Assembly: GCF_026571515.1 (NCBI RefSeq)
Contig: NW_026853413.1
Span: forward strand, 62,001 to 126,000
Reading direction: 5' to 3'
Source of the DNA: Ruditapes philippinarum
Lineage: Eukaryota
DNA length: 64,000 nucleotides
Below the pieces are notes generated by a model. The model was not told the origin of the DNA, searched no databases, and saw only the letters and a list, made by a program, of their open reading frames with translations. How positions within the stretch are numbered: position 1 is the first letter of the stretch; each line of letters starts with the position of its first letter. Shown here one piece after another: positions 1 through 64,000 of this stretch. The position numbers and the translations under genes are program-made.

Positions 1-3000
1 CTGCTCAGCCAAAATACTTTGTACGGACATGTCACTTGCCAATAGTATCTTCTCATGTCTCTGTAAATAAACAAAGTTGGTGAAAAGTCATAAAAATCAA
101 ATTTGTTTTGAAATAAAGTTTTATCGTCTGGTACGATGACAATTTATTTTATTACCCCTCACTTTTTTCGTAATGCTAATTTCCCATAGGCCTCTGGGAG
201 TTATTTTTACTGTTAATGCAAGTGTACCACGTGACTAAAAATTTTGTACTGTTACATAGGTAACAGTATTTTTTAAGCGGTCACGTGGTCTATTTCCTAA
301 ATAAAATGAAATAAAATTGCCGCCATTTTTTTCTCGATTCATTCTTATTTTCGACGTTAAACCCCGATAGGACATCAATTTCTCCTCTGGAGTCCCTATG
401 ACACTCGTAAAATTTAGTTGTTTGTACCCTGGTGTACTTTTCGCGTATAAAATATCTTTTTGCTCAATAGTCAAAAGTGAAATCCGTTTTCAACGGAAGT
501 GATTGCAATGTAAATAATTATGTGTCAAACTGAAACATGCAGAAGATTTAAGCATGCAACAAAGGATTATTTAACAAATTTAATCAGTGAAAACGTTACA
601 GATATGGTGGACATAGGATATCATCGTTATTTTGTCAAAAACCATGCTAAGAATATATTGGAAACAGAAGGATCAGATTTCACAGATCATAACCGTGTAA
701 ATGGGTTAGTGTTTGTTTCCTAAATAAAACCTAGCTTATTGTATGTTTATGATTTGTAGATATCATCACTTGCTTAAAGAATAAAAGAAAAAGAAAACTT
801 CTCAAGTAGGCCTACAGTAAAGTACACTTAAAACTTAAAAGGTAAGGACAGTTTTGTTATTGTTACTCTTGGTTTATTTTTATTACAGTTAGATTTAGTT
901 GACAATTTCAGATCATCTCAGTATTTTTGTTCGGGATAATAAAATAAATAACACATGGGTTTGTGAGTAACAGTAAAAATATCATCCCTCGTAAAAATAC
1001 TGTTACCCTCGGCTACGCCTCGGGTAACAGTATTTTCCTCGGGATGATATTTTTACTGTCACCCACAAACCCATGTGTTATTTATATAATGTCTTTTCGT
1101 ATCTGGTATGATGACTATTTATTATATCTCATTGTTTCTTGTACGATTACTATTTATTATGTCTTATCGATTCTGGAAAAATGACTATTTTTCATGATCA
1201 TTGAGAAAGAAAATGTTGCAATAATTTTTTTTTCAAATGTAGTATTTTGATAAGATATTTAGTTAATAATGATTGCTACATACTATTTCGCACCCGTTGT
1301 TATTATAGTTATTCCGCATTTTATACATATTATAAATAAATAAATAAATAAGGAACGAATAGTGAAAGCAATAGTTTACAAACCGTGTTAATACTTAATG
1401 TTATGAAATGTATTTTGTTTTATTATTATAAATTATCTGTTTAAATTCGAAGTTTGGAGTGACCTTTTTCAAAAGTTGTGTAAAACATTAACTTACGGCC
1501 TGATTGCATAAAGAGACTGGCATTTAGCGTTTGTGGGTTTCTTTAGCTTTTTTGGTATGTTCCTTGCTTTCATCACCCATTCCCACCTATACAGTGAAAA
1601 AGTATATGTATCTTTAACAAAGTTAGAAATCATAATTATAACGTTTAATTTAGGTCTGTCTAATGAAGCAAGACAATTGCAACATGTATTATGAAACTAG
1701 ATCAATACATTCTGGCAAATGAAACTGTAAAAAATAGTTTGCAGAGTGTTTTACGAAACCAGTCTATGTTGAACCTAAAGAAAGGTTGTTAAAAATATTC
1801 TTTGGCAACAAGGTGTTTTATCATTTAAAAAAGTTCATTACACGTTTTTCTTCTATCACAAAAAGCTAATTTCATTTTTGGGGGAATATGCCCCTCCCCC
1901 TACGAACGGTGAAGACCCGTGGTCTTGGGTAAAAAGGAAAAAAGTTAAAGGGTCGTAATTGTTCTATTTTCGGGAGAAAAAGGAAACTTTTTCCCCCCTT
2001 TTTTCATAGGCGATTAAAAGCTGGCATAGAATTACTTCATCGAAATAAACAAAGTCTTAAAAAAAATGTTAAAATATTATCAATTTCTTTTTAAAGGGTA
2101 CTAGTTAAGTTATAAAAGCTTATAGTGTTAAAAAATAAATTTCTTTATTTTTTAAAACCCCCATTTTGTATAAACAGACTTCTTTAAGTTATTCGGGAAT
2201 TGTACCCTCTAAAAAGAAGGATAGGATGATGTCGATGAGATTTCTAACTTTATAATTATAATTTTATCTTTTATGGAAAAGGACAGTTTCAAGTGTATGG
2301 TTTAATTTTGCATGTTCTCTTTTTCCCTTTTTGATATATACTGTATTTTTACAAACTTGTGTGGTGGGAAATATTGTAATAATTATTGCAGATTTCCCTT
2401 ACCTAAATTAATAAATTTTATATTACAAAGTTTCGCAAATAAGAGATTAGCACAGTTGTATTCTGGAATTTAAATTAAAATGTGATTATCAGTTAGCCAC
2501 GGGGGTTATTCGTGCAAGATGTGAAATATCACGTGATATGTCTGATACACCATTTGCAAGATTGTAAACCGTATATGAATAACGAAAAAATGAACAAAAG
2601 ATAAAGAGTGCGTTGATATTATTTTAGGTAAACATGTAAACAGTGACTCATAAAAAGGTATTTACAATATGTGACAGATAACGACATTTTCATAACGTTA
2701 CAAAACATATTTAACAATCCCGGATCTGCCTTGAGTTTTTTTTCCTATCATTGAAGAAAAAAAAATATTTTAAGTATCTTTGATGTTAAATTAATTAATA
2801 TGCGACTTTTTAACTTAAGATTTTTATAAAAAAGTATTGGTTCTTATCTAGTAATAGTATTTCATATATTTAAATGGATATACAAGACAGCAGGGTGTAT
2901 GTTAATGTCGGATCTAAAGAAGAAATATAACATAAAAATACACTAAAGATACATTTTTAAGTTAACTGCTGTACCAGTTAGATATGTTTTATTTTCTTGA

Positions 3001-3502
3001 TGTAGTTGATTAGTTGCTGTCGTTGCTGCTGTTGCTGTTCAAATCTAGGTTTTAACATGAACTTGAAATATGCTAATTCATTCACCTTAGTCATTGACAT
3101 TGAAAAATAAGCTACGTGTCTTTGCTTACGACAAACAGGCGTTTTATGCTTTACAAAACTTATTGAAAACGTCAACACGAAAACCAGTACATGTTGTGTT
3201 CTTACTACACATGGTTACTTCAATAAATAAAAAGATTTAGAGTTTATAACAAAGAACAGTATCTTGATTCGCTTTATACATATTAAGCCGAAGTTTCGAT
3301 AATAATTTTTCTGATATCAATGGTTAAAAGAAAAAACAAAATAAGGTACAAATTTAGAAATGAAGCTTGATATTTTATATGTTGATGTGAAGAGCTCCAG
3401 TTTTAGATTACAGCTTGAACTAAATAAATTCCTTTACAAAAATGATTTGAACATTCTTTGATTTTTGTTTAAATGATTTTCAATGAAAAAAAAACTTACC
3501 AT
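1..3502 (-). CDS. G1: Spaetzle-like/cystine-knot secreted protein, subfamily A (partial; 3' part lies outside the window)
   Basis: ATG mini-exon 3520-3500 (ttcag|ACAAAAGCGACAAGCAACATG|gtaag). Exon 1586-1497 encodes WEWVMKARNIPKKLKKPTNAKCQSLYAIRP. Exon 60-1 encodes DMRRYYWQVTCPYKVFWLS. All are GT-AG bounded and align to G2/G3. The expected signal-peptide exon (~2170-2400) is only vaguely recognisable, in apparently error-rich sequence. Confidence 0.75.
946..1086. repeat. Long hairpin, probably the end of a non-autonomous element spanning ~145-1086
   Basis: AAATAACACATGGGTTTGTG...CTCGGCTACGCCTCG...CACAAACCCATGTGTTATTT; ~65-bp stem. Confidence 0.7.
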
Positions 3503-3725
3503 GTTGCTTGTCGCTTTTGTCTGAAATATAAAATATATCTGTTTAGTTTAATTTTTATAATTATTCAATTAAATCATAATATATGATATGATAACTTAAT
3601 CAAAATTATACAATAAAGTGCTGATATGTCTAATGCTTACTAAAGTATTAATTCCACAATATGGTAGGAAATGGTAAAATGTACCAGTAATTCCTTCAAT
3701 GACACGGGAAGATCATTGTCGCTCG

Positions 3726-3774
3726 TTTATAAACACCTGTATTGACCGCTAGAAACATAGGTTCGTCCGGGGGT
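3726..3774 (-). promoter_or_regulatory. Putative G1 core promoter: CGAACCT motif + TATA box
   Basis: AGGTTCG on + at 3759-3765 and TATAAA on - at 3731-3726. The same arrangement occurs upstream of G3-G6. Confidence 0.6.
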
Positions 3775-5029
3775 ATTGTCAATATTCGAGACGACTATTG
3801 CCACATGCTAACCTTTCAAATAGACCACCAAGAGGTGCAATGTTTGTTTTCTTATTGTATAGAGCTCCTCGGAGATTTCGAGTTCACGCTTTACACAGAT
3901 TAGTGTTCAAAGTTTCACGACGTAAAATGTTTTACACTTTTTTATGATGACAGATTTATTGTATAAGAATAATGTCATAATGACAAGATATAGATTCCGA
4001 TACAATATAACTACGATTTTCTGTTTGTCATGCAAAATATTACTGCTTGTCTGTCTGTGATCGGCTCGGTGCCGTTTCAAAAATGACATGAAACTTTGTG
4101 GTTATTAAATTTGAAATATTTTTACCCTAGTAAAAATATATTATTTGTGTTTGTCTAATTCTATGAAAATTATGCCACATATTCTTTGACACTGATTGGA
4201 ATCATGGCCCTAAACGAGCAGATAACACTTAATATTTTGGGATAAAAGAGTCAGTTAATATATTATATAATAAGGTGTTTTATCAACATTTGAATATATC
4301 ATTTTTGCTTTATTTAAAAAAGCCAAAAAGGATAATCCATGCCCGAGATCACGGAGAGTCATCACGGTTATAGGAAAAGGTACACGAGGAATTGCCTCCT
4401 TGAATAATACGTGTATTTATAAATCTGTCTTATGTTTCGATCGGTTCAGCTGTCGTCTTTTATGTCATCATTTTGACCCAACGGAGCTCTATTGCACGTT
4501 GTGCATGCTGACATAAATTGCAAGTTTAAGATAAATAATGAATCCATATTGCCGTAATAAAGGCCATTGCATCTTAGAATGCTATCAGTAGTTCAAGATA
4601 TTTTGTAGAACAAGTTGTTTCTAGACGTAACAAAAGCGCACCTCAACACGATCCGATTAGAAAATGATTATTATAATATAAATGTTTTATTACCAGTCTG
4701 GACAACATATGATTAATCTTCTGCAGCTGATGCACAATATATCAAATTGTCCGTGTAAGGATTAATTACCTTCTTATGTGGCAAGTTTTGCAATTCATGG
4801 AGTGTCATCAGAATGTTTGTCAGCATAAATATTTATAGAAATATCATTATCAAGTTCGTTAAAATATTCTAATACCTAATTGATTTTGGCTGTTAAAACG
4901 TTTATGCGGAAAATGACTGGTTAGTTCCTTTTTTATGCATAAAACTAAATTTGAGATATGACTCTGACATAAAACGATACACAGTCCTCAAATAACTTGC
5001 ATTGCCATCACTACGGTGCTTCGCACCAA

Positions 5030-5272
5030 CACAATAAAAGCAAATGACGACTTTCCAGCTCAGCTGGTGGAGGAAGACTTTAGGTGCCCATTCGTGCATT
5101 ATTGCACTCACGAGCGATCACCTTAAAAAAGCCATCAACGTTCCGTAAAGCTAGTCGGATAGCTTCCGCACAAAAAAAGAATCAAAAGTCCATGGTGAGA
5201 TTCGAACCTTCAACGATGAGGTGCAAGTTTTTTTTAAATCAACAACCTTAACCACACCGCCGCGGACGCCCT
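5030..5272 (-). mobile_element. tRNA-derived SINE copy
   Basis: Reverse-complement similarity to 8344-8594 (GGGCGTCCGCGGCGGTGTGGTTAAGG head; GGTTCGAATCTC B box). Confidence 0.65.
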
Positions 5273-7607
5273 CTTTATACTGCGTGTGTATCGTGATGTA
5301 ACGTCAGTTACATCTAGCTTGTCTTCTTAAAACATTGAATCCGGTTATTTAAAGTTGAATCTGCAAATTGTAGGCGCTGAAATATTATAAAGCATTCACT
5401 TCGTTTTATTAAATCTTAATCATAGTAAGTCTATTTTCCTGTATTGATTTTCAATTAATGTCCTAGTTTATGAATGTTTGGTTGATTTTTTTTAAATGTT
5501 TTATCATTCACTTTTTACCATCAATAAAAAAGATATGGCCATTGTATCATTATGAAATTCTAACAAAGAGATTATCCCACGGAAGCACCGAAGATAGCAA
5601 AGCTATATGAAAATTGCAGGCTCGGTTTAATTGAATGTGTTCATGGTGGATAATGGAGAATTGCAACATCCCTTTTGCCCTACATACACCTGTTTTAGCG
5701 ATATTCAATCCTCATAATTTAATATGATTGACATCATTGAATTAAGTCAGCAACAAGCAGTCAAAGGCAAATATTCAAAAGTGTTTTGTTTACTTTTGAC
5801 CTATGTCAACAAAGACGAAGCCATCACCTTATAATGTCGATATTTAGCAGTGGAAGTATACCATATATATTTGTTTCCCCTTCGGTGATTCGCAGCATGT
5901 CATACTAGTGAATGAGAACTGGAAAGCAGAAAAAAGTATTGCTGCACATGAATTCGAAAGCAGACCCTAACATTGTGAATGTCCGAAAATCTATTTATTG
6001 TTTTGTGAACAGCAGATTCGAAAAAATGACAGTAAACATCTATAATAGCTACAATACTTTGGAATTTGAAAAAGGTACTGTTTTTAGGATGGTATATCTG
6101 GCCAACATTTCTTTACTCATTTCGTTGTATAAACAGTCAAGCAGGTAATTGGCATATCTCAGTTATTATCAGATATGATCAGCCAGCGAAGGTCGCGTAG
6201 AGACAGAGTGAACTATTTTTAGCCCAAAAATATTAGATTTTATTAATGAAATTCCTTGCTTTGTCTATATAGAGTTAAAATGTTGAGCTATGTAAAAGGC
6301 ATTTTCTCAGTTTATTTTTTCTGTTGTAAATAAGTTTAAAGAATAGTTAATAAAATGTAAGTGTATCAATCTTGTATACCATAAATAGTACAAATATATA
6401 TTGATTTAATTATCATGCTTTCACTTGGACTTAATCTATACAAGCACAGAGTTCTAAATGAAAGACATTTTCAGCGAAACCGTGTTTAAATAGATTTCTG
6501 TTAAAACAGTTATTTGGGTAATTTTCATTGAAAAGCCTCCCGTGACGAATTCAATCTCCAATGAAACTATGAAAAATGCATCAATACTGATGAAACTTGG
6601 CACAAGTGTTAACTGGACCAAAGCCTCTGTCACAGCATGCTTGACCTTAAATTTCCTGTTACCATGGCAATGGGGGACGTCTCAAAATTGCCTAAAATCA
6701 CTATTTTGTATTGTATTTTTTTCCATATAAACTGATTTCAAGGTGCTGCAACTTCTCAATTGATTGAGATAGAGTAAAAGGCTTATCAACGTTGGTAACA
6801 CGTTACTTTATGATCGACATGAGGCCATTTTAGCCTGTCACATGTCCAAAATTTTCTTGACGATGAGGTGGGCTGCCGCCCCTTCAAACCCCCGAAACAG
6901 TAAGGGGCACATTCCCCTTCTGGCAACTCCTTGATGTACCTTTTTGATAGGGGCGGCGCCGTAAAAGTGATCACATTTTTATCAACATTTTTCAAACGAT
7001 AAACAGTGTTTGAAGTCTTGATAGGGCATTTTTCACTGTTTGAGGCCGCAAAAGGGGGCGGAGAGCGAAAAGCCGTCAAACACGTCTATATGAGAGAGTG
7101 ACGGAAATGGCCGATATGTTTCTATTTGACTTATCAGAAGTTCTTACTTTCCGCAAATCGAACAATTAAATAACTCTTCAACAGTTGTTTAAAGACCTCT
7201 CGCCTGCTTCTTTTTAAAGAAGCAAACTTGTAGAAGTAGTTTTGTACTAAACGTCACATATGAATTTTCATATTTCTTACTAGGATTAGTTGTTGATATT
7301 TGTAGAAAATTAGTAGGATTATAAGTACAAAGAAAATGTACATGCTTTGAAATTGTTATCATCTTTGATTACATGCTTTTCGATGGTTTATAGAAATATA
7401 TCAGTGATTTAAAACTGGTAATTTCACTGTTTTGAGTTTAAGCCCATTACGTTGTTTCAGTGAAATGCCAGCGTGCACAGTACTGGGTACCAACTTAATG
7501 ACGTGACGTCGTAAATGACGTCACATTGTATTATTATTTGGCGCGCTTTTAATTCAATATTAGGTTTTATGTCTTTTCAAAACGTTTCTTTGCATATAAT
7601 AAAAAGA

Positions 7608-7770
7608 AAATTTGTTTAGTTTAGTGTAAGATCAAAATATATTTCACCTTGTGAACACCAAAAGTTCATATTTCACTCGTGGCTGCGCCACTCGTGAAAT
7701 ATACCTTTTGGTGCACACTCGGTGAAATATATTCCGATCTTACACTGAACTAAACAAATATCCTCTATAT
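7608..7770. repeat. Long terminal hairpin of an interspersed element
   Basis: TTTGTTTAGTTTAGTGTAAGATC...CACTCGTGGCTGCGCCACTCGTG...GATCTTACACTGAACTAAACAAA. Confidence 0.7.
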
Positions 7771-8343
7771 GTTATTGACTACAGTAGTGACACAAACAGA
7801 ACATTGTTGCACTACAGTCATGTTACATTACAGTTACAAGTCTTGTAAGTCTTGTTTGTATTCAATGAAATTACTTTCCTTACCAGGTAGAAATCAGTGA
7901 AAGCATATTTTTTAATTTTAATATCTGGCCCCTCTCTTCTGGACTGTACATGTATGATACCAGAAGTGTAATGTTTACAAAACTTTCAGAAAAATGTACA
8001 ATAGTACTTAATCTGAATATAACATGACCTGTTCGTAGGAATGATTTGATAAGGTATTTTTTGTGCAGAGCTTCTCGGTTGCTGCATTGCAGCAACATTT
8101 GTACTTGTTTAACTTAAGATTGCTCTTTTTGAAGGATTATTTCAAAAACATCATTTTCTGTATGTTTATTTATATCAACAGGTGAAAGGTAAAGTGGTAA
8201 AGATTCTTTAGTTTTAAAAATATAAATATTTTAATATATAAAGCATATGAAGAAAAACTGTAATTGTTTTTTTTACAAAAATTTTGTCATGATAACGACA
8301 TGAATATGTTCTTTCTGATCTTTCGGTCTACTCTTATTACATT

Positions 8344-8594
8344 GGGGCGTCCGTGGCCTAGTGCTTAAGGTCGTTGACTTCAAAGCACTTGCCCCTCATC
8401 GCTTCGAATCCAGACAGGGACTTTGGATTCTTTCATGTGAGGTTTTACGGACCGTCGGTGGTTCTACTCAGGTGCCCGTTCGTGCCTGAAATAATGCACG
8501 GAAGGGCACGTGAGGTCTGCCTCCACCAATAAAGCTGGAACGTCGCCATATGACCTATACTGTGTCGGTGTGACGTAAAACCTAATCAATCAAA
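8344..8594 (+). mobile_element. tRNA-derived SINE, near full length
   Basis: GGGGCGTCCGTGGCCTAGTG (A-box-like), TTCGAATCC (B-box-like), body ending CGCCATATGACCTATACTGTGTCGGTGTGACGTAAAACC plus a (CAAT) tail; several related copies in the window. Confidence 0.8.
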
Positions 8595-8967
8595 CTCTTA
8601 TTACATCTTTTAGTATGCTTACGACCTCTGACTACAGAGTTATGTATCAGTCAGTGGTAAAGAGCGCTCGTATATTATTAACAGGAGTTAGAACCCCTTC
8701 CAGGGCGAGATTTGTCTCTTTTAAAGTCCGAAGGAAAGTGACTAGGTCATTGATTTTAAACTGTTTGGAAAATGATTCATGAGCAAATGGTGAAGGTGTC
8801 TGATAACAAGAAACTATTGAGTATCTAATCTTAAACTTTTTTTAAAATAATCTTGATCTTTATTTTTGTAAATGTATTTAGCCATATTTTGCCGGCTTCA
8901 AGTGATTTAATATCACACGAAGTTGATATTTTTGTTATTTATCTATTTTGATTTTGGTGAGGGAGGG

Positions 8968-9202
8968 GGTTGACGTCGCACCAACACAGTATGGTTCATA
9001 TGGCGCCTTTCTGGCTTTACTGGTGGATTACCTTGCATTTCAGGCAAGGCGGGCACCATAGTAGAGCCACCGACGTTCCCAAAGCTGGCTGGATAGCTCC
9101 CTCATATAAAAGAATCCAAAGTCCCGGGCAGGATTCAAACATATAGCATTGTGGGGAAAGTGGCTTGAAGTCAATTACCTTAATCATTTGGCCAAAGACG
9201 AC
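8968..9202 (-). mobile_element. tRNA-derived SINE copy, inverted relative to 8344-8594
   Basis: Shares ATATGGCG, GTAGAGCCACCGACGTTCC and AAAGAATCCAAAGTCCC with the reverse complement of the 8344 copy. Confidence 0.7.
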
Positions 9203-9516
9203 CAAAATTACTATTTCGGGACTTTAAAATTTTCTATAAAAAAAACTACATTTCAAATTTAATTTGCGGCTGTTGGATAGAATCAAACAACATCTTAAAA
9301 CTTATAGCATTCTAATTTGGAGGAAAGTGAAAAAAAAACGAATGTGTGATATAATGCGTCTAACTCTCGAATACTGATTGCAATAAGCTTACTAAATGAA
9401 ATGTTTGTCGCTAAAACTAGTATAACAGGGAAGAAAATCAGAGTCAGTATAACACTACACTATGCTGTTTAAATAACTACTTTATTCGTTGCTTTGATAA
9501 GACATATTTTATTAAA

Positions 9517-12500
9517 TCACACGGCTCCAATTTGCTGCTTCTGGTAGAAGGGTATCATTTTAGGATCAGTCCTGAACATGTCCCAACAATGCCAACACTC
9601 ACATGTCTGTGGTACTCGTATAGTTACCTGGAAAGGAATATAAATGGCTTTATATAATAAAATATCATTTAATGCAATAAATCAGATTGTTATCCAAAAG
9701 AATATAGTAAATGTGTATTAAATAGTATCCATCAAGTGTATAAATATTATTAAAAATATGATGTGAACAGATATGAATATAAGTCACAATAAATATTTTC
9801 AGTAAGACCATTCATTGTTTGTTATTTCCGTTATTTAAAATAGACTTAACATTATCTATATTTATTCTTATCTGTATCTTATTTTGTTGCGGCCTTAACT
9901 ATCTGTACATAACGACGGCAAACATAAAAAACAGTTTGAAAGCTACAGTGCATATATGACAATTTCATTTTTGAAAACTTTATATTCAATAAATGCTTTG
10001 ATATGATAAATGACACCAGCACAAATTAATTGTCATATTATATTTCCAATCATCAGAACTATCGCGTTAAAGAATGAATGTTACGGTATAATGTTGACTT
10101 GTCTATTTTGTTAAACTAATGTACATATATGAGTTTATATATTGCTTAGCCTATCTCTTTTACTTGTTGCNNNNNNNNNNNNNNNNNNNNNNNNNNNNNN
10201 NNNNNNNNNNNNNNNNNNNNNNNNNNNNNNNNNNNNNNNNNNNNNNNNNNNNNNNNNNNNNNNNNNNNNNNNNNNNNNNNNNNNNNNNNNNNNNNNNNTT
10301 AATTATCGAATTAAAATTCATATACTTAACATAATATTTCAAACAATGAAACTTTACCCATTTAAGACATAAATGTGGGGTTTTACTACAATTCACTTGT
10401 TCCACTTTTCCTCGAACAGTCCTGTAAGTCTTAATACAAAACACAAGGACTCTTTTTGGTATGAAATTATTCTCCAAACAAATAGAGTTGTTCACCTTAC
10501 AGAAAGGTGATCGAAATCTCTGGTCGCAAAAGTGGCTTTAAAAGATACATAAAAGTAAAATATAAATAGACATATAGGTTTCAATATAAAGTATTCACAT
10601 GTCTTTACTTAATATTGATACATAATTACCGTTTGAAATAAAATTTATCCTGGTATAAAGTATTGCAATCCTCGTATGAAATATTTCAATGTTTTAGTTT
10701 TTTACATGTATAAATGACACTTTTCCAAAAAAAAAAATATTTACATTATCAAACTTTAGTATATTCTTGACAAAAATATTAAACCAATCCCTAGAGTTTA
10801 CCATCTTGTTTGGAAAATATTGACGATTGAAGATGTCAAAGATGAGGTTTACTTATTTCATTGTAATCTAATTTTAGAAAAAAAGAGAAACAAACAAATA
10901 AAAAACCATAGTTTTCATTAAAAACTAACAAACCAACGAAAAGCACAATATAATAAAAATTCAGGTTAATTTAAACATGTATCTGTCAGACATGATAACA
11001 CAGAAAAAATGTGGGTTCAGAAAACCGGTACATATTTTTTATCTATCAATGGAGCATCGTTTTATTTTCACATAATAATTGTCCAGGTACAATTCTGAAC
11101 ATTTGTAAAAATAAGAGAGGTTTATCATCCAAATTTGAGAAAATACTGTACAGGTACAGATTAATTTACAAATATATCTTAATTCAAAATTTGTCAAGAA
11201 GAAAACCATTATTTAAGAAGCAGGAAAAAAACTAAAAAAGGATAAAAAATGACACCAGTAGATCTTGAATCAACGCGCCACGTAAACTCTGCATTTGGCA
11301 TCTATTACCTTAATATTGAACAAATGGGACTGTAAGTCTTAACAGTGTTGTTTTTACTAAAATCGTTTCACTTACGATGTACAGTTTACAATTCTGACTT
11401 GTTGTAGACATGGTTGCACGATGTAGCACGTTTCTGTATATCTCAAGTTGGTCCTAAATCTCCATGTAAACTTTCCCAGCCAAAACACTTCATATGGGCA
11501 TGATATCTGCCAATAATACCTCCTCATGTCTCTGTAACATTATTATATACATGAAGTTTAGTTAACAGTGTTTTCACTTTTATCATTAAAGTATTACATA
11601 TGCTAGGTAATGTCATACTGTATGTATGGGTATTGCGTTATGTTCTGTTATTTAATTGTTATTTTTATTACCGCCTCCGATGTATTTGTCCGTCTTTTCG
11701 CTAGCAGCCTTAACGCTGGCCATACATGTACAATTTTCAATGACAAAGTGTCATAATTGGCCAACCATATGTCTCAAATAGAGCTTCATTTTAATGAAAT
11801 AGGACATTTATTTATCAAGATATTGTGTTTTACATATACAAGTACCTACAATCATAGATGTATATAAATAATTGTATGATAATTTAGTCACGCCTGTAAT
11901 GAATTATTGTTCTGAAGTATGGGGATTTCACAAAGCTACTCATATCGAAAGAGCGCATCTTAGTTTTTGCAAGAGATTATTAGGTGTTGAAATAAGTTTT
12001 CAAAATGCATTTGTTTATGGTGAAACCGGAAAAATCTCTTATATTACTCATAGATATTTACATATAATACGGTACTGGTTAAAGTTATGTCAAAGTGATG
12101 ATGTTAAATATGCAAAGAAAATGTACACTGTTTTAAAAAGTGATCTTGAATCACATCCTAATCATATAAGTTGGGTATACTATGTACAAAGGCTATTATC
12201 TATATTAGGATTTTATGATGTTTGGTTAAACCAAGGAGTTGGTGATGTCAATATATTTTTGAATATTTTAAAGACACGATTGTACGATATAATTATACCA
12301 ACAGGACAGGAATGCAAGTTTATAGGCAAGTTTATAGGAATCATTATTATTTTACAGAACAATTTCTTTTTTTGATTGTTAGAATTATTTAAATGTTTTA
12401 ACTGTAGAAAAAAATAGAAAGTCAATGTCTAGATTGAGAGTGTCATCCCATAGGTTAGAAATTGAAACAGGCAGATACCTATAAGCACACCAATTGAACA

Positions 12501-15073
12501 TAGAAAATTTAAATTTTGCAATGCATTAGAGGATGAATATCATTATTGAGTGTACACTTTACGCTGAGCTCAGGCGTCAGTACATAAATAGAAATTACTG
12601 GGTTCATCCAAATTATATTAAATTTGTAGGGGTTATCAATGCCAATGTAGTCGAAATAAAGATGTTAGCAGCTTTTATTTACTATGCATTTGAAAAAAGA
12701 ATATTCCTCCAGTTTAAGAAAGACAAAGAGAAAGAAAGTATAACATGTCATGTATCATACATACGGTTTAATATTGAAGAGCTTTCTGCATATCCCACCT
12801 TTGCTGTTTTTCTTAAACTTTTTGGGGTAATTTCTTGCTTTCTTTACCATCTCAATACTAAAAGATACATTGATACAATAATACAATATGATTTGTAGCT
12901 TACCAGTTGTAGTTAATACTTAGAAGAAACAATAGTAAAACACAACCGGTTAACTACAGTGTTCCGACATATTAATTATAGCTGTATCTGTTTATATTGT
13001 TTTAAATATTTTACGAGTATAAAAAACAAAGAATTATTTACTTTTAGGATTTTACTTACAGTGAAGTCCACATTATTGGACACTAACCACTAACACACAA
13101 TTTAGCCTACGTGAATAAAAATGGTATTGTATCACTGTTGAGATAAGTTTTACTTCTTATTTACATAGTAGTTATTTAGGCCGAATCTTACACAAAGAAA
13201 TTGTCACTCACAGTTCTTGATAGATAAATTCTCCGTCAAAAGACAGAAAGTTAGAGGATTCTGTTGGTAATGGGTAACATTTATCTACACTGTCAGGATC
13301 ATCGTATTTATTGCTCGCTGCTACATCAGACATTGCAGATATATTTGCTGATAATCCGAGAGTAATTATCACAAGCAGAAATGAAATGCCAGCCTGGATT
13401 GAAAAGCAAATAAACAACGAATAACTGAATTTTGTAGAAACAATAGGTAAAAATGCTGACAATAGAAGATCTCTAAAGAAATATAAAGCAAAACAATAAT
13501 ACCAGTAAGTGTGCTCGCAAAAATGTTTATCATAGACAATAAAAATTTCAACATTAAGATGTATTTTATTCTCTACAATAAAAGTATATCACGATATACC
13601 GGGGAAAATATAAGATATTGGCCTTCATATACGTCACTCGATATGCTATAATAATCATTGCTTACAACTACTACAAATTTTGAGTTTTTTTGGGTTTTTG
13701 TGAGGTTTTTTTGTTTTGTTTTTTTTTTTGTTTTTTTTTTTTGGGGGGGGGGGGTTGTTATTGTTTTTTCTTTGGGGGTATTGTTATTATTGTTTTGTTG
13801 TTCTGAAATAAATATTTTGAAACTTTTACTTTATGTGTAAAACAATAATTGTCCTTGTAGACAGGTGATCGGACATTTTTCACTTCACCCATCATTGTTA
13901 TATTTTTCAAGTAAATGAATATCCACATGATTTGCAGTTGCATACGGTGGCATAGAGGTGACATTTGCACTTTTATTTTATCTCGTGGCCACGACTTATT
14001 ATCTTGAGGCCTCAAGATATTATCTCGTGGCCACGACTTATTATCTCGTGGCCACGACTTATTATCTTGTGGCCTCAAGATATTATCTCGTAGCCACGAG
14101 TTATAAACTTGTGGCGACGACTTATTATCTTGTGGCCACGACATATTATCTTGAGGCCACGACTTATTATCTCGTGGCCTCAAGATATTATCTCGTGGCC
14201 ACGACTTATTATCTCGTGGCCACGACTTATTATCTTGTGGCCTCAAGATATTATCTTGTGGCCACGAGTTATTATCTCGTGGCCACGACTTATCATATTG
14301 AGGCCACAACTTACTATATTGAGGCCACGACTTATTATCTCGTGGCCACGAGTTATTATCTTGTGGCCACAACTTATTTCAGCCAATGAAAATGGACGTT
14401 TCATCTTGAACAAAAGTTAATATCACTTATTTAATTGGCTGTAATAAGTCGTGGCCACAAGATGATAAGTCGTGGACACGAAATAATAAGTCGTGGCCAC
14501 AAGATAATAACTCGTGGCCACGAGATAATATCTTGAGGCCACAAGATAATAAGTCGCGGCCACGACATAATATCTTGAGGCCACAATATAATAAGTTGTG
14601 GCCACGAGATAATAAGTCGTGGCCACGAGATAATATCTTGAGGCCACGAGATAATAAGTCGTGGCCACAAGATAATAAGTCGTGGCCACAAGATAATAAC
14701 TCGTGGCCACGAGATAATAAGTCGTGGCCACGAGATAATAAGTCGTGGCCACAAGATAGTAACTCGTGGCCACGAGTCAATATCTTGTGGCCACGAGATA
14801 ATAAGTCGTGGCCACAAGATAATAAGTCGTGGCCACGAGATATTATCTTGAGGCCTCAAGATAATAAGTCGTGGCCACGAGATAAAATAAAACTGCAAAT
14901 GTCACCTCTATGCCACCGTAGTTGCATATGTCAAGTTCTCGTGCCTAGAAATTTATGTGCAAATTAAAGTCGTTATATTACAGGCATGGTTATTTTAGTT
15001 ATTATTTACTTTTTGTGCAAAAGATTTCAACTTACGTGTATTTGTTCTGTAATTATCATCATTATCATTATTA

Positions 15074-15132
<59 letters not shown>

Positions 15133-15163
15133 ATAATTTAGGTATGAACAAAGAACTCACCAT
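9517..15163 (-). CDS. G2: Spaetzle-like/cystine-knot secreted protein, subfamily A, 240 aa, intact
   Basis: Coding exons 15163-15161 (ATG), 13393-13212, 12857-12765, 11531-11376, 10535-10358, 9627-9517; all GT-AG, 723 nt in frame. MAGISFLLVIITLGLSANISAMSDVAASNKYDDPDSVDKCYPLPTESSNFLSFDGEFIYQELIEMVKKARNYPKKFKKNSKGGICRKLFNIKPDMRRYYWQISCPYEVFWLGKFTWRFRTNLRYTETCYIVQPCLQQVRIVNCTSHFCDQRFRSPFCKVNNSICLENNFIPKRVLVFCIKTYRTVRGKVEQVNCSKTPHLCLKWVTIRVPQTCECWHCWDMFRTDPKMIPFYQKQQIGAV*. The gene model is well supported; the family label is inferred from motif spacing. Confidence 0.88.
10171..10298. other. Assembly gap (N run) in the last intron of G2
   Basis: 128 N characters. Confidence 0.99.
11860..12715 (+). 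mobile_element. 5'-truncated non-LTR retrotransposon (LINE ORF2 C-terminus), degenerate, inside a G2 intron, antisense to G2
   Basis: The 11872-12375 translation carries LVTPVMNYCSEVWG..IERAHLSFCKRLLGV..VYGETG..IIRYWLKL. Downstream frames give RLRVSSHRLEIETGRY and CNALEDEY/IIECTLYAELRRQYI. These motifs are typical of the post-RT region of CR1/L2/RTEX-like LINEs. Frameshifted. Confidence 0.85.
13943..14920. mobile_element. Non-autonomous foldback DNA transposon (IS3EU-like) with inverted arrays of 21-bp repeats
   Basis: TIRs TACGGTGGCATAGAGGTGACATTTGCA / TGCAAATGTCACCTCTATGCCACCGTA; 6-bp TSD GTTGCA (13937-13942, 14921-14926). Each arm carries about 20 copies of TTATCTCGTGGCCACGACTTA, in opposite orientations. 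Confidence 0.88.
15052..15130. repeat. (ATT/ATC)n microsatellite
   Basis: Direct inspection; lies 30 bp into the intron after the G2 ATG exon. Confidence 0.95.
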
Positions 15164-18100
15164 AATGACCAACTTGATTTTCCTGTATTATGTAAAATGT
15201 ATGCCGGTAAATGCTTTTATAATTCATTCAGAGGCATTAAATGGTAAATTGCTCTATGATTATGATATAATATAATTAGAGGTTCTCCGAGTGTCAAAGA
15301 AAATCTGGTTAATATATGTAATAGGGATTTAATGAATTTCTTATTTCTGTCAATGTTTGTGTAAGCATTTAAATAAAATTAATGTTGAAAACAAATGTCT
15401 TTTTCAAAAGATAGAAAAACATATTGAAAAGACACACATCTCTACCAAAGTAATGAAGATTACTTTACGATTCAATAATATGTAACTAATGTACGTATAC
15501 TGCTATTCAATGATGGATCTCTACTTTTCAAATTTTATATAATCTTTTAAAAAAAAAACATGTAAAAACTAATTTGATGTGAAAACTTACCAAAATTAAA
15601 TATTATTCACCTTGAAATATATTTTATTTTAATTAACATGTATAAAAATCACAATATACATGTAGTTGCATGCTTTAGATGTCATTTTAACTTAAATGTT
15701 AACATCTAATGTTTCATTTTCAAAACCACGCGGTGAACCTCTCTGACTATAAAATTTATTTTAGTTGCTGGCAACATATGTCCTCCTATCTGCTTTTAAG
15801 TATGTATTATGATTAATTATCTATGATTAATTAAATCTGGTAAGAGGTTTGTTTATAAGATTACCTCCAAGGATTATGTTATAGGAACGAAAATTACGTA
15901 CTCGTACACGCTATCAATGGCAACTAATTCTTTTTACCACAAAACTTCATCAAGTTAGTACTTAAAAGTCCTGTCACCATTCGTATGATAAAACATTTCC
16001 ACACGATGTCTATTCAAGATAAACTTTCTCCTCAAGTAAACTATTTCTAGAAAATACCAAATCAAGAAGGACGTACCGCTTACAGTCTTGCCAACAGGAG
16101 CGCAACAATTAGATACAGTGTCAAGTCAAGGAAAACATAACCATTAAATAAAACATTTTCACAGAATGTCAAATTAATTGATAGCTTCTACATTGACATT
16201 TAAAGATATAGACTGTCAATGGTAGCAGTCTAATAATTTCTATTTCAAAGGTGCCATGTCTCTTCAAGTTGAAGCATATCTGAGTAGTCAAACTTATTTC
16301 ATACACTTCAAACACTAAGTTATAATTAAAGGCAAAAAAATGCAATCAGAAACGTTAAAATAAAGCTGGTTTAAGTAATTATCAATTAAAGATTAGCAAG
16401 TCAATATGCATAATGATAGGAATAATTACTTACTTAAGTTTTACGTTTTCCTTGTGGTTTTCAATGCTGTCTGCTTTATCTGCATGGCCTTAACTTCAGA
16501 CCCTTAATTGTGAACATCAATATTAATTTATACAGAGCTAGCATTTATGGTAAACTAGATATAAACTGATTTTAGGTAGAAAGCAAGGAACTATGATACC
16601 GATGCCAAGTTTTTCCTACACAAGTTTGAAATCATCTGGTAATACCCATAGAGACAACATGAAAGACACATCTGACTGTGGCATAGGTTACGATAGATAA
16701 TCCCTATTGTGGAAAAGTAAATCTCCTTCTAGTGTCAAACAAGAGCAGGGAATCATGTCTTACATGTCTATTCTTATTTGTTTATTGATATTCACAAGTG
16801 TTAATATATCTATTGTGAACTTGTTTTGATAATACACAAGCTGAACATTATTTGAATGTACAAGAATCTAATAGATAGAAGAGATAATGTAGTGGTTATG
16901 GTTAAGGTGTCTGCTTCTTAACCCAGAAATATTTGATTCCATTACATATCATAATGCGTATTTACACATGTAATAATACAGAAAAACAGAATTCTTAAAG
17001 ATAGCCCAACACGGCAAAATTTAAAATGTTGCAGGCTCGGTTTGACTGCGCCTGTACATGGACGGTACTGGTACTGTGCAAGTTACCGCCTACACCCGCT
17101 AGCACCGGCTTTAGCCGAATTCAACATTAACACACGAAAATGGTTAACACTTGAAGTTGAATTAAAGAATTTAATGAGTAATTTAAAAGGGTTGAATTAT
17201 CTAGTTTTAAAGATCGTAGGATAAAGTATAGCCGACTTTCCTTAAAAAAATATTTTGAAATATATTAATACAAAAACTATCCATAGCACCCGTGTTTGTT
17301 ACTTGGTTTTCTTGGATTTTAAGTTTCACCAACATTTAGGTAATGTGACAACTTACTGGTGAAAGAAGACCCCAAGACTTTTAATTAATAATGACAGACA
17401 TAATCTTTACTTCAACAAATAAGCATTCGAAATGACGCCAGTGTCATGATATGAAAAAATAAGTGAAGGTTTACTTTTAAAATATGACACACCAAATGCT
17501 GCTGTTTGGTTCGGGAGAAGTAGAATTTCATTTTTTTAATCTTTTTTGTTGTTTTTTTTTTGTTTTTTGTTTGTTTTTTTTGGTTTTTGTACTCCAGACT
17601 GCAATGTACCGAAACTATGTGAACATCTTTGGTAGAAATTCATGCAAATTTCATTTTTGGTCAAGTCCTTACCGAGCAGATGTCATTAGACACACATGAG
17701 GACGACGGACGGACGAATAGCCACCGGGCTCATAAGCTCGCCAGGTGAGTTGAGATTAATGATTTTAAGGTCTATGAATCATTCATACAATTTACCTTGT
17801 ATCTACAGAAGCAGCGGTTTTGTAAATGTCAGGGTCTAAACTGTAACCAAATCAGGTAAAAAGAATCACTGTTGCTTGGTGTATACTGTAACACTGAGAA
17901 ATTCACCTCGCTCTTTACTGTAACATTGTTTATTTATTCAAACGCGTTTGACGAAAAGGAAAATGGGTTCAACCGGTCATTTAACATAAACGTTTCTGAA
18001 CACAAACGATTAACGTTTTGTATGTTTAATTTTTGTAAACATGCTCAAATAATTTCAGAATGGTATACAAATGCGTTGTTTTTTTTAAACTGTCAAATAA

Positions 18101-18463
18101 CCAATATAGAGATGATGCTGCGTTGCAAGGTTTGAGAAAATATATGACAAGATGTCGAATCTTGTTCATTGTAAGCGAAGCACAAAAAACATCTTTAAGA
18201 AACTAAACTACTGGTAGTATGGACCGAAATAAAATCACATACCCTTCCGCAAATAACCCTCAAATTTTAAAATTCTATACTTTAACCGGAAAGCGCGATA
18301 CTTTAACACCCTCTCTACGGTGTGAATGCTAACCATGTGAAAGTAGGCCTCAGAAAAACATCAAGTTTGTTAAACGTTTTAAGTTGCAGATAAAAAAAGC
18401 GAACTCTATTTTGTTACTTTATATAATTTTGGGTTACAATTTTCACAAAAAAATGGAAATATT

Positions 18464-21400
18464 TCATTTCTTTCCTCGTTGCGCAGCCTCATAGCGAGAA
18501 ATCATACTAGGGTCGGTGCGGTACATGTCCCAGCAAGACCAACACTCACAGGTCTGTGGTACTCGAATAGTTACCTGTCAAAATAAGCATTCAGTAAAAG
18601 CTATTGTAATTAATTTAAACTGCCGTTCATGTTTTATTATTATTATTGCAGTATTTAAGAATATGATACTTTCTTGTGTTCTGTCCATTTTTACCATAGT
18701 CCTTATTACAAATAGTGTGAATTGTTCGACATAAATAAAACCTTTTTAAATAATATATTTATTGCATGACATACATGTATAATACAGAAAAATGATTTGT
18801 ATAGTAATCGTTATCGTAATCAATATATCCTTCACTGAAGACAGATATGGTATTTACCTTTTTCAGACAGAAATGTGGAAACATCCTGCAGTTAACCTCT
18901 TCCCATTTCCCCTTTGTCTTCTTGTGAGTATGAATACAAAACGCAAGGACTTTTTTGTATTCGACGAAATTACTCTCTAAACACACAGAATTTTCGACGT
19001 GTGGGTGTGGTGTATGGCACCGTATCTTACATTCCGTTCTTTAAATAAAGAAATTACAGTTTGATTACTTATTGTTCTATCACATGGTTTGAATTTGTAC
19101 CAGTAGTTAAATCTATACGTAATATTAATTATCTAATAATAAAGAAACACTGTATTTGACGTATTTATAATGGCCCTGTAATGTTTTAATATATTGTTAC
19201 TGAAACATTTTACCTTCAGGAATGTTCTCAAAGCTTTGTTTTTTGTCCTTGCTCTATCTTAAATACTGTAAAAATTCTCAATTAAGACCACCATTGGGAC
19301 TCGAACAGAGTGGTTTTAATTGTGGGCTGGTCTTAATTGTGAATATTTTTATCATTGCTTACATAATTTACGACTATGGTCTATTTTAGTTATTTTGTCT
19401 GAACAAAACAATATTTATCTTAAGTTAATAACCTACAAATACAATATATGTTATAACATTTAATCAGATAAAAGCAAAACATTTTTCTGAAGAAATTTAA
19501 TGTTTAATTTTGTTTGGTCTGATTTGTATATAATTAGTTAAATAGGTTGTTGCTACCACACGAAATAATATACAAATTGTATATAGTATAAGGGATAATA
19601 TAGAATTTTTAACTTTGAACATGTCTATTAACAGTGAGAGGGAAACTCTACTGTTTTACTTAATGGAAACAATTTCAACCTTGTTATCAGAAAACTTCGT
19701 TCATTTTGCATATGATGAATTACGTCATCAGTTTTCCTGTGATTTAATTTATTGCGGCTGGTTTACTACAAATTATATATCCAATTTTTCGACACAAATG
19801 TGTTTTTTGTTTTTTTTTGGGGGGGGGGGGTTTCGCATCTTTGCGGTCTGTTTACGCATGCGCATATGTTTTACACACATGTCATTTGCCATCGCTGAGG
19901 ATGTTGGTACAAATACATGAAATCACATTATGTAAGCTCTCTCTGAGTCACTTATGAGTACAGCAACAATGCAAAATAAATTGCCGAATTGAAAAAGAAA
20001 AAATCGAAAATACATTTGTGTTTTTCACAATGTCGAATTTATGGCGGGGAGCAAAATATGACATGGAGTAAATCAGCCAATTTGGTTTAAAGTATTTCAA
20101 ATCTGTTTTTTTGTGTGTGTGAAATAATCAAAGAACAAAACCCTAATGATTAGCAGATCTAATATTTGTCAGGCCATGTTCTTATAATTTCAATTTAGGC
20201 TCTAATTTTTCAATATGAAGATGAGAATGAACTCGATATAATTTAGCCAACAACATTATTTTCTAGTGTAACATAAGTGTTATATCGTTTATGTGTCCTA
20301 CATGTAATAACCAGTTGCATCATAGTTTGGAGACCATTCTGTTGAAAATTTAGATAGATTACTCATACATGCCTAGTGAGTGTAGGTATTATTTACCCGC
20401 ACTCGAGTTGCCACACTGTCTGTCTTGGATACAAATAAAGCGTAACCGTTATATGTTTTGTTATTGGGTTTACTAATTGTGACGACCATGAAAGGAAAAA
20501 CAATGCAGATGCTCGTAAATTGGTTTTTTCCGGGGAATCATGTTGTGACAATAGGGAACGTGTTTCTATTTTGCCTATGATACCAAAAAGAAAGAACATC
20601 AAAATACTCGGCAATCTGATTTACACTCGGGGTCTAACAAATCAGATACCCTCGTGTTTCGATGCTCTTTCTATTTCTTATATTTCGATAAAACAATTGT
20701 ATATTAAATACGTACGAAGTACAGTTGACAATTCTAATTTGTTCTCTGCACGGATACAGAATGTAGCAGGTTTCTGTCAGGAAAGGATTTGTTGGTATTT
20801 TCCTGGTGAACTTGCTCAGCCAGTGTACTGTGTACGGACATGCTATCTCCCAGTAATATCTTCTCATGTCTCTGTAGATAGTGGAACAAAATAAAACAAT
20901 AATGTACATGATGAAATCATCTCCTTCCATGTTACATTTCATAGATTTTTTCTTATATCTAGCTGTTATTAGATCTATTACTATATGTTCTCCGAACTTG
21001 AAATACGGGAGTCATTCAATAGGTCGTGTTAGCTTATCTAAGTGAATTTTGGAAAGGGGAGACGCCATATTAGCAACGAATACATACACAAACCGTTAAA
21101 ATGTTTAGACTTGTTTGTAATTGTGTCTATAAATTTAGGAGTAATAAGAGTGACAAATGTGACAAACATATAACAGTCACTCCATAAAGAGTTTATTTTT
21201 CTCAAAACTGATATAAACTTACGGTTTGAGTTGAGCTATTTTTTGACATGATCTGTCCTTGAAGTTACTTCTAAATTTTTTCGGAAGATTTCTTGCTCTC
21301 TTTATATATTCCCACCTACAGTGCACAGATGTCATCATTTTAATCATAAAACATTAAAATTGAATATTAATTTATATCTCAAGTTAAATACTTTAAATAT

Positions 21401-23317
21401 ACATGTATGTATGAATGTACAAGTATACATTTACACTCAGCCACATGAATAGAAAAAAAAAATAACTTCAGTGTATGCACAAGAGAAAGTTTAGAATGTT
21501 ATTCAAGTAAAATCGTAGAACATCAATCAGTATTATTACTAAGAATCATAATATCTCCGGTGTATTTAGGTATTTTACAAGCAATATTCGTTATTTGTTT
21601 TGATACATTATTCCTTACCATACTGAGTCAATCAGTGTTCCATCAAAACTAATGATACTAGATGATTCTGTTGGTTTAGGGTTACATGGGTCAACGGTAA
21701 GAGGATCATTGTATTTCAATACAGTTGCAACCTGTAGTTTATTTACTTCCTGTGCTGATACGCCTACATGTAAGCTTAGGAACGTGATGATACACAAATA
21801 CAGGAGGATCTGAAGACAAGAAACAAGACCGTATACATACATTTGATAAATTGCTGTGAATAAAGTTTACTTTGTTGTCACATAATCAAGAAAGGTACTG
21901 TCACATTTAAACGTTAGTGTATTATTTTGTCATATAGCACTAGTTAATTAAAAGATGTAAATGTTTCTTATAGGATATAAATGTACATGAACCTGAAATG
22001 ATTTTAATCATTAGAGCGTTTGTCGTAGTTTCAATGATGAAATAATATTCAAAATTCAAATATGTTTGTCTAATGTTTCTATGGTTTCAATGCTTAACAC
22101 ATTAAAATATAGATCGATAACGCATTGAGACGTACCATTGTCTTGTATTTACGGTTGTCTAAAGCAAGAAATTAATATAATATTCTTAACAACATGTGTA
22201 TGCAGTCCACTTTGGTTTTGATAAATTGATGCAATGTGTTATGCGCATGTCCTTTTTCAAAAACGATGATAAGATATCACTTCAAAAATGAAAAATATAT
22301 TTTCTTAGCAAGATTCGAACCTTAAGGTTTTAGTTTTAATATCTTGCATATTACCTTTGCAGGTAGCATGGCACGTGACACATATGTAATACACATGATT
22401 CAAGTATGTCGGAGGCTGTCATCATGGAGTATATAATATTTCAATCACTTAAGCTAATGTTGCCAAACAAATTGTTGGTTACTTTAGTTGAAGTGATCAT
22501 TTTAGAAGAATAGGCGTATGTTTTCTCTTTTTTCTTATAATCAAATTCGAATAAGATTTAAGCGATAACAACTAACACCTTATTTAGTCGGAATCTAAAA
22601 GGTCAACGATGACAACATGAAGTAGAATATGACAATAAACTATATCTTACAGCAAATGCATTCTTAAAATGCTAGTGAAAAATATGGAACTAAATTTCAT
22701 ATCAGAAACAAAGCCTTAAGGTGTTATTGTGAAATCTCAAGCAAAACATTGACATGTTGATTGTGATTAACAGTTAACATATTATATGCTCCTTAATTAA
22801 TTAATTAATTAATTAATTTATCAAATGATATATCAATATTTACAGTATGTGAAATACAGTGATTAACAAAAATACAACAGTGTGAGAAGGTATCTCCACT
22901 GAGGTCAAAAACCCTAAAACCATAAAATTTGAATTTCTTACACAGGTCAAATTGGGCACTTAAAACAGACAGGTATGCAAAAGATAATTAAGTTTCTCAA
23001 TTTCATATCATTTTCACGATTAAAATATCCATTCTGGGGAAAAAACACGGCGTGAGCAAATGATATTAAAGTTTGCACTCTACACCTACATGTAATGAAA
23101 TATAAATATTGAAAAAAATATTTCCAGTCTCGTCATGTCGGGAAAAAAACTCAATGGAGTACCTCTAAGCCACTTGTTTTGTATAGTACTTGTATCTCTT
23201 CAAAGATGTTTTGTTCAATTATGTAATAAAACTTTGTTCTAAACGTATACCAACTATCCGAACTAAACAGGTGTGGCTAATTTAAGGATTAAAGAAAATA
23301 ACACCTACCATCTTCAT
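18464..23317 (-). CDS. G3: Spaetzle-like/cystine-knot secreted protein, subfamily A, ~244-246 aa, intact
   Basis: Exons 23317-23309 (MKM), 21809-21619 (ILLYLCIITFLSLHVGVSA...DPCNPKPTESS...SVW), 21315-21223 (WEYIKRARNLPKKFRSNFKDRSCQKIAQLKP), 20871-20716 (DMRRYYWEIACPY...CYILYPCREQIRIVNCTS), 19038-18858 (TECKIRC...VCLESNF...FCIH...NCRMFPHFCLKK), 18574-18464 (VTIRVPQTCECWSCWDMYRTDPSMISRYEAAQRGKK*). GT-AG and in frame. Confidence 0.88.
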
Positions 23318-23723
23318 TGTTGTTTAAGCTCTGAAATAAAATTAAATAATATATGTAAATAATATATTCTCCAAAATCATGTAAACTGATTATTTTGTGC
23401 TACAACTTTTGTTCATGTACCATGATATTGTTTTTCACTTATACTATACAAATGTTTGTAAAATGACTATGAACTAAATGTATACGTCAAAAAATTATCT
23501 ATTTATCTAATAAATCATATAATTTATCATTTTATTTAACAAAACTTTTGTTCACATAGTGCTAATACAGACAGCACTAAATCTTAATTCAAATTTCACT
23601 AATTTTAGGTTTGGTGTGCAAAAGACCTTTGTCTAGGTATATTTTTTTTCGTTAGCTGAAAAAAAACTAATATTTACCTGACCTGAGATTAAGCCAACAT
23701 TACAGATATGACAGTTAACTTTC

Positions 23724-23764
23724 TTTTTATATTGATTGTTGTCTCTCACCAGATGATAGGTTCG
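23724..23764 (-). promoter_or_regulatory. Putative G3 core promoter: CGAACCT motif + TATA box
   Basis: AGGTTCG at 23758-23764; TATAAAAA on - at 23731-23724; candidate donor CAG|gtaaat near 23677. Confidence 0.55.
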
Positions 23765-26700
23765 GCGTGAGTCAATTTGGTATCACTTTACGCCAGAACT
23801 TTATACATGTTGATGTCAAATCTTTACAATCAAAAACAAAACAAAAATATTGTGAAGGTTAAGAGTTATTCTAAATGTTATGATATAGAGCCTCAATAAT
23901 TTAACAGTCTTCTGTATATAAAGTATAACATTCCACGAATATGAAATATGTAAACATATATATTTAATAAAGAGCGCATAAAACGGCAACATTGAAAATG
24001 TTAAAGCTCGGCATAAGTGGCCTGTTCATGTAAGGTAGTGTAAGTGGATAGTACAGGCTTATGTACAAATCCACATTTCTTGTTTGATATTAAGCAAACA
24101 TTACCTGTATATAAAATAAGGAACCGTTAACTAACTTATGCAAAGAAAACATGAATCTTATTTCAAAGCAACAGAAACAGTGTAACTAATTAAATATTAG
24201 AATCATCAGTTTAATATTAATATATCATTATTGGAAACGGATTTTGTATATATAAAAACAAAAACACACGTATTTTTTATGATTTTTTGTTCGTCGCACC
24301 TCCTTGCTGTGGTTGATAAGAAAAAGTATACTTCATGATAATCTTATGCGACATGTGTTATTTCGACAGTACCAGATGTGGTTATGTGTTTAATGTTGTG
24401 TGTAAAACACATATAGTTAAGTCGTGTGTTTATGTATACAAATAAAGAGAGAGCTTATAGATTACAGGAATAACACATGATGAAAACTCTGCTCATTAAT
24501 AACAGCTCATTAATTACCGTGTAAATCTTGCATTAGTCATATATAGGTTGGTAGGTGTACTCTTAAGTCTTAAGTGGCCATACCACGTGACTTTTAGAAT
24601 ACGGTACACGCAGATTTTTCTCTCGATCAAGGTATGTTTTTTATTAATAACTTTGCTGTTACTCAACCGATTTTGATCAGATAAGGCGCAGAGTACCCGT
24701 AATTTTATAAGCGACACACGGTAATGGCTTTTGAGAACATTCGAGTACAGTTATTTTATCAGTGCCGAGGCCGAGGGGAAAGGTACACAGTAATTTATCA
24801 CAAAAAGCGATTTCTAGAATGTTTTCTGTGTTTTTTGTCAATGTTTCATTGAGAAATTAATGCTAAATCTAACTATGTCCAATGTATCTAGTGAATGCAG
24901 TGATGTTATAGCATAATTTCATGAAGTTATGTTGAAAAGGTACGGAACACACTGTAATTTTGAAGGATACGTTTCACGCAAATTTTCTTTTTGAAATAAA
25001 TCTGTAAAAAAATATATATGAAAACTTGCTTTTACATTTTACTTATAATATGAGTATTTTTTTATCTATTTTTTTTTGTCGTTGATTTTTAATTTACATA
25101 TCTTATATATTTACAAGAGAAGCCTCTAGGCCTGTTAGTGTTTTGTTGATAAATATATGAAAAATCTTTATGGCTTACTCTTGCTGTTATTTTAAATTAA
25201 TGCAATGCTGTTTTTAGCAATAGTTCATTAAGTTATAATGAAATGCTACAGAACACAGTGAAGTGATTTGAAATACATGCACTGTAGGGAGGGATACCGA
25301 GAACATTCTAATTATGTTCTGTTTTGTTTTTCATTTGTAACAATTATTTATACTTTTTGCTGATTATAAAACAAATTGTTGAATACATGGACATCTGTTA
25401 TGTACCGTTATTTTTTCATTTAATTTATTTATTCCAGTACATAAATGACTGTCTTAACCTTTCGGCTGATAGTGCATGTATAGATAAGGAACGAACTAGT
25501 AGTTTAGAGTAAGTTAGAAATATATGTTCTTTGCAAAAGTTTGTTTAAGTAATCCAATTTGAGCAGAACGCTGACTGGGATGCAAGTGTTTTTTTTTTTC
25601 ATACAGTCAATATGTAAAGTATTTTTCTGTCCAATGACATTTGGTATGAATCACCTGTCAAGGTCCCAAACTAACTACCTAAATAATAAAATTATTCAAA
25701 AATGGACAGAGATATATGTAATCAAAATTTAAAGCCAGATAACTTTACGAACCCATATGGGCAAAAAGATTGTTCTATTACGTCATTTACGAGTAGTTTG
25801 GTAAAGGTATAACGGTGTCATATACATGTTTGACCTTTTGGTCCAAGTAAGTGCTAGGTGCACTCCTGAACCTCGAGCCTCATGTGGTTGTTGGGAGGCA
25901 AGAGTACCACCTTCACGGTAGGCTCTATGCACAGGCGTCAGACACATCAGTACCATCATCTTCAGTACTAAGTTAAATAATAATAGTAATAATAATCAAA
26001 AGAAAATAGGAAGGTAAAGGACATTATAAAAAAAAACATTTTTATCTTCTGAATGTCCTTATGAACATGTAAGAAGCTAGATGTGTTTGTTGCATATGAG
26101 AGGTAAGCATCGCCGAATAAAAGTATAGAGATATATTTCGTAAACTGTCAAGAAGATTAGCACGTTGGGCATTAAAGCGTTGACACTTAAAGAAGTAATG
26201 GCACGTGTGTTCAATTTTCCCACATTCGCAAAGAGGACTGTCTATAATATTTTTTTTAAATAAATGCTCCTCTAGTGAACAACAGTGGGTCCTTAGTCTT
26301 GTGTGATATATTTGATCAGTTCTCGAACCAATATAATAGTACTTCCGGATCGGTTATGAATTTAAATTTAACTTACTATTAAAGATACTTAAGGATGAAG
26401 AGTTTTGCAAGGAAGTCAAAATACTACTTTGTTTACATTTTGATTCTTAAATAACAAATAATTCAGTGTGTGCTTAATTTTCGTCTAGTGATAGTATCTA
26501 ACATGCAAATGTATTCTTTTGCTAAGCATAATGTGCCATTGCCAATATACGATAACATATAAAAATATATTTTATTCTCATTTTAATTTGTAACAAATTC
26601 AATACATGTTAGCATATGAGCATATAATCCCTTCCCAACCCCTTACCCCACTACCCCAACCCCTATAAAGGGCATTCAGATAAACGGAGACATGCAAGCC

Positions 26701-27019
26701 TGATTCAAGCCAGGGTGTTTTAAATACAAACAAGACCCTGTTTGATAACAATAATTGTGCAACAGACCAATCAACGTTAATGTGATCACAGTAAAAACCC
26801 ATGTTATACCAGGGCAACCTACTTTCTTCTTTAAGGTTACTTTTACAAGTGTATATGTGAAATGTGCTCGTAAGACCATAACAACATTTATCTTATAATC
26901 GGATTATTTCTATGCTTATATCGTTAAGCTAGTTTATTTTGAACCATTATCAAGGATATTATTGTGTGTGACAATCACACTTGGTTATCTGCCAACTTTT
27001 GCTTTCTGCTTTAACAGGA

Positions 27020-27700
27020 TTTATTAGACGCCCGAAAAATCTGGCTTATTGTGTTATGCACCTGGTCTGTCCGTCATTTAGCAGTTTCCGTGTTCGGTCT
27101 GTATCTTTTAAACCTATGGAAGGAAATTAAAACTACTTGGCAGAAATGTTTACCATAATGAGTCGATAGTTTTCAGCTTTCTCAGTCAATGTCACAATCA
27201 GTCATTTTGTATCAATCATATCCGCCTTGTATCTCTGTAATTGTGTGACACAACGATATCCAGAGCTTAGATATTTGCCATTTAACATAACTTTGTTGAC
27301 CACAAAGTAACTGATATATATCATGCTCCTTGGGTTAAAATTGGCGCCGCCGCGGGGGTCACTTAGTTAATAGATTTGTGTGTAGGAAAACACGTTTAAG
27401 TCATATTTAATGAAACTACAATGGAGTTAAGATATTTGACATATCGCATTGCCTTCTTGGCTTCTGTATAGTACATTAATCATGCCATTTGGGTCAGTGT
27501 TGCCCCGGGAGTACCGTGCCTAATGAAGACTAAGGTAGAGGATATAAGATCTTATTGTGGAATAAACCTATGCCCCTATATCTGACATATAGCATTGATA
27601 GTCGACCTTTATCGAATCATACACTTAGCGTAACTAATGCCCTCCATCTTGCAGGTTATATAGCATTATAAGGATAATTTAGATAAAGTATTTTCAGACA
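27020..27700 (+). mobile_element. Degenerate HINE-like element with diverged internal repeats
   Basis: TTATTAG start, GTCTGTCCGTC remnant, recurring AGATATTTG...AATCATGC...GGGT..AA units. Confidence 0.4.
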
Positions 27701-28397
27701 AGTTTCTTGATTGGGTATCTACACTTATTTAAAAGATTGTTTTTTAATTTCAAACAAATTTACATTGGGGCAAATATTGTCCCGCCTTTGTGGTGCTCTA
27801 GCAGATATCTGACGGATCTAAAAAAAGTTTTATGTCTTGACATGTAACGAAATTGTATTTTGTGATGCATCCGTTTATGGCAGATAAAGGATGAAACCTT
27901 TTAATTCCGATGCCACCAATAATTGCAAAAGATTTGTGCAAGCGTAGATATCAAATCATTTGTTATTTGACTTTAAAAATTATTTAAAGAGTCAATTGTT
28001 GTATTAATTGATACGTTGAAATATTTTTATTGGCAATAAATGCCAACCATATGTAGTCTTAATAGCCATCAAATTTAGGCAGCTGATATTCATCATGTTA
28101 ATATTTTCATTGACTTTTCAGGAAACCTGGACAGCTTATATTTTCTTAGGTATCTTACTCCGGACGGCCGTCTGTCCAACCTCGACAAGTGTTTATCATA
28201 TGATACACATTCTGTATATACATTCCGGTTCAAATACCATGTAAAGAAACACGAACTTTTACTTTTATCATTTTTTTTTTATTTTTCTTTATTTTGACCA
28301 TTGATATCAAACGATATATATCTGACAATCAGTTTATCTAACAGTAACAATAATGACTGTTATCTTGTTTATCAGCTTGGCATGGTTTCTCGTCGGT

Positions 28398-29019
28398 TTA
28401 ATGATCATGTTTACCTCGACACGACCAGCATTCGCAGCACTGTGGCACTGATATTGTTACCTGTATAAATATCATTATATGTATATTTTAATATAATAGA
28501 AAAGTTTTTTTTAAAACTTATACTCAGACAAAACTTAAATTGCTTAAGAGACTTTCCAAACATAGTTTACTTATTCTGTTATTGAAATTAGACAAGTTCA
28601 ATAACTACTTCCAAGATTGCATCAAATTTCTTCAGTAAAAGTATTTTACCCAAAAATGAGCAAAGTAAATCTTTTTGATTGTTTGTTATATATAAACATT
28701 TAAGCCATTCTGATTCTGAATTTCTTTATGTTTGCCATTAAAAAGGGAACTTATCTTTGGGATATGGTACAAGTACTACCAATTCTAGCAGACCTAAGAT
28801 ATATTTTACCAAGGCAAACCTCGCTGTTGTATATGTTCTAATCGAACATGGTGCTTGATTGTCAGTATAAAATAAAGCTATCGGTACTATTAAATCAGAA
28901 AAACAATTCTGAAAAGTCGTTTGCACCTTAGAAATATTTGTAATAGTGAGCACCCAATTTGTTCTCTAAGGAGCGAAACTAAATATGTTATCTTTCTGTT
29001 AACTCTCGAAAACACACAT

Positions 29020-29053
<34 letters not shown>

Positions 29054-31810
29054 ACGCACACACCAACACACACACACACACACACAAACAAAGAATGCAT
29101 TAACGATTAATTTTGAAGTTATTTACATGTGGCGAAACCTTGGTACAATGTTTAAGTCACAAATGATATATAAATATGTAACAGTAATTCTAAATGCCAA
29201 GAGAGTCACCAGTTCGAAAAAGACAAGTGTGATGGGTTTTCTAGTCTTTTCTGGGTATATTACTGAACAGATGGCACCTTTACAATGAATCAGTATAAGT
29301 CTGGTCGAGACTTATTTTTGAATATGAGTGCTCAAACAGACCCAAAACGAAGACCCAGTAAGGGTCGGATACTTGGATGTAGTTTAACAGAACTAATTGT
29401 GAACACTAAGTGTTTAAAAATCTTAGCCTAATAATAAAACTTTATTCAAGGCCCTCATACCTTAATGCAACAAAATGTCTATACCCGCAATATAACTATT
29501 AACATGTATTGTTTGCAGTGTGTAACATTAAGAAGGTACCTACCAGTTTCAGACAGCGATGAGGATTACTTCTACAATCTATCCCGACCCAATCTCCATT
29601 TTCCTGCACGTACGTAATCGGACAGAACACGTAAATGTCCTTATACTCACGGAAATGGGTCTCTAAACATACTGAATTATGTTTGTGGGGAATCTTGTCG
29701 TCTTTGCAATATGTGCCGGTATTACATATTGTCCTGTGTAAATCAATGAAAGATACTAGACTTATATTGTAATTGCACCACAGTAATTTACAACAATAAC
29801 ATGCCCAAACGTTAAATATTTTAGTATTGAAAATAATAGATGTTAAAAAATGGTTTCTTATCGTGGCTGATTAATGCCATTTGTGTTTTCGCCCCGCGCC
29901 CCCGCCATTTGAACTTGTTAATTCTCGACTTTTCGCTTGCCGGAGTCGCGGGACGAAAACACGCTAATCAGCGGGGCTGCGGGCGAATATTTATTTCTTA
30001 ATTCTCGCTCCGCGCCCTCGCGGGCGAAGTTTTATTCGTTTAACTTCGCCGCGCGCCCCCGCTAATTAGCGTGTTTTCGCTCCGCTACCCCGCCATTTTA
30101 AATTGTAAATTCTCGACTTTTCGTTTGGCGGGGTCGTGGGACGAAAACGCGAATGACACAAATCAGCCACCATAGTTTCTTGATACGTTTATTTATACTT
30201 CTATACAATGTCAAATGAAATTTTTGTTAGCATGTATAAATAAAGCATTTCAAATTAAAGTGGTTGTACTTCAGAAGTGTATCATTAAATAATGAATGTA
30301 TAAACATGAAGTATGATAACTTACGTATTACATTTGACAATCCTTACTTGTTGACAACATGGCCACAGTAAGTAGCATGTTTCATCAAATTTTTTACCTG
30401 GAACTCTCTGTGTAAATTTGCCCAACCACGACGCTTTATACGGGCAAGACGACTGCCAGAAATAAGTAATTCTCCTTTCAGGTCTGAAACGTTAAAATAT
30501 CAATAGGAATATCAAAACGTAGGTGAAAAAGTAGTGTCCATATTTGATAAAACGACATGCACGATAGCATGTGTGCTTCGAGATTCAAAGGAAAATGCAT
30601 AATACCGCTAAAAATGAAACGAGGTTCTTGTATATGTGATTCCAAATGGTCCTCCTGTCTTATCCTATATCTTCTTATGACAAATCGTAAATACCTTTTT
30701 AAATTTATTTGATAAATATCCATTACATATATCTTTCTAATACAAATGTAAACGACGTGTTCTACATGTACAATTATATATTCAATGTTCATAATTATCC
30801 TTTATGTCGGCTACCAAGTAGATCTATAAATGTTTCCTATTAATGTGCAGCTGTGGAGATAAACATATAAATGATTATCTCACGATTTTGTTGGGTGATG
30901 TATTTCTTCCGATTCGTCTACAGGACTCCAAGGTGGTGTACAATTGCTTTCTCTCGGAAATTGGCTAAACAAAACCGAGTTGTTGCTAGCTATCATCACA
31001 TAGGGCCACCTGCAATGTATAGATGATATAAACGACACTCAATAGATTTTTCATCCATCAAAGCTTATATGAATGACTCAAACTGACTGAAAATTAAATA
31101 TACTGTTTACATAACGAAGCTTATTTCAGGCAATTATAATCTGTGCCCTGCAAACAGTGGGGTTCATTATTTCAAACTGCTTAACTGGCCATATAAACAA
31201 CAGTTTTGCAATGAAAATTCATTAATAAATACCAGTCATCTCCCTTTATATGTATGTAGATAATATATTTTTGATAACTCATGATATGGCAACTAACAAA
31301 TGTATTAATGCATTAGCTCTTTCTTACTCTTACTCATCTTTAACAGTCGAAAACAATTCTTTAGCTAATTACCAGTCATCACTGAGTAAAGACTCGTCCC
31401 AGTCCGAAAATTGAGTAGGTGGCTCAGGGACAGGAGATCCAAATATATTCTCACATGGTGCAGTATTAAACGGGTCCAAAGTTGGAGCGCCGCCTCTTTC
31501 AAGTGGTACTGGATCAGGCTGACACTGACATACAGTCAGGATCAAGGTTATCAGAATCACAATGTTTTTAAACTTAAAAAAAGCAATATGTTAGGGTAAA
31601 AACTAGTGTCACAAATCAGGAAATTGTGAAGGACATTTAATGTGTATAAAGTTTTAAACAAAATACAATATTTTCATATATCATAAAACATTAAATTCAA
31701 ACTTGTTACCTAATAACCCATCAAAACATTGTGTTCCACAAAGCATTTAATTCAATTAAATGAGTTTAATTCACTTTTAAAATTGTTTTACCAAATTGAG
31801 TCCTTACCAT
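28398..31810 (-). CDS. G4: Spaetzle-like/cystine-knot secreted protein, subfamily B, 246 aa, intact
   Basis: Exons 31810-31808 (ATG), 31572-31373 (FKNIVILITLILTVCQC...DDW), 31009-30884 (WPYVMIASNNSVLFSQFPRESNCTPPWSPVDESEEIHHPTKS), 30483-30325 (PERRITYFWQSSCPYKASWLGKF...ETCYLLWPCCQQVRIVKCNT), 29733-29544 (TICNTGTYC...VCLETHFREYKDIYVFCP...DCRSNPHRCLKL), 28460-28398 (VTISVPQCCECWSCRGKHDH*). 741 nt in frame. Confidence 0.88.
29011..29086. repeat. (CA)n microsatellite
   Basis: Direct inspection. Confidence 0.95.
29859..30174. mobile_element. GC-rich MITE (IS3EU-like) in a G4 intron
   Basis: Termini TATCGTGGCTGATT ... AATCAGCCACCATA; 6-bp TSD GTTTCT (29853-29858, 30175-30180); internal direct and inverted sub-repeats. 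Confidence 0.8.
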
Positions 31811-32063
31811 ATTGATTCCTCGTATGATATCTGGAATAGAAAATTTGTGAACAAAATAAATTAATATTCTGAACAAACAATAGCTTCATCCCTCGATTTT
31901 AATATTTCCATAACAAAATATATGCAATTTATCAACTTCATCAAATTTCTTACAGAAAAAGAATTGATCTCTATATATATAAAGAATATTATATTTTACG
32001 AACCTTTTGTTTACCATGTATTTATTAAATAACACATAAAATGGCTTTACATGGCAAGTACGC

Positions 32064-32118
32064 TTTTTATACCATACTGAAAATGTCAACGAAGGCTTAA
32101 CGAAGGTTCGTCTCGGGT
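32064..32118 (-). promoter_or_regulatory. Putative G4 core promoter: CGAACCT motif + TATA box
   Basis: AGGTTCGTC at 32104-32112; TATAAAAA on - at 32071-32064. Confidence 0.6.
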
Positions 32119-34569
32119 GCGCTATAATATCATAAAAGTTGTCCTGAGCAAGGTATTAGTAATAAGATTTGTATAATTATGACTGTTTCAAATGCTAGAA
32201 TAATCAAATTTTAAGACAATTGTTTTGTGTAGTACGGGAAAATATAAAAAAGAATACAGGTACATTCTTCAAATGGCTTATTTTAGAAATAATAGTTAAA
32301 ACATGAATATAGCAAGCATATTATCGTTGACCATAAGAATTATTTCATTGACATTTTTCTACGTAAAGGCACTTAATATGTTACGGCAGTTTGATCGAGC
32401 ATGAACGGTACTAGAATTTGCAAGACACCGTCCACGTCAACACCCCCCCCCCCCCCAGAACCGGCTTATGCAAAATTCAATCTTAAACATTAAATGGTAT
32501 ATTTTTTTAATTTAGGTACATCCGTAGATCTGTTCATAAGTCTGCACTTTTGACCATTTCTTTTCGTTGTCATTACTATTTCCACTTTTACTTTTAGAAA
32601 TAGACACACTTTAAATTAAGTGACATAACAAATTTCAAGCGCACCTCAATGTTTCATAATACATTTTGTTAATACATTTTGTTAATGTGATTAACAAAAT
32701 GATTTGCATACACGTGTTTTGTTTTATTTCTACATCAGTGATTATAAGATATTTGCTTATTCCATTTGGTGTTATAACTCCGTATTTTTCTAGGAACAGA
32801 ACAAAATACCAACAGATGTTAGACTAATTTGTGTTCACAGATTATGACACATAAGAGTGATGACCTGACCTGTAATTTCTTCTAACTGTAACAGTCGTCT
32901 TCCAATAGCTCAAACATTCTTTTTTTTTCATTTACGGAACCATAAAATAATACATTGAAAAAAAAATCACTTAAGAATGCCTAAAAGTGTAAAACTCAAA
33001 TTTTGCATGCGCAGATCAATTATTCCTGTTCATGGACCTTATTTGTAAGCTATTGTCCTTAACCCCCTCCGCCGGATTGGACAGTATTCAACATTTAAAA
33101 CATGGCAATTATGAAAAGTTTGGATATAGAAACACCAGCAGATATGCTCATACGGTAGTGCTAATAGAACATTTCACGAAAAGCAGCTTGTGGCCTCTAA
33201 ATAAATCAGCGGTGAAAACATTTATCGGGATTCAATAAAATGAGATATTGTAAGAGTTTAGGACAAGTCAAACCTGCATATCACAGAAAGAGGTCAAAAG
33301 ACAAATTGAAAACGCTCTCAGCATGCTTTAAGGGAATTATTCATGATCAAATTAGGAATAAGAAAAAAGGCAAATAGAAGAAAATGAAAGTACCATAAAT
33401 ACAACAATTCTGTCACGATAAATGGCTTTTAAAGATCGTAAGTATAATATCTTATAATGCATTCATAACGCAACAGGGACCAATTGTTGTTGTACACAAA
33501 AGAAATTTTATCCTCAAAATATATGTACGAATATATGCATTTATAAAAATGAGGCTAGATGGAGTTCGATATACATTTGAAACATTTTTGTAACGTTTTG
33601 TTCTTTGGACTCTGGAAATGGAAACGAGGCTAAATGGGGGGGAATTGGTCATATAATAATTTCTATTAAAACATCACATGGCTCAAACATTGAATGTCAT
33701 GGGTTATTCTTGAAAATGTGTGAAATAAATGTTTGTGTTTCAGTTATATTTACGATGCTCGAACCTCTCTAATGAGTTATTTAAAGCTACATTGGCCACT
33801 CGGTCATATCATCACACAAAGAGTCCAAATAATCGAGCCAGGAAAGTAATTAAAGCTCTGAAATTCGTAGCAACTATATCAAAATAAACCAAAAAAGAAT
33901 CGAAGAATGTGAAAAGGTTAATAATACATATATTTCTGCTTTGAAAGACAATACTGAATTGCTTCGACTGTTCGACTATTAGATTTTGTGTTAAAACGGT
34001 CAGATATTGATGATGCACACGCGACTGTAACAAACATAATAACAGATTCATCAGCGTGTTTCACGACAATACCTGTATATGGAAACGCATGTGAAGAAAA
34101 AACGCAAATCGGAAAGGACGGCCACGCGATATAAAGTACTACCTATTTTATAGAAAAAAGCCAAACATGAATTTTAATTACCATGTGAATCGATTGTCAG
34201 ACAATTAGATTACGAAAGAGACAAAACAGCCGGAGTTGATTCAAAGAAGTTCTGGAAAATAGTTAAGTCCGGTAAAAGTTCATCGAAATGTAAATTCATC
34301 GAAATGTTCCTCCGGCTTGAATAAAATTTACATGTTAGTAGTACCATGCTATTTACAATTGATCCTATTTCTTCCCCGGATGACTTTCCTACTATCCTAT
34401 CGCAAACAATGTGGGAATTAATTTTATCATGCCTAAAAGGAAAGGGTTGTTGTCATGTGTTGAACCATTTTAGCATGATATATTCTGTCCTCTATACAAT
34501 TTTCAAAAACGACGATCCTAATTATAATAATACCATATCTTTCGCTTCATTCTGGTTGTTTAATGTGTT

Positions 34570-34812
34570 GGTTTTTAATTTGGTGTTACGTCGAACCAAC
34601 ACTCTGAGGGTCATATGGCGACTTTCAAGCTTATTTGGTGGAGAAAAATCTCCAGTGCTCTTCCGTTCATAATATATGAAGCGAACAGGCTCTTGACTAG
34701 AACAACCGACGTCTCGTCAGTTAGCGGGATAATCTCCAATATGAAAGAATCCAAGAACCAACAGCAGTGGGTGGTAAGTGGTTTGAAGTCAACGACCTTA
34801 ACCATTCGACTA
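34570..34812 (-). mobile_element. tRNA-derived SINE copy
   Basis: GGTCATATGGCGAC, AGAACAACCGACG, ATGAAAGAATCCAAG and TTGAAGTCAACGACCTTAACCA match the family. Confidence 0.7.
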
Positions 34813-36592
34813 TTTGAAATAGTTCTTATGTATTGATGTAAAAAGAAACTCAATCGAAGCTGAATATACAACAATGATGTTTCAGGAGCAGTAAAGCTGT
34901 CCGATGACGTCATTTGTAGTATGCATCCTTTTCCACGAGTCGACGGCAAATTGTACGTGCGTTTTCTAGACCGCCGTCAGGCTTTTGGCCTACTCTTTTT
35001 TGCATAAATAGCCTTATACCCGCACGGTATAGGAAGGTATTTGATGACAAGTGACCAATTTTTGGCCGATGGAGGTGTAAAAAATGAATTACTGACCACA
35101 CATACTTCCATGTAGAACTACATTATAAATTCCGAAGGAATTGACTTTACATATAAGAAGGATTATGTTTGCCCTAACACTTGAAAGTGTGGGAGACGAG
35201 CAGTTCCTAAAAGTTAGAGTAATATATATTTCACTGTTTAAAGATGCCTTTTAGGGATGATTGATAAACTTTCTTTTTAAAAAATGGAGGGAATATGAGG
35301 AAAACATCGCAATGCAAAGCGATATAATGACGATGCTTATTCATTAAAATGAGTCATTAAATACACATCTGACTTTATATTTTTTAACCTATCATCTATG
35401 TTATCATAGCGTTGATCAGTGTCCGGATGTCTAGGTTTAGGTCAATGCGCCGAATCCTTTCAATACTTCCAAACCTTTTGAAAAATTGTATATTTGTAAT
35501 ATATTGCATAATTATGTAACTATAACAAAATAATTACTTACCTATTAACTTACAGACGCCACCCAGCTTTAAGTATAAACATTAACGACAACACTATACG
35601 TATTGTAGTAATACTACATATGTACATGTATGAGTCGTTGTTATTTTTGTTTAGTATTGTATATGTAATATAATATACATGTACTGACTTAAGCTAATCA
35701 CAATGTTAAAGCTTAACCTTCATTTGCTTTCAACGAGCAATAATATCAATGATGTTGTATTTCGAGTCAATTAAATATTAAACAAAACGAATAAATATGT
35801 TCAAAACTTGGATCAATTAGCAACTCAGGATTTTTAACTTGCTTATTTCCAACTGAGGTATCTTGTTAAACTTTTGTTTCCGACAAGATAGGTTAAGAAG
35901 ATTGTATATATTCAGTACCCTTTGAATTATATACACTATCAATTTGTTATTTGTTATTAAGCAAAACTATCAAGAGCAAGACTGATTATTGTCATCTGTA
36001 CCCATCAGAATTATTACAGGATTTCTGACAATATGCTTTTAAATCTGGATTAAAGAGTTGACATTTGATACATTTCTATGTTTAATTTAGTTATTACACT
36101 GTGAATATGTGGCAATTGTTGTTGTTGTTGTTTATTATGGGTATGTCTCTATAAATTTTTAATATATTGATTTCCGTTTAATTTCTTTAATTTGATAACA
36201 TGTTATATGTTTTCGGATATGTATAACTGCATCTACAAATACTATTTAATTGTCTCTATGTCACATTATGTTTAAAGAATTATATTATTATGTTTGTATA
36301 TATGCTCAGTTCTTCATGTATATCAATAAGGATGTAGATTATCTTTCTCTCTTGTTATAGGTTTCCTACACATACAGTTCACGGTGCAGATTTCTTTGTT
36401 TTAACACAGTTTTCTTATTTGAATGTACCATCCTCATTCTTTACGTTTGGTCTACCTGCATACCCATTGACTCTGAATATATCACTCGTCTCTTTCTATT
36501 CCATGTGTGAATGCTTCGCAGCTAGTTTACTTGAGACCGATGATTATAACCACACGTCCGCTGGTGTCTGAAAATGAAAGAACGAGAGGACA

Positions 36593-37004
36593 ATAATAAT
36601 ATCTGTCATATGTTTCGGTTCGGATCGGAATATCCGTCCCGAGGTGACCCGCCCATTGGGCGGTAACGAGGCTTGCCGAGTTACCGCCCATGGGCGGGTA
36701 ACCGAGGGACGGATGTTCCGATCCGAACCGCAAACATATGTCAGATATTTTTTCTTGCATATTCTACCATATTCCATTATATTTTAAATTCTTTATCTTT
36801 ATTTTCAATAGAAATTTATATCATGACAACCGTAACTACTTTCTTACAACAGCGTATGAAATTGCAACTTCATTCATAACGGTAAAATGACGTCATCCTA
36901 AGCGTGCCATTGTACAGCACGCGACTCATCTGGAACCCCCCATGCCAGATGAAATTTCCGGCATGGGTAAAACTAACGGAAACGCCAGTCTGCTATGCAA
37001 GAAA
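36593..37004. mobile_element. Hairpin-ended non-autonomous element (~410 bp)
   Basis: About 75-bp stem at 36597-36750 plus the TTTCTTGCATA/TATGCAAGAAA inverted pair. Absent from the paralogous block near 49790. Confidence 0.75.
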
Positions 37005-37434
37005 GTGCCTTCCTCGACGAGTACAACTGGCACATCGTTATGATGGTTATGTTACACAATTGTTACAAAATTTACACCGCCATATGATGTTCGGATTCGT
37101 TACTTGTATGGCTTAAATGGGTGTTTAAAAAGAATAAAACACAGCTGTTAATGGAGCGGGACAGAAAAAGGTTCACATTGATTGTCTTGCGTTTTGAAGA
37201 TTAATCATGTGCAGATACGTTCACCAAATTCACGCATGAATGAGCCAACGTATATAAAATCGAACCTCTTGTTATTATTTTTAAATGTTATTATTATTTC
37301 ATTATTTACAAAAATTACTTCATAGCTCATTAGAGCTGTATAATGTCGTTTTAAAACCCAAGGCATATAAAAACATCAAATTAATAGCAATACAGCGAAT
37401 ATTATAGATATTTTCCGGCTTAAGTAAGGCATTT

Positions 37435-37610
37435 TTGTCCATGGCCCAAACCAATGGCCCCTCATCGATGTTGGTTGGAATGTCGATAGGAATTTTGGAT
37501 TCTTTCATGTTAGGGAGCTACCAAACTCTTTACAGAACGTCTGTGGTCCTATTCAGGTGCCAGAATGTGCCTGAAATAAAGTATGTACGGGCACCTGATG
37601 TTTTCATGAA
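37435..37610 (+). mobile_element. Degenerate SINE fragment
   Basis: TTTGGATTCTTTCATGT...TTCAGGTGCC...GTGCCTGAAATAA shared with the 8344 copy. Confidence 0.55.
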
Positions 37611-37972
37611 CTTGCTCTATCAAACCGAGCCTGCAAAATTTTCAATTTTGCCGTCTTGGCCTTCTTGGGATACTTATTTCCTGTATTTTTCCTGCAACAG
37701 TAAACCATTTGACATTGAAAGGGAAAGTGCGACTTAAATGTCCAACAAAATAAAAGAAAAGTTTTAAACTGTATTCATTGGATATCTGATGACATGTCAG
37801 TCCGTCCAAAGACAACTTCATACATACATAAATTCGCTCAAAATCAATAATTAACTTTCTTTCATTATTATTTATTTTAATTTAATTCTCTTCTTTTGTT
37901 TCCATGAATTGCAATTAATATGGTTATCCGCGATTGTTGATTTTGCAGCTACGGCTTTTAAGCTGGGGCTTG

Positions 37973-40900
37973 TTATTCTGGTGCAACTGCTTTTTCGTCG
38001 GTTAAAAGATGAGCACCTCGACACGACCAACATTCACAACATTGTGGTACAGATATAGTTACCTGAAATAAATAAAACCAACGTCGAGATAAATGGAACA
38101 ACGTTTAAAGTGAATTGCAATCTTTACTTGTTTTTGAAAAATATATTAACTAATATACAAACAAATAAATGTATTATAATAATAGCAACGAACCATGGAC
38201 AAAGTATTTGAAAAAAAGTATATCATGAGAACTTAAAAATGATGCCCTTTTCTTGAAGTTTTCATTTTTATTTGGAAAAAAAAAACTCAGTGTTGTTTCA
38301 AACTAAGTATTTCAATCATTTTGCCTTAGAAAAGTGCATTATATCACACTGTTAAGCCTTCTCCAAATCAGCGTTCCGAGAGCTATTTATAACAGTGACA
38401 TTGACATTCGTTTATACAGAAAGAAGATCGGGACACGAATCATCCATTTTACTATTTTACTTAAATAGCGCGAACCAGTAAATAAGAGGTATCGAGGGGT
38501 TTCTTTTTGTTTATATACTTTATTGACGTTAAATTTCTTTTTCCAACTAAATCATGTTGATAATGACAATAATATCAAACGATTTATTTAAAAATGACAT
38601 TAGACCTTTAGAAAAGCCGAAGACTGCTTTAATGATCATCTAAAAATAAAATGAAGCACTATTAACTGGTGTTTACAGAAACTGTTAATCTAAAAATAGA
38701 CTACAACTCAAAAACTTGCAACTATTTCCTCGACAAATTCAGTTGTTATTCTTAAAAGGAGTAAGAGAGGTGATTGGGGGAAAATATGTGCTAGTCATAC
38801 AATGACTCTACAACTTTTGCCACTGATCGGCTTATTTATTATTATAAGATATGTAACTACAACCATTTATATCGGATCTTTAAAACCTGCACGATACTCA
38901 CCATTTTGAGACAACGTTTTGGAAATTGCTTACGTGGGTTGTCCCAATATTATGTGACAAGATTGTTTAAAAGCTAGATAAAACAGGTACGAATTTGATA
39001 TTTTAATATGTTATAAACTTATATAATGTAAACATTTTCACAAATTTTCAAAGAAAAATATCAACAAACAACAAAAATATGCCATAAACACCATGGCATT
39101 TAACTGAATAGCAGCGCACGTCCAACGTCAAAAACGGCGTTTAATCTATATAAGGCGCCTTTCTCAAATACTCTTAATGGCTTTCAACGCAATAATGGTA
39201 CCAATAAATCGTCAATTTCTGTCTTAAATCATTTGGTTGTTAATGTCTGTTGAATGTTTGGATGGCATACATTAATTTTTTCAATACGCAAACTTCCGGT
39301 CTCGTTACACCTGTTTTTAGCTGTAGAAAATAGGCGACCAAGATCGGTCTTCCTATCCGTGTTTTCCTTACTTTAGCTTTTTGTAGCGCAAAACTTTGGT
39401 TCCGTTCATGCCTTTTGTACACAAATGCTCAGAATATGTTGCTAAACTGTTATATTTGGTATATTTGTTGAAAATCGTTACATGTGTCATCTGGAGATAG
39501 TCATGAAACCTGAGTGACATGTTCACTGCGCCGCAAATTCTTCGAACGTCGCCATTTTAACTTTCCTATTTTCTATGAGAAATGTTCATTTATCCGTAAC
39601 TTGTTCGTTTCTTAAGTTATTTAACTAAAATTTTCTGAGTTCATGTTAACATAGCAGCAGACATTGTGCAGACACATCATCAGATATTTGAAATATACGT
39701 AATTAATTTCAGCCTATTCATAACAAAATGTAAATTATTTGACGTGCGCCGGCAACTCAAACCAATGTCGTTAATACTGAAAATTTCTAAGTAACTAGAG
39801 GATTTTTTTGTAAATGATTTGTTGTAATGTTAAATAATAATCTTAACTGTTATATGTGTGAATTATTTTCTATTGGCGTTAAAAATGAACCGGCTATAAA
39901 ATTTGTCACGGACTTTTGGGACAACCCTCGTACAATCCACTCGTTCCCACATTCCAGTTGCCTGCCAGTATGTCCAAGGACAGAAGACGTAAATATCCTT
40001 ATATTGACGAAAATTAGTCTCACAACAAACAGAGTTAGTTATCTTGATAACATCTCTACATTGTGTCCGAGTGTTGCAATACGTGCTTGTTAAAGAAAAA
40101 ACTAATTGTAAAGTAGTTAAAAACAATGCAACTTGATGCTATTTGCGTAATACAAACATAACGTTGAGACGGATAATAAAAATGCATTAGGCGCGGCAAT
40201 GAATGTTGTCTCTTTTTAACTTTAACCCGCTCTTATTTTGTATAAAACAATAAATTATTATCGAGATGAATAGAATATTATCGCTAGAGGCTTGCATAAT
40301 ATAATTTTATTCAGATAGTTAACAAGTGTCTTTTTGAACCTAGGGTTAGGGTCCTCCACTTATCCAGTGCCGTCTATTTATGTATCCTAATGTTCCATAA
40401 GTGTATAAAAAATCAGATAATCTTATTGTGAAATAATCTAAAGTGAAACTGTAAAATCTAACAGTTTCATAGGGCAGTATATACCAAACAATGTTGTCCG
40501 ATATAAATGTAAACATCATTTTACTTATCTTAAGAATAAGCTTACGTTATACATTTGACAATCCGTACTTGTTGACAACATGGCCAGAGTACATAGCAGG
40601 TCTCTGAATAAATTGAACCGGGTATTTTCCATGAAAACTTGCCAAGCCACGACGCCTCATACGGACATGATGGTTGCCAGAAAAATAAAATTCTGAAACG
40701 TAAAAGAAATTAAACTTATTAAACATAGGTCTTTCTTTTGTGTGTTTTTGAATCAATGAAATAATCAGAATAATATTTTCTAAAACATTATTTAAGGCTT
40801 ATCTAGATTTAGTTTTTTATATGATATAGTGGACACTGTTTATGATAAAGTAAACATTTTGTATGTATGATATAGGGAATATTTTATATGATACAGTGAA

Positions 40901-43900
40901 CACTGTATATGATATATTGAATATTTTTATGGTAAAGTGAACTGATGTAATTTGTTTTAAATTTGGTGCTTGTATTCCGGTTTGTAATGTTGATAACCAA
41001 ATTTCTACAGACCAAAACGTCACCATGAGAAACTCCTTTGGTAAGTATTTAACAGTATAAGTACGGCAGGTACTATAAGGTTCCTGATATAATGCCTTTG
41101 TTGTTCGGATAAGGAAAATTAAGTGCATAGCTCTGGAGCATAGTCATGTCTGACGGACAATGTGTCAGGGCTTTTTGCAATTACAGGTGCAGCATTTGAA
41201 ATAATCAGATTAAAAAACAAGAATTAAGATCAACAAGGTAAATGCAACGTTCACATGAGTTTTAAACTGAGTTTGAAAACTTTAATTAATTTAATTTCAC
41301 TGTTTCAAAACTTATCATAAATATCCCATGGTTTATTTTTCTAAGCCCATGCTATCTTCTTGCGCTCTTTTTTCATTTCCATCTGCTGGACTTATTAAAC
41401 GAAAATTTGTTCTGCAGTTTTCAGATCAATAGGTGCATTGCTAAGCATACAATTCAAAGACGGAAATACTGTTGTATTTTATTATGATGTCGTAGATTTT
41501 TCTTTTTAGTACTTCATTGATTAAACATTCTGTATTTATAATTGTAAATATAACATGAAACATAAGAAAATATAAATAAAATACTCACGAGTTGTTGATG
41601 TCAGTTAGTTCATCATGTCCGTTAGCAGGACTCCATGGTAGTTCACAGTCTTATTTACATTGGAACTGGTTAAACAAAGCGGAGTCATCAATTGCTGACT
41701 TAACATATGGTCACCTGCAATAACAACAAACTTGGGTTGTAAATAAACATAAACAGTATATATTAGCAACGTTCTAGGACTTTGTAAATATAATTGTTAT
41801 TTATCAAGGGACTTTTATGACAATTAAATGGATTTCAATTGTACAAATGTAAGTACATGTAATAGATTACTAGTTGCTAGGTTAGAGATTTACGTATCTC
41901 TGGCGATCATACATCGATGGATGTACCATAAGTTTTACTTAAAAGATTTACATATTCTGCATTTGTATATACTAGTAATGACCACAATATATCGAAAACA
42001 AATTCTGGCAACATTTTTACCTTTAATTAGTATATCTTCATTTATAAATGCAAAACACAATGTTATAAAGTTACCATTCAGCGGGGAGAGTAGCATTGTC
42101 CCATCTTCTGAAAGGATTAGATGGATTAGGTAATGGTTTTGGACCACACGGAGTGGTGTTGCTGGGATCATCATATACAATCACACCCTGACACCGATAC
42201 ACAGTAGAATTACTATCGTCTTGAACTGTTTGAAAGAAGAAAGTCAATGATAAGGTAAAACTGCTGATTATGTCTTGCAAGTTGACTAGCTGTTTTATTT
42301 TTTCTGTTTGGACATAAATTCCAATCACACTGAGATCAATGAGCCCTTGACTGACGGAAATTTACCAATACAATACGGACATGAAAGCCACTCCGAGGGG
42401 TAGTGTTGCCACGGTCTAAAAGAGGTCACATAATTTTGTTCAGCCTTTGTTACCAAAAACAACTTTATTATTGATAATGCTCTATAGAATAAAAAATGTA
42501 TTTGTAACTACTTTATGAAAAAATGCTCCATTAAAAACATTGTATTTGTTAGTCACTTATAAGAAAAGTAATATTAACGATATAAACAGGCGTTTTAAGA
42601 CAAGGCATTAAAGAGACACCATCGAGCTTTTGGCATAACGGGACGGAAAATAATTTTTATGAGCTTTTTGCATACCGTGTGTTGTAGTTTGGACCACTAA
42701 CTTTAGTGCAAAATTTCAGACACTCACTTACCCCATTTTTTCCAGAATGATCATTTCAATCGTGCACAATTGATAGATCCCTAATCTGACTGTTCGTTTG
42801 AATAATAATACATTTAACCACAAACATTGATATATGCTCTTTTGTTAACAAATAGGCTGTGGTGAAAATCTTATTGTATCCACTAATCTGATCATTAGTA
42901 TTGGAAAGATCAGGGATCTATGCATTACCCAAACAATTATCTTAAGCATTTTTGTTTCAAATTTGGAGTATGCAAAAGGTATACTTATATATTGAAGTTA
43001 TTCATTTAATTGCAGCCAGTTTTGACCAGTTTCAGCAGAGTATTTTGCTAAATATCAGGGTAATTGAGATACCTAACATGTTTGTGTTTCTTTTATATAC
43101 TTGTTCATGCAGGTAAACTCATTTCGTAGGATAATATACACCAATGTAAAAATACTTGTTTTGCTACACTACCCTAACCTTACTTGGGAACAGTTATGAT
43201 CACAAAATATTTCTATTGAAAGATGAGCGTTGTTTAATTCGAGTATAATGCACCAGCTAATCTACATAATTCGTGCAATGATATTTTCATTTTGATCTGT
43301 CTCGAGCTGAAAAAAATGTCACTCGCTAGTTTGTTAAGTATATTAATATGTTGTCAAGTTGAATTTTAAAAGATAAAGGAAGGATTTGCTTTAGTTTCAT
43401 TTTAGATAGATATGACAAGAGTTACTGGCAGTAAATTGCAAATAAACGCCGCTTTATAAGGTTGCAAAATACTGTTTCAGTCCCAGAGTTTACTATCAAT
43501 AAATGATGAGAAAAAAAGACAAGACTTTATTAAAGCTTTTGAGGTAAACTATTTAAGCAATTTGTAACTTTTTAACATAAGATTTTATTAAAACGACGTT
43601 GTTAACATTTTAGTATTTCATTTACAAAATTACGGTGTAATAAAAAAGACAACATAAACACATCAAAGATACATGTTAAGCTTAATGCTGGATAGTTAAT
43701 TTTCATTATTGTAAATGTTGTTCTCTTTTATTCTGTTTTTTTTTAATGTTAAAGAGGATTTCGCTAGTTTATTCGCCCTAATCATTCGCACTAGGCTTAC
43801 GACAGACAGTCGTTTGAATAAAACGTTTGACGAAAACTAAATTTAAAAATGTTAACATGAATATAGTATATTTAGTACATTTTATGTTCTTACCATATAC

Positions 43901-44155
43901 AGATGGATATTTTAATAATAGTAATAGTGTGTGATAGTTTCTGTGTTTGTACTCTAAATATTTAGCTGAACTTTCGGTGAATACGTTTTCTGGTAAAAGT
44001 GTTAGATTTCATTATATTATATAAAATAATGTAAGGAATTAATTTAAAACTGAAGCTCGATGGTCCATTGTTTGAGGTTCAAACTAAGACTTCAAATGTT
44101 TGATTTATTTAACAAATATAATTTGAATAGGTTTTTCAATAAAAGCACTTACCAT
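37973..44155 (-). pseudogene. G5: pseudogenised, chimeric copy of the Spaetzle-like gene (coding exons are G6-like)
   Basis: Exons 44155-44153; 42225-42075 (151 nt vs 194 nt in G6, frameshift, TGA at 42183-42181); 41714-41589 (in-frame TGA 41713-41711 and TAA 41653-41651); 40692-40546; 40085-38902 (split by a transposon at 38933-39930); 38062-37973 (VTISVPQCCECWSCRGAH...). Confidence 0.9.
38933..39930. mobile_element. Tc1/mariner-like non-autonomous element inserted in G5 exon 5
   Basis: Imperfect TIRs CG(T/A)GGGTTGTCCCAA..GTGACAA; TA duplicated on both sides. The paralogous site in G6 (51209-51210) has a single TA. Possible HTH remnant (RKTRIGRP) on the minus strand near 39340. Confidence 0.88.
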
Positions 44156-44428
44156 AATGCTTGCTGCTTTTGTCTGGAATATAAAACACATCTATTTTGT
44201 TTCGTTTATATTTACAATTGACAAGTTATTAGGGAAATAAAACAATAAATAATTATCCAATATGTATGAGATAACTTTACATAATACTTTTATAATAAGA
44301 AATTGTTACGCATAATTTTTTAATAATATATCAAATAAGTAAAGTATTAAATTCCTCAGAAAGGTAAACAAAATTGTTTATTTTACCGTTAATTGCTTTA
44401 ATAACACAACGAAGATAAATTTCGTCTG

Positions 44429-44482
44429 TTTATAAACACCTGCATTGACAAATTACACGTAAGCATAGGTTCGTCCAGGGGT
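44429..44482 (-). promoter_or_regulatory. Putative promoter upstream of G5 (G1-like)
   Basis: AGGTTCGTCC at 44467-44476; TATAAA on - at 44434-44429; flanks align to 3690-3790. Confidence 0.55.
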
Positions 44483-45257
44483 ATTACCAATATTGAAGAG
44501 AGCGACAATTGTCAATACGCCATCAGTCAATTAGATCGGTTTATCGCTAAGCTGATAGGACATCGATATTCCATAATTGGCAGTGCCTGCACCGTCTACT
44601 ATTTAAGCATTAACCACAATGATCATGAAAAGTTAAAATTAAAAGAAAATGGATTTCTGCGAGATGTCAATTAAAAGTCTTGTTTTCTGCGTACTAAGTA
44701 GTTACTTTCATTTCCGATGATAAAAAGGAACACTGATTATCCAATATAATTTGTTTAGCTAGAAAAGTCTCATTATCATTTAAAATTACTTATAGAAAAT
44801 GTTACGGTAACTATAATTTCTCTGCAGGTGCAGTTAGATTTATATACACATTTTCTGGCACTCATCTTTTCGAACAGAACACAAAGGGCTGTACTACTGG
44901 TAGTTCTTGTAATATATAGCTCCTCAAGGTTTGCTTTTCTCAAATATATGATAAGGACCTGTATTCAGAGTATTGTTGGGTTTTTTTGCCTGATAGAGAT
45001 CCACAATTATCTGAAACAAGGTAAAATGTAATATACATTTTTATGTTCAAAGAATCATTGTATAAGCATGGCAATATGATTTTGATAGAATGGTAATAAG
45101 ATTTCCTGGTTATCTTGCAGAAAATTATTGTATTTCTTTGTGTCACTGTCTGTATTCGTATGCATGTTATGTTTAATTGTTGTCAAGTCCGAAATACTCG
45201 GAGCCCAGAAGCAACATATTTACATTTGTTTTTGTCTCTCCGTCTTTACAGTCTTGA

Positions 45258-45415
45258 TTTGTTTGATTGGGTTTTATGTCACACTTACACAGTATAAGTC
45301 ATATGGCGACGTTCCAGTTTTACTGGTGGAGGAAGACATCAGATGCCATTCCATGCACTAGTTCAGGCACGAACGGACACCTATGTAGAACCACTCACGT
45401 TCCGTAAGCTAGCTT
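45258..45415 (-). mobile_element. SINE 3' fragment
   Basis: ACACAGTATAAGTCATATGGCGACGTTCCAG...CAGGCACGAACGGACACC matches the family 3' half. Confidence 0.65.
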
Positions 45416-48400
45416 GATATCTTAGTCTGTCTTGATTTAATGATATGATATGAAAAGTATGGTATATATTCTTTGACAGTTATTGAATTATAGACTTAAA
45501 GGGGTGGATAGCTCATTGTGTAGGGGATTATTAAAGTGTATCATTAATAAATATTATTATAAGGTGCTTGATCAATATATTAAGATAACCTCAGATGTTC
45601 TCTGGTGGAATAGCCTAACTACTGAACTGATTAAATAACAAATTTCATGATGATTTGTACACTCAGTTTTAAAAGACATTTTGGACGTAACTAAAGCGCA
45701 CCTCAACACAATCCGATTACAAAATAATAATTTTACAACAAGACTGGACAACATATATAAATCTTTTGCAGCTGATGCACATTCTATCAAATTGTCCATG
45801 TAAAACAAAATGTATAAGGATTTATTCCTTAATAATTTAGTTTGTTAAGCAATCCAAGGAGTGTTTGTCAATATAAAAACATTATGTAAAGTGCACGTTT
45901 GTTAAGTTCCTGAATATTTTGGCTGCACAAAACGTTTATAAATGCAATGACTGAGTGATTAATGACACGTTTTATTTACTCTCATCTCAGTTTGAGATAT
46001 TACTCTGAAACCAAGATATCCGTGATCGTTTCACTGATCAGTTTCAGTTTCAATTGCTCTTAGTGATGTGCCACAGCTGTATATACCGCGTGTATATCTC
46101 TAAGTAAACTTGCCTTCTTGAATCATTGAGTCTGGTAATTTAAAGTTGGATTTTAAATATCGCTTTGATTAGTCAATTGTGCGCTCTGAAAATTTATATA
46201 AGTTTCACTTTAATTAATGTACATGCAAGTCGGCTCTTTTAGTTTACGACTTCTCTATGAATGTCCTAGCTATTTTAATGTTTGATTGATATTTTAAAAT
46301 GATTAATCATTTACTTTGAACCATTAATCAACATAGATAGAAATATTACAGCAGTATCAAATCATATATTTAAGTTATAAGCAGTCAAAATACAATATTT
46401 TTGTTTACTTTTGACCTCTAACCAAGTAAGATCAGAAAGTGGCAGTCTAGGCCAATGGTCAAGTGACTGTGTTGACTTCTGACCATCATCAAACAAAATA
46501 TGTAGCCTTTGCTGACATTATGATAAGGTCATTGCTATAAGTCCGTAACTACAAGTCAAAGTCCATAGTCAAGAAGACTTTTTATTTTTTGACAAATATT
46601 AACAAAGATAAAGCCATTGCCGTCTTAATAAGATCGATGATTATCATCATGTTCATAGAATGTCAAGTTAATTGGTACCTTCTACATTGACCTTTAAAGA
46701 TAAAAACTTTGCATGGTAGCAGCCTAATAATTTATATTTCAAAGGTGTCATGCCTCTTCAAGATGATGCATTTCTGTGTAGTCAGGCTTATTTCAAATCC
46801 ATTCTATTCTCAGTAAGAAAATGAAAATAGAAAATAGTATGTGCATTTAAAGCTTGAATTTTAAAAACTCAAATATCTAAAACAATATGCTATTTATAAC
46901 ATTTCTCATTATATTACAATTAAGATTTGTCTAACAAAATCTAGCTGTTTTACAAATATTCAAAATTCCAATAAGAAACGTTAAGATTAAACGTTTTTAA
47001 GGTAATTATTTATCATCAAGTCAAATATTCACAATGATAAGCATAATTACTTACAAAGTTTTACGTTTTCATTGTGATTTTCAATGTCGTCTGCTTTATC
47101 TGCGGTAAAATAAACATAAACTGATTTCAGTAGAAAGCTAATAAATATGATACCGATGTCAACTTATACCTACACATGTTTTAAATCATCAGGTAATATT
47201 TATAATACCCATAGCGACAACGTATCATTGAAGGACACATCTGACTACGGCATAGGCTACTACAATTGATTCTGCATTCTGAGCGCTGTTTTTGCAGTAG
47301 TATATGTTCAGCTCTTAGTGTACATTGAAGGAAATAAAGTAATATCTATCTGTATACTAGTATATTAGACATGTTCTGGACACCAACCTACCCATCTCAA
47401 TAGGGAAGTTAAGCTTCTATCGCATTCTAAGACTCAGCTACCGATGTCCTGATCAAGCATGGGGGAGTTGCCCTTGCCCTTCAGAGAAATAAAGTATAAG
47501 GATGTGTGAGACACACGAATTTATAGTTTAAAGTGATTATTAGTGACATTTGAGGAAGAGCAAATATCCTAAATCAAAATTGATTTAAAATACAGAGCAG
47601 TAATGATTGTCAGAGTTTTCTGATTGTCACAACTACATTTTTCATATTGACAGTGCGCAAGCATTGTAAGTTTAAACTGAATATATTAGACGGTCTAAAA
47701 GAATTGACTTTAAAAATGGTTGGGGGCTTTAGAGATGTTTAATTGATTCATATTCCCTCATGTGCCGAGTCTGCAATTAACATGTTTTATTTTGTGATTA
47801 ATGCTTGCGAGGGATCACTGTCTTTCCAGATTGTTTACCAAGGTATTAAAAATGTCGAAAGTAATGCATCATTTGGCAAAAATGAAGCTGAAAGTTGCCT
47901 TCTCTATTGCATTGCATTCCATATTCAAGCAGACGAAGCAAAGATCTATTCTAGTTTTATCGCTATAATTTATCATGTCAAACTTTTTATACTGTATAAC
48001 AAGTCTGAAATTAATAACTCGGATTACTAGTTACACGATATCCACTGGCACCAAGGCCAGTGAAATTGTGTGCATTTTCCCTGCGAATCGACAGCATTGT
48101 TCGTGTGTTTTCTAGACGTCCAATGGACATTTCCAAACATTGACTTAGGAATGTAATTTTGAGACATGGATGGGCACGTGACTTATTTTTCTCGGCCGAT
48201 GGAGGGATATATGTATAATGAAGTTTTGCCAGAAATTTGTTAGCAAAATCAAAATTACTTACGCCGCATACTTCCATTTGGAACTATATCATAAATTCCA
48301 TCAGAATTAATTTTTATATTAGATAGATAATGCTGGGTATAACACATGAAAGTGTGAGCGAAGAGTAAGAGTAATATATTTCACTGTTTTAAGATGCTTT

Positions 48401-48445
48401 TCGAAGATAATGGATACGCTTTCTTTAAAATAAGGCGGGAATATG

Positions 48446-48540
48446 ACTCACTCACTCACACACTCACTCACTCACTCACTCACTCACTCACCAACGCATT
48501 CACTCACTCACTCACTCACGCATTCACTCACTCACTCACT
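48446..48540. repeat. (ACTC)n microsatellite
   Basis: Direct inspection; absent from the paralogous block near 35300. Confidence 0.95.
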
Positions 48541-50535
48541 TAATAGCCTAGTGATGGCATCCAGCTTTAAGTATAAACGTTGAAGACAACACTAACGTAA
48601 ATAAAATAGTCATACGTTATGTAATTATAATGTTAAGCTGCATGTATGAGTCGTTTTTGTTTCGTATTGCAAAATGATTCATAGTATTATACATGTACTG
48701 ACTGATCCTATTTCTGTTTGGTGTCCTTCTGGGTTCCCTGCCGGTGGCCCTGTGTTACTGGGTCGCGTGGGGCAAGTGTTTATTAACCGCCGCCCTTCCT
48801 TGATGATTTTGTTTTTCAATATTTTAATCTAATCTAAATGTTGAAGCTTACTTAACCTTCATTTATGAAGAAAATATATTTTCATTTCATTTCAACGAGC
48901 AAAGTTATCACTGATCAGTATTTCGAGTTCTTTATGTTTTTCGGCAAGAAGGTAACTATGATATCAATACCATGTATACTTAAACATTAAACAGAAGGAG
49001 TATTCATATTAATAACCAATTCATCCAGGGATTATTAATTTGCTACAGTACCACAATAGAAAGTTTATTCCCAACTGAGATATCTTTTTAGCTTTTCTTT
49101 GGAAAGAAGACTGAATGTATTCATTCCTCTATAATAATATATATCATACATTTGTTATGTATGTATATTTGGCAATAAATCAGACTGATAATTGTTGCAT
49201 TCTTACTTTTTTTAAAGCTGAAATATAGATTAAATTTGATAGTTTTATCTTTTTTTCAAAAATTACACATGATTTGGGGGGGTTTTGTTTTTCTAATAGG
49301 ATTGTTTCTATAGATTTAAAACAACGATTAGATTTTGATATCATAATTATTAACGGGTATACATTTTTTTACAGATATTTTTGACTGCATCAACATAACT
49401 ATCAATTGCAGTGTCACTTTTATGCAGAATTTTTTGACATCTCTGGGGACCTTTTGTGGCTATATTTATTGTGTAAAGAAATTAATATATGTGTGTATAT
49501 TCCCTCATTCTTCGTTACAAAATTAAAGGGGGAATTAAAAATTTTTCTATGTAATTATCTATTTTATACTCCAATCCAAATTCACCCCTTCACGATGTAG
49601 GCTTCATTGCTTAACAAATTTTTTTTAATGAATCATACACCCATTCTTTACAATTGTCTACATGCATACCCGTTACCCTTAAACCACGTTTTTTCTATTT
49701 TAATCCAACCTTAATGAAGTTTAAAATTTTATTAATGATGGTTATACCCCGTGTCCACGGGTCCCGAAAAAATGAAAGGACAAAGGGCCCATGCCTTCCT
49801 CGAGCGAGAAAACTGGCACATTTTTATAATTTTTCCAATATTATGATAGTTTTTTTAAAATACGTTACAAATTTAAAAAAATTTAGAAAAACCGGATTCA
49901 AAAAAGTTGTATGGAAACCCATTTGAAAAAAAAAACAAGGGGTTTTTTGCGGGATACCAAAGTTTCCAATCAGTTAAAGTATCAGTTTAAGGATAATGTG
50001 TTTGTTTGCACCAAGAAAAATCATTTTTAATGATTTTAATGAGGCAACTAATAAAACGACACTGCTTTATAATTTCATTATTTACAAAAATTACTTCAAA
50101 ATAAAAGTAAAAAAAAACCTAAAACCATAACCATTTTTAAAAGGATAAAATCAAATCTTATTTTATTTTTTCCTGTTTTTGTATTTTTTCTTCCCGAGCC
50201 CAGTGATTTGGAATTTAAAAACCCCTGTTCCCTACCGATAGTGGATTAGAAAACGATAGGATTGGATTCTCTCCTTTAAAAAAATAGCCCCAAGGGAAAG
50301 TCGTAGGGAATTTTTCAAAAATGCACGTACAAACCCGATTTTTGCACCAGTAAACCATTTAAATTTGAGAAAGCTACTAACTGTATTCTTAATTTGAATA
50401 TCTGATGACATGTCAGTCCGTCCAAAAGAAGAAATTCAAAACAAATAATAAATTCACTCTAAATCAACAATTATATTTTTTATTATTTTTATATTGCTTG
50501 CATGTATGACAATGCTTTGATAGCAATAAATATAG

Positions 50536-53500
50536 TTATCCACGAGTGTTGATTGGTTTTGCATCTCTACCTGGTTTTTCAGCTGGGGCTGGTTTTACAT
50601 GTTCAACTGGTTTTTCGTCGGTTAGTTGATGTATATGATGAGCACCTCGACATGACCAACATTCACAACATTGTGGTACAGATATAGTTACCTGAAATAA
50701 TCAACGCCATGATAAATAGATCAACGTTTAAATAAATAACAATCTTCACTTGTGTTTGAACAAATATAATAACACATATACAAACAATTCTATTTATTAT
50801 AATAATATAACTATAACCATGGAAAAAGTATATGCAAAATTATAATATGAGAAATTAAAAATGTTGCACTTTTCTTAAAAATTATCTAAAAGTAAAATGA
50901 AACATATTTAATGGTGTTTCACAAACTATTAATTTGAAAATAGACAAGAACCCAAAACGTTTATCTATGTCGTCGACAAATTCAGTTGTTATTCTTAAAA
51001 TAAGTAAAAAAAGAAGGTGACTGAGAAAAAAGTATATATGCTGGTCATACTTCGACACTAAGTATAATCGTGACAAGAGAAAAACATTTGCTCTACAACT
51101 TATAATTGTATCCCCCCCACCCCCGGATATGTAATTACAACAGAATATATCGCAGCTTCATAAATTACAAGATACTTACCAGTTTGAGACAACGTTTTGG
51201 AAACCTCTTACAATCCACTCGTTCCCACTTTCCATTTTCCTGCCAGTATGTGGATGGACAGAAGACGTAAATGTCCTTATGTTGACGAAAATTAGTCTCG
51301 CAACAAACAGAGTTAGCTATCTTCAGATTATCACTACAGTGTGTCCGTGTCATACAATTCGTTCTTTGTAAAGAAATATTGTATTGTAGTATAAAAGTAG
51401 TGTTAAAACAACGCAACGTGACGTCGTTTGCGTAATACAAGCATAACGTCAAAACGCAGTATAAAAATGATGTAGATGCTTTAAACCGTTCTTATTTTAG
51501 ATATGTGATAAATAGAATATTATTGCCAGGGGCTTTCATGATATATAATATAATTCATTCAGCTGGTTCAATAAATTTTCTATTGAACCTACATGCATGC
51601 ATCCAATACAATTGTTTAATGTCAATAATTGTATAATAAAAAAATCTGAAAATTTTCAGACGTGAAATTATAGAATTTAACCTGTTTATAGGGCAGTATA
51701 AACCGATGACAACATGGGCAAAGCTGGTCGAAATAAATGTAAATATCATTTTACTTATCCTAAAAATAAACTTACGTGGTACATTTGACAATCCGGACTT
51801 GTTGACAACATGGCCAGAGTAAAAAACAGGTCTCCCTTAAACGGGTTGAACCTGGTATTTCCCACGTAAAGCTGCCAAGCCACGACGCCTCATACGGACA
51901 TGATGATTGCCAGAAAAAGAAAATTTTCTTGTCTAGCCTGAAATGTTAACAATGGTTCATAGATCTTTTCCTTGAACTGCTGTGATTTTTGTGTGACTGT
52001 GTTTGAATTGATAAAAATAATCATATAATAAAAGCAAACATCTATTTCAGGCTCATATAGATTTTGTTGTTTTATACGATATATAATTAACACTCCATTC
52101 TTTATTCTCTAGTCGTTATCTCATAGTTTTATATGATATAGTGAACACTTCATAATATGAGCCGCGTCACGACAAAACCAGCATAATGGGTTTGCAACCA
52201 ACATGGATCCAGACCAGCCTGCGCACCCGCGCAGTCTGATCAGGATCCATGTTGTTCGCTATCAGTTGCTCTACTTGTAATAGAGTTGGTAAGCGAACAG
52301 CATGGATCCTGATCAGACTGCGCGGATGCACAGGCTGGTCTGGATCCATGTTGGTCGCAAGCCCATTATGTTGGTTTTGTCGTGACGCGGCTCATATGTT
52401 CTCTTGTCATTATATCGTAGTTTTTTCTATAATAAAATAAACTTTTCATACTATATTCTCTCGTCATTGTATCTTAGTTTTATAAGTAAACTTGAGTACA
52501 ATATCAAACACCAGAATTAAAGTTGTTTTTCAAATTTTTTTCTGAAATTAACATTTCATTAGCAGGAGAAATGTTTTGTCCTTTCATTACAGAGATGTTC
52601 GCAATATAACAGTTGTCACTGCTGTCTTCTATTTGCAAATAACTTCATGGATTACAACACATTGCTGTTAGAAGTAATTTGTTTAAATATGTTACAAATG
52701 ATAAATAATTTGAAGTCAAGATTTTAACCATCCTGTACTCCTTTGTTTCGAGAAAAACATGTCTGCATTTGTCAGTCAGAATCTATATTATACTTGTTGC
52801 TAGTTTACCGGTTTGTATTGGAGATACATAGGTATTTTCATTCATTATAACATATGTACAAAAGGTGCATTTAAATAAAAATAATGTCACCGCTTATATA
52901 AAGAAGAAGAAGAATCTTATATTGCACATTAACTCTCAAAAGAGTTATCTACAAGCTTTCATTTGATATATACAATTACATGTATGCATAAGTAAATAAA
53001 ATATTACATAGCAAGATGTGAAAGTCATACAGCAAGCATTTCAACAGTAAAAGTACGGCAGCTATTAAAAGGTTCTTGATATAATGATTTTATTATTCGG
53101 ATATAGAAATTAATTAAATTGCAAAGCTCTGAAAACTAATAACAGCTCACGGGCAAAGTATCAGGGTTGTTTGCAATTACCGGTTCAACATGTGAAATGA
53201 TTAGATTAAACCGAGTTTAAAACCTTGTTGTTTTCATTATTCATCTCCACTGCTCTTTAAAATAATCTCTTAACTAAGTTTTCTTCATGCTGTCATTTTT
53301 ATTTCCGGCTGCCTCTCGTAGCCTTACATTGAACGAAATTTCTATATCAAAGGAGCATTGTCAGGCATAAAGACCAAAGTTGGTGGTAACCCTGTGGTAT
53401 TTTATCATGTTGCCGTAGAGTTTCTATTAACTACTTTATTTATAAAATTCCTGACATGTTTTATATATATATCTTTTTGTTTTGTTATTATTTAAGGGTT

Positions 53501-55335
53501 GAAATTTACAAATTACTGTATAATTTAATGAATTATACATTTGTAAATCAAACAATTTATCAGAAGTAAAACTCACGATTTGGTGATGTCATGTTCATCA
53601 TGTTCGTTGGCAGGGCTCCATGGTGGTTCACAGCCTTCACTACGTGGGAACTGGGTAAACCAAGCAGAATCGTCACTTGCTAACGTAACATGTGGCCACC
53701 TAACAACAAGCATGGGTTGTAAATAAACTTAACAGTATAAAACAGCAATGTTCTTGAGCTTTGTAAATATAATTTTTATTTTAAAGATGAATTTGATTAA
53801 TGTTTAATGGATTTCAAGTGTACAAATGTTAGTAAAAGATAACTCGTTGTAGATTTTACGTATCCATATAGCTATCTTACATTGATGGACCATAGGCAAA
53901 CACATACTGCCATTGCTTATACTAGTTATGATTATAAAACAATGTATAGTAAAACAAATTTTTGCAACATTTTTACTTTTTAAATTAGCATATCTTGTTT
54001 TATAAATGCAAAACACAGCATTATGTAATTACCATTCAGCGGATAGTGTAGCATTGTCCCAGTTTATGAAAGGATTAGATGGATTAGGTAATGGTTTTGG
54101 ACCACACGGAGTGGTGTTGCTAGGATCCACATATACAATCGCACCCTTTTCGTCTGCGGCGGTTTCTGCTTCCGACTGACAACGACACACAACTAGATTC
54201 ACAAGTACGATTACAATAGTCTTGAACTGTTTTAAAAAAGAAAATCAATGATTTGGTAAAACCGCTGATTATGTCTTACAAATTAACTAGCTTTATTATT
54301 TTTTTGAGGGGTGGGGTTGGGGGAGGATCAAAACCATACATTCTAAGATCAGTGTGCATAACGTTTGCTTCCTTGACTGACGTTAATTTACCGATACAAT
54401 ACGGCGAGGGTAAGTGTGTCCACTGACTTATATAGGCCACATAAGCTAACCAACAAACTATTTTCATTGATAATGCTATGTATATAATTATGTTTTTGTG
54501 GCTACAATTGGATATATAATGTTGAATTATGAAATTAACAAATGTTGCTGTGTTAATGATAAAATTTATCAGATGTAACCAAAGAAATAAGCATTGTTTT
54601 ATGTTTTATCTTTGAATGATCTAACTATATTGAAATGTTCATAGTTCAGCTATCCAAAATTGTAATGATGTAACTGATGTCCTGAAAGCATTCATAAATT
54701 CTCCCCATGCATAGTAATGGAGTTACTATATTATAAGTTAATGCGCCTCAAAATGGTTTACTCTTATATGATAAACAGTCATGTTGTTGAAATGAAATGA
54801 GCCGCGTCACGACAAAACCAACAAAGTGCGCGCAGTCTGATCAGGATCCATGCTGTTCGCTTACAAAGTCTATATATATCAAGTAGAGAAACTGATAGCG
54901 AACAGCATGGATCCTGATCAGACTGCGCGGATGCGCAGGCTGGTCTGGATCCATGCTGTTCGCAAACCCATTATGTTGGTTTTGTCGTGACGCGGCTCAA
55001 ATCTATATTATAAGGTCATACAGATATTGTCGATTTTAACGGTTGCTGCAATTAAAGGGAGATAATTAACAAATCATTTTCATAAATGTTTTGACTATTC
55101 TGCAACAGAATGGAATGTATTTCATTTTTTAAGTAAACTATAATCAATAAAAGCAATTATCAATAAATAATAACAATCTTGTATGTTTATGTGTATTTTT
55201 CTAAACGGAATCCGTATATTTACTTTATCCTGTACTTTGTTGTAAATTGTTTAACAATTAATTTGATTTCATGCTTAACATCAGAAAGATATCGTTATCA
55301 CTAAAATTTCTTACCATTTTGATACCGTGTGCCAT
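50536..55335 (-). CDS. G6: Spaetzle-like/cystine-knot secreted protein, subfamily B, ~273-279 aa, intact
   Basis: Exons 55335-55315 (MAHGIKM), 54226-54033 (FKTIVIVLVNLVVCRCQ...PCGPKP...AEW), 53699-53577, 51937-51776 (LDKKIFFFWQSSCPYEASWLGSF...ETCFLLWPCCQQVRIVKCT), 51363-51180 (TNCMTRTHC...VCCETNFRQHKDIYVFCP...DCKRFPKRCLKL), 50691-50536 (VTISVPQCCECWSCRGAHHIHQLTDEKPVEHVKPAPAEKPGRDAKPINTRG*). GT-AG, 840 nt in frame. Confidence 0.88.
52159..52393. mobile_element. Palindromic MITE (Sola-like), copy 1
   Basis: GAGCCGCGTCACGACAAAACC...GGTTTTGTCGTGACGCGGCTC, about 100-bp arms; 4-bp TSD ATAT. Confidence 0.88.
54799..54998. mobile_element. Palindromic MITE (Sola-like), copy 2 (left arm internally deleted)
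   Basis: Same termini as copy 1; 4-bp TSD AAAT. Confidence 0.88.
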
Positions 55336-55536
55336 TCCTGAAATGAAATTCAGAAGAAAAAGATATATAGAAATATATCACATTTTATCAGGCTTCATCT
55401 CCAATTTAAGTTTTGCTATACTGCAATTTGCATTGTTCGAATTTACATTTGTTACAATATGTTACACACATATAATGTCTATCCTCTTACCTATTCATAT
55501 AATATACGTGAAACGATCTTATTCTGTGTTTTAACC

Positions 55537-55590
55537 TTATATATGTATAGAAAACTGAAGAATATGAAAATGTAGGTTCGTCAAGGGGTT
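55537..55590 (-). promoter_or_regulatory. Putative G6 core promoter: CGAACCT motif + TATA box
   Basis: AGGTTCGTC at 55574-55582; TATATAA on - at 55543-55537; candidate donor TAG|gtaaga near 55490. Confidence 0.55.
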
Positions 55591-56547
55591 GACTATATTT
55601 CGACTTCATGCGCGTTATTTACATGTAACTCTTGCAGCGATTTTTATTCCAACACTCTATTAATACATGTATATGGTATTTATAAATATTTCATGATGAT
55701 AGCTTCACTAAAAAGTTTGTAATAGTTCGACGCTAATAAACAAATTATACCCGCAACGATTTAAAAAGCTCAAAAAGGGTAACGTAACATATATACATGT
55801 AGATACATCATGATTGATGTTTCATCAACATCTTTGATATCCTAAAGCCTATGGCTAAATCCGTACTTGTTAAATTTGAACATATTTTTTTCGAGATTTG
55901 AGTAACGTTTGATATAGGTCTGGACCAATAACTGTTGTGCAAAATGTCAGATCATTCGCTCCGAAATATTTAATCATTTCAATCGTACACAATAACCAAA
56001 AGAATAAAAAGAATAAAAACGTTTCACAACGCTTTTACAACGGGCTAAAATCGCACAAAAATCGATCTTATCTATCTGGAGTGCCCCAGTGAGGCTGGTC
56101 AAACGATTCAAATTTTATGGGACCTCAGTGAAGCTCCTTTTACCATTAAGAAAAAAATGAATGCTGCGTATAAAAACTGGTCAGGCCCGCCTCTCTTTGG
56201 TTTCGTTTTATGGTGTATAAATCGTAAAGAAGTTATTACAACAAATGCTGTTTTCATATTTTTACTGCTGTAATAACTGAGTATTATATCATTAAAACAG
56301 TTTTAAGATTTTTCTAGGAATAGGAAGATAATAATAAAATATGAACAGGTGTTAGTTTGTTAGTTTAACTTACTGAACAACCCTATAATACAAGATATAT
56401 CAAAAGAGCTCCACTGAGGTCCAAATGCCTAAAAAGATATTTGGAATCCTTACATAGATCAACGGGGACTCCAAAATGAAAAAATATACAATAGCTATAA
56501 AAGAAATATACTCATAACTAAAATGAAATTGTATTTTAGTGCGATAC

Positions 56548-57210
56548 TACGGAAACGTATAGCGACCACCCCTATATGATATATATCAAATGACATTTTT
56601 TATAGTTTTATAGTATGTTTGTTATATGTAAATATAATTTGAGGAAAGAAATACATATTTAAAATGATGTAAGTGTATTATTTTTTCATTTTGTCAGAAA
56701 GTTAAAAGCAGTTTATCTTGCATTACAAGATAAAAAACGTACGATAGATTACGAAAAAATGCGTATTATATATGATTTACAACATATAACTTGATTTAAT
56801 TGCTTCCTTTATATATTGCGTGGGATTGTTCTGTCCTCATTATCAAATATAAACTGTAAAATATGTTATATTATAATAAAAACACCTCAAATATATATAA
56901 CTAATACATATAAATGAACAGAAAAAAACTCACATAAATTTTAATTCAGAAATATTAACAGCAGATTGAGTAAAAAATATATATTCAATATCAAATAACA
57001 ATTAAAATATTGGTCAAATAGATACCATGTGTTAAATAAATTGTCTAAAATTCTGTTTTACTAACATTCAGAGGCGGTAGATATTACTAGATACATATTT
57101 CAGATCAAGTAAGTTTGTAAAAATTGGTTAGGTATATAATATGTAATAAATAAATTGTCAAAAATTCTGTTTTAACTAACATATAGGGGTGGTCGCTATA
57201 CGTTTCCGTA
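56548..57210. mobile_element. Non-autonomous DNA transposon (IS3EU-like)
   Basis: Perfect ~31-bp TIR TACGGAAACGTATAGCGACCACCCCTATATG; 6-bp TSD CGATAC (56542-56547, 57211-57216). Confidence 0.88.
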
Positions 57211-57322
57211 CGATACTTTGCCCGATTTCAATTTTATGTCATTTTTCACAATATTCTGTGAAAAAGGACTGAACGAATTATCTGAAATTTCGCACACAAG
57301 TTATTGTGAAACGATATAATAT

Positions 57323-57548
57323 GAGCCGCGTCATGACAAAACCAACATAATGGGTTTGCGACCAGCATGGATCAAGACCAGCCTGCGCATCCGCGCAGTT
57401 TGATCAGGTCCATGCTGTTCGCTTACAAACAAGTAGAGAAACTGATAGCGAACAGCATGGATCCTGATCAGACTGCGCGGATGCGCAGGCTGGTCTTGAT
57501 CCATGCTGGTCGCAAACCCATTATGTTGGTTTTGTCATGACGCGGCTC
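57323..57548. mobile_element. Palindromic MITE (Sola-like), copy 3
   Basis: Same termini (one substitution); 4-bp TSD ATAT. Confidence 0.88.
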
Positions 57549-59941
57549 ATATTATAATTATTTAAAAAAATAGATTATTTAATTTATGAAAGTGAGTGAT
57601 TGATTTCAATATAATTTTTAATATAAATTTACACTCAATGGAAAAAATGTTTCACACGTTCTTGCTTTGAAAATAAAATGCTGTTTGGCAAATGGGAGAG
57701 ATTCAACGTGAATTTACGCACGCTGTCAACCAAACATGTTGTAAACATAAGTCCTGTTATTTTCAGTGACATTTAATAATAGTGTAACATATTTATCATA
57801 AAATGCAGGCAACCTTGATAACAATAAGATATATATTTAGGTCGGATAAATGTCTACATGTATGTATGTATAATATAACAGCTTAAAACAGATCATTGAC
57901 ATTGCGTGCTTTATAACATCTAACGACCAATACATGTTAAATCATATCATTTATAAATAAAAGTGATAAAAATGTACATGATTCCTATTTTGTCGTCTTG
58001 AGCTTTCTTTTGGGACTATTTTCCTTTCTTTCTTTTTTTCTATTTTATTGTCACATTCAAGTTGTGTGTGCCGTGTGGAAAACGTAAAATGTCATAAATA
58101 ATCGACAGGAAAAACAAAACAATTGAATTACACGTAATTTGTTTTTCTATCGTCCTTGTACATGTATATTATTTATTTGTTGCAATATCACGTGCAGCTA
58201 AAAATATTTTTTTAAAAATCACTTATAAGAACACCAATTAAAATTGAAAATGCTGCTGACTCTCTAATTTGTAAAATTAAACTATATTATACCGTCCACG
58301 TTCAGTGGTTTTGTTTTTCTTATCTTATATTTGATGCAATTATATTATAATTAAGCTTGCATATTTTTTTCATCTTGAAAGAAAAACTTGGATATCACAA
58401 AACAATCATTATATACATATTTCTTCCTTCGCTACTAGTGTGAATAATAGAAAAGTTATACAAAACATCTGAAATTCCGACATTTTCGTCGTACAAAAGA
58501 GAGATAAGTTTGTTTTCATGAAGGGGGTCATATTTTACTTTTTTTTAACACATTTAAGATCAATATCAATCGGGTCATATTTTTTCTTTCCAGGTTCGAT
58601 ACTCGTGCCTGTGGAATAGATGTGTGTATAGATGCTAATTAGATATTCCGTCCAGGACTATGATAATAAATTTAAATGGAAATCAAACATTTATAATATA
58701 ATTTGTTCTCACCTGTCTAAATATATGTGTCAATTAAAAAATTTTATTTACAATAGGCTTCAAATATAGTTGACGGACATGGAATAGCTGGACAGGAATG
58801 TGATAAAAGCATTTACTGAAACAAATTAAAACTTATCTATTGTGCTTGATGCACGAACTTTTTTTTGCACGATGTAAGGCAATAGCATATATAAATGCCG
58901 TCTGGTTCACAACAAAAACAAAACGTACACCGGAGTAAAGTCTTGTCATCAGCTGATAAGGTTTTCGCAGTAAGATTTAGGTTTCTCGAAAGTAAACCCA
59001 GCATTAATCATTTTACTCACTGTATAAATTGCTTCCTCTTATTCCTTTTCATATATGGTTTAACGACGAATTATGCTCACTGTCAAACAGTAAAAGTTCT
59101 ATTTACTGTTGACTAAAAGAAAATGCTATTCGGATATAACTTGATTTGGATATAAATTACACAAAAGGCGATTTCTTCATTACGAGAACTTGAAGTTTTA
59201 TCACTAATTACCAAAAAACATCCGATTCATTATACAATACCTCGATAATTCAACCATATACACTTATCAAATCTTATAAATGGTCTCAGACTCAATAGTG
59301 ACCCCATCATGAAGGCATCTGGAGATTTTCAATAAAGTTGAGAGACATGATTTGATATTCCAGTTCTTTGATTTTATAACAAACAACTTGCATGCCCAAA
59401 TATATGTGATCAAATCAAATCATCAAATCAAAATTTATTTATTGTCGGTATATATATATATATAACATTTTACAAAACATAAGCTAAGTGTATCTTTTGA
59501 CCGACATGATTCTGCATGAAGAGTTGAATGTTGCAAAATGATGCCAGTGATTATTATTCAAATACCAAGTATGCCAACCCCGACTATTCACAACTGTCTA
59601 GCAACATTTAGGCATGGATCAGTGGTCATAAAAACGTTAATGAACACAATATTAGTGACAACACACTTCCTTTACTTTCAGATGCGGTGTGCTGTAACAT
59701 GCAAAAATTTTCAAGATTGAGCAAATTCTTCCCCAAATTTATGTACAAAGCTATGTCACATCAATGCATCAATATTACCAGGCTATGATGGTGTATTTTT
59801 TGAATAATTTTCAATGACATCATCATTTTTGCAACATTTTTTTTTCATGAACAATCACATTTATCTGGCATGTGCATTAAATTTGTGTTTGTTATGAATA
59901 TGAACTTAAGTGAAATAAAAAAATAAAATTTAATAAGTGTA

Positions 59942-60826
59942 CACTTAACAAAACTTATAACTGTGCAGTTTTTAAATGTGAATAACTTTTTTATTACTTG
60001 ACATTTTTTAACAAAATTTTGGAATTCATCGTTTTAATGGTTTATTTTTACAATGCTATATTCAGAAATAACGGTTATTTTTGTTGTGTGCGTTCATCCG
60101 TGACATGTACATAAACAACAAAGTGCACGTGAGTATGGCAGCTTGGTGCTAAATGAAGTTATTATTGACCATCAAGGATTCTATTTAAAAAAAGACATCC
60201 AAAAAACTTAAATTTATTGCAGATTTTTTGCAATTGAAAGAAAAATGGCCGTCTAGAAGTTTTACGCAACGGAATTTACATTTCAGGCATCCTTTTGAAA
60301 ATAAATTTGCATAATATTTTCTCAAATAAACATATTGACTAAGATTTTACTTTAAAACTAAAAAACAAACTTTCTTGGTACTTTCATTTTCATGAAAATA
60401 TTGTGTTTGCATTGCTTTTAGTAACTGAGTACAACGCGTTACGGAGATCGACATAAACCAGTCTTTACTTAAATTCAATAAAGCAAATATTAAAATCACA
60501 GTGACATAATGCCCTGGACTTCATTATAGTATTATACCCTATCGATGATCCGATGTTTTATGTTTGTATTTTAGTGAAATCAAGAGATCTAGACCTTTTT
60601 GCACCCATTATAAACACGCATTTTACAGAAATGTGAAATTCGGTTTTCGCGCAATTTTGCACACATCGCTATTTCTCAGTAAATACGAATCGCCCTGACA
60701 TAAAAATCGATACCCATCATGCCACATATCTGTACTATATTTGGTTAAAATTTCAGAGACCTATGTTTATTAGTATCTGAGAAAAAATGATTTTCATAGG
60801 TGCACAGTTATAAGATTTGTTAAGTG
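59942..60826. mobile_element. Tc1/mariner-like non-autonomous element
   Basis: TIRs CACTTAACAAAACTTATAACTGTGCA / TGCACAGTTATAAGATTTGTTAAGTG flanked by TA on both sides; no ORF. Confidence 0.75.
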
Positions 60827-61194
60827 TATATATAACTACATATTATATAGGGATGGAGTACATGTATTTTAAAACTTATCTTTCTGGGAGTTGGGTTATT
60901 TTCTGATTGAATCATTATTGATTGTTATTTTGATTGTATGATTATCATACAGGGATTTTCTATTTGAAAGACAAGACATATTTTGATACTATCATTTTGA
61001 CAGAACATTGATCCAGTCTAAGTGTATCATATTGTATCGCATATAATATGATATACAGGACTAGTATTCTCTTAACAACTTTGTTCCAGATTTGTGTTTC
61101 TGAACTGAGACAGTTGAAGCTACTCCTGTCACATCTGAATGAGAGATATTTCAAAGATATTTCATGAGAATCAGATATGATAAAAGAGATAGTT

Positions 61195-61480
61195 CATGCG
61201 ATATTATAAACAGCATATTTCACGAAATATTATAAACAAGATATTTCATACAATATGATAAACAAGATATTTCATACAATATGATAAACAAGATATTTCA
61301 TACAATATGATAAACAAGATATTTCATACAATATGATAAACAAGATATTTCATACAATATGATAAACAAGATATTCCATACAATATGACAAACAACATAT
61401 TTCATACAATATGATAATTTAAAACAACATATTTCATACAATATGATAAACAACATATTTCATCAAGATATTTCATGGGA
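61195..61480. repeat. 26-bp minisatellite (ATATTTCATACAATATGATAAACAAG)n
   Basis: About 10 tandem units visible. Confidence 0.9.
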
Positions 61481-61682
61481 TATTAAAGACATTGTCAAAT
61501 GTCCTGTTCAGTCTTGCAGAAAAAAATGTAATATATAAAGGCAACTCACTGCAGCTTTTTGCCAAAACTTTATATTTGCAAGTAAGAGGCAGTGTACATA
61601 GTGACCAAAATGTTGCCTCATAGAAGAGATGAACTTCCTAACTTGTACCTGTCTTAATATATCAAAACCCACCATGATTTAC

Positions 61683-61980
61683 CTTGTTTTTAACCTATAG
61701 CTCTTCAACGCTTCTTATGTAAAATTCTTCCAAGTATAATTTCCAATAACCGTAAATTATACCATACCCAGACTATGGTATAATTTTCAGTTTTGAAGAT
61801 CGAAGGAGTAAGTGTTTCTGGGCGGAGCTATAGGTTAAAACAGATACACCATTGGTGCGTTGACGATTTCTGGGTTTGCGTAAACTTCGTCTCGTGAGGT
61901 TAAGGCATAAGAAAGGTCACGTGATTATGGTATAATTTACGCAAACCCAGAAATCGTCAACGCAGCAATGGTATATCTAT
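61683..61980. repeat. Element with nested inverted repeats upstream of the AMDHD2 exon
   Basis: TTTTAACCTATAGCTC/GAGCTATAGGTTAAAA; AAATTATACCATA/TATGGTATAATTT; TGCGTTGACGATTTCTGGGTTTGCGTAAA/TTTACGCAAACCCAGAAATCGTCAACGCA. Confidence 0.65.
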
Positions 61981-62198
61981 TACATATTCCTCAGTCTATA
62001 TAATGTATGCACCAAATTTAACATATACTGTCAAATCTCTTGTCACCTGACATAGCAAATGCAGACTGAATTATTTTAAAAAATAAAGATACTTGTAATT
62101 AATTGATTAACAGGTGTAGTAGGGGTGCATATTAATTTGCTAACATTTCTTTTGAAATTTTAATTTAATATGTACTTTTTTTGTTACAGAAAACAAAT

Positions 62199-62412
62199 AT
62201 GCCTTCTAAAGTGAGAGATGGATGTATTTATCAATATAAAAACTGTAAGATTTTGTGGAATCACAGTCTGGTCGAAGAAGATCTGTGGGTACGTGAGGGG
62301 AAAATTTTAAACCCAGAAAAGTTGTTTTTTGATGAGCAAGCATATGCGGATGTACAGATTGACTGTAAAGGATGTATCATTGCTCCAGGATATATTGATG
62401 TACAAATAAATG
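62199..62412 (+). CDS. AMDHD2: N-acetylglucosamine-6-phosphate deacetylase, first coding exon (gene continues beyond the window)
   Basis: MPSKVRDGCIYQYKNCKILWNHSLVEEDLWVREGKILNPEKLFFDEQAYADVQIDCKGCIIAPGYIDVQING matches the metazoan AMDHD2/NagA N-terminus (EDLWVR..G.IL.PEKLFF; APG[F/Y]IDVQING). Acceptor ttacag at 62184-62189; donor G|gtaggt at 62412/62413. Confidence 0.93.
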
Positions 62413-63214
62413 GTAGGTTTTCCAGTGTAAAGTAATTTACGTTCATTTAAACAATAATATTGTGGATGTAAAAAACAGTTTACCTTACCTACCATAAGAC
62501 TTACTCAATACTGTAAAAAAACTAAAATATTAATGAGACTTACAATGATATTACCTAGGATATTTTTATTATTTTCATGATAGATAAAATTTAAAGCGGT
62601 GTATGAACATAATTGTAATATATTAATTATGTTATGTATTGAATATGTTAGATATTGGTTTTGTGATATAAATGATGTGATACATTGATTATGAGAGTAT
62701 TTGTTATGTGATATATTAGATATGTGATATAATGAATGTGTTAGATATTGGTTATGTGATATTATACATGATTTATTTAATTTTACCCATGAAAAATGGT
62801 GCTATATCAGTCAAATATATTTCATATTTTTTAAAAATGAATATGAAATATAAATATGAAAGTGGGCGGAGTCAAAACTCATATTTATTTTAAGGGACAT
62901 TTTTCGCCATTTTGTTTGAAAAATCTGATAAATACAAAACAACTTTTTGTTGAATTTTGTTAAGAAAACTATCTAGAATGATAGAAAATGGTCTAATTAA
63001 GAGAATAAATCCGAACACCAATATCTTTAATTAAGTCAATAACGCTGTACAGACGTTTGAAGAGTTGTTTACGTGACGTCACAATGTAGCGTTAAATATC
63101 GCGTGCAAAACAAGACAATAACTATATTACTGACGCTGTACAAATGCAGTTGCGTAGCAAGCAAGGGGGATGGTAACCAATTTTCTTTGATAATGAAATT
63201 AAATAAAAAGGTTA

Positions 63215-63370
63215 TTTTTTTCGTTTTTTGTTAAATATGGTATATATTTTCACGCAACATGATAAAATGCCACATATTTTCACTTGCTGTCCCGGCTCGT
63301 GAAAATATGTGGCATTTTATCATGTTGAGTGAAAATATATTCCATATTTCACTCAAACGAAAAAATATCC
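63215..63370. repeat. Long hairpin of the same architecture as 7608-7770
   Basis: CAACATGATAAAATGCCACATATTTTCAC...GTGAAAATATGTGGCATTTTATCATGTTG, ending AAATATCCTCT like the 7608 copy. Confidence 0.7.
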
Positions 63371-63377
63371 TCTTAAT

Positions 63378-63783
63378 ATTGGCTATGTGATATATTGTAT
63401 ATGTTAGATATTAGTTATATTATGTAACATGTGATGTATTGGTTATGTGATATATTTGTTATGTTATATATATATTATGTGATATATTAATTATGTGATA
63501 TATTGGTTATGTGATATATTGGTTATGTTATATATATATTATGTGATATATTAATTATGTGATATATTGGTTATGTGATATATTGGTTATGTTATATATA
63601 TATTATGTGATATATTAATTATGTGATATATTGATTATGTGATATATTGGTTATGTGATAGATTGATTATGTTATATATCGATTATGTGATATATTAATT
63701 TTGTTACATATAAATTATGTGATATATATTAGTTATGTGTTATATTAATTATGTGATATATTGATTACGTGATATATTGATTG
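63378..63783. repeat. AT-rich ~16-17-bp minisatellite (TTATGTGATATATTGG-like)
   Basis: Tandem units visible; related diverged units at 62625-62770. Confidence 0.85.
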
Positions 63784-63787
63784 TCAT

Positions 63788-64000
63788 TTATTAGTCCCCT
63801 ACCGGTTTACCGGAGGGGACTTTAGGTTTACCCTCCGTCCGTCTGTCCGTCCGTCAGTCCGTCCGTCTGTCCGTCCGTCAGTCCGTCCGTCCACAAAACT
63901 GGATCCCGCAATAACGCAAAAAGTACTGAAAATATTTTAATGAAACTTGATATATGGATAGATGGCAGTATGGAGATTATGCACGTCTTTTTCTTTTCTT
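63788..64000 (+). mobile_element. 5' end of a Helentron-associated (HINE/DINE-like) element
   Basis: TTATTAGTCCCC...GGGGACT inverted repeat, then a (GTCC/GTCT)n microsatellite and a GAAACTTG-containing core, the typical HINE layout. Confidence 0.7.

What the first reader, a model, noticed from the sequence alone, without database searches (positions are those of the whole stretch)
1..55335. Tandem array of at least six genes for a secreted Spaetzle/cystine-knot-like cytokine family, largely invisible in the ORF track
Seen: six minus-strand paralogues share one exon design (ATG mini-exon; signal peptide + DP..C..P exon; pro-exon; WQ..CPY..WL..F...ETC....PC.QQVRIV.C exon; C..C..NS[VI]C.E..F...[VA]FC...C....CLK exon; VTI.VPQ[TC]CECW.C exon) with intron phases 0,2,2,2,0. 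Four have complete open frames. Established: Spaetzle-family Toll ligands are signal peptide + prodomain + cystine knot with the pattern C-P ... Q-x-V-x-x-x-C ... C ... C ... P-x-C-C-x-C. Inference: six of these cysteines (CPY, V[NK]C, the next C, [VI]C.E, CEC) form the knot, and the 9-12 additional cysteines define a distinct, more disulfide-rich subfamily. It looks like a lineage-expanded ligand repertoire, possibly matching the expanded Toll-like receptors of bivalves. A structural or extracellular-matrix role cannot be excluded.
Basis: partly seen in the sequence, partly recalled or inferred. Interest (0 to 1): 0.92.

Follow-up and report, generated by a model that had tools for sequence, protein, structure and literature searches.

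The report
Clam cystine-knot cytokine-like gene array
A Manila clam locus holds six old tandem copies (four intact) of a barely annotated gene for a secreted, cysteine-rich protein. It is predicted, weakly but consistently, to fold and pair like NGF/IL-17-type cystine-knot signalling proteins, and it does not qualify as a Spaetzle family member.

Summary
Window 1-55338 (Ruditapes philippinarum, contig C1900) holds six minus-strand paralogues with one exon design, canonical AG/GT borders and intron phases 0,2,2,2,0. These are the only copies in the 1.4-Gb genome. G2, G3, G4 and G6 have complete reading frames. G5 is a pseudogene with three lesions. G1 has no detectable signal-peptide exon, and its last exons lie left of the window. 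Spliced transcript contigs from three studies reproduce every G6 junction, including the 24-nt ATG mini-exon. The N gap lies in a G2 intron.

RefSeq has only two 5'-truncated "uncharacterized" models. Relatives were found only in Mercenaria, Mya, Dreissena and one unnamed transcriptome.

Spaetzle membership fails. There is no PF16077 hit, profile comparison with the clam's own canonical Spaetzle genes (a separate five-copy array) gives probability 0.07%, and Spaetzle ranks low structurally.

The broader reading holds weakly. Two AlphaFold models (pLDDT about 65) have almost only cystine-knot growth factors as nearest solved folds (NGF, IL-17, PDGF, sclerostin, coagulogen; Z no higher than 4.3). 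Language-model features point the same way, and a homodimer test passed (0.37 against 0.00 for controls). Receptor and function are unknown.

The scan flagged other Spaetzle-like clusters elsewhere in this genome.

The parts
50475..55338 (-). G6, intact gene (279 aa), RNA-verified. Exons: e1 55338-55315 (ATG at 55335), e2 54226-54033, e3 53699-53577, e4 51937-51776, e5 51363-51180, e6 50691-50536 (stop), 3'UTR to at least 50475.
   Evidence: Borders. Every junction is reproduced by spliced contigs of runs X1, X2 and X11. Exons e3-e6 equal RefSeq XP_060580013.1 = P0001.
37973..44173 (-). G5, pseudogene. e1 44173-44153, e2 42225-42075 (frameshift), e3 41714-41589 (TGA, TAA), e4 40692-40546 (open), e5 from 40085 (10-bp deletion, donor lost), e6 38062-37973 (open).
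   Evidence: Its upstream DNA resembles G1's and G2's upstream DNA.
28398..31830 (-). G4, intact reading frame (246 aa). e1 31830-31808 (ATG 31810-31808), e2 31572-31373, e3 31009-30884, e4 30483-30325, e5 29733-29544, e6 28460-28398.
   Evidence: Splice sites are canonical. No RNA was laid on this gene.
18464..23330 (-). G3, intact reading frame (about 245 aa). e1 is uncertain (candidates ending at 23309 or 22136), e2 21809-21619, e3 21315-21223, e4 20871-20716, e5 19038-18858, e6 18574-18464.
9517..15182 (-). G2, intact reading frame (240 aa). e1 about 15182-15161 (ATG 15163-15161), e2 13393-13212, e3 12857-12765, e4 11531-11376, e5 10535-10358, e6 9627-9517.
10171..10298 (.). Assembly gap (128 N) inside G2's intron between e5 and e6.
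   Evidence: The e5 donor is at 10358/10357 and the e6 acceptor at 9628/9627, so no coding base is affected.
1..3520 (-). G1, 5' part. e1 candidate 3520-3500, no e2 found, e3 1586-1497, e4 60 to beyond the window start. The rest of e4, plus e5 and e6, lie 95-1220 nt left of the window (locus L008).
   Evidence: Exons e3(Met)-e6 equal RefSeq XP_060580006.1 = P0002.

Best explanation
The locus is a complete, ancient tandem array of a small gene family known so far only from venerid and myid clams (Neoheterodontei). Each intact gene encodes a 240-280 aa secreted protein in four parts. A signal peptide is split by a phase-0 intron directly after the ATG. An N-terminal segment of about 60 aa carries one conserved cysteine. 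A variable linker exon, basic in G1-G3 and acidic in G4-G6, carries another conserved cysteine. A C-terminal domain of about 125 aa, spread over three exons, carries 13-16 cysteines. That domain most likely adopts the elongated beta-hairpin fold of NGF/IL-17/Spaetzle-type cystine-knot cytokines, with extra disulfides, and forms a symmetric homodimer through the knot end. The most likely role is an extracellular signalling ligand, or a ligand trap. Shown here: the genes, their splicing, transcription of G6, the narrow distribution, purifying selection, and the absence of any Pfam family. Inferred here: secretion (from hydrophobic N-termini), fold, dimer, knot wiring and function. It is a new sequence family within a known fold class and not a member of the Spaetzle family.
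For: Gene structure and copy number rest. N-terminal hydropathy of 2.8-3.3 is. An exhaustive HMMER scan of 1.84 billion representatives with the e4 profile found five proteins: two are G6 and G1, and the others come from Mya arenaria, Dreissena polymorpha and one unnamed transcriptome. A further search added Mercenaria. All named species are Neoheterodontei. Paralogues are 35-63% identical, with pS 0.70-0.87 and dN/dS about 0.11-0.21 where it can be estimated. AlphaFold model of P0006: pLDDT 66, pTM 0.62, long strands at 161-178 and 202-217. Model of P0001 (=G6): pLDDT 64.5, with core blocks at 83-96. Foldseek tops are PDGF, sclerostin, IL-17, noggin and norrin. In the unbiased VIA-align search of 48,161 chains, model 1 gave coagulogen Z 4.0 (132 aligned), NGF Z 3.8 (rmsd 3.6, 87 aligned), IL-17A 3.7 and noggin 3.6. 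Model 2 gave sclerostin 4.3, NGF 4.2 (rmsd 3.7, 81 aligned), IL-17A 4.1, and about 20 of the top 25 rows were cystine-knot factors. All 50 top rows of the second look were IL-17, neurotrophins, noggin or sclerostin. The aligned ranges put the C-P-Y cysteine on NGF Cys15 and the C-E-C pair on NGF Cys108/110. This is range arithmetic using NGF numbering from general knowledge. ESM Atlas features gave Spaetzle/Noggin/NGF/IL-17 clusters as nearest, at 0.90-0.91 for P0006 and 0.82-0.89 for the G6 core. Homodimer test on P0006 residues 40-230: ipSAE 0.37 against a best control of 0.00, chain pLDDT 70-72, runs agreeing in at least 70% of contacts, and a symmetric interface at 98-107, 138-151, 162-169 and 211-219. 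In calibration that mark was reached by 21 of 30 proteins solved as pairs and 0 of 23 solved as single chains. On eukaryotes it was 17 of 29 and 0 of 30, and only 1 of 7 for proteins with no older solved relative.
Against: No sequence method links the family to any known family. Pfam gave nothing at E up to 10, and a profile search of PDB sequences gave nothing. All structural Z scores are below 5, and the tool states that models without a clear match typically reach Z 7-8 by common arrangement alone. The alignments are shallow (6-17 rows, some of them exon fragments), mean pLDDT is about 65, and the other four models of each run scored lower. Predictors may be drawn to cystine-knot shapes by cysteine spacing alone, and the dimer pass may be recalled from solved cytokine dimers. 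Disulfide connectivity was not readable. There is no tissue or induction data.
Confidence: 0.6

Rival explanations
1. The genes are true Spaetzle-family Toll ligands, a disulfide-rich subfamily activated by cleavage of the prodomain and matched to expanded clam Toll-like receptors.
For: The architecture is signal peptide, N-terminal region and C-terminal cysteine-rich domain. A C-P motif sits at the first knot position and C-x-C at the last. The nearest named language-model clusters include 'Spaetzle domain-containing protein'. A basic residue sits 3-4 positions before the linker cysteine in all copies. A homodimer is predicted.
Against: PF16077 does not match any exon or any full-length homologue at E up to 10. 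The same genome has five canonical PF16077 genes with a single-exon knot domain on another contig, and hhalign between the two families gives probability 0.07%. Solved Spaetzle aligns poorly (Z 2.4 and 2.6, rmsd 8.4-8.7 A), below NGF, IL-17, sclerostin and coagulogen. No conserved cleavage motif exists: the linker is basic in G1-G3 and acidic in G4/G6.
Confidence: 0.12
2. The proteins are secreted antagonists of the DAN/sclerostin/noggin type, which trap BMP or Wnt pathway ligands or receptors and do not signal themselves.
For: Sclerostin is the top unbiased hit for the G6 model (Z 4.3). Gremlin-1, NBL1, noggin and norrin are also listed. Noggin-bearing clusters are among the nearest by features.
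Against: These alignments have large rmsd (5.4-7.1 A), against 3.6-3.7 A for NGF. No DAN or Noggin Pfam match was found. The Z values are tied within 1 unit with the cytokine hits.
Confidence: 0.1
3. The proteins are coagulogen-like: a clottable or matrix-forming protein whose N-terminal segment and helix cover the knot domain until a protease releases them.
For: Horseshoe-crab coagulogen is the top unbiased hit for the full-length model and the only hit covering the N-terminal part (Z 4.0, 132 of 175 residues, model range 40-218). The model packs a strand (48-51) and helices (58-81) with pLDDT 58-85 next to the core. Size and cysteine number are similar (general knowledge: coagulogen has 175 aa and 16 half-cystines).
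Against: Rmsd is 6.2 A and Z is tied with NGF. The match is not reproduced with the second model, which lacks the N-terminal part. No Coagulin Pfam hit was found. The basic sites are not conserved between the two subtypes.
Confidence: 0.08
4. The proteins are cysteine-rich secreted proteins with some other or new fold (for example structural, antimicrobial or reproductive), and the cystine-knot look comes from predictors working on shallow alignments.
For: Z stays below 5 in every search, under the tool's own background for unmatched models. Mean pLDDT is about 65. No sequence-level link exists. Language-model scores at or below 0.91 are reached by 4-10% of shuffled proteins.
Against: Two different paralogues, two predictors (AlphaFold2 and ESMFold2) and two kinds of search all converge on one fold class, which makes up a tiny share of the PDB. 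The first and last knot cysteines fall on NGF's by alignment range.
Confidence: 0.2

Closest known systems
Neurotrophins (NGF, BDNF, NT-3; Pfam PF00243)
   Same: They give the best-fitting solved fold for both models (Z 3.8 and 4.2, rmsd 3.6-3.7 A, 81-87 residues). They are made with a signal peptide and an N-terminal pro-region. A symmetric homodimer is predicted here too. The first cysteine and the C-x-C pair align with NGF Cys15 and Cys108/110.
   Different: No sequence match to PF00243. The knot domain is about 20 residues longer, with 7-10 extra cysteines. Two further conserved cysteines sit in the N-terminal part. No conserved dibasic cleavage site. The domain is split over three exons.
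Spaetzle (Pfam PF16077)
   Same: Secreted protein with an N-terminal region and a C-terminal cystine-knot-like domain. C-P at the first and C-x-C at the last knot position. It is among the nearest language-model clusters.
   Different: No HMM or profile-profile similarity, even to the clam's own Spaetzle genes. Poor structural fit (rmsd above 8 A). 15-18 cysteines, against about 7 in the clam's Spaetzle knot domain. Different exon structure.
IL-17 family (Pfam PF06083)
   Same: Tied with NGF in structural rank (Z 3.7-4.1). Mollusc IL-17-bearing clusters appear among the feature neighbours.
   Different: No PF06083 match. Rmsd 4.4-6.3 A. IL-17 keeps only two of the three knot disulfides (general knowledge), whereas this family is far richer in cysteine.
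Coagulogen (Pfam PF02035)
   Same: Similar size and cysteine load. It is the only solved chain that also aligns with the N-terminal strand and helix of the full-length model.
   Different: No sequence match. Weak fit (rmsd 6.2 A). Known only from horseshoe crabs. No evidence of clotting.
DAN/sclerostin/noggin antagonists
   Same: Top or near-top structural hits for the G6 model.
   Different: No Pfam match and large rmsd.

Membership tests
Spaetzle (PF16077) | Match to the family HMM at or above its gathering score (27 bits) | tested here: not met
   No hit at E up to 10 for ten exon translations or five full-length/partial family proteins. The genome search with PF16077 found five other genes above the cut-off and none in this locus.
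Spaetzle (PF16077) | Profile-level similarity to bona fide Spaetzle knot domains of the same species | tested here: not met
   hhalign of A5 against A6 gave probability 0.07%, E 0.7, 10 columns.
Spaetzle (PF16077) | Signal peptide, N-terminal pro-region and C-terminal knot domain | tested here: met
   Joined reading frames and hydropathy, and the secondary structure of the models. No SignalP was available; secretion is judged from hydrophobic N-termini.
Spaetzle (PF16077) | Solved Spaetzle is among the closest structures | tested here: not met
   3e07_A ranked 21st (Z 2.4, rmsd 8.7) and 33rd (Z 2.6, rmsd 8.4). It was absent from the top 50 of the second look.
Spaetzle (PF16077) | Activating cleavage after a basic residue just before the knot domain | tested here: inconclusive
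   A K/R lies 3-4 residues before the linker cysteine in all copies, and Mercenaria has R-x-K-R. The surrounding sequence is not conserved between subtypes.
Spaetzle (PF16077) | Binds and activates a Toll receptor | not testable with these tools
   No receptor candidate was chosen and no assay was possible.
Cystine-knot growth-factor superfamily (NGF, IL-17, PDGF, TGF-beta, DAN, noggin, coagulogen) | Elongated fold of paired long beta-hairpins, with nearest solved structures in this superfamily | tested here: met
   Met only weakly. Two models and five fold searches gave superfamily members in nearly all top ranks, but Z stayed at or below 4.3 and Foldseek E at or above 0.03.
Cystine-knot growth-factor superfamily (NGF, IL-17, PDGF, TGF-beta, DAN, noggin, coagulogen) | Six knot cysteines wired C1-C4, C2-C5, C3-C6 | not testable with these tools
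   Model coordinates are not returned. Only C1 and the C5-x-C6 pair could be placed on NGF by alignment ranges.
Cystine-knot growth-factor superfamily (NGF, IL-17, PDGF, TGF-beta, DAN, noggin, coagulogen) | Dimer as the working unit | tested here: met
   The prediction test passed: score 0.37 against a best control of 0.00. This is model support only and may come from memory of solved cytokine dimers. Type A proteins have an odd number (15) of mature cysteines.
Coagulogen (PF02035) | Match to the family HMM | tested here: not met
   No Pfam hit at E up to 10.
Coagulogen (PF02035) | Whole-chain structural likeness including the N-terminal chain and helix | tested here: inconclusive
   Top hit for the full-length model (Z 4.0, rmsd 6.2, 132 aligned). 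It is not listed for the N-truncated G6 model.

The most novel reading that the evidence does not exclude
The array encodes a previously unrecognised class of clam cystine-knot cytokines. In this reading the N-terminal segment is tethered by disulfides to the knot domain, in the manner of coagulogen or a pro-neurotrophin, and is released or rearranged by a protease. The two subtypes (basic and acidic linkers) would signal as dimers through one of the expanded bivalve receptor sets (TLR, IL-17R or p75/Trk-like).
Probability: 0.15. Interest if true: 0.75.

Novelty: new variant of a known kind. Interest (0 to 1): 0.5.

Why it matters
Bivalves have greatly expanded innate immune receptor families, but few of their extracellular ligands are known. 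This work gives corrected, RNA-supported full-length gene models for a secreted family that public annotation shows only as two truncated "uncharacterized" proteins. It places the family, tentatively, in the fold class of NGF, IL-17 and Spaetzle. It also shows that the family is distinct from the clam's canonical Spaetzle genes. If the fold and a receptor are confirmed, this would add a lineage-restricted cytokine or growth-factor family in commercially important clams. It would also be a useful case of how far cystine-knot sequences can drift beyond HMM detection. If the fold is not confirmed, it remains a well-defined orphan secreted family with four testable intact genes.

Tried and rejected
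- Pfam on ten exon translations and on five database homologues gave nothing meaningful; the best were chance hits at E 0.17-0.3.
- A profile search of PDB sequences with A5 gave 0 hits at E up to 10.
- The search for homologous proteins with the single Mya protein found only itself. With alignment A4 it found six proteins.
- The search for a G1 exon 2, by tblastn with six e2/N-terminal queries and by a local e2 profile over 1400-9400, found nothing.
- G6's mini-exon has no DNA-level match at the other genes. Their mini-exons were found by the shared 'acceptor, about 20 nt, ATG, GT' pattern. G3's remains ambiguous.
- Exon-3 fragments misaligned in A7 and were dropped for A8.
- Rfam found no RNA family in the window.
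- Ten other ORFs of 84-167 aa in the window had no Pfam domain.
- Literature searches by locus names and by Spaetzle/bivalve terms found no description of this family.
Searches used single exons by reference, or database proteins (P0001-P0006). Exons were joined only inside local scripts, from window coordinates, for frame checks, cysteine counts, dN/dS and a tree. As a result, HHpred-style or Pfam searches with the full-length G2, G3, G4 and G6 products were left out.

Full report
**What is in the sequence.** The window is Ruditapes philippinarum (Manila clam) contig C1900:62001-126000. It is AT-rich (GC 0.32) and has one N run at 10171-10298.

Motif scans of the six-frame translation, and an all-against-all comparison of stop-free segments, show six minus-strand copies of each of three strongly conserved coding blocks, spaced about 10 kb apart. 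Reading the flanks gives canonical AG acceptors and GT donors at every border, and the phase series 0,2,2,2,0.

Profiles of the e4 and e5 exons were searched over the whole 1.4-Gb assembly. They hit only these six places (E 1e-21 to 1e-31), and the next best match had E 0.49. The array is therefore the entire family in this genome, and the pattern is far beyond chance.

**State of the six genes.** I number them G1 to G6 from left to right; transcription runs right to left.

| Gene | State | Evidence |
|---|---|---|
| G2 (240 aa) | Complete reading frame, strongly hydrophobic N-terminus | |
| G3 (about 245 aa) | Complete reading frame, strongly hydrophobic N-terminus; e1 ambiguous | |
| G4 (246 aa) | Complete reading frame, strongly hydrophobic N-terminus | |
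| G6 (279 aa) | Complete reading frame, RNA-verified | |
| G5 | Pseudogene | |
| G1 | e3-e6 open, no e2 found | |

- **G5.** A 43-nt shortening of e2 shifts the frame into a TGA. Exon 3 carries an in-frame TGA and TAA. Exon 5 has a 10-bp deletion and has lost its donor.
- **G1.** Exons e3-e6 are open, but the end of e4 and all of e5 and e6 lie up to 1220 nt left of the window. No exon 2 (signal peptide plus the D-P..C..P block) could be found between its ATG mini-exon and e3, or anywhere in 1400-9400. G1 is either 5'-disabled or uses an exon I cannot recognise.
- **The gap.** It begins 59 nt downstream of G2's e5 donor, inside the e5/e6 intron, so it interrupts no coding sequence. Exon 6 follows in the right order, strand and phase. 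Continuity across the gap cannot be proven.

**Transcription.** One reads call was available and I spent it on G6 (window 50400-56300). Assembled transcript contigs of 905, 860 and 878 nt, from three runs in three different studies, lie on the minus strand. They skip exactly the five predicted introns, with joints 50691|51180, 51363|51776, 51937|53577, 53699|54033 and 54226|55315, each with GT..AG ends.

It is a 24-nt internal exon (55338-55315) with its own acceptor. Two contigs carry further unplaced 5' letters, so at least one 5'UTR exon lies upstream. The other genes show the same 'acceptor, about 20 nt, ATG, GT' design. Contigs show presence and splicing only, not level, tissue or strand-specific starts.

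**Annotation and distribution.** An exhaustive HMMER scan of 1.84 billion representative proteins with the e4 profile returned five proteins.

- Two are RefSeq 'uncharacterized protein' models of G6 (LOC132736816) and G1 (LOC132736810). Both start at internal methionines and lack the signal peptide.
- The others come from Mya arenaria, Dreissena polymorpha and an unnamed transcriptome assembly.
- A profile-seeded search added Mercenaria mercenaria.

All named species belong to Neoheterodontei. G2, G3 and G4 have no protein in these databases, so 'largely invisible' is fair. No paper in the held library mentions these loci.

**Age of the array.** Paralogues are 35-63% identical. Synonymous differences are saturated (pS 0.70-0.87). 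Where dS can be estimated, dN/dS is about 0.11-0.21. A tree groups G1-G3 (support 97/98) and G4+G6 (100/99). This is an old array under purifying selection and not a recent expansion.

**Is it Spaetzle?** On sequence, no.

- PF16077, like every other Pfam family, fails to match any exon or any full-length homologue at E up to 10.
- A profile search of PDB sequences is blank.
- The clam genome does have canonical Spaetzle genes. Five tandem copies lie on contig C4951, each above the Pfam cut-off and each with the knot domain in a single exon.
- A profile-profile comparison between that family and this one gives probability 0.07%.

**Is it a cystine-knot cytokine?** Probably, on weak but convergent evidence.

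- **Models.** AlphaFold2 on the full-length Mercenaria protein, with a six-row alignment, gave pLDDT 66 and pTM 0.62. On G6's database protein, with a 17-row alignment that adds single-exon translations from the window, it gave pLDDT 64.5 with core blocks at 83-96. Both models show the same series of long paired strands.
- **Foldseek.** Both models list PDGF, sclerostin, IL-17, noggin, norrin, VEGF and neurotrophin-3 at the top, with E 0.03-0.6.
- **Unbiased VIA-align search (48,161 chains).** Model 1 gave coagulogen Z 4.0, NGF Z 3.8 (rmsd 3.6 A, 87 residues), IL-17A 3.7 and noggin 3.6. Model 2 gave sclerostin 4.3, NGF 4.2 (rmsd 3.7 A, 81 residues) and IL-17A 4.1. About 20 of its top 25 rows are cystine-knot factors.
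- **Second look.** All 50 top rows are IL-17, neurotrophins, noggin or sclerostin. Spaetzle itself ranks 21st and 33rd, with rmsd above 8 A.
- **Knot positions.** The aligned ranges place the C-P-Y cysteine on NGF Cys15 and the C-E-C pair on NGF Cys108/110. The middle three positions and the actual wiring cannot be checked, because coordinates are not returned.
- **Language-model features.** For the Mercenaria protein and for the G6 core, the nearest clusters carry Spaetzle, Noggin, NGF or IL-17 domains (0.90-0.91 and 0.82-0.89).
- **Homodimer test.** On Mercenaria residues 40-230 the test passed, with score 0.37 against a best control of 0.00. Chain pLDDT was 70-72 and the runs agreed in at least 70% of contacts. 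The interface is symmetric and built from the segments around C1 and the C-E-C strand. In calibration the mark was reached by 21 of 30 proteins solved as pairs and 0 of 23 solved as single chains. On eukaryotes it was 17 of 29 and 0 of 30, but only 1 of 7 for proteins with no older solved relative, so the pass may reflect memory of known cytokine dimers.

**Caveats on the fold.** Every Z is below 5, under the tool's own background for unmatched models. The alignments are shallow. Cysteine spacing may bias the predictors.

**Most likely mechanism.** The product is a secreted protein. Its N-terminal part is a strand and helices with pLDDT 58-85 in the full-length model, and it holds two conserved cysteines. 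That part sits against a disulfide-rich, NGF/IL-17-like knot domain that dimerises through the knot end and acts outside the cell as a ligand or a ligand trap.

Mature cysteine counts are 15 in G2, G3 and Mercenaria, 17 in G4 and 18 in G6. The odd number in type A is compatible with one intermolecular bond. A basic residue always lies 3-4 positions before the linker cysteine, and Mercenaria has R-x-K-R there. The linker is basic in G1-G3 and acidic in G4/G6, so regulated cleavage is only a suggestion. Receptor, tissue and induction are unknown.

**Verdict.**

- This is a new sequence family within a known fold class, restricted as far as seen to venerid and myid clams.
- The scan's notes mention other Spaetzle-like clusters on other pieces of this genome. 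Those are separate DNA and I did not check them. They may correspond to the C4951 array found.

Noticed in passing
G000:C4951:198206-248996 (loci L009-L013): Five tandem canonical Spaetzle-domain genes (PF16077, 35-40 bits, above the cut-off), 80-82% identical to one another. Each has its knot domain in one exon. They are unrelated in sequence to the family in this window.
   Followed up: partly
window 13978-14378 and 14442-14885: Two adjacent arrays of a 21-bp tandem repeat (about 19 and 21 copies) that are reverse complements of each other. They form a large palindromic satellite inside G2's first intron and create long spurious ORFs on both strands.
   Followed up: no
window 52124-52437, 54782-55036, 57249-57562: Three copies of a repeat of about 300 bp, partly self-complementary. 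Word depth in every RNA run laid is in the thousands to tens of thousands, with many rearranged joints. It looks like a very abundant, transcribed interspersed repeat sitting in G6's introns and upstream region.
   Followed up: no
window 44133-45803 against 3477-4758; 46648-47260 against 16154-16691: The DNA upstream of pseudogene G5 resembles G1's mini-exon and promoter region (71-79% identity), and further out it resembles G2's upstream region (77-86%). Its coding exons are G6-like.
   Followed up: partly
window 53699-53577 and 1586-1497 (RefSeq models P0001, P0002): Both public protein models of this family in the clam start at internal or intronic methionines and miss the signal-peptide exons. 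RNA contigs show the true 5' exons for G6.
   Followed up: yes
window 61175-61463 and 63376-63782: AT-rich minisatellites (26-bp unit with 11 copies; 16/64-bp unit with about 22 copies) to the right of the array. No gene was recognised between 55400 and 64000.
   Followed up: no

What the first reader, a model, noticed from the sequence alone, without database searches (positions are those of the whole stretch)
3726..55590. Shared promoter module: CGAACCT 26-32 nt upstream of a TATA box in five of six paralogues
Seen: AGGTTCG on + at 3759, 23758, 32104, 44467 and 55574, each 26-32 nt from a minus-strand TATA (first base 3731, 23731, 32071, 44434, 55543) and 260-450 nt upstream of the ATG mini-exon. 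It persists where flanking DNA is not alignable (G3, G4, G6); four copies extend to AGGTTCGTC followed by a G-rich run. No convincing copy was found for G2. G1 and G5 are not independent because their upstream regions are homologous. Inference: a transcription-factor site co-regulating the array, loosely resembling a nuclear-receptor half-site; G2 may be regulated differently.
Basis: partly seen in the sequence, partly recalled or inferred. Interest (0 to 1): 0.7.

Follow-up and report, generated by a model that had tools for sequence, protein, structure and literature searches.

The report
Clam cytokine-gene array shares promoter element
Five of six duplicated Manila clam genes for predicted secreted signalling proteins keep the same seven-letter DNA word just upstream of their TATA box although most of the surrounding DNA has diverged, so it is likely a binding site for one shared, still unidentified gene-activating protein (possibly a nuclear hormone receptor pair), an ordinary kind of control element that appears to be private to this gene cluster.

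Summary
CGAACCT lies 26-32 nt upstream of a TATA box in G1, G3, G4, G5 and G6 of a six-gene Ruditapes philippinarum array of predicted Spaetzle/NGF/Noggin-like cystine-knot proteins. It is the only 7-mer shared at a fixed position by the four independent promoters. Chance gave this in at most 1 of 40,000 trials, and silent sites between G3, G4 and G6 are near saturation, so neutral descent is unlikely. A GT donor follows each TATA at +47 to +57. A spliced G3 RNA contig begins 44 nt below the TATA; no start site was mapped. Genome-wide, motif+TATA is not enriched once one transposon family is removed, so the module is local. New here: the element fits a degenerate DR4 repeat (GGTTCG-N4-GRGKNN) in all five promoters (p about 0.005, post hoc), but the invariant final G departs from the nuclear-receptor consensus. 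G1 carries a G5-type promoter on a G2/G3-type body and lacks its signal exon; reference G5 is broken, while one run holds an apparently intact G5-like transcript. Verdict: a real, probably selected transcription-factor site of a known kind; factor and co-regulation untested.

The parts
3759..3774 (-). G1 element ACCC-N3-GACGAACCT (core CGAACCT 3759-3765)
3726..3731 (-). G1 TATAAA; candidate GT donor 47 nt below (3684)
3500..3520 (-). G1 ATG mini-exon (G5-type); G1 body continues at 1586-1497, at 60 and beyond the window; no signal-peptide exon found between 3480 and 1600
15881..15892 (-). G2 best TATA-linked candidate TTTCGTTCCTAT, 25 nt before TATAAA (15857); 2.7 bits, no donor within 75 nt; not accepted as a copy
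9520..15182 (-). G2 gene, ATG mini-exon 15161-15182 to last exon; open frame
23758..23775 (-). G3 element: CGAACCT with upstream TGACTCA (AP-1-like by recalled consensus; also the second half-site of the DR4 reading)
23726..23731 (-). G3 TATAAA; GT donor at +54 (23677)
23579..23687 (-). Transcribed non-coding 5' stretch of G3 in a spliced RNA contig (run X2, record 6), joined through a mini-exon-like piece to the exon at 21810
18467..23330 (-). G3 gene, open frame, spliced contigs in X2
32104..32118 (-). G4 element ACCC-N2-GACGAACCT
32066..32071 (-). G4 TATAAA; GT donor at +57 (32014)
31999..32005 (+). Second, inverted CGAACCT (ACGAACCTT) just inside the predicted first intron of G4
28401..31830 (-). 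G4 gene = XP_060580001.1 (LOC132736806), spliced contigs in X1 and X2 including the mini-exon joint
44467..44482 (-). G5 element ACCC-N3-GACGAACCT (homologous to G1)
44429..44434 (-). G5 TATAAA; GT donor at +48 (44386)
38005..44173 (-). G5 gene; reference allele has a frame break in the signal exon, two stops in the next exon and a split later exon
55574..55589 (-). G6 element ACCC-N3-GACGAACCT
55538..55543 (-). G6 TATATA(A); GT donor at +53 (55490)
50539..55337 (-). G6 gene, open frame (annotated in part as LOC132736816); mini-exon 55315-55337 spliced to the next exon in run X3

Best explanation
CGAACCT (GACGAACCT with an ACCC block in four copies) sits 26-32 nt upstream of the TATA box in five paralogues and is likely a proximal-promoter binding site, kept by purifying selection, for one sequence-specific activator that would help load the TATA-binding complex and start a predicted short non-coding first exon that is spliced to the ATG mini-exon. 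Shown: the motif, its spacing, the donor at +47 to +57, near-saturation of silent sites, spliced transcripts of G3, G4 and G6, and no genome-wide enrichment. Inferred: selection, protein binding, activation, the start site. The single most likely named reader is an RXR-type nuclear-receptor pair on a degenerate DR4 (plus strand GGTTCG-N4-GRGKNN), which I put at about 0.3; other factors together take the rest. The 6-nt spread in spacing is half a helical turn, so a rigid contact with TFIID is unlikely (inference).
For: Only shared positioned 7-mer among four independent promoters; nulls 1, 0 and 0 of 40,000. Four-fold sites identical at 7 of 20 (G3-G4), 12 of 23 (G3-G6), 16 of 37 (G4-G6), against 33 of 38 for G5-G6. 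No blastn match between the G3, G4 and G6 promoters; 120-nt flanks align at z -0.7 to 2.3 for these pairs. ACCC-N2-4-GACGAACCT has 20 matches in 1.4 Gb, 4 in this array; 4 of 4 array matches and 0 of 16 others have a TATA at 25-32 nt. Donor at +47 to +57 in 5 of 5. Spliced G3 contig begins at 23687; G6 mini-exon joint in X3. DR4 is the best of 44 arrangements, 19 of 24 consensus matches over four lineages, p 0.0021 and 0.0065/0.0044 with local composition kept. Oyster RAR bound a DR4-type element of a tyrosinase promoter in yeast (PMC9656583, passages).
Against: No start site was mapped: neither lay found a place where many molecules begin, and no contig was laid on the predicted first exon of G4, G5 or G6. 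The G3 contig runs past the predicted first donor (23677) to about 23579. No orthologous promoter from another species could be read. G2 has an open frame but no copy. Two of the five copies stand before broken genes in this assembly (G1, G5). For the receptor reading: the half-site ends in G in 5 of 5 copies while the consensus (A/G)G(G/T)(G/T)(G/C)A ends in A; the invariant stretch includes two spacer bases in four copies while the second half-site varies; spacer 4 is not favoured genome-wide (8 of 70 matches, 3 of them in this array); the receptor idea was chosen after seeing the motif.
Confidence: 0.78

Rival explanations
1. The site is real and selected, but it is read by a factor other than a nuclear receptor (for example a zinc-finger protein reading GACGAACCT, with the ACCC block or the G3 TGACTCA as separate neighbouring sites). 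This is a variant of the best explanation, not its opposite.
For: Invariant CpG-containing core and variable G-rich flank; second inverted ACGAACCTT near G4 without any second half-site test passing there; no DR4 excess genome-wide.
Against: The phase of the G-rich flank fits DR4 better than shuffles, and G3, which lacks the ACCC block, still has a 5-of-6 half-site at spacer 4.
Confidence: 0.45
2. Neutral leftover: the word survives from the common ancestor or was spread by gene conversion or promoter shuffling between paralogues, without function.
For: Promoter shuffling did occur: G1 has a G5-type 5' region on a G2/G3-type body, and a G5 intron matches DNA upstream of the G6 promoter. The 25 nt upstream of the core still align between G1/G5 and G6 (0 of 2000 controls) and G1 and G4 (0.0065).
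Against: Silent sites between G3, G4 and G6 are near saturation; G3 shares only the core (flank p 0.25-0.95); conversion needs flanking homology that is absent.
Confidence: 0.1
3. The module was donated by a transposon: a young 5.8-kb element carries GACGAACCT 25 nt before TATAAA.
For: 72 of the first 100 listed genome matches (hand count) are this element; its 120 nt upstream align with G3 and G6 at p about 0.002 against genomic controls and 0.008-0.01 against block shuffles.
Against: No downstream similarity; no signal at 250 nt; three-way identity 27 columns against 24.9 +/- 3.0 in shuffles; unrelated motif loci reach a score of 4 against 8; copies are 90-99% alike, hence young, while the promoters are old; G4 and G6 promoter DNA searches found only themselves.
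Confidence: 0.04
4. It is a general clam core-promoter element that works with TATA at many genes.
For: Fixed orientation and narrow spacing in the array.
Against: Outside the array and the transposon, 24 of the first 100 listed matches remain against 26 matches in total for the inverted motif; motif+TATA+donor has 4 outside matches against 10 for the backwards control, none with an ATG mini-exon within 600 nt.
Confidence: 0.04

Closest known systems
Nuclear-receptor direct repeat DR4 (RXR heterodimer elements); consensus half-site (A/G)G(G/T)(G/T)(G/C)A as given in PMC9656583; oyster Tyr-2 element bound by CgRAR in yeast; amphioxus THR:RXR on DR4 (PMC10083991, passage)
   Same: Two half-site-like hexamers in direct repeat with a 4-nt spacer in all five promoters; 5+5 of 6 matches in G1, G3, G4, G5 and 5+4 in G6.
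   Different: First half-site always ends in G (GGTTCG); no copy has a perfect half-site at spacer 4; conservation spills into the spacer; binding untested.
Locusta jhp21 juvenile-hormone response element GAGGTTCGAG(A/T)CCT(T/C), as quoted in PMC8435907 (passage; original paper not seen)
   Same: Contains the same 7-mer AGGTTCG.
   Different: It is a partial palindrome continuing with A, like the tRNA B-box context; the clam copies continue with T or G and a G-rich run.
tRNA/SINE B-box GGTTCGA (consensus recalled)
   Same: Shares GGTTCG; explains 6 of 8 non-promoter copies in 104 kb.
   Different: All five promoter copies have T or G after GGTTCG; no tRNA-like or Rfam match at gathering level in the window.
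Cystine-knot growth factors Spaetzle, NGF, Trunk/PTTH, Noggin, IL-17 (for the genes; family overview in PMC11087794, passages)
   Same: Hydrophobic N-terminus, cysteine-rich beta-strand C-terminal half ending in C-C-x-C; nearest ESM Atlas clusters carry Noggin, Spaetzle, NGF or IL17 (score up to 0.91); weak fold matches include IL-17, coagulogen, NGF, Noggin and Spaetzle.
   Different: No Pfam family at E up to 10; fold matches are weak (Z 4.0 or less, best row a cystatin; model pLDDT 60); sequence relatives found only in Ruditapes, Mya, Dreissena and two unnamed records.

Membership tests
Proximal-promoter element of a TATA-type RNA polymerase II promoter | TATA box at a fixed short distance, followed by a first exon and splice donor | tested here: met
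   TATAWA 26-32 nt below the motif and a GT donor 47-57 nt below the TATA in 5 of 5; transcribed 5' stretch for G3
Proximal-promoter element of a TATA-type RNA polymerase II promoter | Start site mapped about 30 nt below the TATA | tested here: inconclusive
   G3 contig starts 14 nt below the expected start, but contigs cannot show starts; raw reads too shallow; nothing laid on first exons of G4-G6
Proximal-promoter element of a TATA-type RNA polymerase II promoter | Conserved above neutral expectation | tested here: met
Proximal-promoter element of a TATA-type RNA polymerase II promoter | Protein binding and effect on transcription | not testable with these tools
   needs footprinting, gel shift or reporter assay
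Nuclear-receptor DR4 element | Two directly repeated half-sites 4 nt apart | tested here: met
   best of 44 arrangements, p 0.002-0.0065; degenerate in every copy
Nuclear-receptor DR4 element | Half-site matches (A/G)G(G/T)(G/T)(G/C)A including the final A | tested here: not met
   GGTTCG in 5 of 5; second half-sites 4-5 of 6
Nuclear-receptor DR4 element | Bound by an RXR heterodimer | not testable with these tools
   no binding assay
tRNA/SINE B-box | GGTTCGA within a tRNA-like sequence | tested here: not met
   0 of 5 promoter copies; no Rfam match
Heat-shock element (nGAAn repeats, consensus recalled) | Inverted nGAAn units | tested here: not met
   GAAnnTTC only in G4, 1 of 5
Genome-wide core-promoter module | Motif+TATA pairing enriched over controls across the genome | tested here: not met
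Transposon-derived promoter | Flanks homologous to a transposon on both sides | tested here: not met
   weak upstream similarity for G3 and G6 only, not supported three-way
Spaetzle/NGF-type cystine-knot proteins (the genes) | Family profile match | tested here: not met
   no Pfam family for P0001 or six single exons above cut-off
Spaetzle/NGF-type cystine-knot proteins (the genes) | Cystine-knot fold | tested here: inconclusive
   Atlas features point to Noggin/Spaetzle/NGF; own model pLDDT 60, matches Z 4.0 or less

The most novel reading that the evidence does not exclude
A clam nuclear-receptor pair (RXR with a thyroid-, retinoic-acid- or NR1J-type partner) reads a non-canonical CpG-ending DR4 (GGTTCG-N4-GRGKNN) and through it switches on a clam-lineage family of Spaetzle/NGF-like secreted factors, giving a natural hormone-receptor target element in a mollusc and a direct link from small-molecule signalling to a cystine-knot cytokine array whose members have swapped promoters.
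Probability: 0.25. Interest if true: 0.62.

Novelty: new member of a known kind. Interest (0 to 1): 0.36.

Why it matters
Conserved proximal elements among tandem paralogues are an ordinary kind of feature, so the class is not new. This one is unusually clean: a 7-9 nt word kept over near-saturated divergence gives a ready probe for finding the factor that controls an uncharacterised clam family of predicted cystine-knot signals. If the DR4 reading holds, it would add a natural nuclear-receptor target in a bivalve, where the papers read here describe few, and it could bear on how hormones or pollutants reach these genes.

Tried and rejected
Literature: no paper on this motif or these genes surfaced (3 of 3 listed; 15 of 1,294 listed; 3 of 3; 1 of 1; 3 of 4; 12 of 134; 12 of 12) or 70 (15 of 310); no supplements were opened. 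Earlier scan findings: nothing bearing on this. The run search listed no holder on record as RNA; X1, X2, X3 and X6 are guessed to be RNA, and their contigs are spliced at intron ends. Raw-read runs X21 and X23 were too shallow on these genes to show joints or starts. Missing cover on first exons of G4-G6 is not evidence of absence. A G4-like hit on contig C7644 (L014) shares a separate repeat with G4's far upstream DNA, but its motif lies in a LINE-ORF1-like frame (label recalled) and the flanks do not align. Three C6581 hits lie in coding frames of acetyltransferase-like paralogues (label from reading the frame, no family search). Six outside look-alikes of the DR4 form had no TATA (0 of 6). 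A metagenome scan for another copy of the G6 signal exon gave one weak, unrelated locus. No genomes of related species were available for orthologous promoters. No further paralogue was found outside this contig at E up to 0.05 (one exon-sized hit on C7325 at E 0.086 was not followed). Foldseek gave no match at E 0.001. NF-kB-like, Six-like, ROR-like, Pax-like and IRF-like readings were considered from recalled consensus only; each fits one or two lineages or breaks an invariant base, and none was tested against a motif library.
Full report
Setting. The window is from Ruditapes philippinarum: one G4 exon is 100% identical to XP_060580001.1. Six minus-strand paralogues, G1-G6, were rebuilt from splice signals. 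Three protein searches of the own genome found significant matches only on this contig. The proteins have a hydrophobic N-terminus and a cysteine-rich C-terminal half. Pfam gives no family. The nearest ESM Atlas clusters are Noggin-, Spaetzle-, NGF- and IL17-like. My own model was of middling quality (pLDDT 60) and its fold matches are weak. I therefore call them predicted cystine-knot signals. Relatives occur in Mya and Dreissena; G4, G5 and G6 form a supported clade, and the rest is unresolved.

Observation. All five motif coordinates, the TATA positions, the 26-32 nt gaps and the distances to the ATG are as stated. G1 and G5 share collinear upstream DNA, leaving four independent promoters. 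CGAACCT is the only 7-mer these four share within a 7-nt spread in the 100 nt above the TATA. With 1,122 random TATA-anchored sequences from 361 kb (real promoters and sequences bearing the motif removed), any shared 7-mer appeared in 1 of 40,000 draws for 4 of 5 and 0 of 40,000 for 4 of 4; shuffles of the real promoters gave 0 of 40,000. G2 has no convincing copy. Of 8 other copies in 104 kb, 6 are in a B-box-like GGTTCGA context and one is an inverted copy just below the G4 TATA.

Descent or selection. The promoters are paralogous, so the real null is neutral descent. Four-fold sites in the three shared C-terminal exons are identical at 7 of 20 (G3-G4), 12 of 23 (G3-G6), 16 of 37 (G4-G6) and 8 of 29 (G1-G3), against 33 of 38 for G5-G6. 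Flanks of G3, G4 and G6 do not align. The 25 nt above the core still align among G1/G5, G6 and, more weakly, G4, because of the ACCC block; G3 shares only the core. An exact 7-mer at a fixed place is thus best read as selection. This is an inference: no orthologous promoter could be read.

Are these the promoters? Each TATA is followed by a GT donor at +47, +54, +57, +48 and +53. In run X2 a spliced G3 contig covers 23687-23579 and joins through a mini-exon-like piece to the signal exon. It begins 44 nt below the TATA, 14 nt below the expected start, but it runs past the predicted first donor, and contigs cannot show starts. G4 contigs in X1 and X2 stop within 2-3 letters of the mini-exon acceptor. 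This fits short first exons but does not locate them. Spliced contigs of G3, G4 and G6 all occur in X2; that shows presence in one run, not co-regulation.

Genome-wide test. ACCC-N2-4-GACGAACCT has 20 matches in 1.4 Gb (backwards control 42); 4 are in the array and only these 4 have a TATA at 25-32 nt. GACGAACCT-N25-32-TATAWA has 127 matches (control 71); by hand count 72 of the first 100 listed are one transposon family, 4 are the array and 24 are others; 27 were not listed. The inverted motif gives 26. Motif+TATA+donor gives 8 matches, 4 in the array, control 10 (the pattern excludes G4 by design). The patterns were drawn from the array, so its own matches are expected; the point is that nothing else is enriched. 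The module is local.

Which factor. Scored against the half-site consensus quoted in PMC9656583 (passages), the best of 44 spacings and orientations is a direct repeat with a 4-nt spacer: GGTTCG then GGGGTA (G1, G5), GAGTCA (G3), GGGTGC (G4), GGGGTT (G6). Random DNA reached this in 0.0021 of 20,000 trials, and shuffles that keep local composition in 0.0065 and 0.0044. Against it: the first half-site ends in G in every copy, though a single change would give the consensus; the conserved stretch includes spacer bases; spacer 4 is not favoured genome-wide (hand count 13, 12, 8, 16, 4, 8, 9 for spacers 2-8); and the idea was chosen after the fact. I give it about 0.3. A locust juvenile-hormone element holds the same 7-mer (PMC8435907, passage) but in a palindromic, B-box-like context. 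PMC10083991 and PMC5398557 (passages) confirm that invertebrate RXR pairs bind direct repeats; PMC11087794 (passages) was used for the cystine-knot families. Other papers were seen as search listings only.

Transposon rival. A young 5.8-kb element with terminal inverted repeats and TA flanks carries GACGAACCT 25 nt before TATAAA. Its upstream 120 nt align weakly with G3 and G6 (p 0.002-0.01), but not at 250 nt, not downstream and not three-way. I treat this as probable chance.

History of the array. G1 has a G5-type promoter, mini-exon and intron on a G2/G3-type body; no signal exon was found, and the mini-exon joined to the next exon is out of frame. NCBI's G1 protein also starts in that next exon. 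A G5 intron matches DNA upstream of the G6 promoter, so G5 is probably a mosaic. Reference G5 is broken, but run X6 holds a spliced G5-like contig with 13 more letters in the signal exon and other letters at both stop positions, so an intact allele or further paralogue likely exists. Promoter shuffling is therefore real here, and it is why G1 and G5 count once.

Verdict. The element is probably a selected transcription-factor site in active promoters, private to this array. It is a new member of a known kind; the factor, the start sites and co-regulation remain untested. Interest 0.36; 0.62 if the non-canonical DR4 reading proves true (probability about 0.25).

Noticed in passing
window 2791-5824 vs 43553-46617; G1 body from 1586 to beyond the window start: G1 is a chimera: G5-type promoter, mini-exon and intron on a G2/G3-type coding body, with no signal-peptide exon found.
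   Followed up: partly
window 38005-44173: Reference G5 has a frame break, two stops and a split exon, while run X6 holds a spliced, apparently intact G5-like contig: a polymorphic pseudogene or a further paralogue.
   Followed up: partly
window 42646-42770 vs 55878-55993; 46648-47260 vs 16154-16691; 48253-50879 vs 35087-38257: Mosaic of duplicated intergenic blocks; a G5 intron matches DNA upstream of the G6 promoter, suggesting loss or gain of a 1.2-kb promoter segment.
   Followed up: partly
L063 about 3496-9330 (motif-strand coordinates); L064-L066: Young 5.8-kb repeat with terminal inverted repeats starting CAGTAGGGTGAACGT, TA flanks, internal tandem repeats and no long frame in L063; it carries GACGAACCT 25 nt before TATAAA about 560 nt from one end.
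   Followed up: partly
window 31999-32005 (+) and 15735-15740: Inverted copy of the core just inside the predicted first intron of G4; an AGGTTCA 117 nt below the G2 candidate TATA.
   Followed up: no
window 23769-23775: TGACTCA (AP-1-like, consensus recalled) directly upstream of the G3 core.
   Followed up: no
window 15592-15611: Possible extra non-coding mini-exon with a strong GTAAGT donor upstream of the G2 ATG exon; the G2 promoter is unresolved.
   Followed up: partly
L011-L013 (G000:C6581): Tandem array of at least three acetyltransferase-like genes (label from reading the frame).
   Followed up: no
window 13943-14920: Long inverted tandem array of about 21-nt units in the G2 intron.
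   Followed up: no
window 11872-12375 (+): Retrotransposon-like reading-frame remnant (label recalled; no Pfam match) in a G2 intron.
   Followed up: no
window 62169-62435 (+): Exon resembling N-acetylglucosamine-6-phosphate deacetylase (label recalled; no Pfam match for the single exon).
   Followed up: no
G000:C7325:31775-31927: Weak exon-sized match to the Mya homologue (E 0.086); possible distant relative of the family.
   Followed up: no
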